From Phoronis australis (lineage: Eukaryota > Animalia > Phoronida): a DNA stretch of 64,000 bases. Positions 1-64,000 of the stretch are shown here, piece after piece. A program made the position numbers and the translations under genes. The notes beneath the pieces were generated by a model. That model was given only the letters and a program-made list of their open reading frames with translations. It made no database searches and was not told where the DNA came from. The stretch is from positions 983,147-1,047,146 of the forward strand of contig NMRA01000091.1 of assembly GCA_002633005.1 (NCBI GenBank). Direction: 5' to 3'. The first letter of the stretch is position 1, and each line of letters begins with the position of its first letter.

Positions 1-1404
1 TCGAGACGTGGGCTTGAGTTGTTGTCTCTATGTAGAAAATGTAAAATGCGGATTTTAATTAACCGAATTGGTGAACTCACAGGTTTGGGCAATTTTGCAT
101 GTGAAACATACATGTACAGTGGAAGTATTGTAGTGGATTATATTTTACCGAGTGGAAACTCTTTATCATCAATTAAGCGTTTTGAAGTTGGCGACCAGGT
201 TGACTTGCAGCATTTCCCGCTTTATTGTATTTTCAATTATAACTTGAAAGTGGAAACCAACATCTTAACAGTATGCAACAAAGTATACAGAAAAATGAAT
301 TGGAACAAACCTACTAAAAACACGAAATGCATGTCGATGAATAGCACTAACTGTTTAAAGTCATCAGAGATATCACCCCAGGGTTACTTGTTATATGATG
401 CGTGTCCGATTTAGTTGAGAGCTCAGCTTTGAGGTCTGGTATGAAGTTTGTCATTGTACACATGGATTGGTGTTGTGGAAACTGGTTTGAAATAGGGTGT
501 CAAAAAGGTGGTGCGTTGTGGTCATAGAATTTATAGGAGAAACACAACTACCGGATACCCAAACAAGCATAGAAACACAAACACAAACACACACAGATTT
601 AATAAATTGTCAGAAAAAATGTATGAAGGATATTACAGTGACGCTGATAAAATTACACCAAACAGTAAAATAAAGTTGGCGCCACTTGAAAGCCAGTGAA
701 AATTTTACTTTTCTTGCAATTAAAGGCTCTCCCCCCGACATAGAGTGTAAGAGCGGCATTGGCAATTTCATGAACATTATTCCGCGATCTTCAGTCTCAA
801 TCGATATGTGGTACATGTATGTCTCGTGGGGTATCACACCATCTAGGCCACATACCGGTATTAATGAAACACGCCAACAATATTTTTATTTCATGTAATT
901 GCTTAGTTTTAAAAACACACATCGTAGTGGTAACACGTGAAAACATTGCACATTTTTGTTATGAGATTGCTTGTTTTGTTCTTCACTTCTTTTTAAGAAA
1001 TGGTTTGGATTCTCATGAACTCTGTTCAGGTCTGTATATATTTAGATCAAGGTCACAGAGTGACAGGTCACTAGGTCAGTTCAGCCTGAAGAAATACACA
1101 TTTCTATTTCTTTCCAACCCCAGAAAGCATACATATTGGGAGCGATTTCAGACAAAACGCCACAAGTAGCTTCACTCAAAATACGTATTTTTGACAACAA
1201 CAACGGCTTTGGTGGCGCTTGAGTTACTATTCATAGTCTTGATCACACTAGCTTTCTGGATATTTCGCCAAATGAGCGGCAATGGAGTACTTACCCACCA
1301 AGCAACAGAAGAGTCAGTCACATACAAATATGCAATCTGTTTCGGGTTTATATTGTTAAATTCATCATCGTAATTTAGACAAACGTGGGCGCGGTGTGTG
1401 TACA

Positions 1405-1509
1405 TATGTATGTAAGTATGTATGTATGTATGTGTGTGTGTGTATGTATGTATGTATGTATGTATGTATGTGTGTCTGTGTGTCTATGTATGTATGTATG
1501 TATGTATGT
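1405..1509. repeat. (TATG)n/(TG)n microsatellite running into an assembly gap (1510-1635)
   Basis: Directly visible repeat. Confidence 0.95.
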
Positions 1510-1635
1510 NNNNNNNNNNNNNNNNNNNNNNNNNNNNNNNNNNNNNNNNNNNNNNNNNNNNNNNNNNNNNNNNNNNNNNNNNNNNNNNNNNNNNNNNNNN
1601 NNNNNNNNNNNNNNNNNNNNNNNNNNNNNNNNNNN

Positions 1636-2088
1636 CACCCGTTCCCAACACCGTAACTCTACTCAACAGTCTTGAAATTCAAGCTGTTACATGCTAGAAA
1701 CTAAGTAGTAATAAATTATTACAACGCGTTATACACCTTAACACTCGTCAACAAGCCCGCAATGAGACAGCCTTTTATTTGAACAACGAGAACCTCTCTG
1801 AAGTCGTGAGACCTGAGATCTCCGGCATAGGTGTACTTTCATTTAAGGCTACCATTTTGCAAATTTGGAGTAAAATACAGGGGCAGAATATAAGCGAAAA
1901 GCTTTCGAGCAGGAGTATAAACATCGACTTGATCGTGGGATGTACTGTAACATGTATGTACATGGCACTTGTTGATCGAGTGTTACGTGTATAATGAATT
2001 GAAGTAACATATTACAGTGAGCTGAAAGCTTGTAACGGCTTGCATTTTATTAGACTTTTGAACAGAATTACGGTGTTGGGAACATGTG
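1636..2088. mobile_element. MITE-like element of about 450 bp with CAC...GTG termini
   Basis: CACCCGTTCCCAACACCGTAA at 1636 is the inverted match of TTACGGTGTTGGGAACATGTG ending at 2088; imperfect inverted similarity extends about 75 bp. The left flank is in the gap, so no TSD can be checked. Confidence 0.65.
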
Positions 2089-2493
2089 GGTACACATGTG
2101 TACGACCGGTACACGCCAAATTCAAGCGTGTACATACATGTTCACCTACATGTAGGTTAGTGAACCGATATTATACATGCTGGAGGGTGGGGGTGGGTGT
2201 GAAGACCCACTCATAAACGGGCGGCATCCGTACTACACACTTTAAAAGCCTTGCCACACACACGGACACCATTTTAAAGGAGTATGACACTCAAAAAACA
2301 ACCCGTTCAGTCTCAATTTAGATTGAATAATTCTATTCAATAACGTCACGTTCGGTTGCGTTACTTGACACCTGACGGCAGACGGAGGTGTTGAAATTAT
2401 CCAATGATGTAATTGGTTTCACACGCAGTCTGCTCAGCAGTTCANGTACTACACACTTTAAAAGCCTTGCCACACACACGGACACCATTTTAA

Positions 2494-4108
2494 AGGAGTA
2501 TGACACTCAAAAAACAACCCATTCAGTCTCAATTGAGATTGAATAATTCTACTCAATAACGTCACGTTCGGTTGCGTTACTTGACACCTGACGGCAGACT
2601 TAGGTGTTGAAATTATCCAATGATGTAATTGGTTTCACACGCAGTCTGCTCAGCAGTTCACAACACGGGTTACTGGTGTCAGGTTATCGCTTGAATTCAT
2701 CCTTTATCACCAATAAATAATCGAATTTCGATGTAAAGCCCTTACAAATACACCGAGTTCTTATAGAAACGTGTTGTTATATTTCACTGTTACTAATTTT
2801 TTTATTTGGACATGTACCGTAGCCTACAGAGTTCGGCAGGCCAATTTACCAAGGTCCATACCAGGAGTTTGGAGTCTGTTGGGAGATAAATTCGAAGTAC
2901 AGGAAAACCTAGAACTGTGTTATTTAGCCTTATGATTTTTTGAGTTCTAAACAAACAAAACGCTTGTTATCCCTACCAGGGCTCAGAACTCAAGCAGGCC
3001 CGTCGCGGCCGCCGGGACTGGCACGAACATAAACCAGCTTGAGTTGGAAAATAAACCGACAGTCGTGAAAAGACTATAATACAGCAGTGAGCCAAAGAAA
3101 TAATGGGACTTAGTCACAAAATTGAAATCTTCTTACAAATTGTCGGGGACCGCAAAGTCGGATTCTCCTTCCACAGACAGCCAGGGCAAATGTTGTACAG
3201 TAACATGGATTTAAATAATGTATTTGTATTTCTGAATAAAGATTCCCCTAACACATGACCATAGATATAAAATCGAGTAATTGTTTCACAACAGCTCTCT
3301 GTCAGCAAGCACTGAATTATCATGCGCTCACACGGCTTTGGTGCGCGGTCGTTGCCGGCATCAAAACCCGGTAACGCAGAGATTAATTCATTACTGGCTT
3401 ATCAACATTTGCACTCGCAAATACTGCAAGGCATTACAAATTGCATCTAATGAGACATGCTTTGTTTCAGCTTTATATAAGCATTAATTAGGATGACAAT
3501 AATTCATTTTGAAGCACAACTCAGAATAATAAACGTCTACATGGCAACTCGCCCGGTGCCAATTCCGGCTTAGTTAGTCAAGAGCTCAACTGACGAAGAC
3601 TTCACGGATCGGATCATTACGTTTCACAGCTATCAATTCAAACCGGAATACACTGATCAAGAAAAAAAGAGAGGCGCCGTGAACATGCTCAGGCAAGGGA
3701 ACCTATGGATAGTTCTTTGGTAAGCCGGAATTCTTCAGAGAAAACACTGTCGACGATTAGCCGGCCACAGATACTCAGATGTTTTACGACCTCATACGTG
3801 CTATTAACAGCGTAACGTTCATTCTTCACTATCATGAGCCACTTCCTAAGCATTTTGGGCTCTCGGGGAAGTCGGGAAAACGATATACCCGCTTTATTCA
3901 AAGCTTCACTGTTCGGACAAGCGGGAACCGATGCACCGGGACATTCACTCTGCATACGAACCGCTGACATCACTGCGCCATTTCTCACCTTCCTCATAGA
4001 TTAACGCGACACCTCTCGGCAAGGTGAGGTCGACCGTATGAGAAGCGATGTGTATATATACCGATTAAGAGGGTAAAAAAGACTAATTAAATCGGGTGGC
4101 ATTCTCCC
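2494..4108 (-). mobile_element. Internally deleted Kolobok-type DNA transposon with a THAP remnant (-, about 3955-3690) and the start of a convergent second ORF (+, 3541-3690)
   Basis: TTAA at 2490-2493 and 4109-4112; imperfect TIRs AGGAGTATGACACTC / GGGAGAATGCCACCC. Minus strand reads SVPACPN...GISFSRLPREPKMLRKWL...ICGRL (degenerate THAP); plus strand reads SSTDEDF...YQFKPEYTDQE, like the ORF at 35169. Confidence 0.55.
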
Positions 4109-4205
4109 TTAAGATGGAATCAGAATTCCAACAACAGACACTTTTCAATGGAAGTGACCGCAGTTTACGAGGTTTCGTCGATTGATGATCTGTTGTAACG
4201 CTAAC

Positions 4206-6312
4206 TTATTACTCTGCGCGTGCAAGCGCAGAGAACTGTTCTTCCTAGGTTTTCTTCAATTTTATTCTCATTCTTATGCTTCTTATTACTATGCGCGTGT
4301 AAGCGCAGGGTGTCGTTGTTCCGGGGTTTTCTTCAATTTTATTCTTATTCTTCTTGTTCTTCTTTTTATTATTATTCTCCTTCCGACCAAGTTTGAGGCT
4401 TAATAACTCCAAATTGGGTGCAGGTACATTCTTTTAATTCAGCATATGATTTTTGACAGTACATAAATTTTGATTGGTTATATAATCATATTCTATATTT
4501 CACCGGAAGAGCTCGTTTGATGTAAAGGCCATGTAATTTTCAAAACTCTACTACTTCTTCAGTTTTAAAGCTATACTTTTCAAATTCGGTGGATAGGTAT
4601 AAGTCAAGAAGACAATTGAAAAATACTTTTTAAGTAATCGAATATACCAATCTGATAAAACAGGTCAAAGGTCATGAAAATTTGTCTTTTTCATTCACCA
4701 ATAATTCTGATGTGTCAACCGTTAGACAACTTTGATTCTCAGCATTAAATATAATTTTCGCAGACTTTGCAACAGTTTTACTAAAAGGGCTTGTAATGCA
4801 CTGGATAGGGTCAATTACTGCAAAGGTCATCTACTTTTGAAAAGGTTATTTCTTCTACATTTTCAAGGAATACTCATCAATTCCAGCACATTGATGTAAA
4901 CCTACATGTAGGTGCCAATGAAATACCCTACTTTACTAAGCAATAAGGACATCCAATCAGAGAAAATAGGTCAAAGTTCATTGGGTGCAAAATAAAATTT
5001 TGAGATAGACACTTTAAATTCACAAGTCCGATTGGTACGTCTAATTCAATTCGAAACATAAAGTTTCAGGTCATTTAGTGCAAGCATTGGGTCATTAGGT
5101 GCAATTTTCTTCTGAAAATTTGTCGTTTTCATTCACCAAGTATTCTGATGTGTCAACCGTTAGACAAGTGTGATTCTCAGCATTAAACACACTTTTCACG
5201 GGCTTTGCAATGATTCTCTTAAAAACGCTTATAATGCACCGGATAGGGTCAAATATTGCAAAGGTCATCTAAACTTCAAACTGTTATATCCCCTACATTT
5301 TTAAAAAAGAATTATTTTCAATTTCAGAAAACTGGTGTTAACCAACATGACAATCGAACACCCAACTTTTCTAAAAAATAGGCCCATCCAATCATAAAAA
5401 CGTCAAAGNTTTGCAATGATTCTCTTAAAAACGCTTATAATGCACCGGATAGGGTCAAATATTGCAAAGGTCATCTAAACTTCAATATATATATATATAA
5501 TTGCAGGCGGTCTGATACACGTTGTACCAGACGTGCGCAGGCCTCGCATGTGGGCCCATTGCACTGATCACCTGGAAATATTTTTATGCTTTATTAATAT
5601 ATGGTTAAAAAACGAGCTGAGGAGCTAGAAACCTGGCTCAAGGGTTTAGCTATGTGACCTGGTGGGACTTGAACCCACGACCTGGAGTAAAGAAAGCGGG
5701 CACTTATCAACCAGGCCACACTGCCTCCTCTAAACTTCAAAGTGTTATATCCCCTACATTTTGAAAAAAGAATTATTTTCAATTTCAGAAAACTGGTGTT
5801 AACCAACATGACAATCGAACACCCAACTTTTCTAAAAAATAGGCCCATCCAATCATAAAAACGTCAAAGGTCATAGAGTGCAAACTAAACTTTTGAACTA
5901 AACACTTAAAATTACATATCTGTTTAGTAAATTCAATTGAATTTCAATTCTAAAGATTCAGGTCATTTGGTACATCCATGGGGTCATTAGGTGCATTTTA
6001 CTGTGAAAGTTTGACCAACTCCTTCATCTTGTATTCTAAAGTGCTTAAAGTAAGACCTGTGTGATTCTTAGCATTGACCACACTTTTAATCGAGTTTACA
6101 ACTATTCCTCTCATCGGGGCTTATAGTGCAGCGAAAGAGGTCAATTAGTGAAAAGGTCATCAAAATATTGACATGTAATTTCTCCTACAGTTGTAAAGAA
6201 TTCCTTTTCATTTTTGTAAACGGGTTGTTGTCAATAACTTTCCATAACATTAACAGTAATAGGCACGCGCAGAGTCCATTATTGTCACACCGTGACAATA
6301 ATCTTTCTAGTT
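4206..6312 (+). mobile_element. Helentron-associated (HINE/DINE-1-like) non-autonomous element, copy 1
   Basis: 5' ACTCTGCGCGTG plus short inverted repeat and (TTCTTA)-type microsatellite; internal roughly 400-bp duplications; 3' inverted copy CACGCGCAGAGT, hairpin ATTATTGTCAC-acc-GTGACAATAAT and terminal CTAGTT. Homologous to 6314-7643 and 14644-15966. Confidence 0.7.
5486..5728 (-). mobile_element. tRNA-derived SINE, 243 bp, (TA)n tail, 12-bp TSD
   Basis: Minus strand starts GGAGGCAGTGTGGCCTGGTTGATAAG...GGGTTCAAGTCCC (A and B boxes) and ends in (TA)n; TCTAAACTTCAA is duplicated at 5474-5485 and 5729-5740. Confidence 0.85.
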
Positions 6313-6313
6313 C

Positions 6314-7643
6314 TTATTACGCTGCGCATGTAAGCGTAGAATACTGTTGTTCCTGGGTTTTCTTGAATTTTATTACTCTGAGCGTGTAATGACAGAGTGC
6401 TGTTGTTCCTGGGTTTTCTTCAATTTTATTCGTATTACTCTGAGCGTGCTAGCGCAGAGTACTGCTGTTCCTGGGTTTTCTTCAATTTTATTCTTCTTAT
6501 TTTCATTCTTCTTCCGACCAACTTTAAGGCTTAATAACTCCAAATTGGGTGCAGGCACGGTCTTTAAATTCAGCATAATTGATTTTTGTCAGTACATAAA
6601 TTTTGATTCGTTATATAATCATATTCCACATTGCACCGGAAGAGGTAATTCGGTGCAAAGATAATGTGATTTCAAAATGGTTCTCTTTCTTCATTTTTAA
6701 AGCTATTCTTTTCAAATTCGGTGAACAGGTATAAGTCAATTTTTCTAAGTAATCGAGTCATCCAATCAGTTGAAATACGTCAATGATCATTAGGTGCAAA
6801 CTAACATTTTAAACTAGATACATCAAATTGACAGGTCTGATTGGCACAGTTAATTCAATTTGAGATCAAAAGTTTCAGATCATTTAGTGCAACCATGGGG
6901 TCATTAGGTACATTTTTCTTCTGAAAATTTGACCTTTTCAATCGTGAACTATTGTGATGTGTCAACCGTTAGACAACTGTGATTCTCAGCATTAAACACA
7001 TTTTTGATAGGCTTTGCAATAATTCTCCTAAAGACGCTTACGATGTATAATGCACCGGATAGGGTCAATTAGTGCAAAGGTCATGAAACGTTGAAAATAT
7101 TGTATGTCTTACGTTTTTCAAGGAATTCTTTTGAATTTCAGCACACTGGTGTAAGTCAACATGCCAATTGAATACCCTACTTTATTCGCAGTAGATCTAA
7201 CCAATCAGAAAAAATGGTCAAAGGTCATTGAGTGCAAACTAGATTTACTAAATGCGATTGAGTTTAAATTCCAAATTTTCAGGTCATTTGGTGCACCCAT
7301 AGGGCCATTAGGTGCATTTTTCTTGTGAAATTTAGACCCTTTCATGCATCTTGTATTCTGAAGCGCTTAAAGTAAAACATCTGTGATTCTTAGCATTAAC
7401 CTCACTTAAAGTCGAGTTTACAATTATTTCCTTACTGGGGTTCACAGTGTACCGGAAGAGGTCAAATAGTGGAAAGGTCATCAAATTATTAACATGTAAT
7501 TTCTCTATATAATTTTAAAGAATTCCTTTTCATATTGGTTAACGGGTTGCTGTCAGTAACTTCCCAAAACAATTCCAGTAATACGCACGCGCAGAGTCCA
7601 TTATTGCCACTATTGTCACGGCGTGACAACAATCAATCTAGTT
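6314..7643 (+). mobile_element. HINE-like element, copy 2, head-to-tail with copy 1
   Basis: Same 5' repeats (three units), body and 3' subterminal repeat/hairpin/CTAG as copy 1. Confidence 0.7.
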
Positions 7644-8579
7644 TGTTTGTGGTATTAGTGCCGAGTGGTCTGTGATTTGGGTTCAAGTTTTAGGTAAGCG
7701 TCTTTCTTGTGTGGTAAGAATTTCTTGGTTTGTGTGGTGTGGTTGCGGCAATAATGTTGTTTCTATGACTGAACTAGCTGCCTTGCATTGAAACGTGCTG
7801 TTGTAAAGAACATTGGCTGAAATTTTGGTAGCAGAACATGCGAAAAACAAATGTCTAGGGCAACATGACGGCTTATTACCAGCACGTACTGCCTTAAACC
7901 GTCTGCGACATTTTCAGGCAACTAACTTCAATGCAATTTTTGTGGCTAATAAGGACATGCTCCCGAATGTGACAGAAAATTCCTTTTATAGTACCAAAAT
8001 ACTTACTTTTTGTGGAGTACTTTAATGTACTTCATCAATGCAAACTTGTCGTAGCATCTTACCTATGGGATTTGCTTATCTTTTTTGGTCATTGTCAAGT
8101 GATACATTCGCTGGGTTTTTGTTATCATTTTCTCTGGTGATGGTAGAGCGCTGCACACATTGATGAATTCGTTATGTTGTTGCCCTACGAACCTTGTCTT
8201 ACAAACGGGACGAAAACGCTCGAAATCATGAGATGTACACATGACAGAGTACAGGTATATGTAGATAGATCCAAATTTTAAAAGCACCTTGGTGACGTGC
8301 AATGGTAGGTGAAGTGGTCAATGCCTTGTTTATGTACACTTTTATTCCAAACATAACTTGATTAAACGATCATGAAATTTCGCTTAGAACAATTTCACCC
8401 TCGTTGATGCCGTTGTTTATGGAACTGATCGCCACTTGTTTTCGCCAACGACTGTTTGTCTACCCTTAACTTGCCCGCGTTACCCAAGGGTATTCAGAAA
8501 AGTTCAGCGTAAAATCCCAACCACGGCGCCGGCATATGATGTTAAACGATTTGTTTTTAATTTTTTGTCTCCGTTTCAG

Positions 8580-8711
8580 GATATTGTGAAAATCGTCACG
8601 GTGACGAAACATGTTCTATTTTGGCGTTTGCGTGGTTTTGTGACCATTTTCCGGCATACATGATGTCGGAGTGTACTCAAGCTTGCGGTTTCTGCGACCA
8701 AAAAGACAAAG
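8580..8711 (+). CDS. ShK gene exon 1 (first seen): YCENRHGDETCSILAFAWFCDHFPAYMMSECTQACGFCDQKDK
   Basis: Acceptor ttttttgtctccgtttcag at 8579, donor G|gtaagt at 8712, 132 nt, phase 1-1, six Cys in ShK spacing. Missed by the ORF track. Confidence 0.9.
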
Positions 8712-9211
8712 GTAAGTGATAAGTACCTCAATCTACAATTGAGACGTGTTTAACGAATATAATTAGCAATTGAAAAACTAAACTATTGCTATGGCCTTAT
8801 TTGTCTTACACATCTCAAGGACGTACATGAACCCAGAGTTGATTTTACGTAAGAGCACGTCATGTATTTTGCATTCCTCACAGATGCCTGTGTTTGCATC
8901 TGTTTCGTTTATTTGTTCTTCCAATTTCAAGACTCATACAGCGATTTTATAATAGTTTCCAAATATAATAATTATTTCATCTAGCAGAGAGTTATTTCAC
9001 TCTTTTTCCCCGTTGCGTTGGGGGAAAACAATACATTGCCATTTTGCCAAATTATTTAGATTTCGCCAGTCCATGAAACTTGTAAAGTACACGACAAGTC
9101 TGTTTAAATATATGGCTGTTGCACGGTCTTACGAATTGCGTTAATCTCGAATTGTCTTCCATGTCAAATTTTGCAATCTACAACAAATCGACGCAGGTTT
9201 GTTCGTTACAG

Positions 9212-9563
9212 CAGTATGCAAGAATTTGTGGAATTCAACTGAGTGCGATGTGTACGCCAATTTCGGTTACTGTCGAACGTCCAAAGAATGGATGGTTGCC
9301 CATTGTCGCCAAAGTTGTGGTATTTGTGATCGCACAGACTCGTCCTGCACCAACCAGTACAAAGACGATGCTAAATGTTACGCGTACGCTCTGGGTGGGG
9401 AGTGCCTGGGTAATATCAANCACAGACTCTTCCTGCACCAACCAGTACAAAGACGATGCTAAATGTTACGCGTACGCTCTGGGTGGGGAGTGCCTGAGTA
9501 ATATCAAGTGGATGTACAAAAACTGTAGACGGGCTTGTGGCATATGTCAGGGTCTTCCTGGAG
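9212..9563 (+). CDS. ShK gene exon 2, two ShK domains: VCKNLWNSTECDVYANFGYCRTSKEWMVAHCRQSCGICDRTDSSCTNQYKDDAKCYAYALGGECL(G/S)NIKWMYKNCRRACGICQGLPG
   Basis: Acceptor ttacag at 9211 (tandem cagcag, so 9215 is an alternative start), donor G|gtatga at 9564. 9333-9419 is repeated at 9421-9507 across a single N; removing 88 nt gives 264 nt in frame. Confidence 0.88.
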
Positions 9564-10399
9564 GTATGAATATTGTACATGCAGCATTATTTTGCATTTG
9601 TATCACTGTTGCTTCTGAGATTTCATAATAGTGAGTGTTGATGGTTGTCAGTGAAGTGGAATTTGCTTCTTATTGGCTTATGTGATCGTGGTGCTGCAAC
9701 CAGGGGTAGATACATGTACGACTCATGTCTGATCTCTTCACGCGGCACAAACGTTACACTAATGTTTTGACGAAAAACATATATTTCCTTTTCATCATTC
9801 CTGGATATCTAATGTTCCACAACTGGTCATTATTTCATCTGTTCCTCATCACCACTGACACAACTTAGAGTAAAAACAAAAAAATGGAGACGAACGTGCT
9901 CAGCATGTTCTTCTCATGCTTGGAAATCAGCACCGAATACTTTACCTTCTCTAAATCAAGTCACGCCTTTGAGTAGTGGCTTAAAGACAAGAAGTTAAAT
10001 ACCACCAAAGTCACAAGTTCAAGGAGGGCTTTTTAGCAGCCTGCCTCGTACACATCCGGGTAATTCGAGGATGTTCCCTAACCAATAACGAAAGTTCGTG
10101 TTCGAGCGGCCACATTTTGCGTGCCCCTAAACTTACGTGAGTGTGAATTTTAAGGTACATGTACTTGAACCCTGAAATCCGCCATATTAACTATCTAACT
10201 TCCTTGAATTGGTAGTTTTCTGATTGTTGTGGAAATTTTTTCTCCATTTCACCAGTCGGAATAGCAGTTTAAAAGGCTTATGGGAAGATGACTTTTGAGG
10301 GCTTGGTTTTGGCAATTCCAGGCTGACGGAAGTACATCGTGATTGTACATTTAGTTGAATTTGAGACAATTGAATTTGCACTCATACATGTAAGAACTT

Positions 10400-12300
10400 C
10401 ACTGCAAGAATAACATAGATTAAAGTTTATTGAAAAGTTGGAGTCGACGAAATTTAAAGCCGTTTGGTAGAGTAACGGTAATTAAAACATTAACTATTTC
10501 TAAACTTAATTTTTTGTTGTCAAGTTTACCAAATCCACCAGTAAAAGTCTTGAATGAATTGAATACGACATTTTTCAAAATTGTGTGGCAGGCTCGTAGT
10601 GCTACAATTGAACGAACCACGGCCTGTTTAGCACTTGATCGTCGGGGTCTTCATATGATTAATATGCATACTTTCAGCAAAGCTTTAAAATTCGCTATGG
10701 CCCGTAGATATCTTGAAAGCCTTGCGTCTAAAAGTGGTGAATTAGTGTACTCACTCTACCCGTTCTTAAAGAATTTTGCTTCATTTGGAAATGACTTTGT
10801 TGAGTCGAAGTTAGCTCTAATTGGTAATTCCTACTGGCGCGAAGTATTTGGAAGTAAGATATCTTTCTAAGTCAAGAAAATAATTGTTGCAAGTAAGGAG
10901 GAATTTTTGAATCAACCTTTGTGGTTTAATAGTTAACTTGGCTATCGGATGGACAAGTGTTTTTTATAAGCCTTGGTTTGTAAAAGGCTTAAGATTTATT
11001 AGAGGTGTGTATACCTCTGATGCTGATTTCGTTAGTTTGAACCATATGAAAAATAAGTTCGATGTAAACACCAACTTTGCAGAATATAATGGTGAGTAGT
11101 ATAGTAAGTCATTTAGGACGCCTTACTATACTACTATGGTGATGTTTCTGTTCTAAGAAGGTTTCAAAAAAGTCTATTTTAAAGTAAATTTATAAGTGTT
11201 AAGAGTGACTCCATATAAAAACCAACAGGTAGAGTCTATACCCAAAATCACCGATTTTTTTGAAACTTAGCACATGAGTTTGGTTTGTTGAGATGTAGAA
11301 AGGCCTCACTTTTTAAGAATTTTCATTCATTATTTTTCTTTTTATGACCTGTACCTCCATTTTGCAACAAAATTGGGCGTCGAAGTAGGCATGTTTGAAT
11401 GCATTTTACTAGCATGTGTGGTAAGGACAAAACAAATGAATAATACCAATTGAAAGGGCAATGGCTGAATAATTTAATGGCATAACTTTCAAAATTCATT
11501 TTTAAATTTGTACTTTTTGAATTTGTGAGGCAAAAACGGCTATTTTTTAGGTTTTCACTGAAGCCATTTTCGGCCAAATTTGGCACTCTGTAGCAGCCAA
11601 AACGCACCTTTCCTGAAATTGACTTTATAATAATTTGTTTAGTCATTCCTATCCTGTTCATAATCTAAAATAAAAAATCTTGCCTCTAATGTAGTTTTTG
11701 CGTACGAAGCATTACACGAACTGCTCTTCNGTATACCTCTGATGCTGATTTCGTTAGTTTGAACCATATGAAAAATAAGTTCGATGTAAACACCAACTTT
11801 GCAGAAAATAATGGTGAGTAGTATAGTAAGTCATTTAGGACGCCCTACTATACTACTATGGCGATGTTTCTGTTCTAAGAAGGTTTCAAAAAAGTCTATT
11901 TTAAAGTAAATTTAAAAGTGTTAATGTCTCCGCTCCTGGCAGGACTCTAGTAATCACTCACTTACGGAAAGATTTGAAGGGTTGTAGACATAGTTGTTCA
12001 GTCTTTAATGACGTTAAGAAACCTCCTACATGTAAGTCAGAGTGTATATGGGAAATAGGGTTAGGAGATAATTTAGATTGGAAGAAAATATACGCATTGC
12101 CTTATGAAATTACAAAGGATCCTAACATCATATGGTTCCAATTTAAAATACTACTTAGGATTATTGCAACAAACACCTTTTTAGTCAAAATCCGTGTTCG
12201 GGAATCTAATTTATGTCCCTTTTGTACTGAAGGTCCAGAGACGCTGTCACACCTTTTTTGGGATCGCGTGTATTTTAAAAGTGCGCATTTGACGATATCG
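10400..12300 (+). mobile_element. 5'-truncated, degenerate Tx1/L1-like non-LTR retrotransposon (post-RT region and zf-RVT), interrupted at 11203
   Basis: SWSRRNLKPFGRVTVIKTLTISKLNFLLSSLPNPP...GLHMIN (10430-10870) and WKKIY...WFQFKILLRIIATN...CPFCTEGPETLSHLFW (11974-12309); stops and frameshifts present. Confidence 0.85.
11203..11729. mobile_element. Left end of a TTAA-inserted DNA transposon (same family as 21587-25073), cut by the N at 11730
   Basis: TTAA|GAGTGACTCCATATAAAAACCAACAGG...; near-identical to 21587-22105. Confidence 0.85.
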
Positions 12301-12449
12301 TTTGCGTAATAAAATAGCATAGCTCAATTTCTCGCTGCATATGGTTATCTTACTTGGTGACTCCATGGCCGCAAATTCTTGAAGCCTACACAACATGTTG
12401 GCAAAAAAAAAACACGGAGAACGTGTTAAACAGGAAAAACTGTAAGTAA

Positions 12450-12511
12450 CACAGACTCGAACTCTCGACCTGGCGGATAGAACGCGCGTGCTTTAGCACT
12501 ACACCACCTCG
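12450..12511 (-). other. tRNA-like (Pol III A/B box) fragment, probably a SINE head
   Basis: Minus strand GGTGGTGTAGTGCTAAAGCAC...AGGTCGAGAGTTCGAGTC; no complete acceptor stem seen. Confidence 0.4.
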
Positions 12512-13847
12512 ATTTAACTCCCAATGTGATACTATGAGACCTACTAGTTTATGGTCCAATGCGTTTGCGCGTGAAACCTACTTCTTTCTGCAATGCTTAT
12601 TACACGTTTTATATTTCGTGCAATCGGTTCCTAACAAATTCTTTGTATTTACAATAGTCTTCAAATGCCCAAAAGACCAAATCCGTTTTTCGTGTTGGCA
12701 ATAGTGACGGGATTGCTTTGGAAATTGTCTTAAGTTAAGGTTTGGCAAAGAGAGAATTTTGAGTTTCTGAGGGATTCATTAAGGCTTCGATTAAAAATCA
12801 CATCTTACCAGCAGCTTTTGCTTTTGATCGTCACTCAGGTTCAATTTTCTTTAAAAAATGAAGTAATTTGTTTTCATTCCACAGTGGAGCAGACGACGGA
12901 AACGGAGTGGTAGCGCGCAGCGCCACTGCCGGTCGCCTGGGAAATCGCGGGAGAGCCTATACTTAGCCATAGATCCGTTAAGATTGCGCCGTGTTCCGAT
13001 ATTGACACTTGAAATTGGATCTGACCCCCTCCCCCCAACTTTAAAACTGCACACATTTAAATCTTGTTTCATCCTTATAGTTTTAATTACTGGGATTAAT
13101 TAATAAACTCAACATTTCCCTACGCCCTTGCTGTTTTAATTTTTTGCGGCGGCCGAGGGGGGCCCTAATTCCGCATATGACTGCACAGATATCGAGCAGT
13201 TCGGAGAACGTATATGGTACTTGAAGACTCAAAATTTTAAAATTCGCTTCCCAGTTGCTTTTTTAACCTACCATTCGATGCCATTGTTCATGATGCATTA
13301 TGTCGGTCTCCGATTAGGCGCCTATCTATTTTCAGCTGGTGGCTCGACCAGCAACATGCATACCGCCACTCGGAGCAGAACCTAGCAGTTCGATTGGTCA
13401 AACATGATGCCTATCATATCGTGTGGGCAATTACATGTACATTTACTACAGACGCTACTAATCTCCTACATATCACATTGTGTTTCATGGCTGAATAATT
13501 GGCGCTTCCAAAGTTTCCAGTGGCGTAGGATAATCGATGCCTCCATTGATTTCGGGTGGATTTTTAATATTGCTCGCGAGACGAGAGAGAGAATAATGTC
13601 ATTAGAGAAACGCAATAGGTAAAGGAGGCACACTACCTACAACGCTGCTATTCCACTACTTCAAAATTTACTGGAATTTACTATCATATGCTCCATTACT
13701 TCCCGATGCCAAAATCCCGAAAAATGCGCATTGATTAAAATAGGAAGTACACCAAGTAAACAGGTGTTCAGTCCACTTTCCGAAAATTTCAGAATTATGG
13801 TCCTCTACCAACCCTCTAGATTCAAGTGTATTGCATACCAATTCCAG

Positions 13848-14108
13848 TGCTGTGTAAAAACGTCCACTCTTCTGAAGACGAATGTGTCCAAGACGCGCAT
13901 TATGGATTGTGTGGATCAAACAACAGATGGATGGTCATGAAATGCATGAAAGCTTGCCACCACTTCCTGTGTCATGATGGACCGGAAGGATGTGACAACA
14001 AATATGGTGACCAATGCACCGCGTGGGCACAATCGGGGCAATGTACTGTGAACCCGTTTTTTATGTTCTATTACTGTGAGAAAGCTTGTTCAGAGTATTT
14101 GTGTTCAG
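13848..14108 (+). CDS. ShK gene exon 3, two ShK domains: LCKNVHSSEDECVQDAHYGLCGSNNRWMVMKCMKACHHFLCHDGPEGCDNKYGDQCTAWAQSGQCTVNPFFMFYYCEKACSEYLCS
   Basis: Acceptor ccaattccag at 13847, donor G|gtgagt at 14109, 261 nt, phase 1-1; lies within ORF 13826..14179. Confidence 0.9.
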
Positions 14109-14643
14109 GTGAGTTTCAACGTTTGACATTTAACTTCTGGTTAAATCTCTCTTGGGCAAGCGAATGTGTTTATTTATAACTTCAAGGTGTTGATCAATTG
14201 ATCATCGCGTATTATAATAACGTCAACGATAGCGTATTGTTTTTTGGGTTGGCGAGTTTATCGAAAACTAGTGTAAGTTGGCGAGGTCCTTGAGGTCTCC
14301 ACGTAACCTATATCTCTATTCATCCACAAACTATGAAACATTTGACTGTACTAGAATTTTATGAGAGAAATTACCTTACGCGATGATAATCAATCTTGGA
14401 AAAAACTCATTCTGTAATTACTCTGCGCGTGTAAGCGCAGAGTACTGTTGTTCCTGGGTTTTCTTAAATNCGATAGCGTATTGTTTTTTGGGTTGGCGAG
14501 TTTATCGAAAACTAGTGTAAGTTGGCGAGGTCCTTGAGGTCTCCACCTAACCTATATCTCTATTCATCCACAAACTATGAAACATTTGACTGTACTAGAA
14601 TTTTATGAGAGAAATTACCTTACGCGAAAAAACTCATTCTGTA

Positions 14644-15966
14644 ATTACTCTGCGCGTGTAAGCGCAGAGTACTGTTGTTCCTGGGATTTCTTAAATTGTA
14701 TTCTTATTCTTATTCTTATTATTATTACTCTGCGCGTGTAAGCGCAGAGTACTGTTGTTCCTGGGTTTTCTTCAATTTTATTCTTATTCTTGTTCTGCTT
14801 CTTATTCTTCTTCCGACCAGCTTTGAGGCTTAGTATCTGCAAATTGGGTGCAGGTACGTTCTTTAACTTCAGCATATGATTTTTGACAGTACATAAATTT
14901 TGATTCCTTATATAATCATATTCCATATTGCACCGGAAGAGGTCGTTTGGTGCAAAGGTCATAAAAAATTCAAAATGCTACTCCTCCTTCAGTTTTAATG
15001 CTATCTTTTTCAAATTCGGTGCATAGGAATAAGTCAATCGGACAATTTAAAAAAAATAGTTTTCTGATTAATCAGGTCATCCAATCAGGTTAAACAGGTC
15101 AAAGGTGATTAGGTGCAAACTCAAATTTTGAGCTAGACACTTCAAATTCACAGGTCTGATTGGCACAAGTAATTCAATTCGGAATCCAAAGTTTCGGGTC
15201 ATTTAGTACTAACTTGGGGTCATTAGGTGCATTTTTCTTCTAAAATTTGACCTTTTCATTAACCAAGTATTCTAATGAGTCAACTGTGATTCTCATCATT
15301 GAACGCATTCTTCATGGTCTTTTCAATAATTCACGTAAAGACTTTTATAATGCACCAGATAGGGTCAATTAGTGCAAAGGTCATGTAACCTTCAAAATGT
15401 TATATCTCTTACGTTTTCCAAGGAATTCTTTTCAATTTGAGCACACTTGGGTACGTCAACATGCCTATTGAATACCCTACTTTACTTCGCAATAGGCTTA
15501 ACCAATCAGAAAAAAGGACAAAGGTCATTGAGTGCAAACTAAAATTTAGAGCTAGAGGCTTCAAAATTACATATCTTTTTACTAAGTGCGATTGAGATTG
15601 AATTCTAAATTTTCAGGTCATTTGGTGCACCCATGGGGTCATTAGGTGCATTTTTCTTCTGAAAGTTTGACCACTTCATTCATCTTGTATTCTAAAGTGC
15701 ATAAAGTGAAACATCTGTGATTATTAGCATTAACTACACTTTTAATCGAGTTAACAATTATTCCCTCATCGGGGCTCATAATGCACCGGAAGAGGTCAGT
15801 TAGTGGAAAGGTCATCAAAAATTACTATGTAATTTCTCCTACAATTTTAAAGAATTCCTTTTCATATTGGTAAACGGGTTGCTGTCAGTAACTTCCCATA
15901 ATAATTCCAGTAATACGCACGCGCAGAGTCCGTTATTGTCACCCCGTGACAATTATCATTCTAGTT
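14644..15966 (+). mobile_element. HINE-like element, copy 3, inserted at a T-rich site inside a LINE fragment
   Basis: Same terminal structure as copies 1 and 2; the flanks rejoin as LINE coding sequence (WKKTHSV | YQCISDVRLRWFQFRI). Confidence 0.72.
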
Positions 15967-16430
15967 TACCAATGTATTTCCGATGTTAGACTCAGATGGT
16001 TTCAATTCCGTATCAACCACAGGCTTATTGGTACAAACTCTTATTTTAAGAAAATAGGTGTTAATGGATCGTCTTTATGTTCTTTCTGTGAGCAACATGA
16101 AGAAACAATTCTACATTTGTATTGGAAATGTTCACATATTCAGAAGTTTTGGGGCTGTTTAAAAACTGGATGATAAATCAGTGCAATTTTCCTCTGCATT
16201 TAAATATGTCTTCCGCCTTGTTTGGAAACCCAGCCTGTAGATTAGAAAATTTAAATTTAATTCTTTTCTTAGCGAAAATTCATTCATATAGACAAAGACT
16301 ACAAAAGGCTAATCCCAATTTCCAGTCTTGTTTATCTGAGTTATGTGAGTACTAACTTGGAAAACATTATTTACAATGATAAATTGGATTTTGAGAGATT
16401 CCAGGAAACGTGGTCTTCTTTTTTGCATAA
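15967..16430 (+). mobile_element. 3' fragment of a second Tx1/L1-like LINE (zf-RVT region)
   Basis: LRWFQFRINHRLIGTNSYFKKIG...CSFCEQHEETILHLYWKCSHIQKFW, then a frameshifted LNLILFLAKIHSYR. Confidence 0.82.
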
Positions 16431-17413
16431 CTAGCTTTTATAGGGTCCCATAATGTAATTTGTTTGATGTACAGCACACATCACGCATTTTTATGCGACC
16501 GGTCGGCTACAAATTAGCCGACCGGCAGCCGGCCGCAGTGCCGACTCATAAGGCGACCCACCAGAGGACTCTACAGCCGACCTTAAATGCCGACAGGCCA
16601 TCAGCCGACCCTCTAGTCGGCTGCTATTTTTAGGCTAGAGTAACAGTTGTGTTAAAGGGTGTCAGGCTGATACCGCTTTGCGTGCAGATGTATATTCGTC
16701 TCGGCACATGCAGGGTCAAATAAATTAACCTAGCTATATGATGTTTCCATTACATAAGTTCACATCGGTTGTGCTCATTGACACCACTAATTCGAAGGTT
16801 GGAGGCAAGCGGTCATATTGTACATTGGATTATGAACAATGCAACACGTTTTGGATAACAAAACGTTAAAGTTTTCTTTACATTTGATCTTTTGGCTCAA
16901 GAAGTTAATAAGTTGCTTTAGATTAGCTGCTTCCCAGTCAATACAACGTCGTTGTCATTTTGTAAACGCAGCTACTTTTTACAGTCTTCGCCAACACTTG
17001 TTTTTGTTTGTGTTACGCCGAACTGCATCTTTTTGCGCTTTCAAAATTCCTCACGCGATATGATTATGTGTGCTAAGCGCATTTTGTGAACAGGAAATAT
17101 TATTGATGCATCTCCAAAAGTGTTATTTTCAGTGTCAGCAAAAAGTGTCACAGGAGATCATGGGATGAAGTTAAATGGTTACAGGGAGTCGTATTAACTG
17201 CTAGTGTTTAGCGACAAGAACGGTTGATTGCAAATTGTTGTGGCAAGATGTATAACCTAGTCTGGCCGAATTCTGTAGATTCCTGGCTTGTTTGATTAAT
17301 TTATTGAAGCTACTTTACAGAAAATGTGGCGTTCGCAGAATAAACCTTCAGGCAGTCATGTATTTTGATCAAACACATCTAAATAAACCGTCTGTGCAAC
17401 CTTCTTCTTACAG

Positions 17414-17554
17414 AAACGGCTCCATATGATCCATGTGTTAATAAACTATCAGACAAAGAATGTAACGAGGAAATGGTTGCAACTTGTGGAAGTAAAATTT
17501 CGACCAATGCTCAATGTTACCGAACTTGCAGCGGATGTGGTAGAGATGAAATAG
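17414..17554 (+). CDS. ShK gene exon 4: ETAPYDPCVNKLSDKECNEEMVATCGSKISTNAQCYRTCSGCGRDEI
   Basis: Acceptor cttcttcttacag at 17413, donor G|gtacta at 17555, 141 nt, phase 1-1, six Cys. Confidence 0.85.
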   Translation, partial: KRLHMIHVLINYQTKNVTRKWLQLVEVKFRPMLNVTELAADVVEMK

Positions 17555-17870
17555 GTACTATAACTAGAGACATTGTAACCCCACTGGTACTAAGGCACTC
17601 TAAAAGTTTTCAGTTCTTTCGGACCTTCGACAAATCCTAGATTATTATGTAGGGGTGGATGATCGGTTGCAATTGCGGCCAACACTTTGCTAATCGTAAG
17701 TGTAACTTTCAATTTATTCCCTCCAGCAAATTACATACAAGCGTATTAGCCTCTGATTAAGTACAATGCCTCCAATCGGAACGAAGACTTTTGAAACTCC
17801 TGTGTTAATCAGACGAATTATTATTACAACTGAATTGAAATTCCATGAGGTGAAATTCTGAACTTTGTAG

Positions 17871-18017
17871 CGGACAAGACACATGATGATTGCATCAACC
17901 TAGATGCCGATGACATATGCTGGGACCTGGCAGTGAAGGGTCGGTGTGAGCTTTCAGTAGAAGCAAAGAGGCGTTGTCGACGATCCTGTACTGGATGTGG
18001 TGGTGATCAGGATACAG
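17871..18017 (+). CDS. ShK gene exon 5: ADKTHDDCINLDADDICWDLAVKGRCELSVEAKRRCRRSCTGCGGDQDT
   Basis: Acceptor aactttgtag at 17870, donor G|gtaaca at 18018, 147 nt, phase 1-1, six Cys; resembles exon 4. Confidence 0.87.
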
Positions 18018-18390
18018 GTAACAACAGACTATTGGATTTGTATGTTTTGTGACCAGCACAATTAACTTGGGAAAGTAGACCTTTTGTTGGGAGTGTCGTT
18101 CACCATAATGCAGTTTAAATATGTGCATTGCAATTCAAGTATAAAGCAAAGTACAAAGGAAGATAATAATGACCGCCCATATTAGAACAACGCCCCTCTT
18201 CATTTGCGCATAAGTGTAAGTTTGATGTTGTTAATGACGATGGTAAGATAATGATGGCTATGTTAGTGGAGGTGATGATGGCCATGGTGAAAGCGATGGG
18301 TACATCTGCCTTTGGTGACGACGTAGCTGCTGTTGCAGATGCTGACGTCAGTGGCTATGTTGTTGACGTAGTTGATTTTTTGTGATATGA

Positions 18391-18885
18391 TGGTGACCCT
18401 GATATAACCATCGTGGTGACAACGATGGTCCCGGTAATGATGGTGACACTGATATGGCCATCGTGGTGACAGCGATGGCCCTGGTTATGATGTTGACTCT
18501 GACATGGCTATCGTGGTGACAGCGATGGTCCTGATTATGATGGTGACACTGATATGGCCATCGAGGTGACAGCGACGGTCCTGGTTACGACGGTGACCAT
18601 GATATGGCCATCGTGGTGGCAGCGATGGTCCTGATTATGATGGTGACACTGATATGGCCATCGAGGTGACAGCGACGGTCCTGGTTATGACGGTGACCAT
18701 GATATGGTCGTCGTGGTGACAGCGATTGTCCTGGTTATGATGTAGACTCTGACATGGCTATCGTTGTGACAGCCATGGTCCTGGTTATCTTGGTTACCCT
18801 GATAGGGTCATAGTGGTGACAGTAATGGTCCTGGTTATGATGGTGACACTGATACGACCATAGTGAAGACAGCGATGGTCCTGGT
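18391..18885. repeat. Minisatellite, 50-bp unit x about 10, within GAT/GGT-rich low-complexity DNA (18220-19126)
   Basis: Unit TGGTGACACTGATATGGCCATCGTGGTGACAGCGATGGTCCTGGTTATGA recurs at about 50-bp spacing (18441, 18491, 18541 and on). Confidence 0.9.
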
Positions 18886-21586
18886 GAAAATGAAAAATCC
18901 GGCGGACATGATGTTGATGATGACGATGGAAGTGGTAGCATTGTGGATACTGTGGCAGTGACCATGGTTATCATGTTACTGATTATGGTGGTAGATGTAG
19001 TGGTGATGATGGCGTCTAAAGTAGTGGTGTTACTATTGATGGCGATGGTTAGGGTGATGGTGGTGATAGATACGGTGGCAACTAAAGTAGTGTTGTTAGT
19101 GTTGATGGTGATGATGATGGTGGTGGNNNNNNNNNNNNNNNNNNNNNNNNNNNNNNNNNNNNNNNNNNNNNNNNNNNNNNNNNNNNNNNNNACAACAGCA
19201 ACACAGAGCGTTGAAATGCACCCAACTGGGTGTTTATTAGCATTGAAAATGGCGCAAAATATGTCGAATGCCAGTGGAGAAAACCATGAAATCTGACCTT
19301 CCCCCGTGGAAAGGCATGCTTAGAACAGCATGTCGAGCATGTTTAAGCATTTTATCTTAAATTACCTCGATGCTTGTCAACTGAAAAAAAAAACTCTTAA
19401 CAATCACATAAACATATTTATTTTCCCATGTTCATCTAAAATACTTCGAAACTGTCGAATACTTCATCGATTACTATTTTTGCTTCCCAATATGGTTTCA
19501 TGATACATCAGTCTTCTGAATGGGCTATCATTGAACTTGTAGGCCTTTGTTGAAATTTGCAATATTTCGACTATAGCGAGCGATATCATCCAATAACATC
19601 ATTCATTTAGCTAAGGCATGAACCATAAATGATACCTTTCTATTCTACAATGTTACCACGGTGTTGAAAAGAACAACTACAGAGGTTATATCCAGTTATT
19701 ACCATACTAGTGGACGTTCTAAACACATTCTACTCCAGACTAATCTGCATTACAGCAATCGGAGGTGTTCCATAGGGTTTATATGGGATGACTTCTAGTG
19801 TTTTCATCCATGTTTGTTCGACCCAAGCATGAGATGCTGTGTACGCCACTTGTTCCGGTGTTTTCAAATCAAACTTGTTGCCTCGCAACCTCTGCAGTGT
19901 CTCTGGCTTTCATCAAGGACATTGTGTCACTCAATATTCACAAACCTAAAATATGAATGCCATTTCACTTTCCACAAAAAGGCATTTGCGATAGCATTAT
20001 TAGAATCTCAGTTACGTTTTAAGTCGAACTTTTGCTCTTCTGCTCATGTATGAACAGACAGTTAAACTTGTGTTCAATAGTTTGACTGCAGACTGAGAAC
20101 TGCGTAGGACTGAAGGTGATGGCAGTTAAAACACCTACCAGTAGTTAAATATACAATATGCTAATTTTGTTTTGTGCCCAATAGTTACCATGCATTTAAC
20201 CAAAAAAAACATTTGTTGTTCCTATCGTGAATCAAACAGTCAGAGAGCGATGTGAAAATTGACACAAACTTAAGTTTTACAGTCTCAATTAAGTGATTAT
20301 GTTGAAGGACTGGTTACATGTAACTTGACAATGTTTTGGAAACTAGTTGATTCTGGATTCAACTCCAGTTAACTCATTTGAAATCTGTGCTGTACTTTTC
20401 CCTAACCATTGTAACCTCCAATTTGGCTGAATCAGTAAGAAAACCAACTTACTTTTGTTTGCAAGACCAAAACTACTGATTCATGAATGAAGTCTAAGTA
20501 ATTTACTTAACAACCACATCAATATAAATACAAGTTTAAATTCAAAACTCACATCCTTACAGTTCTTCAGTTATCCATGTGGAGTCTAGGCTGTACCAAA
20601 ACCGTTTGAATTTGGTTCGAATGAAAGCTTATACTGTAGGTCACTTCCTAGGCATGTAACCTTGACAACCACATGCTTTCCTTGATAACAGTCTTCCAGA
20701 TCAACATGTGGCTGGGCTAGCATAATTTAAATAAACAATCAACAGACCTAGATGCAATAAACATTAATGTATTCCAAGAGGCCTTCCTTGAAAACTGGCC
20801 TAACAGTCTAAAATGTATCTGGGCTAGTATGATTAAAGTGAACAATAACCCTAGAAGCATAAAACAATAATATAAGGACACTAGTGAAATTAAATATCTT
20901 ATTTTTTCATAAATAATGTGGCAGTACCACAAGAATCCCGAGTCATGTCCAAGTCCGTACCATATCTGCTGACAGACAATATTTTGAAAAATTTTGAGTC
21001 TTCACAGCAACGATAAATGTCCTTGAAAAATCAAAATGAGTAATTTTTGGCAATTATTTTTGTCCGAAATAGACAAAATTTTACTGTAGCTACAGACTGG
21101 CAGCTACCACCTGATTATGACATAATTTCAAATGTTGGAAATGCTAATACTTGCACATTTGGTAAAACTGGATCATATATTTGTGTATGGTTTGTATTGA
21201 TATTTATTGTGCTTGTTTACACAACATGCAGGTAACACTGCCTTTGTTGTTTTTAAACAATTGCATTTAATATTTTGCTGTACTGACTTTGAAAGCAGTA
21301 TGAAAGGAAACTGAGCACTTGTTAAGTGTAGTGACTGAATAAAAAACAAAGAACATAACAGATGCAGTTATTTTCTCTAGTGTTTTAGGTCGCATTTGGT
21401 CATCTTTGAGCATTTGCTGTTTTAACAATGTAACTTACCCAACAATAGGTCACATTTAGGTAAGTAATCTAAAATAAGTAACTGCCCTGCTTAGGTTCTG
21501 GGATTTGAGATTTCTTTGAAATTTAGAGAATAAAAAACAATTTTACAATTTCTAACATTGTCACAATATTAATGCTAACACTTTAA

Positions 21587-24500
21587 GAGTGACTCCATAT
21601 AAAAACCAACAGGTAGAGTCTATACCCAAAATCACCGATTTTTTTAAACTTAGCACATGAGTTTGGTTTGTTGAGATGTAGAAAAACCTAACTTTTTAAG
21701 AATTTACATTCATTATTTTTCTTTTTATGACTTGTACCTCCATTTTGCACCAAAATTGGGCGTCGAAATAGGCATGTTTGAATGCATTTTACTAGCATGT
21801 GTGGTAAGGTCAAAACAAATGAATAATGCGAATGGAAAGGCCAATGGCTGAATAATTTAATGGCATAACTTTCAAAATCCATTTTTAAATTTGTACGTTT
21901 TGAATTTGTGAGGCAAAAACGGCTATTTTTCAGGTTTTCACTGAGGCCATTTTCGGCCAAATTTGTCATTCTGTAGCAGCCGTAACGCACCTTTCCTGAA
22001 AATGACTTTATAATAATTTGTTCAGTCATTCTTAACCTGTTCATAATCTAAAATAAAAAATCTTGCCTCTGATGTAGTTTTTGCGTACGAAGCATTACAC
22101 GAACTGCACTGCGTCCTTTTGCATGTTCTCAGTTGCCTCTGCTGCCAATAGGGGGCTCTTGGAACATATAATTAGCTTGCGAAACACGACATAAAAACCT
22201 TGTATTTTGGAGAAAAGGCAGACAGCATTATTAAGTGCAATTCTCTGAAAACGGCATTGAGGATTATTGCTTATTACAAAATAAATGTACGTAAATCAAC
22301 TGGCAAGCGTGCTTATAAATGATATATGGCGCTGCTTTTGTTTACGTGGAGACTGAAGAGCATCTAGAATAAGAGCAGTAACACGAGGACCTTGCTATAT
22401 TTCATGACTTCGCGAGATATTGCCCTGCATTTTAAATGAGAATATGTGGTTTTGGATAGGTTTTAGAGAGGTTCTAGTGTTACTGAACTCACCCCTGCCT
22501 TGTTTTCTATCTGCCTTGTTCGTGCCACAGGCAAAGGAAAGCACCCAAGGTGGATATGGCCCCCTAGTGTTCAATGCAAAAAATCCTTCAACTTGTCAAT
22601 AGTCATTGTAACTTTGGGTTCATATCGAAATGTCCCTGCTGGTTGCTACAAATTTTAGTCGCCACCAGTCGCCAAAAATCTGATGTTCCCCCTCCCACAC
22701 ATCGAGCACCTTAACGCTGAATATTTCTGCCAGTGTGATCATCAGTGGTATAAAAAGGTACACATTCACATTCTCAGTCAATAGAAAATAATTCACGAGA
22801 GACAATTTTATTAATGACTCATTTATGACAGACATGAAGTAAACAGATGTAACGGTCTTGACTTCATATATCACACATCGTGGTATGCTACAAAACTAGG
22901 CTAAACGTTGAGCTCATTTACCACTTCACTCAATAAATCTGACGACATAACAGCATCTTCAGCAGAAATAGCATCGTAATAAACATTGCTGCAGACAACC
23001 TCGAAAAAATCCACCAATCTGCGATTCACTTAACATCACAGGTAAACAGTTTCCCAGTGGGTTCTCGTAAAGTTTTCTCCATTTTGGCACTTCCGAGGGT
23101 TAACGTTTTTACCTGAATTATCTTCTTCATCGAATATGTTTGTCAGAAAGTTCTTAACCTTTGCTGAAAATCTTGTTGACATTTTATCTTTTTTCAATGC
23201 CTAACCTATTGCTTCAGCATTCGTCTCATCCACACTGTACTCTGAGGCTGCCTCAAATGACGCTCCGGTTCTTGCATCTGAGAGCATTTCTGACCACTTT
23301 CGTGCGATATGGTCATACGTGGTTTCCCTCAGTAAATGTTCAGTGTGGTTACCCACATCCAAATGCTGACCTAGTTCTGCGTCTGTAGCAAAAATTTCGA
23401 GTAACCTTGCTGGGTACAAGGGAACTTTTGGTGAGGCTCTTCACTAGATCCAATGCCAACCTTAACTCCTGGTGTTGAAAATCCGCCATGTCTAGAGATA
23501 TTAGTGTATTTTAGAGAAATAGGTTTCCCATTTTCTCAGTATTTGTAAGAACTTACCGTCACCTACATGAAATGATCTCCACACGCGAATTCCTTGGGTG
23601 GAATAGTGGGAATTTGGGAATGTGCTTATACCAGGAACTGAGTACTTTGGAAAAGACTTTGTTGCATCAACTGAACATGCATACACATAACATCCCTTCA
23701 CACGGCCACTGGAAAGTAGTGCTTCTTTCAAATCCAGAAAGTTTATGATATTATTACTTTCGGCTACAAAGTACTTTGCATGTTGTTTGAGTGGAGCGAT
23801 CTTGCGATCACAGAGATCCTTTCCATTCTGACTTTCACTTAAGTCATATCTCTAAACAGAAATGCCGGTAGAATTTGACAAGGCTGCTACGTTCAGGAGG
23901 AGAGGAGCAGAGTGGTAACATCCAGCATTACCTGACTCTTCCATGACTGGTCCTGTTCAGTCAGAAATTCACCGACTCTGGGTAGTACGAGTCCGTACTC
24001 TGGCACAGGTCTTGCTTTGTGAGGTACTTTCCTGTATCTCAAATGTTCAGTGGTGTCTTTGACATAACTCACTAAAGCACAAAGCTTTTGTGATCGGATT
24101 TTATGCAGAATAAACTCTAAAGGAACATGAAGACCCATCGTCCGCCATTTTGTCTTTTTAAAATGCACTTGCTTCTCTCAAAACCAGTCATTACAAATGT
24201 CAATTCTTACTCCCTTAATCTTAAAGGCATTTATTTCCATTTAAAAGTTCTACAGTGTGTTTAAATTAACCTCATAATATAAAAGAAATGAAAGAATACA
24301 AGAGGGTTACACGTACATTTTTATATATCCTCATGCTTAACCTCAACTGAATCCCTCAGTGGGCAAAGGTCATCGGGTTCAGTTTTGATACTAGCCGCGT
24401 AATAAACCCGAAAACATCTTGTTTTCATTTGAAAGAGTTTAGGCTTGGTTTCTATAACTATTTAAAGCAGACTTCTTGCCTAAAAGTTTGTTCAAATGGC

Positions 24501-25073
24501 CGGTCTGTAAACTCTGCTCGTCATTTCCAAACTAAGAAAATAGACAGTTTTGCAAGACAATTTTCACTTAAGTGCAAAGTTGAGGCAAGATTTTTTATTG
24601 CTTAGTCATCAAGACTAACTCTTTAACTTTATGTTCAAAACGTCACATAAGTCTACAAGGTGTTTTATGGCAGTAAGAAGGTCACAAAAATGGCCACAAA
24701 ATTAGCCCCAAAACGTGGTCTGTGGATTATCTCCCCTGTCTAGCACAAAACTGTTAGATTTTAATAAATGACACAGAATTATGCACAGCATACGTTGGTT
24801 ATTTCAGCCACAAAAATATAGCTTTTGGTCTATTTTGTATGTTACTCATTTTTGTTGCTGAAAACATGCGATTTTTGAGACGGCTAATATGCCCAATTGC
24901 GCCAATTTGTATTATCATGCTCCAGCGGCGAAATTAGGGGTCATTGAGTGCACAAAATTTGGCATTTGGGTTTTTGTTAGGATACCTACCCATGTACAAA
25001 AAATGAAGTTGTTTTAAATTTTGACGTATAGACTGATTTTTGAAAATCTACTGGTTATTATATGGACTGCCTC
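21587..25073 (-). mobile_element. 3.5-kb DNA transposon with TTAA TSD, GAG...CTC termini and a decayed transposase (Sola3-like; Kolobok not excluded)
   Basis: TTAA at 21583-21586 and 25074-25077; imperfect TIR GAGTGACTCCATATAAAAACCA / GAGGCAGTCCATATAATAACCA. Minus-strand remnants NAGCYH...YDLSESQNGKDLCDRKIAPLKQH...LKEALLSSG...GIRVWRSFHVGDGK at about 23500-23930. Confidence 0.7.
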
Positions 25074-25129
25074 TTAAACATTGAAGTTTACTGCAAATTT
25101 TGTGCAAGCAATTTTTCACCTATTCTTGA

Positions 25130-25619
25130 GAACACTTTTCACCAAAAAAAATTCCTGCAACTTTCCTGCAAACACTTTTTCACCAATGAATAAAGTTTCC
25201 TGCAACTTTCCCGCAAACACTTTTTCACTAATAAAGTTTCCTGCAACTTTTCCCCAAACAATTTTTCACCAATAAAGTTTCCTGCAACTTTCCCGAAAAC
25301 ACTTTTTAACCAATAAAGTTTCATTCAACTTTCCCGCAGTTTTTCACCAATGTTTCCTGCAACTTTACCTCTAACACTTTTTTATCAGTAAAGTTTCCTG
25401 CAACTTTCCTGCAAAAATTTTTCAATCACCAAGTTTGCCGCAACATTCCTGCAAACTTCAGTGTTTGCAGCAAGGTTGCCGCAATGTGTGCGGCTGAGTT
25501 GCGGGTAGTGGCAAACTCCTGCAAACTTTGCAGCTGGTTTGCTGCAAACAAAATTGTTTGCCGCAAGCTTGCGACATGTTTGCTGCAAGCTTGCGGCAAA
25601 CATGGTCTTTTGGTATGGG
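25130..25619. repeat. About 41-bp tandem repeats followed by a GCAA/TTGC-rich palindromic stretch ending in GGG; likely the right terminus of a larger non-autonomous DNA transposon
   Basis: AATAAAGTTTCCTGCAACTTTCCC recurs at 25230, 25271 and 25312. GAT/GGT-rich sequence like 18220-19126 resumes right after 25619; the other end would lie in the gap at 19127-19191. Confidence 0.6.
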
Positions 25620-26147
25620 AGTTGTTCTGCTGATGGTGTATGTGGGAATAGTGGTGGTGATTCTTATGGCTCGGTGAGATGGCGATGCTTATTATGGTTG
25701 TAATGGTCATGACAGTGGTGACGGAGTTGGCGACAGTGAATATAGTGGTGTTGTTCTTAATGAGGTTGATGACAACTGTTTTGTCACTTCCTTTGCTTAC
25801 ATCGACAACAATCCCACCTAATATCTAATAAATGGTTCTTGGACATAGGAATCTTTCAAAAGCATGATTGTCATCTTGTTCTTTCCAGATAAGTAATTAT
25901 CAAAGGTATTCGTTGTGGAACTGTTATGCGAACTCAATTAACAGCTCTGACAATCCAACTCTCAGAGCCTGCAAGAACGGTGTTCTTGAGAGTTAGCTCT
26001 TCACCATTCGGCAAAGCAAACAAATTGAGGTCTACTCAATTCAAACGGTTTTTGTGATGTGATGTGGACCTATGGCCGAATCAATTATTCACCGTCATTC
26101 TCTAATCTACACTCCGCATGTTTTGAACTAGTCTGGTGTCCTGGTAG

Positions 26148-26304
26148 GTAAAGATTGCCTAGATACTTCACCGGCATGTGGTGCCAATCATATGCTCGGA
26201 CTGTGTGGACTAGAGCCCGAGTCGATGAAAAAGGATTGTAAGAAGACATGTGGATTTTGCACGCCAACCAAATACAAACAAGCTTTACATGATGCAAATA
26301 CAAG
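26148..26304 (+). CDS. ShK gene exon 6: GKDCLDTSPACGANHMLGLCGLEPESMKKDCKKTCGFCTPTKYKQALHDANTR
   Basis: Acceptor gtcctggtag at 26147, donor AG|gtttgt at 26305 (phase 2), 157 nt; canonical CLD...CKKTCGFC. Confidence 0.86.
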
Positions 26305-27166
26305 GTTTGTTAATATTTTCATGGAAAGCATTTCTCGGCACAGTAGGCTGCTTATCCAAGACCTGTAATGATTGCTTTGGCAACCTGCACCTCGCCAATG
26401 CGACTACGAAAAAAAAAAAACAAGTCGCCGCTGCCAGTATCAAAGGAAATACATGTAAGGCATTAATTGAGTCGCAATCAACCTCAAAATTTGTGGTGAT
26501 TTCAAATCATTCATTCAGCCGCAACTTATCATGTCTTCCGCATCTGTGGAGGAATAACACTTAAGTAACCATGAGGTTAAGATGAATTTGCCACTGTATT
26601 AAAAATGGCGGTGTATCCATTATTTACAGTCCGTTGTTACCTGCCTTCGTGTGCTAGTAACTAATGTTAATATATCTCCTTATGTCAAATGGGTGTTGTA
26701 TTGATTATCGACAAAGCTCGAACGCAATGCATCTTAAAGTGGTCTGGGGCACGAACCACGGACTAAATTACAATCCTTAAAGTGATACTGTGCAACAGAA
26801 AAAACATTCAACGACTTTACCTGATATTTTTACTGTTTGCTGGTAATGTAAAACTTTTGAATTTCTGTTGAAGTCAAAGCATTTAGTTATAAATTTCAAG
26901 ACAATCGTTTGTCAGCTGTTCGTCCCTTCATTGACTTTTGTCTCACAAGGCAAAGCTCGTCTCTTAATTTGAAATTGCTAGACAAAGATTTAGCACATTT
27001 CCCGTATATAGAAAATGCCACGCTCTGACATTTGACTTAAAAAAACACGACGGCGACTTCTAGCAGCCGCCTGATTAAGAGTCAATTGCTTTTCAAAATA
27101 AGTTACAAATGTGTAGTGAATGGATAGCGTGTAATGGCGCCTGACTTTGTTTCCTTCCTGATACAG

Positions 27167-27303
27167 ATTCTGCAAAGATGACATCGACGTTTCCCTCTAT
27201 GGTGAGAGAACTTGTCAAAAGTATTTTGATCAGGGGGAGTGTGCTAAAAACGAATGGGTACGCAACAACTGCAAAAGAACGTGCGGGAGATGTCTGGACA
27301 TAG
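27167..27303 (+). CDS. ShK gene exon 7: FCKDDIDVSLYGERTCQKYFDQGECAKNEWVRNNCKRTCGRCLDI
   Basis: Acceptor tttccttcctgatacag at 27166 in phase 2, matching the phase-2 donor of exon 6 (AG|A = Arg); donor G|gtaagt at 27304; 137 nt. Confidence 0.9.
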
Positions 27304-27469
27304 GTAAGTGCATGTATGGTCTCAGCAAAGAGAGAGCATACATGTACATGTACATGTAGTTTTCTTTAAAAATACCTTAGGTGCCTATTACCTCATCAAG
27401 TATCCAAATACCAGGATGTTAGTGGTCCAAATGCTACATCAGTTTCTGCAATAGAGATACTTGTCAAAG

Positions 27470-28730
27470 CGAATGTGAATCATAACGCATACGTTATTTC
27501 GCGTGTCGTTTCATGTTGCATTAACAAAAATGGGCTTTGCAACAGCCAAGTTAATGTGAAAGTAAACGAACATTTCGGGAACTGAATAAATGAGCTCAGG
27601 ACATGTCCAGTTATCGTTGTACACATCCGCTAGATAGAAATATATGTTGAATGTGAAAAGTCGTTTCTACGATCTCCTGCGACAAATGCTCTTCGAAAGC
27701 GAAATATATCTTGGATTTAACATAAATAGATGGATGTAACTTAAGCATGTCAAAATGAGCAACACAGAATCATATCTGTTAAAAATTCATTCTAGTTAAA
27801 CGATATCCAGCTCAACTTAGCATTTTAGAACAAGTGCTTTCTTGTAACAAAATCTAAAGAATATTTATGGACCAAAGAATTGTTTTTTATTTTATACTAC
27901 AGCAAAGTAGAAAAATTGAGAACACTATCTCTAAAAAATCTTTTCGTTATCTTACCAGATCAGAATTACAAAGGGGCCACTGGCTTCTCGTTTAAACAGA
28001 AGCGAATAGAGAGGTTCGGTAAAAAGACATGAATGTGAATTTCGACGAAAACTTAATTGCGCGCGTCGATTCACGTGAACAATGGGCTACGCAACAGCTA
28101 AATGTTTAAGTGAATATGAAAGTAAGCGTGAACTGAATAATGAGCACAGGGTGTCCAGTTATTGTGGGCCTATTACATGTAAGCTAATTTACTGCTAATG
28201 CAACTTCTTTCACGTGAAGAAAGTCATTTCCAGTAACTCCTGCGAGAAAGCTGGTTAACTCTTAAAATGCGATCTCAATTTCAATTACAGTTTAAAATTA
28301 CTGGATGCATGTACATTAACCATATAAAAATAACACAGGGTATAATCTGTTAAAAATCCATTCCAGTTCAATGATATTCAGGGAATCTCAGCAGAATAAA
28401 GCTTTTGAAAAAGTGCTTTCCTACAACTTAAGTTAAGTACATTTATAGATAAAACAATCGTGTTCGTTTCGTAGTGAAGCAAAGGAGAAGGACTGAGAAC
28501 CCTATCAAAAATAAGTCTTTTCGATATCTTACCAAATAAGAATTGAAAAGGCAGTGGCGGATGTAGAGGGGGGCCAGGGGGACATGGCCCCCCTGAAATA
28601 TCCCAGATTCCATTCGGCAGTACGGGGTTGCGAATGCCTAAGGGGCAAAATCCTAATAGTATGCCCTGGTCCTCCCTAACCCAAAATCCTGGATCCGCCC
28701 ATGAAAGGGTCACAGGTTTCGTGTTTAAAT
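27470..28730. repeat. Diverged tandem duplication of about 560 bp in intron 7
   Basis: Colinear matches: gaatgtgaat at 27471/28031, aactgaataa(a)tgagc at about 27580/28131, atctgttaaaaat at about 27774/28345. Confidence 0.7.
28552..28703. mobile_element. 152-bp MITE with 5-bp TSD AAAGG
   Basis: Termini CAGTGGCGGAT / ATCCGCCCATG; AAAGG at 28547-28551 and 28704-28708; absent from the paralogous repeat copy near 27980. Confidence 0.8.
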
Positions 28731-29017
28731 GACGTGAATATCCCTGTTTTCGCGTGAAATACTCCAACACTATCTGGTTTATGTCACAGCCAACAATGGC
28801 AATCGCTACGCGGAATTATACATGCGTAAAAATTCACATCCACGTCGCTTTGCAAAACTTCTCGTATATCAGAGAGCTTTTGCAAAACCACGTGGACGTG
28901 AATTATGACTCATATAAAATACCGCATCATTCACGCCAATTATCAATTACTAATACTTTTTCTAAAACGTGGATGCTATATTTCGGTTCACACGTCAACA
29001 GAATTGTTATCTTATAG

Positions 29018-29200
29018 CACCTCCCGCGCTAGCCAGGAGTCCAGTAATGTACTCGGCTGTTACATGCAGTAATGTTGAAAATATTCACGTGACGAATGAG
29101 GGTGACGATCCGCACTTCGAGTGTCGCTTGTGGGCATCGAGCGGGCATTGCACAGGTGCTGTTGCAGGCCTTTGTAGAAGAACGTGCGAATGTGAAAAAT
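29018..29200 (+). CDS. ShK gene exon 8 (type A1): APPALARSPVMYSAVTCSNVENIHVTNEGDDPHFECRLWASSGHCTGAVAGLCRRTCECEK
   Basis: Acceptor ttatcttatag at 29017, donor T|gtaagt at 29201, 183 nt. Confidence 0.88.
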
Positions 29201-31049
29201 GTAAGTGTCCGCTGGCTGGTGTCCGTGCACATGTTATCATTATTTCGATCAGACAGAACCCACCACAAGATCTTTTCCAACATCGCTTAACTTAGCGAGA
29301 AAATTAATATTCTGATAGTCTCATAACTAACTTTGAGTGTTAGTTAAATACATACAAGTTTCCTAGTAAAGATCTTTGTTGAAAAAGGATACTATTCTAA
29401 TAGTACTATGGCGACTAGTATCGGCGTGTTATCGTTATAAGGCCGTTGTGTATATTATTTTTGTATTATTATTCACAGATAACGCCGTCTTAAGATCAAA
29501 CGCCGTCCTTTTAATGAAGGTCTATCATATTTATTTTGTCGATAGAACCATTCTTTGTTGATTGGCCCGAATCCCTTGATACTGATGTCAATTCAGAATC
29601 TTGTCTTATTTCCTTTGTGAATAGTTTATACTTCAAATTTTATGGAGATGCAACGATACAATTGCCTTGCTCCTCCCAAACGAGGGAAGACCATGTCTAA
29701 AAGGGGCCTGACCCCTTAATATCAAAAGGCTAAATGTCATTAACAACCACGTTTGACGCTCGGCAAGGATAATTTTACAGGAGGTTTTATCTAAATGTAT
29801 TGATCCACTGTAGGCCATATTGAAAGACCTTTGAATCTCGCTTTACTAATGTCTGCCCTTTTTTCGAACCGAGTTCTCTTCATGGTAACTGTTGCAGAAT
29901 CTGAATGCATTGCGCATTATTGAAGAGAAAGCCAGTCATAATTGTGACAGCATTTGAGCAGCCGATGGGCAGTGCAATGTAAATCACTTTGCGTCAAAAA
30001 TTGTTGGCTCGCTAAGGGCGCATTGCGCGGTCCTAAGTAAGCTGTGTACTTAAATAAGATACATTCGATTGTGAGATCCCGCAGGTAATCAACTCCGTGA
30101 TTAGGCCCTCTGATCATGACCGGCCCCTTAAAAGTTATCTGTAAAAATATTAAAGGTGAATCCAAGGATGCATTTAAGGGGACCACCCCAAGGTCTGGTA
30201 ACTGACAGTTATTTTTTTCCCATGTTTCTCTGTGGGTCTTCTCCCAACAGTCCAGTCCCCACGTTTATTCAAGTTGCCACCGTGTTATCCCGTCGCCTGA
30301 ATATTTTCGAGGAAATGGTGGCCACGTGCCTCACGGCTACCGCTTCCTATGAACCTGGCACTTCTTGAAGCATACCATAGAGTCGATCACGCGTGACTGA
30401 AATTGCAAAGTGCACGCTTGTGAGTTGTTTGGATTCAATTTTCCGGTTTCTTACTGTGAACCATAGGTCTTAGTGTACATCATAGGCATTTTGTTTAATG
30501 CAAACGAACGAAAGTTCAGCACTTTATTCACCAAACAGGTTTCAAAGGTTTGCCGTCAAATCGCCCTTAAGGTTGTCAAAATGTATTTTTGGTCATACAT
30601 GCATTTTGTGCGGATATGTAACACAATAAATATTGCAGCACTGTTCATTTGGGCAATTGTGACACACAGATCAAAAAAGTACGGCCCTAAAAGGCACCCA
30701 TCCCTTGGCGATGGTGAACAATTTGGTTTCCCAGAAGAAAATGGTTGTTTTCACATAATCGAATAATTTTTAAAGTCAAATGTAGATTGTCAAAGGCATG
30801 GCACACTTCACACATTTATCAGGTTGTGTGGACTACAATATTTTTTTCCATATAAATCAAAACGTACATGCAGCGCTAAAGATCTTTTGGGCTGTGGAAC
30901 TATTATGATTATTTACATACAAAATGGGTCAACATCCACCTAATGGCTAGACTCTACCCACATTCTGTATGCTGTGGGCCTCAATGCAATTGATGCGATC
31001 TCAAAAAGTGCTTTGTGTTTGCTTAGTAGTTAACCCGTTTCAATGTCAG

Positions 31050-31181
31050 GCTACGACGTCGACGAAAGACATTGTCGTGCCAAAGCTGAGAAGGGAGGTT
31101 GTTCCCCAAAGTCACAGGATGATAAGACCTGGATGAATGTTCACTGCCGAAAGACGTGTGGACTTTGCAGAAGTAATGGAG
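31050..31181 (+). CDS. ShK gene exon 9 (type B1): (C)YDVDERHCRAKAEKGGCSPKSQDDKTWMNVHCRKTCGLCRSNG
   Basis: Acceptor tttcaatgtcag at 31049, donor G|gttcgt at 31182, 132 nt; first Cys is the split codon T|GC. Confidence 0.88.
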
Positions 31182-31750
31182 GTTCGTTAATAAAAACATT
31201 TGTTTCTACTGTCACCTACCAACCTAAATAATTTCCCACTATCATGGCACAAAGTTTGGCAAACCCGTATACTTCGAAATTCTTCTATGCATCCCTAAGG
31301 CGGTATACTCCACCAAATCGATCTAACTGGGGTTTTGTAGATTATCTGGTTGGTTTGACAACCACTTTACGCTTAAAAGGTAGACAATTTTTGTTTAGCA
31401 GGCGCATTTGGTAGAGTTTGACACCATCTTGCAATTTGAGAGGGGTCCGAGTGTAACAAACTGGACAAGCTTCGTCAAAACCGTGCCAACGACTAACATA
31501 TGCTCAACAAATATAATTGTCTGTTTTATTCAAATTTTAAGGCAATGAAATATAATTTTGATGAAATTTCAGTAGCAGCCTGGTTTGACTGTTTTAAGTT
31601 GATGTTAACTATTCATTTGAGAACGTTGGCCCAGGTGGTGAAAAAATACAGTCACAATGGGGCTTCGTTGTCTGTAAACAGGACGGATTGAATCACGTAG
31701 TCTTACATACGATAAGTAGCTGGCTCTTATTTACAATGATCTTCTCACAG

Positions 31751-31948
31751 TTCCCCAGTATGCCCCAGCCAGAGCTCCAGTAAAGATCAATACTTCATCA
31801 CCGGGTACCGATTGCAGCACTGCTACAAATAATCATGTCTCGAAAGGACTAGATCCCGACTCTGAGTGCAAAATTTGGGCCGCAGATGGACATTGTTCGA
31901 CATCTTACGTTAAGGAAGAATGCAAGAAAACCTGTGAATGCTGCAAAT
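31751..31948 (+). CDS. ShK gene exon 10 (type A2): VPQYAPARAPVKINTSSPGTDCSTATNNHVSKGLDPDSECKIWAADGHCSTSYVKEECKKTCECCK
   Basis: Acceptor cttctcacag at 31750, donor T|gtaaga at 31949, 198 nt; paralogous to exon 8. Missed by the ORF track. Confidence 0.9.
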
Positions 31949-34072
31949 GTAAGATATGTTATTGCTTAGTCATGTAAACATGATGGCGGAGACTCAATTG
32001 GGAAAAAGGTCAGGGCCATCAATTGCGAAATGTCGAAACTACTTCCAGATTCTTCAACTGTCGTTGATTCACGTCTACTTCATGTATGTGTGTGTGTACA
32101 TGTATATATTTGTTTACCGCGGTGGACTCATTATAAACTCTACTTAAATACAACACGGTTGTTAACAATAACTACATAACGTTTTTGCTTCACTATATTG
32201 AAATAGCTGTATGACAACTGATATACATGTACTTTTAGCTGAATGGCGTTTGTTTTCTAACTTCTATATCGAGTTGTGCACTTTACATTTATGGTCGCTT
32301 CTGTCTTTAGATAAAATATTTTCATTTATTAGGGTCTTCTTAAGTTGTAACTGCCCGGGGGATGGTAGAAATTCAACATTTTAACATAAGAGAGGTATTA
32401 CTTTGGTGGTCTGTATTTTACATGAAAAAATGATAATTCATTTTTTCTGCTATATGGTTTTGCTTGCCTCAGACAAAATGGCCTCAAGCAACTTCAAGGT
32501 GGGAAGTAAAATTTTAGAAGACCATGAGATTGTTCAATTTTGTTGATATGCTACCAGGTTGTATATACTTCTAAACCCAATTTAAACGTTTCTTGAAATG
32601 TATTTTCTTGGAAGCCATTGCAATGTTGGAATAAATTGAATTTTTTGCACTTTGGAAAGAATAATTGTCTATTAACAGAAATATACAAATATTGGATTTC
32701 TCGCAAGTATAAATAGTAGTTGACAATGTTTCCAAAATATCTACTAGTTAATATTGAACACCTCTTTTCATAAACCTATAAACTTTAAATCGAATTGGGC
32801 TGCAATTTAAAATTAATCGTCATTTTCTTGCTATGAATCTCTCAAACAGTAAGTAAACCACTTGTCTTTCAAGTCAAATTTTCAGCAAATTAACAATTAC
32901 GAACATTATTCTTACACGTTGATGACAAGTTAGAATAATTCCTCAGATGTTTTGTCTTGTGTTGTGTGGACACGATTTCATGAACATTTTAGTCAAAATA
33001 CGGAGGTCAGGGAAGTTGGTTCCGATTTCAGAAACAACTCTTATGTTTTAAAAGGTCAGACGCTTGTTTTATTTCATTGAACATGCTCTTCTTTATATCA
33101 TGTTTAGGCAACATCAAACTGAACGTGGTTTATTCAATGATAAGCAATAAGACTTATCTTTATGGGGTCATAATCATGTTAATTTCTAAACATGTAGACC
33201 AGGGCGCCAATAGTCATAAGCTTGTAGTTTAAAATGGCCCCATGTTTGTCGAGGTGCTAATTAGTGCCAAATCATAATAATCGGACAGCTTCAGGGAAAC
33301 GCTCTTAAGTGCAAGTGCGTTGGCCACCAGAGGTCACGCTTCCATGCTATCGTGAAAATGCAGGCGGCGACTGGGGAGGAGGAACGTAAGTAGCGGCCAG
33401 GCAAATGGATGGCACCCATTCAGGGTGGCAACTAGTAAATGGAAACGGGGAAGACATGGTTGGAGATTGAAGTTGGGTGTATAAAAAACCCACGCTACAC
33501 TCGCATGTAATTGTAGGAAAACGCACTAAAACTCTTTGTCGTTCCAGTTTGCTTTTAGCAATTCTAATCAAAGCATTCCTGTCGTTTACCTTCAAAAATG
33601 TAATTAAATGTTGCCGAAATATTTTGAAAAAGTAAAATATAATGTTTACAATGTAGCCAATTTCTGAAAACATAAGCAACGTTACCAGGTCCATGGAACA
33701 AAGAACATAAAAACGTTCATCGGAAAATGATACGTGCGACAACCTACCAATTCTTGGATGGTTGAATTGCCATATGTTAACGACATGCTAAGCTACGCAA
33801 GCATTTCAAGGCGAAGACAACCTTGTCCATGTCATTTTGAGCTAAAATAGGGTTGCTTGGTTATCCTAGACATATTTTCCACTTAATTACAGCTTTTCGT
33901 AATTGTATTAATTACTCGTCCGCTACTCCAGAAGTGACGTTTTAGGAGGCAAGCATTTCGCGCCAATTTCTTTTCATATAGTCTGACTGTGAGAGCTGCC
34001 GAGTCAGTCATTGTTCTACCTCGGTTGTGTTAAGTTCCGTCGTCGTTTGCTTTCATTTACTATTCAGTCAAC

Positions 34073-34880
34073 ATGTCACACTGTTGATGCGTACCAGGAT
34101 GTACTATTTATCGGCTCACGCGCGCTTTGGGAGTACCTTTGCATCGCTTTCCGATGGATGACACACTTCGCCGTACTTGGCTCGTTCGTGTGAAGAACGC
34201 AGCGTTACCCGTCCACGCAACGTACAAAACAGTGGAAAATTAACCGTGTGTGTGGCAAGCACTTTCTGCCGTCCGATTACGAAAGGGATTTGTACGCTGT
34301 ACTGATGAAGGTCCCTGCGAAACAACGTCTGAAGAAGGATGCCATTCCGTCTGTGTTGATTCCCGGCAGTGCCCCGTCGCCACCCCCAAAAAGTGCGTTT
34401 TTGAAGCGAGAAGCCTCGCGAGCTGTGGCCAGTACAGTGACTGGAGCCAGTGGAGGCACTCCATCTACTGTCACCCGTGCCTCCGAACGTACCCCCAGAG
34501 CGTGCAATTCCTGGAACCAGTAGTGATTCGCCCTGTTCTGTTTTCTCCAGCCCAGAGCCTCTAGGCAGCCCTGCAGCGATGTTGAATAGTGGGAGTGATT
34601 ACAGGCTCAGTTCGACACCCACTGAAGAGGACAGTTCGTCGTCCAGTGAACAGATCGGTGAGCCAAACTTTGATAAGTTTATTGTGGACTTGTCTAAAGT
34701 GTTGGAGCTATTTAGAAGGTGCCAGGTGTGTGCCGAGGGAGTCAAACGACACGATGTAAGCAGTTTGGGTGCTCAGGTTACCATCCAGTGGGAGTGTGTC
34801 GCAGGACACTCTGGCAAGTGGGACAGTTGTTCCTCTGTCTGTGGTATGCCGGAGGTCCACTTAACCATGTCCAGTAGTGG
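34073..34880 (+). pseudogene. THAP domain plus N-terminal part of a Kolobok-type transposase, disrupted
   Basis: MSHC*CVPGCT...LHRFPMDDTLRRTWLVRVKN...VCGKHFLPSDY...RLKKDAIPSV (C2CH THAP signature), then KFIVDLSKVLELFRRCQVC...GAQVTIQWECVAGHSGKW; stop codons and frameshifts present. Confidence 0.85.
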
Positions 34881-34884
34881 CTTG

Positions 34885-35169
34885 GCCTCGTTGAACTCTG
34901 AATAGCACAAGCATTCCATTGAGGTAGGCATAACAACGCACACAGCGCATTTGCACCGAGATGTTTCACCACGTCTGTCCTCAGTAGCCGCCTCGTTTCT
35001 TTTTAACAGCTGCCTGTGCCTGTGCGTACTCTGCCTCGTTATACTCGGGCTCAAACATGTAACCACCCACTGAAAGTCCGTGAAAAAATTCCTCGTCACC
35101 ACTGCTGTGAACAACGTCTCCGTTACTCACACTACTGTCACTATGATACCGGTCACCGACTCCAGCCAT
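34885..35169 (-). pseudogene. Truncated ORF resembling the P2X7 C-terminal (ballast)/Nanor-like Cys-rich domain, convergent with the THAP ORF
   Basis: MAGVGD...GYMFEPEYNEAE followed, after a frameshift, by RRGETSRCKCAVCVVMPTSMECLCYSE, matching the family pattern R-x-G-x-T-x-W-C-x-C-x-x-C-x-x-M-P-T-x-x-E-C-x-C-C-x-E. Confidence 0.72.
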
Positions 35170-37704
35170 TTTCAGCTTACAACACACTAAACAATCCCTA
35201 AATCCAACGTACATGTAGTTGAGTTCTCTACTANCGCCACTTTTTTGACACTTTAAGACTTCTTTCATAACTGTGACATCTAATCGAACTAAAAAACTCA
35301 CATGATCTGCAAGTGCACATCAAATTGACTGGAATTTCATTCTGAACTGGAACATAGAGGAAACATGTCCTTGCATATTAGGAGCGAAATAGAGGTGATA
35401 CACTTATTTTATAACTAGTCAAATTGTAAAACTCTAGCCTGAAATGTCATGTCCAGCACGTCACCAATCGGTTATATTGTTAATTTTGCGACCCCGAGAC
35501 TCGACGCGAGAGTTTGCACTTTTAAAGTTTAGATCGAGTGGGTTTGTTATCAAATCAAGCTTTATTTGATTTCTTCTTTTTATTTTGTCATTATTGGTTA
35601 TAAAAGGAGAATGTTACGGCACCATACAATTAGTCATTTACGTGGAATACTCTGGTCATTCTTTATATGGTTGGCACTTGGATCAGTCCCTCACGGTCTC
35701 CTTTAATTCAATATTGCATTTTAGTTGTGCAGTTCATACGCCATGAAATAAACCCACCGCCTTTACTTTACGGATCGACGTGTGGCCCTATCTGAATGCC
35801 AGTAATAGGTTCGCCACATCTTACCACCGGCAGGCGTAGAATCACTTTCAACATCTCTAAAAATAACCTGCCAGGAGCTCTTCATCAAGGCATTTTGTGA
35901 TCATGTTACAGTATTTTACTGAAAGAACTGTTTCTGATTGTCGTGCAATTTTAGGTTGTAATTGAAGAGCTCATGACATAAAACAGGCGTGTCCACGTAA
36001 CTTCCCAAAATTACACTTAAGCGCCTGTATAATGGTAATATTTAAAAGTAACTTGATTTCCGTGTTCCATTGTTTCTATCCTAGATCACACCTCCACTGT
36101 TTACATGTTGCCCACATTCTGTTGTTTGACTCCAGGGCACCAGGCCTGATGCTTTCTGAAATATTTACCTACTGTGTATACACGTGAAATAATATTCAAA
36201 AAAATGTAAAGGAATCCAGTCCAGTTTTTTGTGTTGCTGATGGCGTAAAGTGTATTTGTCAATTGCCGGACGTGCTCTTAAGGATTGTCCGACGAGTTTT
36301 TGATATTTCCCCCTGTCCCGCTTTTTGACAAACAGCAACTTTGACATACATATTCTGTTGTAAGTAACATTTAGTCTTATGTTCAGGTTCCACTGAAAAA
36401 GGAAAAAAAAAAAACAATATGGCATGTCATGTGTTTTGCGTCACCAGAAATTTTCATTTTTACTAAAAAAGTCCTACCGGGCACTGTTGGGTGTTACGAC
36501 TAAAACATTGTCGAGACGTTTTTATGTGTTACAAGTAAACGTTTATCCTGTGTTATTGGTAAAACCGCATTTTATCGTCTTATGTCATATTTTCCTCTCT
36601 CTTTACTTATTTAGCAATCGTATAAAGTACCCACTGTATCCTGTTTACTATAAAATGACTTATTTTTCCTTTCTGAAAAATGAATAAAGTTTTGAGCTTA
36701 AATGTACTAACGAACGTTGCAGCCAATGTTTTTTCAGGATATCTTTAATAAATTAATCTTAGGGAATGCCATGGCCATGAGAGGAAACATAAAAAACACA
36801 CCCACTCTCAAATTCACATATTCCAGCTTTTCTTGAATTTATACTGAATGTATAAGGGTTTCAAAAATTAGAGCAAATCAGGGGGTGAAATGGGGTAAGG
36901 TCAAAACTTCAATGGAAACTTACTCTACAGCCAATGTAATAACCAAGACGTACAACATTCCAAAGCAACACAATAAATGTTTATGTATCACGGCATCAGT
37001 AAATTTCGAATTCATAGTTGGAGTAATTAGTTTTAGTACATATACACATGTAAGTTACACTGCATTCTGGATTTTTTGTAATCGTATGAAACGTCATCAA
37101 ATATCCATTTAATATTACTATAAAAAATGAATGTCTGACTGAATTTTCCACACCAAGTTTGAAGAATCCATATGTTAAAATATATTTCTTTAATTGGTGG
37201 ACATTCTTTTAATCATTGAAATAGTTTGCGACTAGTTAACCTCTGTAGTTCACTTCCTATGTATGTTACTATAAACGCATTCTACCTACTATTTTTTCGC
37301 TTCTGGGCGGCACTCTTAGTTTTTAGAATCAAAAACTTAAACCTCTCGGACATGAGGGATGAGAAATACACATCTCCCCCTGCGTGTATAACCATCGAGA
37401 ACTGAAGAGGGATATTTAACTGTATAACTATTCGGTTGAAAAACGGCGGAGTTGTGAAAAGTTTTAATGACTGTAAAATCCATTGCAAGAAGCACCACTA
37501 GTACAAACGAACGAAAATAATCTTGACGCATAACTGGTGGAACATTTAATTTTTTGAAATCAACGAAGTACTACGCATTCTTCATACCGAAGGATTTACG
37601 AAAAATAATACGGTTGTACCTTATGCCTATTTATGTATTTTAGTAATCGTTTGCATGAATCCTACCTTCTGAATTTTAAGTGATCAATTTCTAATTTTTG
37701 TAAG

Positions 37705-37836
37705 GTTTTGATATCGGCGATAAGATCTGTAAACTTCGGGCTGAAGATGGAATGTGCTCAGTGGTGGAAAGGGGAAACAAAGCGTGGATGGAACACAATT
37801 GCGCTAAGACATGCCAATTCTGTAAAGTTAACGCAG
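37705..37836 (+). CDS. ShK gene exon 11 (type B2): (C)FDIGDKICKLRAEDGMCSVVERGNKAWMEHNCAKTCQFCKVNA
   Basis: Acceptor tttttgtaag at 37704, donor G|gtttgt at 37837, 132 nt; split codon T|GT. Missed by the ORF track. Confidence 0.88.
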
Positions 37837-38593
37837 GTTTGTATAGTTGCATGACATCATATCAGCCGCCATGCTAGAATTGATTCTCACCATGTGAAAG
37901 ACTGGCGTTCCACATTCCGCTGGAATCATGATTTATATTCAAATCTTGCTATACGATTGTGAGATGTCATAATGTAAACAAAGACATACATACATACATT
38001 CCGTAAATCTGCGTATTCGATGTTCCGTCTCCGTCGACAGATAAGTGAAATGAAGTCAATTTTTTTACTTATCCCACAGGCTTCGAACTCTTGGTTTGTT
38101 TTATTGTTTCGACATATTTTTCAAATACTTCTCCCAGACTATTCACTTGGTGGATCATTTATAGTGCATGTATTTGCGTGTTAGCTTACAAGTTTATTCT
38201 TGTAAATGGAAACTGTATTAACTGTAACGTTTTATTATTTGAAACGAGAAAACAAAGACAAAGACAACGATAATTGTGCAATTATTTTTTGAAAATAACA
38301 GAATTTGAGTTATCAGGGAGAAACGACGCCTGAATGATAGTCCAAATAATATTTTAGCAATTAAGACTGAGACAGAAGTGCTTGGCAATTAGTTCAGTAT
38401 CAGACGAAATGTTTCGGGACCTGATTGCTTGTTGAGTGTTGATAATGCAGCTGCAGCTTTATTTTTAAAGCTATTTTGCTAAAATCTGATCATCAAGGCA
38501 GCTAATGATATCGAGCGGACGTTTACCCATCTTTTGAACTTTCCATGTCATTGTATTGGAGCACTGTTCAAAGTAGTGCCGGGAGTACAATAC

Positions 38594-38697
38594 CAATGGC
38601 AGCGCATGATAGGGCCACAACCCACACTTTTTTCAGCACTACACCTCCCATGGGGGGCTGGAATCTTTAGGTCCGCCACTTTTTCAGTGCGCTCATG
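38594..38697. mobile_element. About 104-bp degenerate MITE related to 54000-54116
   Basis: CAATGGCAGCGCA...CCACTTTTTCAGTGCGCTCATG; flanks AATAC / AATAG (4 of 5 match). Confidence 0.5.
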
Positions 38698-39711
38698 AAT
38701 AGGGAGAGAATACAAAACCTTACTGCATTACATTCCATCATTCCTGTTGGTTACGTCCGAGTGACTTTGGTTTCCACTATGTCTGCTTGAAGCTGTAACG
38801 ATTGCAGTGTCTGAACTCTGTTTTCACCGCACCGAATCGGATGACCTACCTAGACAAAATGTTTGAAGATAAGTGAAGGGCAGGTTAATTATGTCGCGAA
38901 GATCATGTCCGTAACCTCATTAAAGCAATGAGTGTACATTTAGACTCTGTAAGACATGTCGACTCAAGCAATGTACATTGTGTACTTTACCTGCTCGACC
39001 ACGAGGCCAGGTCTATGACGAATTCTTAGACAAGACAAGCTTCCAGGGAACAATTATGGGTGCCACCGATTTAAAATTGCAGATTAGAGTCTGCATCAGA
39101 CATTATGTTTTAGATCTTGTTGATTTGTCCATGTATTTAGCAAAACATCGTCAAAACTGTAGATTTCTACTCGGTAAAAGTGTGTATTGTTTAAAGTAGA
39201 AAGCCCGTAGAAAATTATTTTTACTTCATACAGATCTGCTATCTATTGAGTCACGTGATCATATCTTTAATGAAGTTTGTAATAGGAGACATGTATATTC
39301 AAAGAAAAACAACAACATTAATAACATGACCAAAGTTGTGACAGTTGGGTAATCATCATTTCGTCTTCATTTCGTTCACAAGTCCCATTATTGTTCGCCT
39401 TCATGCAACTGCAGATTTTGAAAACAGTACACAATGTGTCTGAAAGTGTCCAAGGGGCAATTTTTGATACATGACCTTTTCAGATTTGGCCGTTATTCGA
39501 AGGTCCACCGTAGTGATGTCAAAGGACTGATGCTTAATACATTTTAACGTGTAGTTCCCAAAATGGTAATCTGTTAAAAAACGGTCACGAGTGCAGGCGT
39601 CTCGTAAGACGAACTGGGAAACTTGGTGCTATTCATTGTTATTTGTAAGTTAAAGTGCATGTCAAATAAACAAAGAAAAAACAATGGCGACTATGATAAT
39701 CTGTTTTTCAG

Positions 39712-39921
39712 ACTGTCTGCCCAAACCATCAAATACACGACGGTTGGACAACGAGACTCCAATGACGTCCGAGTTTTGCAGCAAAGCTGTAAACAAATAT
39801 AAGACGCCCGACAAACCCGATGATCCCGATTACAAATGTCGATTATGGACTGCTATCGGCCATTGTATTCCAGGAACTTCTGTTTGGACTGGTTGCCAGA
39901 AGACATGTCAGTGTGATAAAT
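39712..39921 (+). CDS. ShK gene exon 12 (type A3): DCLPKPSNTRRLDNETPMTSEFCSKAVNKYKTPDKPDDPDYKCRLWTAIGHCIPGTSVWTGCQKTCQCDK
   Basis: Acceptor ctgtttttcag at 39711, donor T|gtaagc at 39922, 210 nt. Confidence 0.9.
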
Positions 39922-41449
39922 GTAAGCCACTGTAGACCGGCAGCCCAAAGCACTTAGCATAGATGAACGAGGTACCAACATCTGACCACGGGAGCATTTA
40001 GAGTCCACCTCAGTATGTACAGAAATGGACGTCTGCCGTTGTCTGCACTCTGGATGTGACCCCTGGGGGCCTTACAAAGGGCCCAGAAAATGAGCTAGAC
40101 TACATATTCGAGGTACCAACAAAAACTGATTTAAAACGAACAATAGTACCGCACTGAAAACCGACTGACCCATGATAGACAAATTGCATTCTGGAATGGG
40201 TCCGGCAGAAACCAAAAAAGGACCCCCTAAAAATGAGCTAGCACATACATTCGAGGTACCACACAAAACCAATTCCATATGGCTCAATACATGCCACAGA
40301 TCACTAAAACCCCTATGACAGACAACATACCCTCTGGGTTGTGCCCAGCAGAAGCCCCCAAAAATCTCAACCATGGTATATGCCATCAACATTTGAACTA
40401 GACTAAATTTTCGAGGTACCGGCCATAACTGATTTAAAACGAACAATAGTACCGCACTGAACACTGAATGGCCCATGACAGACAGATTGCACTCTGGAAT
40501 GGGTCCGGCAGAAACCAAAAAAGACCCCCCAAAAATGAGCTAGCACATACATTCGAGGTACCACACAAAACCAATTACACGAGATTCAATACGTGTCACA
40601 GGTTACTAAATGCCCTATGACCGGCAGACAAAATACGCTCTGGGTTGTGCCTGGCAGAAACCCTCAAAAATCTCAACCACGGTATGCCATTTTTGAGACA
40701 GTTAGATTTTCAAGGTATCGGCTTAAACTGATTTAAAACCAACAATCGTGCTGCACTGAACACCCAATGACCCGTGAAAGACAAATTTTGCTCAGGAAAT
40801 AGTCGGCCAGAAGCCCAGAAAGGACCTTAAAAAGGTAGCTACAATTGTCCATGCATCTTCCCCTGCTAGTTCAAATACTCGGGTGGACAACTGGACAGCA
40901 AGATGTTAAGAATTGCACCACGGAAATTGAAGAACACATATTCTCAATTGGTGACAATAGTAGTGTATTTAATAAGTTAACTGCAAAAAATGGGACCGCA
41001 GGAAACAAAAACTAGTTATAGAAAACTTTCGTTCACTAAGGCCTTTGTTTACTCTCATGATCACTAGAAGCGAAAAGCAGACGGGTGTCAAGANCAATTG
41101 GTGACAATAGCAGTGTATTTAATAAGTAAACTGCAAAAAATGGGACCGCAGGAAACAAAAACTAATTATAGAAAACTTTCGTTCACTAAAGCCTTTGTTT
41201 ACTCTCATGATCACTAGAAGCGAAAAGCAGACGGGTGTCAAGATGTGAGACAGTTAACTCGCCTAGTGGTAAGTTTTTGAAGAAAATGTTTACATTATGT
41301 CGAAATTCAGTGCCATGTTTAGTGTTTTAGTTTCGCGGAGTCATTTGTCGATGGCCGATATAAAATGCAAATCACCCCTAATTTGGTGCACAGCTACGCA
41401 GTGGAGTCCCAATGCTATTTAAATGAATATATAAACAACGACGTGTTTC

Positions 41450-42300
41450 GGTAACAAGGGGTCTCGCTGCAGCATTGCCTGGTCTGCATGCAGTAACAGG
41501 GTGTGACGTCACAGCAGCACTGTATGGGAAAGGAAAAGTGAGGCCTCTGGAAATCTTGATGAAAGACTCATCTGGGACACTTATCACCTTCTTCTCAGAG
41601 TTAATAAGCGTAGATGTCTCAGACGAAAGAAAGTTAGAAGAATACATACATGTATGCCTCCTATTAGGGAGGAGTCAAAGATGTCAATGAAGCGAGATAT
41701 CTGAAATTAATCGAGATGACCGCAAAAATTAACAAGGTAATAACTGTAATTGATAAAATATTGTTCATAAAAGCAACGAAAATAATTGCAAATGTTTTCA
41801 TAGTGTTAAACCAAAAGGCCCAGTTTCAAGTCATACTTAAAAAAACAGTAAATGGTGGTGAGGTTTTATGTTTTTGTTCGTCAACTTTTGGACAATTGAT
41901 CCCTAGTCAATAATGTTTTCTCACTATTTATTTCAGAAAAAGCCGATGTCCAACATCAAGAAGATTGACTGCGCATTGCTTCCTCCTTGCCGAAAGACTA
42001 TTGTACAAGTTCAAACGAGCCCATTGTGTTGCCTTGCTCTGGGGTCAAGTGGATTCCGCCAATCTGGTCGGGAAACGGTTTGCAGTGGATCCTTTTACCT
42101 ACGGTTGGAAGCTACAAGATGGATACTACACTCCCGAATGGTTTTGTGGATCTGCCGTTCCTGATGTCCTTTCTGAAGGTGCTGGTCTTTTAAAAGAAAA
42201 CCAAACCGATCAATAGGTAGAGGAAATGGGCATTTGACGAAACAAGCGAGCCCGAATCAAGCTGGAGTAGCAGTGACGAATCTGATATTGAAACGTAATG
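41450..42300 (+). pseudogene. C-terminal XPG/H3TH-like region of an Academ transposase, with its own intron (41737-41936)
   Basis: ALPGLHAVTGCDVTAALYGKGKVRPL...DVNEARY...IDCALLPPC...KRAHCVALLW...DPFTYGWKL...PEWFCG; frameshifted; GT at 41737 and tttcag ending 41936. Confidence 0.8.
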
Positions 42301-43507
42301 AAAACTAACAGGAAACTACTGTTGACATTAAACATATAGTAGCTTGATGTTCTCGTCGGTACAGTGATTTTAATTATCTGTTACTATGCTGTTTGAAAGT
42401 GTTGCTCTTATATATTATTTTGATTAAAGAAGGTTTTTTAAAACACGTCTGTTACTTTTCTTTCCACGTATTGTTTAGTAATCAATGGAATGAAAGGGCT
42501 CTTTGGAAATAAATTTCGTGGTTCCCTGGGCGCTAATTTAGAGGCCATATGTTGTCGCTCAATTATCCTTTCTGTTGGCAGTTTTGATAGCGTTTTATAT
42601 TTTGCACAATCCGCGCTCTTAAACTTCATTGAGTGGGTTGGTTTTAGACAGTTCCTGATGTTGGTGACATTTTTTGAGGCTGTAGATAATTAGTCTACCT
42701 AAAAGCAATGTTATGCAATTTTAGTGACTAGTGTATAATTAATTAAACATATTGGTTGTTTACCAAAATTTGTAAACTCCTAGGATTTCATGGGAAGTGA
42801 TTCACCATATCTCTGTTACCAGTTGTGGGATGTTTATAATAACAATTTTGCCTTGTTTTGCAAGTTGTGTAACTTAAAGTCTTTGAAAACCTGTCAGCTT
42901 TGGGATGAGGTGTTTCCGACAACAACATTAATCTGTTATTTGTCCATCAGAATTACTCAACTCTTGATTGTCCTGCACCATAATTGGTAATGACTTGGGT
43001 TCATTGCTGGAGTCCGGCAGATTGATTCACAGAGTTGTTTTGGAACCAGCGACTTTGTTCAGAGAATTGTTTTGGATCTAGATGTAGCATTTTGGAGGAA
43101 GTTTGTGGGTTTTCATGTTTTGAATTATCTCGCCAACCTTGTGTTCGGTATAAATATTTTGTTAGCTACTCTAAAATTCATATTGCTTGGAGAGAGGCTA
43201 CTGCTTGCTTCAGAAATATCACAGATACCCAGCGTTGGTAAGAGACAACTTTGTTTCTTGTTGTTTTACTATAAACTTTAACTTTAGAAACAACTATTCT
43301 CAGTTCTTTGATTATTTGCTTAACTCATAGAAAGTGTTGTAATAGAAATTGTTGTAACTACAAGTTTCTGCTAACTATTGTTCGCCAAATTGTGAGTTGA
43401 TATAATATTATTAGATATGCAATTTTCTGTATTTTAGAGTGATGTATTTGGTACTTCAATTTGTATTAGATATTGTATTATCTTTATTAATTGTTTCAGG
43501 TTTAACC

Positions 43508-43620
43508 GTATCGTATGGTATCGTATCGTGAATCGTAAATCGTTCACCGTATTGAAAATCGTTTCGTATCGTATTGTATCGTATCGTGAATCGTAAATCG
43601 TTCACCGTATTGAAAATTGT
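43508..43620. repeat. Two tandem copies of an approximately 59-bp CGTAT-rich unit, followed by a MITE-like terminus (CAGAGGCGGATCTACAGGGGG, about 43641) that runs into the gap
   Basis: CGTATCGTGAATCGTAAATCGTTCACCGTATTGAAAAT occurs twice. Confidence 0.7.
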
Positions 43621-46600
43621 ATTATTACTCGTATCATATCCAGAGGCGGATCTACAGGGGGTTCAGGGGGTTTAACCCCNNNNNNNNNNNNNNNNNNNNN
43701 NNNNNNNNNNNNNNNNNNNNNNNNNNNNNNNNNNNNNNNNNNNNNNNNNNNNNNNNNNNNNNNNNNNNNNNNNNNNNNNNNNNNNNNNNNNNNNNNNNNN
43801 NNNNNNNNNNNNNNNNNNNNNNNNNNNNNNNNNNNNNNNNNNNNNNNNNNNNNNNNNNNNNNNNNNNNNNNNNNNNNNNNNNNNNNNNNNNNNNNNNNNN
43901 NNNNNNNNNNNNNNNNNNNNNNNNNNNNNNNNNNNNNNNNNNNNNNNNNNNNNNNNNNNNNNNNNNNNNNNNNNNNNNNNNNNNNNNNNNNNNNNNNNNN
44001 NNNNNNNNNNNNNNNNNNNNNNNNNNNNNNNNNNNNNNNNNNNNNNNNNNNNNNNNNNNNNNNNNNNNNNNNNNNNNNNNNNNNNNNNNNNNNNNNNNNN
44101 NNNNNNNNNNNNNNNNTCATCTATATTTCGAGTACGATTTTGAGTAAAAATTCGGAGTCTATGCTCAAATTTCAAGTTTGGTATGGCAGTGTGCTTGAAA
44201 TCGTACTCGAAAATAAATACGAGCCAGAGAACAAAATATCGAAAGGGAACCAAGAAACACAGCAAATCTAAAAAAATAAGTCCTCTTACCGTATCTCAGC
44301 ACTTCAATTTCAGTTCAGAGATAATAGTTTTCATCTTAAATCTTCTTATTCTTCACCTTATTACCCGTCGTATCGCTGTATGTTATGGCCGCCATTCTAC
44401 CTCTACAATTATTCCTGGCAACAGGCGCATTGTAATCCCTTGTCGGCGAGTAATAACAAGCGTCGAAAGCAGTTGTGGGAAGAGTCGTGTGAGAAGTTTG
44501 TGCTGCCCTTATTTCGGTATGTGTGCCTACGTTTTGTAGGGTTTCCAAAAGACGAGGAGGGGAGGGAAATTTAAAAAAGTTCGCTTCCCTGTCAGGTACA
44601 TTTCTCATCATAACTTAGTCATCTATAATTCCTCAATCCCCAAATGGAATTCCAGATTTTGTTTGCTGATTTCTAAGTAGACGTCTCGTCCCGTTCACTG
44701 CCACTGGTGAACTCTGAATGCCTGCACAAGTATTGTTTTTAACAAACGTGCCAAGTGTCAACTCACTTGATACATCCCGGTAAAATACAGTATCAAAGTT
44801 TGACATCAGCGTAGGCCTACACAGCAATGGGTTTTATGTCAAGACTAAATTAGCAACAGATGTGATGTGATAAGCTGTTACATATTTCTTAAGACATTTT
44901 CGGGACTGGGTGAGGAACTCAAGAAGTATCAAAGAAATGGCATAAGAATATTTATTGAAACTAAAAAATGAATAACAGTTACAGAACACTCAGAATTCTA
45001 CGTTATAGACATACTCTTGTAGTTGTAGCGACAGCAGACGATAATATAGGCCTAGTTCTTGGGGTGGTCTATTCCAATAGGGACCGATGAATCAGCGCGG
45101 CTTTGCGTGATTTTGCATTTCACATCATAAAGAGTTCCATAGCAACTCGAGTATGAGTGTCAGATTTGAGTACGTTTGGAGTCTACTCGAAATACGACAT
45201 GAGATACGCTTTTTTGAGTACGACTCCAGTGAGCACGATTTTGAGTATGAAATCTCGAGTATGAGTATGAGTCTAAGTACGGAGACTGGAGACCGGGCCC
45301 TGGTATCCCAAAGCTTTACTGTTATCAGGTACTTTCCAAAATGCTTACTCTCCGCCATCATCCATTTGACAATTACCCGTGTGAGAGCTCAGTAGAACAA
45401 AAGTATAAACTCATCATCTAATATGTCGTACATTTTCAAAATTGCCGGTAGTTCGAGTGAGATTTCTAGGTCTGGCGAGCACGACCCACACTGGGTTTTA
45501 ATTGTCACAGGGTATTTGGTAACCAGTAACATCTACACTGTATTTGAATCACATGGAATTGATTATTGTGGTACCCGGAATGATGACCTACATTGTATCT
45601 CCTTTTACGGTGTATTTGAGTTACTGGCGACGCATACCAGAGCACAATTTGTTGTCTGTCGTGGTCATCTGGTGGATTATTGGTTTTAAGTCAGTTTTGG
45701 CCGGTACCTCGGCTATCTAATGTACCTCAAAGTTTTGATAGCAGATACTGTGGTTTAGGGTTTCTGGCAGGCACCGAATCCAGAGTGTATTTTGTCTGTC
45801 ATATAGGGCATTTAGTGACCTATGACATGTCGTATTGAACCTCATAAAATTGGTTGTGTGTGGTACCTCGAATGTATGTGTTGGCTCATTTTTGGTGGGA
45901 GGCCTTTTTTGGTTTCTGCTGGATCCATTCCAGAGTGCAATTTGTCCGTCATGGGTCATTTGGAGTTCAGTGCGGTACTAGTGTTCGTTTGAAACCAGTT
46001 TTGGCCGGTACCTCGAAAATCTAGTCTAGCTCAAATGTTTGATGTCATACCCTGGTTGAGATCTTTGGGGGTTTCTGCCGGGCACAATCCAGAGTGTAAT
46101 TCGTCAGTCATAGGGCATTTAGTGATCGGTGACATGTATTGAATCATATCGAAGTGGTTTTGTGTGGTACCTCGAATGTATGTGCTAGCTCATATTTGGG
46201 TGTAACTTTTTGGTTTCTCAGTGCCGGACCCATTCCATAGGACCTGTCATGGGTCATTCGGTTTTCAGTGATGTGCTATTGTTCGTTTTATATCAGTTTT
46301 GGTTGGTACCTCGAATATCTAGTCTAGCTCATTTTTGGGCTCTTTGCAAGGCTCCCAGGGGTCACACCCAGAGTGCAGACAACGGCAGACGTCTATTTCT
46401 GTACATACTGATGTGGACTCTAAATGCTCCCGTGGTCAGATGTTGGTACCTCGTTCATCTATGCTAAGTGCTCTAGGCTGCCGGCCTATGTTGTTACTTG
46501 GATGTAGTCACGTCTTGTGTAGCTATGAAGTCTGTTTTACTAATGAGAGTTAGTTTCTCACTTTTTGGGGGAATATATAACACAACTCTCGGGAAACTAG

Positions 46601-49600
46601 GCCGTAGGCTCGTCCTATAGATATCGGTAGATGGGCGTATCCATTGTTCACTTTGTTTTTCTTTTTTTTTTCTGGTGATAAAGATAATGGTAAGCATGTA
46701 TGTGTGACCTGGAGATGGCCACCCAAGGTACTATATCCTGTATTGCGACCTGTATTGTTATATCCATCAAAGACGCAATAAAGGAAAACAAAGGTAACGT
46801 CCTATAAGCGATAACTTTGCGACGCGCATTCGCACGTTGCATAGATAACGCAAATTAAACAATAGCGTGAGAAATCCATACGACATCATGTATCATGGGA
46901 ATGGGTTTTAAAATCCTAGGACGTCAGAGTGGCACACATTGTGTAAAGGCCTTACTATTTCCAGGGTAAGTTTTTCAACCTACATAAAATTCCATTGAAA
47001 TATCAAATGTTATTGAACTTCATTGACTGGAGTTATAAACATGGCGCTTCAATGCCAGTTTCAGGCTTTTGGAAACCGATCACTTGCTTAACCTCTGTTC
47101 CAAGCCTGCTGCCAACTGATGTTGTTATTTATGTGACCGCCATCTAAACAGTTACTTCAATCTGAGTCCTGTCGTCTCTGCAGGATGCCAATTGTTCAAT
47201 TGCTTTCAACAAAAATTGAATTTACCCCTTTTTGTAGTCACACCCCCATAAAAGTTCCTTGTAACCGAAGGGTTACGCGTTGTAAATGCAAATATGAGGT
47301 GCCCTCGGTACTTATTAATTAGTAAGCCAACATGATGAGAAAAACTTTCACCAAAAGATGTAACTTAGAATGTAATTTAGCAATGCAGAAGTTTCTTCTG
47401 ATCCTTTTGTGCGAATTTAGGAAAATCGATTAATAGACTGTGCTCGAATACATTATATTTGACGCCTTTCTAGTCCATGTTTGCACTGGATGACCTTTAC
47501 ATTCGTGCTACAAACTCGAGTAAAATTTCTAAATTTTGGGTTAAAACATGAACTTCTGGCCTTAATGTTCGGTTTATCAACTGTAAACGTGGACCAAAAA
47601 TTGTAAACGTAAGTCTTTATGTACTCGGGTATGGAACAATAGAACGTTATCTTCAGTTCGCACAGAAGTGGAGTAGAAAATAGCAAACACAATTGAGAGT
47701 TCCATTTGGAGTAAAAGGATTACAACCCCGGGCTAGGTTACGTATATAAAAGTGGAATGTGTTATTTTTACCATGGCGACTGAGTTCTATGCCAACCATG
47801 ACAATGAAACAAATACCAAGTTGTGATTCAGGATGAATCTGGTAAGCTTCACACATCATAATCAAAATAAAGGCTCACTAAACAATTTCATGGAAATTAC
47901 ATGATGATATTATAGTAAAAATTCTGAAAATCAAGGAAATAAACCAATTGTACTACGTCACAGAGTTACACTGAGGAAAGTGGCAGTCTACGTTGTCTTT
48001 TGCCGTTTAATGGTTTGATTGTTGGATTTTCAGAGGTGTCCACTGCAATCAAATACAGTCTACTTTACAAAATAAATCAAGGTGTTTCACATTTTGTCAC
48101 TTTGGAGTATATGTAGAAAGGAACTATTTGCAAAACATTAATCAAAAACGCAAAATTCCAAAACCTAACCGATTGTACTCTTCACGAATTATTCAAATAC
48201 GCTGCAAAACTTTCAAAACCAAAAAATACTGCTGCCCGATTACCTGGAGAACGATTACACCAGCAGCCTGGTACAGTATAATTATTGGGGACAAATAAAA
48301 CAACAACAATATACGTCTTAGGTTTTATTGGAAATTTCAGGGTCACAGCTCTACAAATGAATATTTCACAGAAGGAATCAGATGGGCTCCTTAATTACAA
48401 GAGATAACACACATATTTACGATGCCCACTGTGTAATTGAGTATCGAATACTAAGTGTCACAGGTTAGCATGGTGCCAAATGTATACATCATACCAAATG
48501 GGTACTGGCCGATTGCCTAACAGTTGGTTCGAGCAAAACGGCAAATTCAATATCAAGTACCAGCTGAGTACAAACTGCCAAATTGGCAAATAACATATAA
48601 TAAAGTACCAAGTGGGTACACCAAACAGCCAACTGAGCTATAACAACCTGCAAAGCAGGTTCCGGACAAGCTGAGTGAGCAGACCAGCCGGAGTGATAAA
48701 AAGATATTGTAAGGAACGTGGTGTTGTGGCTCAGTATGTGCCACATGGGCAGGGTTGTTCACCGCGCGTCATGTATGCGACCACTTCTAGCAGATTTTGA
48801 GATACGTAAATCGCTTAAGTTACCCAATCTCGGCCGGTGAGGTTGTCAACTTAGCATTTTCATGCAGAAACCAAATGGGGCTATTCGACGTGTTGTCACT
48901 GCAGTACTAGTGGTGATTGAATTGTATATGCGACGCTCTCTGCCTCTAATACATGTAAACAGCTAGTAAAAAACGGAATGGGTCTATTCGACAATCTTTA
49001 CATTACTAGAGGTCGCGCGTGTTCCAGTGGTGATAGATTAAGCAGTCTCGATATCGTAAGCTCTTTAAATACGACGATGGTGAAATGGCTTGCAGCCGTG
49101 CCAACTGAATCTGAGATTGCGTGAGAAGAAGTAAGCATGGTCTTATGCAAAGGTAAGGTGTTTGATTATTCTAACGATTATCCCATGTTTAAAATACTGA
49201 CACCTGTTAATTGTAGTCAGTTAATCATTGTTTGTTGTGATGACTGATGTGTGTTATGATATTTGACGTAGCACTCGGGATCTTTTCGTATATCAAAGCA
49301 GTATTATTAATGCTTTTGTTATGATTTCTAACAGGTTTATCAGTGACTGTTACATCAATCAATGCTCAATGTCTATGCTGTCAACTTGATATTTGTTAGT
49401 GAGGTAATATTACAATCCAACTCCAAAAGGGTACGTGACAAATATCCATTAGACTACATGTATTTGTTTACTCCCTATCCTATGTCGTCCGGAAATCTAT
49501 TACACGTTGACATGGAAATTTTGTCATGTCTGTTTTCACGTGGCCTTTAGTTTTTAGGCTTGAGGGCAAGTACCGTGCAGAGTAGGAGATAGGCATCGCC

Positions 49601-52069
49601 TCTGAAACCGTCCCTGAATGAAATAAATGGATTTAAGCAGTTGACTGCAGCAGCGTACCAGCAAGATCTTCCTACCCAGTGCAGATCTGTTGTCAAAGAC
49701 TACTTCCTGTGTCAGAGACAAAGAACAAAGCCTTTGAAAAGGGACAGCTATTTTAAAGAAGGTATGTAAGCTGTTTTATTAATTTACTTATTCAGGTCCT
49801 TAGCAGGAGGTTGGCACACACGCTTCATGAAGCTGTTGTGCTATCCATTGTAAACCCCTAAAAATATATTACATTCTATGAATTCTCAACAACTGAGCAG
49901 TCTTAACTCGTGCCTTGAAATGTTGCAAGTCATTTATAAATTCTCATGACTGTCATTTTTGTAAAAATTGCATTTTTGATATAAACTTACTGTACGAGCG
50001 AGGTCGTGTTTTAACATATTATTCTTTCCGCCAATACGCAAACAATGGTGCCGCAGGATGTTTAATTACTCTTAAACAACAGAAAGAGTATACATCATTT
50101 TTAAGTGACTCGAAGTTTTCATACCCCCTATTAGAAGAAAAATAAAAAGACAGTGAGAAACGGTTCCCTCCGCCTTAGACCCTGACCCTGTTTATAATTG
50201 CTGAAACTGTCAAAAATCAAAAGGCTTGAAAATGGTAACAATGGTTTGAAGTTGTCTCAAATAACATATTTTGAAGGTAAGTGATGCGTTTAAAGAATTG
50301 TTATGGCTAGGAATGAAAACTATCGACGCAGATCTATACAGATCAATAAATATTTTATGATATACAGCCTTGCTTTCTGGAAATAGTAATTGTTTAATTT
50401 TGTGAGAAATTGACAGTTACCTTATCATATTTTTGAAAAACAAGGGCAACGTTTTTCATCCAACCTGACGTACTTGTTTATTCAAGTTTCAGGTTCAATG
50501 ACATGTTTAAGGCCACTTCGGGCTGCAACGTAGAGAAGCTTTGTTACTCCTTTCTCTTCCCACAGCATGTCGTCCACATACCAGCAGTGCTGCGTGACAC
50601 AATGTACAAGCCAGTAGCCCGGAAAAATATGAATCACCGTACGAAAACGTGCCAGTGGATTGTTTGTGTGTGAAGATGAATTATATCTGACTAGTACACT
50701 AGCCAGCCTCATTGTTGAGGATGCCCTTTCATAAGCAATGAATCATGTGTTTACACCAATGACTCATTTCCTTTCCTGGAAGAAACATGAGGGACTGAAT
50801 CGTAAGAAGACCTAGTTACATTCTGATCTAGTTCAGGGTCGGATTTTGGAAACAAGGCGAGTCAAGTGAGATAATGTGCTTACCTTCAAGGATCTAGTTG
50901 TGGTCTTATTGAGGCTGAATGAGGTTACATGAAGGAAAGTAACGTGCCAAAACTGTACCGTTTTTACAAGCGCTTCTATAGGCCACTAAATCTCGATGCC
51001 ATTGGAATCAAAGCCAAAAGCATCTGGTATAAATACCTGCCCTTTCTCAATGAGTGACATTAACTTTTCCTTTCAAAATAAAGGCGTTATACTAATGGTA
51101 ACAACTTTTCAACCTTGCACGCTTTATGCGGAAGTGACATATAGGGACTGCATCGATTGTCTTATTGTCAGTAAATAGCCCGCTCATGTTAAACTTTGAT
51201 GATCGAATAAAATTTTTATCAACTGTCAAGTTTGTCACTAATTATTCAAACCGCAATATTTCTTCAGTTTCAATGCCCGATACAGTGCAGTGTGCTGCTT
51301 CTTTATAAAGCTGAAGTGATAACCGACTACTCTTGCGAATTGTCATTTTCCTGTTGACCTATAGAAATGTCCGGCGATCAAAACCAAGTATTCCGCTTCA
51401 ATGCATTTGATTCGCTTATGTGTGAAACTATTTTTAGAGCTTTCTTAAGAAGAACTTTGAACAGTTTTAATTTTTGTGTTAACTTGCCTATAACAAATGT
51501 TACGCATGCAAGCAAAGTATGTTTTCAATCGTAGTTAACTGATAAGAATCTCATATGCACAAGATTCGAGTGTATTTAAAACAAAGTGACTAACAAAACA
51601 ACCATGTGCATACAACGGAAAAACATTATTTGGTAAAAACAATTGTAATTTTCCCTTTCAGGGATATCAAACTGACTTTCTGAATTGAGAGATTCAAATT
51701 CAATCAGCCGGGTTATTGCTGAAGGACTGCTTTTGATTTTGTCGATAGGTAAAATAGACGGCAGGCCGGCTGATTTCAGCCGTTTTCTCTCTGCTGTAAC
51801 TGATTAGTCAGAGAAATGTTAGCAAATTACCAAAGAAAACACAAGACAAAGCTAATTTTGTAAGACAGAACATACTTGACATTCCATCTTCATGTTTATA
51901 TTTAGGAGCTAATAATCTTTGTACCCCAGCAATAATTAAGATCTGAATTAAAATATGTGAAACAGGCTAAAAGTAATTTAAAAACGTGTATTCTTATGAC
52001 ACCTAAAATTTGTTTCTGACCTCGACATATAAAAATCATTCTAGGTCTCAATATTTATTCCAATGCAAT

Positions 52070-52470
52070 GTTACGAGATACATTGACGACATATTTTATG
52101 ATCTGGACCCATAGCCTACAAAAATGTCATGCATTCTTGGAAAATAATAACAAATTTCACCCCACTATAAAGTTCACCCATGACATTTCTCCAAATAAAT
52201 TTTCAATTTTAGATGTCACTGTCATCCTTAGTAATGACAAATTAGAAGCGGACTAATACTGTAAAGAAACTGACAAACACCAATATCTGTCATAACACTC
52301 ATGTCATCCTTGCACTATAAGAAAAGCATTCCATAGAATTCCAGGCATTTGTTCAGAAGAAACTGCCTTTAATAACCGTGTAAAAGAACTCATGCATTAT
52401 TTATTTCAACGTCATTTCCTTTACATCGTATACTCAAAGAGTTTGGCAAAGTCCGCTCAATCACATGAAA
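52070..52470 (+). mobile_element. Penelope-like retroelement reverse transcriptase fragment
   Basis: RYIDDIF/MIWTHS...FHPTIKFT...ILDVTV...LEAD*YCKETDKHQYLS*HSCHP; typical PLE RT palm/thumb motifs with stops. Confidence 0.82.
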
Positions 52471-52605
52471 TAAGTCTTTAAGAGCTAAAAGAAAAGATTA
52501 TAATATGAACGGGAAATGCCTCCGGAATTAATTAATTTTATAACACAATATTAGCGACAAATGGAAGATACAACCGTGTAATAACCCATAAAGTTATCTA
52601 ACGAT

Positions 52606-52686
52606 TTGGCGGGAAACCGAGGACGGAGTCGAACCCGGGACCTTGGAATTGCTAGTTGCCGACTTTACCAGTAGACTACGACATGC
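52606..52686 (-). other. tRNA-like sequence (possibly Ala-AGC derived); SINE head or tRNA pseudogene
   Basis: Minus strand GTCGTAGTCTACTGGTAAAG...CTAGCAA...GGTCCCGGGTTCGACTCC; A/B boxes present, stems imperfect. Confidence 0.45.
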
Positions 52687-53137
52687 AGCGATGACGTCAG
52701 AAAGAGTGAAAATAGAATACTTAAATGAGCACGCGCGATAGTCCCATGTTCAACAAACCACATTGTACTGTACTAAAACGCTACGAAAAATAAGACACAT
52801 AATTTCCATAAAAATGATATCTTAATTCAGTAAAATTTTTCTCTCATCTATCTTCAGTTTGAATGCGGGTATCGTGTCGTCAGGATGTTTGACTTGAGAA
52901 TTATACTCGGGAACCCAATGGTCGTCCGTCTAAGCATAAAACCGACTTATTGTGATACTCACCCAATTATTCCACTTCAAAGTTATGCTCTGCAGAGAAC
53001 TTGATTTGTCTCTCACTAATCCATAGTATTAGTTGATTCAAAAGTTTTCCTTTACTTATGCCCCTCGGGCGATAATTCTCCAAAATCCACTCGGGCTCTA
53101 GATGGGGGGATAACGGCTTTACCATGTAATAATCTAT

Positions 53138-53520
53138 ATTTACCGTATTAATCGGTCTATCTCCACATCATCTCTTACCTCGCTGAGAGGTGTCGTGGTA
53201 ACCTGTGAGGCAGGTGAGAAACGTCGCAGCAACGTCAGTGCTACTTTTGCAAAGTGTTTACCGTTATGGTGTGATGGAGTGTCATTTCAGCTTGTGCAAA
53301 AAATAAAGCAGCGAGGAAAGCGGGTGTATCTTTTTTTTCGATTTTGGAAAATGAAAAGTAAGCCTTTAATACCAAGTATGCGGCAATGAAATATGTCTGT
53401 GTCTGTGGCCGGCATTTCGTCGACAGTGATTTCCAAAACAGCTCATGCCAGGGCAGAAACAGAGACCCAGGCTGAAGTCAGATGCTGTGTCTAGTGTACG
53501 TTTGCATTCAGCAGGCAAGA
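53138..53520 (+). mobile_element. Degenerate THAP-containing transposon 5' end, homologous to 3690-4075 (inverted)
   Basis: Nucleotide match of gagaggtgtcg...ggtgagaaa to the reverse complement of 3961-4030; peptide KAGVSFF...VCGRHFVDSDF...RLKSDAV. Confidence 0.75.
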
Positions 53521-53999
53521 GAAAAAAGGAATGCCGATCGGTTTTGATCAGTTTTTGATTACGGAGCATTCTAGTTGGCCACGGAAACTTAAAAATACAA
53601 TGATCAAATCAAGGCATGATAAAATAGCGTTTTATGTAACCTATTTGATGACTCACTCGTTCGTCAGGCTTCTGTTTGGCCCTCTGGTGTAGAATGTTTT
53701 TGCCAGTTCTTTCCCCCAGTCATAAAAAACGTTGTGAACACACCTCTGTTGCAGCGCCAAATCGGGATAGCCCGCGAGACACGTCTGCGCTTATCCAACA
53801 GGGCTCGCCGACACAAAAATCGCCAGGTCGCAGTTTGCAACCTAGATTAAATGTCAGGTCGCATTTTCAAAATCCAGCTTGCATTCATAAATGCCAGGTC
53901 TTAAAATTTAATTCGTTCATGCTGATGCGGCGTTACTGTTTCTCATGAATGCCATTGCAAGGCCCTACGTGAAATTTGAATCAGCGCTCTCTAACTGAC

Positions 54000-54116
54000 C
54001 ATGGGCGGCGCACTTTTTTCAGTGTTACCCATCACATGGTGTATCTATAGACGGTGCACCACAGAGGGACTGATGTGGCTTTAGATCCCCACTTTTTCAG
54101 TGCTGCGCCGCCGATG
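54000..54116. mobile_element. 117-bp MITE with 5-bp TSD CTGAC
   Basis: Termini CATGGGCGGCGCA / TGCGCCGCCGATG; CTGAC at 53995-53999 and 54117-54121. Confidence 0.8.
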
Positions 54117-55602
54117 CTGACACGTGCATTCGAGTAACTAAGTTTGCGATGTGAAAAAAATGCCTGTTGAAAAAGTATAATCAATTTTTCTAGGTCTGAC
54201 CTGATATATACTGTAGTTGTCATCAAGTTCGCTAAAGATCAAAACCAACTCGCAGTGTAAACTCTCTATTTTTTGTTTTCATCCCAGAAAAACTAGAACC
54301 GATGCCCTAACCGAATGACATATTTGGATGCGCGGGGACAATGCAGGGCAAATTTCACTACAAGACGTAGTACTTATGCTGTTTGCTTACTCAACAACTA
54401 ATTTTCCGTAACAATAATACATGCAGCTTTGAAATAATTCCCGACTCCGTGCGGGTTTCCATCAGGAAATTCGAGTTTGCTCCTCAATATACCTTCAGGT
54501 CAGTCATAAAGCGGCGAGCATGTCACCAGTGTTAACTTTCTTTCGTAGGTACATATATAAAACAAGGCCGGGGTTCGGATTTTACATATTGAGAAAAAAC
54601 GTTTCTTGAAATCTGAATTTGTTGACACGTAAAATTACTGTGACTCAGCTACGTAGACTGCTGACAATTCCAAACCACGCGCGGTCGTTTGTAGTGCGCA
54701 ACATGCACGGGATAATCTCGAATAACTCGAGGAAGATAGTTCATAAAATTAAGGCTCGTTTCCAATAGCTGGTTTTCCCCAGAACGCATAGCAATCGCTA
54801 AAGTTTGGCAAACCAAAATACATTGAGAAACTGGAAGCCATAGGGCTACTTTATATTCCATCTGAGGTCAACAAATTTTAAAATGTTTTGAGTAATGTTG
54901 AAGCCACAAGCTCTATGGCCCATCTGGAAAGAAATACGAGACGTAGCGTGTGAATAATGAAATTGAAGAAAAAGAAAAACTGGACAAATCAATGTACGCT
55001 TGGTTTGATACAGTACTAAAACAAGTGCGCGTCCTCCGTTTGTAAATGATAGAGTTACTGCAACAGTTTCGCGCCACTTCAAGTTTCTTAGGTGACTCTT
55101 CTTTTAGGTTTGTTCCATTGCGTCAATCATGTTTTAGATTCGTCCTCACGGACTTTCTTTAGGGCTATAAAATGCTGTGCACTAATAGTTTTGGCGAGCT
55201 GTCTGGTGTGTGAAACCCGCTCCAGCTCCAAGTTCTCGATCATGGTAAGTGACGTGTGGTAAGTGTCCTATTTTCTACTAAAGTCTAAAGTTGTTCAATA
55301 GTTTTCGACAAATTCTTTTCCGTCACCCCTGCTTGTAATTTATGACAGCAATAATAACATAATCAACTCTCCTTTAATCAACGCTTCTTTAATACTCAAA
55401 CTTCAAAACATAACAACTGAGCGCCTATCTGTCAGGTCGACACCGGCGTCCATTCACAACACGCAAAACACAACGCTGCATACGACCCTACAGCCACACA
55501 TGCTGTGACTTGCCCTTGTTTTGATGGTACTTCGGCCCCTGTCGTTGTGCTCCATATAGATTTCGCTTATGCATGTTTATCTAACTGTTGTTTGCATCTC
55601 AG

Positions 55603-55725
55603 GTTTCGACGTGGACGAGGCTAAGTGCATCTCCATGGCCAAAACGTGGGGCTGTACGTCTGTAAACAAGGGATGGATGAAAAAAAACTGCGCTAAAACA
55701 TGCAAAACCTGTGGAAGCAACAAGG
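55603..55725 (+). CDS. ShK gene exon 13 (type B3): (C)FDVDEAKCISMAKTWGCTSVNKGWMKKNCAKTCKTCGSNK
   Basis: Acceptor tttgcatctcag at 55602, donor G|gtaagt at 55726, 123 nt; split codon T|GT across a 15.7-kb intron. Confidence 0.88.
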
Positions 55726-56871
55726 GTAAGTTTACATTGCAACAAGGACTGGGCTACAATATTTTCACCACGCGATTGTGTACGGGTATCGACTTCACGT
55801 ATGGTTAGACTTTTATCTCCAGGCATTTGGTATTTAAAAAAGTGTCCAAACGTGAATTTGTACATTTTTGCAATAGAGCACTTACATGCCTTGTGCTTAG
55901 AGGAACAGTCCATATCAAAACACCAAAAACAATACCGCCAGTCATTCAACGTTTAAATCAGAACATCAGCAAATATTATATGACGTCGACATTAGGAGAT
56001 TGCGTGGAACACAGGTCTAAACGCCGTACTTTCGTTTGGGAGACCGGGCTCAGATTCGACCTTAATGTAAAAAAGCTTGAAAAAACGTGATGAATTATGT
56101 AGATTATTAATTATGCTTTTTTGGAAAACCAGGTGCTTTTAATTACACTTGCCATGTTTTTTTTCCGATTCCACTTCTAAGTATTAGTAACATGCAACGC
56201 TCACATATTTAAAGATTCTCCATAAATTTCTACTTCGGAGCATTAAAATCCGTGTTTTCATGGCTTACTAAATACTAAGCATATATTTTTGCAGCATCAG
56301 CCCTTATTACATATACCCACGTGTAGAAAATTCCTAAACACGCTTTGTTATTTTTTATTTCACTGTAAACGAGGACTTGTTTGGTGAAATTTCAATGTCA
56401 ATTTTCATAGTCTTCATCCACGGTGCCATTTCTAGTTTTACAATTATTCACATCGTGTTATAAAAAGTAGTTTCATACTTTTGTCAGCATTTTCCCCAAC
56501 CTAAATTTCAGACAAAAGTAGGACATCCAATTTATCAGCATATATTCTTCCATGGCCATAGGATATACATGTATAACAGCGTGGTGTTGTAACGCGACGG
56601 TACCAAATGCGAACTACATGTACCTACGACTGAAGGATCATTTATGCATACCGTAAAAAGCGTGGAAAATCTTATCGAAAGGCGTCAGTAGTCGAGAACA
56701 CATATGTACAAGGCACCTGATGGACAGACGAGTAGGTTTTCACGGAGAAAGTAAACGCATGAAAAGTATTTTATATTGTTATCATTTCTCATATACTTAC
56801 TATAGGAAGCTATTATAATGATTTATTTTGCACCAAACCTTATATACGGTAACATTTTCTGACTTCGACAG

Positions 56872-57099
56872 AGAACGTTGCGATGGCTCCAATGCAGATG
56901 CCCATCAGATCAGAGTCTAAAGAGCAACAGGCAACTGTGGCTACGGAGACTTACGATAATTGCTTCCACGTGTCTAACATACTCCGACTTCAAAATTCCT
57001 ACAACCCCGACTATCACTGCAAAAAGCGGGCGGCAAATGGTGGTTGTGATACGAGATTCATGCAGAAGAAATGCGCCAAGACATGTACCTGCGAGACGT
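56872..57099 (+). CDS. ShK gene exon 14 (type A4): ENVAMAPMQMPIRSESKEQQATVATETYDNCFHVSNILRLQNSYNPDYHCKKRAANGGCDTRFMQKKCAKTCTCET
   Basis: Acceptor ttttctgacttcgacag at 56871, donor T|gtaagt at 57100, 228 nt. Confidence 0.88.
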
Positions 57100-57919
57100 G
57101 TAAGTTTTGTCATTGAGTTACCTTAAGACGAAACACAGTGTATCAGAAATGTCCGCTGCGTATGCCTCAGCGAACAGTTTTGGATACCTCTGTTTCCATC
57201 AGCTTGCAACACAGTACTTTTGAAATAAACTAGATAAGCTTATACGAAGAACACGCACGACCCTTCGCCAAACTGGGACATATACCTTTGCAGCAGTTAT
57301 TATTAACTGAAGTTTCATAGTAATGAAACGGCGTTTCTTGTGTCGGAATGGGAGAGCATGGTTGCTTGAGGCACTTTTTCACCCATAGCCCACGTGACGA
57401 TGGGTTGTGAATCTGGGGTATAGTGTACTTATCTCCTAACGATACTGAAGACCAATGACATACAAGGTTATTATATTCAAATCAAGCCAAACATTTTTCT
57501 TGATGTGGTTAAAAAGATCTATCGAGTGGCCCAGATCACCTACACGTGGAAGATAGTTCAACAATCCGCCATGGAGAGTAGGATTCACAGTTTCTTTCAC
57601 GTTTGGGTATCGTGTATGAGTGTTAAAAGTAGCTGTACATACATAGCATCTGCAATAAATCTCTCGTACTTTGTATGCCTGGCACGAATCATAAAAAGCT
57701 AACGATATTATACAATGACTTTTTAAATGCATGATAATTAAATTAATAACTAACAAATGGGACAGATAAACGATCCATGGCTCAAGTCACCATATACCAA
57801 ATGGCTTAACTGTTCTTAACTAAAACAATTTTGTTTATAATCTGAGCTGTCACTACAGTTATTGTTTTACGTGGTTTGTCTCAACTTTGGTCGTCGTTAG
57901 CGTCTGTTTAGAAGTCGGT

Positions 57920-58640
57920 CACCATCCCGCACGGATCTGCGTACCCGGATGTATCGTATCACGCCCACTTTGGATATACCATTACATCCCTTTTCGTGGG
58001 ATGACACACATCACCGTGCTTGGCGCGTCCGTGAGAAGAACGCAGTGTTACCCGTCTAAGTAACGTACAAGGCAGCGGAGGATTAGTGGGTGTGTGACAC
58101 GTCTTTTCTGTCGTCGGATTAGAAGATTTATGCACGAGAAGGTAATAAGAATCCTGCAAAACAACGGTTGTCGCTGTCGATTGCTGCCGGTGTCCCGAAA
58201 TGGGCGTTTTTGAATCGAAATACCTCCCGAGGTGTTCTCTCTACAGTGCCTCGAGGCCCTTCAACTACATTCACCCGTGCCTCTGAACGTACATGTACCC
58301 TCAGACCGTGCATATCCGGGAAGTAGCAGTTATTCACGCGTCCTCTCGTAATGTCGCCAGCTCAGAGGCGTTAAGCAGCCCTGCAGCGATCTTTAAAATT
58401 GGGTCAGTGAAAACAGGCCCAGTTCGTTACACAATGAGGAGGACAGTTGTCTAGTGAACAGGCAAGTGAGCTCAACTTTGATAAGTTTATTGTAGAGCTA
58501 ACTAAAGTATCGGGGATAGATGTATTTTAAGGTACCATGTGAGTAGGTAGAATGTGAGTTGTGCGGGTACTCAAGTCACCATCCAGTGCGACTGCGTCTC
58601 GGGACACTCGGGCAAGTGGGCAGTTGTTCCTCCGTCCATT
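57920..58640 (+). pseudogene. Heavily decayed copy of the THAP/Kolobok 5' region at 34073-34850
   Basis: Colinear nucleotide matches such as gaagaacgcag(c/t)gttacccgtc, tcacccgtgcctc(c/t)gaacgtac, aactttgataagtttattgt and ggcaagtggg. Confidence 0.8.
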
Positions 58641-58699
58641 TGATGTGTTTCAGTCAGTGATGAACGTCGGGGAAGTATTTTTTACAACATGACGTAATA

Positions 58700-59400
58700 A
58701 TACTAGCAAACGGTTAGGTTCACCGGCCAGTTCTCTGGACGACGAACTGACCTCCTCAGTGGGTAAGTGGACCACCAGTTTTCAATCCCAGTATTCAACA
58801 TCATTTCAGAGCTGCTTACAAGCTTTAGGCCAGAAACAACACCACCACTGGGTAAATCACTGCTTGTTCCTGGGATTGCAGGCTCTGGACTACATTCAGA
58901 GGAACTGGTGACAGTAGCAGTATGTCCTCAAATCACTGTAGAGGCCACAGTTCGTGAGGTTTCTTGCTTCAAAATTGCTCTTCTCGGATTTGGCGACGGA
59001 GCACTGTCGGTAATCAACTGCTACGGTTTTGTTTCGCAGGAACCTTCATCACTTCTACGTAGACATCTCTTTTGTGATCCAATGGCAGAAAATGCTTCCA
59101 CGCACTCGGTAATTCTCCATTTCTTTGCACGTTGTGTGAACAGGTAACAGTGCGTTTTTCACACGAATGAGCCAAGTACGGCGGAGTTTGTCATCCATCG
59201 GAAAGTAATGTAATAGAATACCCAGAGCACGTGTTACATGTAGTCTACAAGGTGTACATCCCGGTACACAGCACCCGTTCGGTATTTTCACTAACCCATA
59301 AAACAACGCAAACGACTTACCACACCCGTCGGTAATGACTGGCTCCACAACAAACGCAGTCGGACTAGATAAAGCCCAGATCCTAAGGTTATAAAACCCT
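58700..59400 (-). pseudogene. Inverted THAP/Kolobok 5' region of the same family
   Basis: ORF 59055..59348: GCCVPGCT...TRALGILLHYFPMDDKLRRTWLIRVKNALLPVH, clearly paralogous to the ORF at 34073. Confidence 0.82.
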
Positions 59401-60178
59401 TAAATGTCGCTTCCTCAACAGGGCATGACTAATTAATTGACCTATCGCCAGTATTTTGAGTGACGGCTTAACTGACCATTTAGTACGCAGCATTATTGGC
59501 ACACCTTCGTTTCCAAGCCGCCATTTTACCCGACAAACAACATGTTGCCGGGTAAAACTTATTGTCTGGTACTCTATACTACGCAAGGGGGGCGGAGCTT
59601 GCGATTGGTCAATTATATGGGAAGCCGTAACTAACTGAAAAATATGCCCGGGATCGATAATTAACGAGTCGTACTTTTACTAAAAAATGACATGACAAGT
59701 TTGCTTTCTCTTTTAATCGTTTAGTGAAGCAATGACTCTGTGTAGTAAAGATTGGTGACGAGTCTGACATTATACATGTAGATGTAGCAACACCAGTAGA
59801 TCAAGGAAAAATTAACATGCATTCTTGGTATTGACTTCCTGATTCTAGTATAGACCAACTGGCTATTTAGTCACGGGCTTGGCGTCGGAAATTTGTCGAA
59901 TGTCGATCTTTGGTAGTTGATTTTGAAAATTCATTTACCTTTGTAATGTTCCGTGAGGTACAGTAATAAAACACATACCATTGAAACAGTTTCATAACAA
60001 ACACGTAGACTCAAGTTGTGGACGCCTGATGTTTCTGATAGACAATTGTTTAAACGCTTGGACGCTAATAAGTTTCAGGACAAGTGTCTGGGTCGTTGTT
60101 CTTGACCAGAACATTGTCAAAATTCACGAAGGTTTTCACTTCATGCCACTTGTTGCATCGAGGTTTTACTTCATTCTG

Positions 60179-60287
60179 ATGGAGCCGGGCGACCTGTCTT
60201 ATGGAGCCGGGCGACCTGTCTTATGGAGCTGGGCGACCTGTCTTATGGAGACGGGCGACCTGTCTTATGAGCCGGGCGACCTGTCTT
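60179..60287. repeat. 22-bp tandem repeat x5
   Basis: ATGGAGCCGGGCGACCTGTCTT repeated head-to-tail with no spacers. Confidence 0.92.
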
Positions 60288-61808
60288 AGGCCTTCTTAAT
60301 CCAATCACGCAACGTTAATTAGTAGTTGGTGTTTGTATAAGCTGTTAGCAATAGCAAATTTGTAACGAATATTTAAACGTTTAAGTCTCGTCAAGTACGT
60401 ACTTTCCGAAGTTCAGTCGGTATTGAATACTTCCCCCGTTTCACGTATCTAATATACGAAAGTAGCTTTGACAATTTATTAAATCTGAGCTAACACCATT
60501 GTATTTGGATTTGCAACTCTTTAAAGTGACATAGAGCGTGATAGACAAAAGCATGATTATTCAAAGTAATCCTCTGCCACTGAAACAACGTGCACAAGGT
60601 AGTTTAACGATTTGTTAAGACAATTTTGATTAAATGTTCATTACAAAACATGTCATTTTGCTTTAAAATATCAAAATGAAAACGATTTGTTCACTGCTTG
60701 TCACTTCATCGATTTTTTTCCCAAACGACAAAGCACCTCTCCTTAGTTTGTATGGTAAAACACAGGCGTATATCATTTCACTCACATGGAAAACGTGACA
60801 CTTTTTTGTTTGATATGACCAAAGTAATGGTGATTCCAAGCAGCATCGAGTCTGATTTATAAGTTATTGGTGAGGGTGGAGAATTCGAAAATTTTATTAG
60901 GATGACAGAATTTTTTTTTTTTGCAAAGGCCGTAGAGAACATATGGGCCACGTTACATTTTTGCCTTCGGGCTTCCATGTTTAAATAAGATTGTCCGTAA
61001 TTGAGTTACCCAATCACAGTTTTTTTACACGAGTGACGCTGGGCGCTCTCCATCAGTCATAATGTATTTGCAAAAACCTGGCTTTTACTGGTAACTGGCT
61101 GATGACGACTGCTGGAAACCGTCGTATTGGTAACGTTGGGTTTGGGTACAAATCTCGGTGAAAAAAATCGTCTATGATATAAAAGTGCTAAGAAGTCAGT
61201 CGTTTTTCTCTGATAGCGAACGGGATTTTAGGTAGACTGGCTTGTGATTATTTCACGTACCCGCAGGTTTGCTAGTTGACATTGATTATTTCTAATCTTT
61301 CCATTTGCTTTCACGAACAATTACAACAACTTAACATCTTTTACCACGAACAAAGGAAGGTACTGTTCCTGTTATTCTTAATACCACTTGATTATTGTGG
61401 ATTGTCTAAGAAAAATCAACCTCAGAATTCATACAATATTTTAACAAAGCCAAACTGAAGCTGAACTTCCAAGAAACATTGAGTTATGCATACTTGAACG
61501 ATCTTTTAAGATACATCCGCAATCAAATCCAACGTTCTGAACATACGTGAAATCATCTGTTTTCACAATATTTCACTTCGGGTGACAAAGCTGAACGGAA
61601 ATATGAAAGTCAACATAGTGATGTAGTAAATAAAGCATGGCGGCCCTAAAGCGTATAACACGTAGCCGAAGCTATTGTGGCTTGATGCCTGATTATTCAG
61701 TACAGATAGCGGCTGGAGACGAAAGCACAAGTTCTAAACATAAATTCTTGAACGTTTCAACGTGACATTGAGCAAAAAGTTGATGCTCGGTGTATTTCTG
61801 ATTTAAAG

Positions 61809-61952
61809 GTTTTGATGTTGTTGAGAGCGAATGTATTAAAGCAAGAGGGGAGGGCCGCTGTGATACTTCAGACCCCAATTACGGATGGATGAAAAGACAT
61901 TGTGCACTAACCTGCGGACTGTGTCACCCCAAGGCTTTGTTCCTACTTCCAG
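61809..61952 (+). CDS. ShK gene exon 15 (type B4): (C)FDVVESECIKARGEGRCDTSDPNYGWMKRHCALTCGLCHPKALFLLP
   Basis: Acceptor tttctgatttaaag at 61808, donor G|gtaagc at 61953, 144 nt; split codon T|GT. The gene continues past this exon. Confidence 0.87.
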
Positions 61953-62519
61953 GTAAGCTTGGTCGGGGAGGGGGTGTTGACTGCTGTACATTCAGGCTCT
62001 TCTGGGCTCACGAATGACTGTTCTTGATAGTCCGAAAATAAATTTTAGTGAGCCTGGTTAGATGCTTAACTTTATTGCACTTCCGCGGGATTGGTTTCGA
62101 ACCAAAAAGATTAGTTATAAATTGATCACTTTCACCTCAGTTTGCAAACAGGCGAATTGAGCAATTTTTTGTTTATTTTTTGGGATGTTATGCCTGTAAA
62201 GAGCCGCGTTGCCTACTGTAAATGTAATACTAAAAATCAGTTTTTCCCAGAGTTTAATTGATAAGTCATCGGACACTGAATTCTAACTAGATTAGCTTTA
62301 AATTGTCGAATGACACTTGACTCGTTCTTGCATAACTTTCTTGTTCATTAAAACGGATGGAGTTGTCATAGGTTGAATGCTTAAGTTCGTTGTCCCAGAC
62401 ACAAATTACAACATTAGGAGGATGTCCTAAAAATATGACTAGCACAGCGTGTGTCAGACCGAAGATGGACAATTTCCCAAAATTAAAAACACCGAGAACT
62501 TACCATAATGACCATGACA

Positions 62520-63600
62520 CAGAGCGGTGTCGCAAAAAGCGATCCACCTTTTAACAAGTAATTTCTCAGCAAACTGCTGACTAAATTTATTTCAAATTTC
62601 TTGCATGTGAACCTTAGGACAAATGTGCAAAATATTAGGATGTGCGCCCAATTCAGTGTGAGAGTACAGCCAAACTAGAAACGTCAGGTCAAAAATATTA
62701 TATTAAAGGAAACTTCTCTTTACTTCAGTCTATGCTCGATGAGGCCCCCGTCTTCCTCCACCACTAGAGCATAGCCGTTTGTTCCAACCAGAAACACCGT
62801 TTCGTTTTCTTCTTCGAATTTTTCTCCAATCTCTTTTCAATCCTGCTTAGTCAGTTTGTCTCCATCCCTGGTAATTGTTCTCCTTCAGAGAGTCACATAT
62901 GGCATTATATACTAAAGGACTCTGCAGTCAGCATTGAGCTGAAACCAGGCATTCTTTATGGTAAATTTTGGTATGTTCTCCGTCAGATGACTCTAGGTTA
63001 TCATTTCGCTCCTGTTTGAAGGAGCCTTATCTTGCTGAAGCACGTAATTGTTCCCAGGTTAAAGTGGCCTGCAACCCGAGATAAGATTTTCATTCGATAA
63101 CTGCTTGTACGTGTGCAGGTGGCGTTGGCTGGCTCTGTCAGTGTCAATAAAGTGATTGTTTTTCTTCCCAGAATAATCTATAACTTCGTGGAAAATCCAG
63201 TTGTCTTGTGATAGAGTCGAGAGAGGCTGAATTTCTTGATTTTGTTTCCCAGAAACGCGATCTCATTTGCGATTTTAGTGATTTCTAGAGTAAAGTCTAT
63301 TTGTTCAATAAATGCCTTTCACACCAATGGCTGAACTTCGGCCATGCAAGTATTGGCATCGAGTTCTTTAGGCCTATTTCTTTGTAACATTTCGATCTCT
63401 CCATGATACACGCACTCTTTTGAAGGATTTTTTCTCCATTTTTTGCCAAACTTCGCACAAAAGAGTTGCTGACTTGTAAATCACTTGCACCGGCCTTCTG
63501 TCAGAGATTTGTGATTCCATGGGCTTTCCGCCTCGGATTGAATAAGTTCCTTAACACGATCTTCCATTTATTCGAACATGCGTCTTGGGTCTCATACTTT
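62520..63600 (-). mobile_element. Decayed Tc1/mariner-superfamily transposase with a TIR-like end
   Basis: Minus-strand remnants DFTLE, NYVLQQDKAPS and C-terminal LVVEEDGGLIEHRLK*; CAGAGCGGTGTCGCAAAAAG at 62520 resembles a mariner-type TIR. Confidence 0.65.
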
Positions 63601-64000
63601 TACTTGTAATTCTTACACTCCTATACTGAATTTCACAGTACTACCATATTTTTGATGTTTCTCTGAGATGCTGTGTATACTTATGAAGGAACCCCTGAAG
63701 ATACATTGTGAAATGCTATAACGAAATCGATAGGTCAATTATTGAAAATTTTCATGTCAGAAAGTGACTCACTTTTTGGGACACTCATGCTATATATAAA
63801 AATAATAATAAAGATTATAACTACGTTAAAGAAATAACAAAAAATAGAAAGGTACTTAACAAGAAAAATAGGAGCACACATAAATGGCGCCACATTCACA
63901 AGAAAATGAGTTGTAAGTATCCTAAGATGGGCCCTCAACAGTCAGGATATAGTTCAGTAACGCTTGGACTTACGCTTGGACCTCAATAAAATCTAGCCAA

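What the first reader, a model, noticed from the sequence alone, without database searches (positions are those of the whole stretch)
8580..61952. Hidden gene of more than 53 kb encoding a string of at least 17 different ShK toxin-like domains
Seen: 15 short exons splice into about 863 stop-free codons made only of six-Cys domains and short linkers; the domains differ strongly outside the Cys scaffold. Several exons (1, 4, 5, 6, 7, 10, 11, 15) do not appear in the ORF track. Known: ShK/ShKT domains are three-disulfide modules found in cnidarian K+ channel toxins and appended to astacins, peroxidases, tyrosinases and CAP proteins. Inference: a very long, diversified ShK array that could be a toxin/defence polyprotein or a multivalent extracellular binder. 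A catalytic domain outside the window cannot be excluded.
Basis: partly seen in the sequence, partly recalled or inferred. Interest (0 to 1): 0.85.

Follow-up and report, generated by a model that had tools for sequence, protein, structure and literature searches.

The report
Spliced gene with seventeen ShK domains
An animal gene, spliced from at least 17 exons and strongly expressed in two of three RNA samples, encodes a chain of 17 different small cysteine-rich ShK domains that likely serves as the binding arm of a larger secreted enzyme rather than as a string of toxins.

Summary
Fifteen + strand exons give 863 stop-free codons and 17 ShK-type domains, once an 88-base assembly duplicate is set aside. 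RNA reads support 10 of the 14 introns; four were not tested. Reads also run into further exons beyond both ends of the window, so the start, the stop and any partner domain are unseen. Expression is about 200 RPKM in two runs and near zero in a third. The domains share only 22% of their non-Cys residues. The last eight form a two-exon 'double-ShK' cassette repeated four times, whose Cys pattern occurs in none of the 150 best library relatives. A toxin polyprotein is unlikely: no domain has the Lys-Tyr dyad, one of 16 linkers has a dibasic site, and four linkers are two residues long. Library proteins with this domain subtype nearly always carry a partner domain, usually astacin or a SUEL lectin; one has astacin plus 16 ShK domains. 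Best reading: the multivalent targeting arm of a secreted astacin-ShK protease (0.5; the partner is inferred, not seen). A new variant of a known kind; moderate interest.

The parts
8580..8711 (+). Exon E1, one ShK domain (Asn-type subtype). It is spliced to an upstream exon that is not in the window.
   Evidence: Pfam ShK 19.3 bits; joint to E2 in 132/102 reads; upstream overhang in 138/99 reads, which has no match in the window
9212..9563 (+). Exon E2, two ShK domains; 264 nt in the transcript
   Evidence: Pfam 25.3 and 24.5 bits; joint to E3 in 210/201 reads
9333..9420 (.). 88-base assembly duplicate ending in a single N; not part of the transcript
   Evidence: Tandem period 88; skipped in 84/83 reads
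13848..14108 (+). Exon E3, two ShK domains with C-x3-C-x4-C ends
   Evidence: No Pfam hit; BLAST 42-48 bits to library ShK domains; Atlas ShK clusters at 0.91 but with low recognition; joint to E4 in 281/201 reads
17414..17554 (+). Exon E4, one divergent ShK domain
   Evidence: 6 Cys, gaps 8-7-9-3-2; joint to E5 in 263/214 reads
17871..18017 (+). Exon E5, one divergent ShK domain
   Evidence: 6 Cys; joint to E6 in 235/178 reads
26148..26304 (+). Exon E6, one ShK domain; followed by the only phase-2 intron
   Evidence: Pfam 27.7 bits; joint to E7 in 331/237 reads, two alleles summed
27167..27303 (+). Exon E7, one ShK domain with a long C1-C2 loop
   Evidence: Pfam 23.7 bits; read overhangs match 29018 onward
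29018..29200 (+). Exon E8, A-type domain of cassette 1 (Pro-containing linker, long C1-C2 loop, C-x3-C-x-C end); ends in a split Cys codon
   Evidence: Start fixed by RNA overhang; end predicted from the donor site and homology
31050..31181 (+). Exon E9, B-type domain of cassette 1
   Evidence: Pfam 27.4 bits; both ends predicted only
31751..31948 (+). Exon E10, A-type domain of cassette 2, with one extra Cys just before the next domain
   Evidence: Pfam 21.8 bits; ends predicted only
37705..37836 (+). Exon E11, B-type domain of cassette 2
   Evidence: Pfam 23.3 bits; ends predicted only
39712..39921 (+). Exon E12, A-type domain of cassette 3, with one extra Cys at the head of its linker
   Evidence: 3' end matched by the overhang of 461/316 reads; 5' end predicted
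55603..55725 (+). Exon E13, B-type domain of cassette 3, after a 15.7-kb intron
   Evidence: Pfam 24.0 bits; joint to E14 in 222/228 reads
56872..57099 (+). Exon E14, A-type domain of cassette 4
   Evidence: Model pLDDT 73; all 9 fold matches are ShK or CRISP domains; joint to E15 in 399/280 reads
61809..61952 (+). Exon E15, B-type domain of cassette 4. It is spliced to a downstream exon that is not in the window.
   Evidence: Pfam 23.3 bits; downstream overhang in 409/259 reads, which has no match in the window

Best explanation
This is the middle of one spliced, sample-specifically expressed animal gene whose 17 diverged ShK domains likely form an uncleaved, disulfide-locked, multivalent binding arm behind a catalytic domain that lies outside the window, most likely a secreted astacin (M12A) zinc protease. 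Shown: the exons, 10 of 14 junctions, continuation beyond both ends, expression, and the ShK Cys pattern. Predicted: the ShK fold, for one domain. Inferred: secretion; three disulfides per domain plus a fourth that staples domain E11; growth of the array by duplication of phase-1 exons, with the last eight domains from a two-exon A/B cassette copied four times; a role in tethering the enzyme to mucus, matrix or cell-surface targets, each domain adding a different weak contact. The astacin partner rests on the company that this domain subtype keeps, not on sequence seen here.
For: Reads continue in frame into unseen exons at both ends. The last 11 codons of the upstream exon hold no Cys, whereas 14 of the 15 array exons have a Cys within their last 9 codons, so that exon probably differs in kind. 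Of the 13 library proteins with >=10 ShK-type cores (top 150 of 4581 hits), 11 carry another domain and 7 carry astacin. The seven domains of E1-E5 fit an Asn-type motif; 34 of 150 library proteins have >=2 such domains: 14 astacin, 13 SUEL lectin, 1 VWA, 1 trypsin, 1 with the SUEL-family tail, 4 others. Both proteins with >=10 domains and >=2 Asn-type domains are astacins (P0002 with 16, P0005 with 11). Astacins supply 80 of the 170 ten-best BLAST hits per domain, against 32 of 150 proteins. The top named hit of both word searches is a nemertean astacin-ShK protein. Molluscan astacins with 3-9 C-terminal ShK domains and gland-specific expression are described (PMC6409789 passages). No dyad and almost no cleavage motifs. 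The Cys count is 104 = 17x6 + 2, and the two extra Cys flank the same domain.
Against: No astacin or other catalytic sequence lies in the window (masked tblastn hit only ShK exons), so the partner is unseen. SUEL-lectin proteins are as frequent as astacins among Asn-type carriers (13 v 14), though none has more than 8 domains. Only 5 of the 14 Asn-type astacins have 13 or more Cys-free residues before their first detected ShK domain, as this gene must. 93 of the 150 library hits matched none of the partner domains I probed, many of them fragments. The Asn-type motif was drawn up after seeing these domains. No library protein is a close relative (best 57% over 28 residues), and the A/B cassette has no counterpart (0 of 150), so the analogy is distant. 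A signal peptide was not seen.
Confidence: 0.5

Rival explanations
1. Same targeting-arm role, but the partner outside the window is something other than astacin: a SUEL-type lectin, trypsin, VWA, papain-type, CAP, peroxidase or tyrosinase domain.
For: 13 of 34 Asn-type carriers are SUEL-ShK proteins; trypsin, VWA, papain-type and EGF/LDLa partners also occur in long arrays. The A-type domain has CRISP-like C-x3-C-x-C spacing and its model matches CRISP domains.
Against: In the SUEL proteins printed the lectin's last Cys lies about two residues before the first ShK domain; here at least 13 residues are Cys-free. The downstream 9 codons do not resemble the SUEL-family tail: 177 of 879 unrelated linkers and 674 of 1000 shuffles scored as high. 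SUEL arrays reach only 8 domains.
Confidence: 0.2
2. An ShK-only secreted or membrane-anchored protein: a long flexible array that binds many ligands, cross-links mucus or matrix, or buffers oxidative stress with its disulfides.
For: All 863 visible codons are ShK domains and linkers. ShK-only arrays exist: P0001 with 45 near-identical domains and Thr-rich spacers, P0006 with 11. Nematode multi-ShK proteins act as mucins without toxin function (PMC7333891 passages) or as oxidative-stress buffers (10.64898/2026.05.03.722560, abstract only).
Against: Only 2 of 13 long library arrays lack another domain. The linkers here are not mucin-like Thr/Ser tracts.
Confidence: 0.2
3. A toxin or defence polyprotein, cut into many single ShK peptides that act on ion channels.
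For: Strong sample-specific expression, high domain diversity, and several basic domains (net charge up to +5). One domain has Lys-Trp and two have Arg plus an aromatic residue at the dyad position. MMP23 acts on Kv channels without the dyad (PMC6409789 and PMC10828956 passages).
Against: Lys-Tyr dyad in 0 of 17 domains; a dibasic pair in 1 of 16 linkers, no RxxR or amidation motif; four 2-residue linkers and a likely inter-linker disulfide. The best PDB sequence matches are ShK domains of metalloproteases, ahead of the anemone toxins.
Confidence: 0.07
4. Two or more neighbouring genes that only look like one, with the break in the untested stretch E8-E12.
For: Four junctions were not covered by reads, and short reads cannot show one molecule end to end.
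Against: All four have AG/GT ends and matching phase, and two need the split Cys codon seen at the read-supported E12-E13 and E14-E15 junctions. Depth is similar on both sides (about 340-490x in X1 for E2 onward) and both sides are silent in X3. None of these exons holds a stop.
Confidence: 0.03

Closest known systems
Astacin (MEROPS M12A)-ShK proteins of molluscs and other invertebrates, e.g. Cumia CreM12-ShK and Pinctada Pf-ALMP (PMC6409789, PMC10828956; passages); library proteins P0002, P0005, P0151
   Same: Long run of diverged ShK domains with short linkers; Asn-type domain subtype in P0002 and P0005; strong expression in some samples only; no Lys-Tyr dyad in the louse astacins of PMC10828956.
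   Different: The astacin domain is not seen here. At least 17 domains, against at most 9 in the passages read and 16 in P0002. The A/B double-domain cassette is found in none of the 150 library hits.
SUEL-lectin-ShK proteins (unnamed library proteins P0018, P0020, P0023, P0027, P0032, P0035 and others)
   Same: All 13 carry >=2 Asn-type ShK domains.
   Different: At most 8 domains; the lectin abuts the first ShK domain; their C-terminal domain is not matched by the downstream 9 codons here.
Sea anemone type 1 K+ channel toxins (ShK, BgK)
   Same: Six-Cys pattern and predicted fold.
   Different: Those are single 35-37-residue peptides with a Lys-Tyr dyad (PMC6409789 introduction). Here 17 domains sit in one chain, with no such dyad and almost no processing motifs.
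CRISP ion-channel-regulator domain (Tpx-1/CRISP2, pseudechetoxin)
   Same: A-type domains end in C-x3-C-x-C; weak Pfam Crisp hit for E14 (E 0.026); CRISP rows among the fold matches.
   Different: CRISPs have one such domain after a CAP domain (PMC5793123 passage: two-domain proteins; CAP from PMC6409789). Here there are four, each with a 17-19-residue C1-C2 loop and followed after 2 residues by another ShK domain.
ShK mucins and ShK-only arrays (Toxocara Tc-MUC, C. elegans MUL-1, library P0001)
   Same: Many ShK domains in one chain; no dyad in Tc-MUC (PMC7333891 passage).
   Different: No Thr/Ser-rich tracts here; the domains are 22% identical, against 64% in P0001.

Membership tests
ShK/ShKT domain (PF01549) | Six Cys with ShK spacing | tested here: met
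   17 of 17 domains, four with C1 on a split codon
ShK/ShKT domain (PF01549) | Profile score above the Pfam gathering cut-off | tested here: inconclusive
   9 of 17 above cut-off, 2 below, 6 without a hit; those 6 give BLAST scores of 32-48 bits to library ShK domains
ShK/ShKT domain (PF01549) | ShK fold (short helices held by three disulfides) | tested here: met
   One A-type domain modelled at pLDDT 73; 9 of 9 chains with Z>=2 among 48161 are ShK or CRISP domains, best Z 4.0, rmsd 1.3 over 35 residues. Z is low because the domain is small; only 1 of 17 domains was modelled.
ShK/ShKT domain (PF01549) | Disulfide connectivity C1-C6, C2-C4, C3-C5 | not testable with these tools
   Indirect only: two extra Cys flank C1 and C6 of domain E11
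Sea anemone type 1 K+ channel toxins | Lys-Tyr dyad | tested here: not met
   0 of 17; one Lys-Trp, two Arg-aromatic. The dyad position relative to C4 is recalled.
Sea anemone type 1 K+ channel toxins | Release as single-domain peptides through processing sites | tested here: not met
   Dibasic pair in 1 of 16 linkers; no RxxR or G-K/R-K/R; four 2-residue linkers. Monobasic processing is not excluded.
Sea anemone type 1 K+ channel toxins | Kv channel block | not testable with these tools
   Needs electrophysiology
Astacin-ShK (M12A) | Astacin domain with HExxHxxGxxH | not testable with these tools
   Absent from the window; the 5' exons lie outside it and no genome is held
Astacin-ShK (M12A) | Signal peptide and pro-region | not testable with these tools
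   5' end outside the window
Astacin-ShK (M12A) | Run of ShK domains of the subtype seen in these proteins | tested here: met
   7 Asn-type domains; astacins are the commonest best matches. The subtype is shared with SUEL proteins.
SUEL-lectin-ShK proteins | Lectin end directly before the first ShK domain | tested here: not met
   At least 13 Cys-free residues precede the first Cys of E1; holds only if E1 is the first domain
SUEL-lectin-ShK proteins | Conserved ~150-residue C-terminal domain | tested here: inconclusive
   Only 9 downstream codons are visible and they score no better than controls; E15 need not be the last domain
ShK mucins (Tc-MUC type, P0001) | Thr/Ser/Pro-rich tracts between domains | tested here: not met
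   Linkers of 2-34 residues without such tracts; unseen exons could hold one

The most novel reading that the evidence does not exclude
A lineage-specific recognition array with no enzyme: 17 or more ShK domains, each diverged to a different surface, built partly from a new rigid 'double-ShK' module (a CRISP-like long-loop domain fused two residues before a second domain whose first Cys codon is split by the intron). One chain would carry a whole repertoire of binding specificities into a secretion.
Probability: 0.2. Interest if true: 0.65.

Novelty: new variant of a known kind. Interest (0 to 1): 0.4.

Why it matters
What ShK domains do when appended to enzymes is largely open (PMC10828956 calls the functional information scarce; PMC5793123 lists it as an open question; passages read). 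This gene has the longest strongly diverged array among the 150 best library hits and a repeated two-exon module not seen in them, so it offers 17 natural variants of one scaffold for testing the targeting-arm idea. It is also a clear case of array growth by symmetric phase-1 exon duplication, with a compensating pair of extra cysteines. It is an extreme of a known architecture, not a new kind of system.

Tried and rejected
1) The gene's own full-length protein is in neither library: a word search with E3 found nothing; profile searches gave 7 and 4 distant hits; the HMMER scan of 1.84 billion representatives gave a best identity of 57% over 28 residues. 2) No genome is held, so the 5' and 3' exons could not be read. 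Source names and taxa for P0001-P0150 could not be obtained; P0151 is the only hit named to an organism. 3) Hidden extra exons: a profile of the 17 domains found nothing else in six frames (next best 7.0 bits against 34-53), and the E13 overhang points straight to E12, so the 15.7-kb intron is skipped whole. 4) A by-eye resemblance of the E15 tail and downstream codons to the SUEL-family C-terminal domain failed both tests: HMMER reported no score and pairwise scores were no better than controls. 5) A single-sequence fold of E14 was useless (pLDDT 45); Foldseek gave no hit at E<=0.001. 6) The domain tree is mostly unresolved (1 of 14 branches well supported); A-type domains group at 89/94, B-type do not, so the order of duplications cannot be stated. 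7) No RNA holder was listed by the index; the raw-read lays supplied the evidence. 8) Earlier scan findings: none nearby and none that bear on this gene. 9) Eight literature searches listed no paper on an array of this length or on the A/B module; I read only the listings, plus passages of seven papers, and no supplements, which could list longer arrays.
Full report
Observation. The window is 31-46% GC, rich in repeats, with several single-N assembly overlaps. A six-frame scan found Cys-rich frames on the + strand. An ShK-type Cys pattern occurs 17 times on + and never on -; 50 local shuffles gave 0.06 on average. Pfam ShK matched 11 of the 17 domains at E<=0.1, 9 above the gathering score, and missed E3a, E3b, E4, E5, E8 and E12. 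This needs the 88-nt duplicate at 9333-9420 to be left out, which the reads confirm. Thirteen of the 14 internal introns are phase 1, as are the two flanking ones; E6-E7 is phase 2.

RNA evidence. Three raw RNA runs and one contig set of the same species label were laid on 44120-64000 and 8400-28399, about 40 of the 64 kb. In X1 and X2, stranded reads cover the ten exons tested at about 215-490x and 140-380x, roughly 210 and 180 RPKM by my estimate from bin means; X3 gives about 0.15 although it covers the window's repeats. Eight introns are seen as joints in 102-399 reads each, and two more through overhangs that match the next or previous exon. Four junctions between E8 and E12 were not covered. 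Both outputs hid weaker joints (38 and 14 rows), so minor exon skipping is not excluded. Overhangs before E1 (138/99 reads) and after E15 (409/259 reads) match nothing in the window: the gene has at least 17 exons, spans more than 64 kb, and neither end is visible. The tissues are not named, so I can say sample-specific, not gland-specific.

Anatomy. Domain cores share 22% of their non-Cys residues, 47% at most. E1-E7 hold nine fairly canonical domains with linkers of 6-16 residues; the seven in E1-E5 share an Asn two places after the first Cys. E8-E15 are four copies of a two-exon cassette. The A exon has a 19-34-residue linker before it, a 17-19-residue C1-C2 loop and a CRISP-like C-x3-C-x-C end; two residues later comes the first Cys of the B domain, whose codon is split by the intron in all four copies. 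A-type domains group in a tree (89/94); B-type do not, and the tree is otherwise unresolved. The total is 104 Cys, 17x6 plus two. The two extras lie two residues before C1 and six residues after C6 of the same domain, E11, and in no other cassette. Since C1 and C6 are bonded in the ShK fold (PMC6409789), they likely form a fourth disulfide (inference). A model of one A-type domain (pLDDT 73) matches only ShK and CRISP domains, 9 of 9 rows, best Z 4.0 and rmsd 1.3 over 35 residues; Foldseek was not significant.

Relatives. The protein itself is not in the libraries searched. A profile of the 17 domains hit 4581 representatives, of which I examined the best 150; I scanned 65 with Pfam and all 150 with partner-domain probes. 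Thirteen have 10 or more domains: seven astacins, one VWA, one EGF/LDLa, two papain-type or ephrin-receptor-like, and two with ShK only. Only P0001 has more domains than this gene (45), and those are near-copies (64%) with Thr-rich spacers; P0002 is an astacin with 16. Of 34 proteins with two or more Asn-type domains, 14 are astacins and 13 SUEL lectins; both that also have 10 or more domains are astacins. I defined that motif after seeing the window's domains, so only its distribution in the library is a test. The A/B Cys pattern occurs in 0 of 150. With ShK parts masked, no relative matched the window outside the ShK exons. The only hit named to an organism is a nemertean astacin-ShK protein; I infer an invertebrate animal and go no further.

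Mechanism. The array most likely stays in one piece. No domain has Lys-Tyr at the dyad position (one Lys-Trp, two Arg-aromatic; position recalled), one of 16 linkers has a dibasic pair, and the two-residue linkers leave little room for a protease. Lack of the dyad does not rule out channel activity, as MMP23 shows (PMC6409789 and PMC10828956, passages). The upstream exon ends in 11 Cys-free codons, unlike 14 of 15 array exons, so E1 is probably the first ShK domain and something else precedes it. By association that is most likely astacin (0.5), another partner (0.2) or only a leader (0.2). Against astacin: it is unseen, SUEL proteins are as common among the subtype, and only 5 of 14 Asn-type astacins have so long a Cys-free stretch before their first detected domain. 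[quoted passage not shown] The ligands are unknown. A resemblance of the downstream codons to the tail of the SUEL family failed its controls.

Literature seen. PMC6409789: abstract, introduction and passages; it reports at most 9 ShK domains in astacins. 10.64898/2026.05.03.722560: abstract and outline. 10.1101/645952 (trypsin-linked ShK domains each on one exon, read as exon shuffling), PMC9132205, PMC5793123, PMC10828956 and PMC7333891: passages only. No supplements were read. Eight searches listed nothing on an array this long or on the A/B module; most subscription papers are not in the library.

Verdict. A real, expressed, unusually long and diverse ShK array with an apparently lineage-specific double-domain cassette. 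Multi-ShK accessory arms are a known architecture, so this is a new variant of a known kind. Interest 0.4.

Noticed in passing
window 9212 and 9215: Tandem (NAGNAG) acceptor at E2: a minor form three bases shorter in 9 and 6 reads, against 132 and 102.
   Followed up: no
window 27170 and 27301: Reads split into two forms near both ends of E7 (about 60:40 and 50:50 in X1 and X2), likely heterozygous coding variants.
   Followed up: no
window 2230-2660, 5204-5485, 9333-9507, 11009-11924, 14227-14696, 40945-41243: Near-identical duplicates beside single N bases: scaffolding overlaps that inflate the assembly; one falls inside exon E2.
   Followed up: partly
window 57856-59399 and 34005-34839: Related repeat copies (68-71% identity) in both orientations, with a THAP-domain remnant on the - strand at 59058-59399 (E 2e-4) and reads that switch strand at 58474-58730: likely a DNA transposon or fold-back element.
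   Followed up: partly
window 10424-12309: Decayed LINE-like retrotransposon pieces in intron 2 (zf-RVT, E 7e-4); a 529-base part recurs inverted at 21583-22110 with 95% identity.
   Followed up: partly
window 4206-7644 and 14644-15967: Several copies of a 1.3-kb repeat that opens with 56-80-base tandem subunits; the copy near 14680 draws many read starts, most in X3.
   Followed up: no
window 18386-18885: Ten tandem copies of a 50-base unit in intron 5, with almost no reads.
   Followed up: no
window 48098-48760: A pile of reads of the opposite orientation to the gene (about 200x in X1) with many mismatches and loose ends: probably a repeat transcribed elsewhere.
   Followed up: no
library proteins P0018, P0020, P0023, P0025, P0027, P0032, P0035, P0039, P0041, P0042, P0054, P0070: A family of SUEL lectin plus up to 8 ShK domains plus a conserved ~150-residue C-terminal domain without a Pfam match; one literature search listed nothing specific on it.
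   Followed up: partly
library protein P0001: A 2578-residue protein of about 45 near-identical, very basic ShK domains with Thr-rich spacers: an ShK mucin-like polymer.
   Followed up: no
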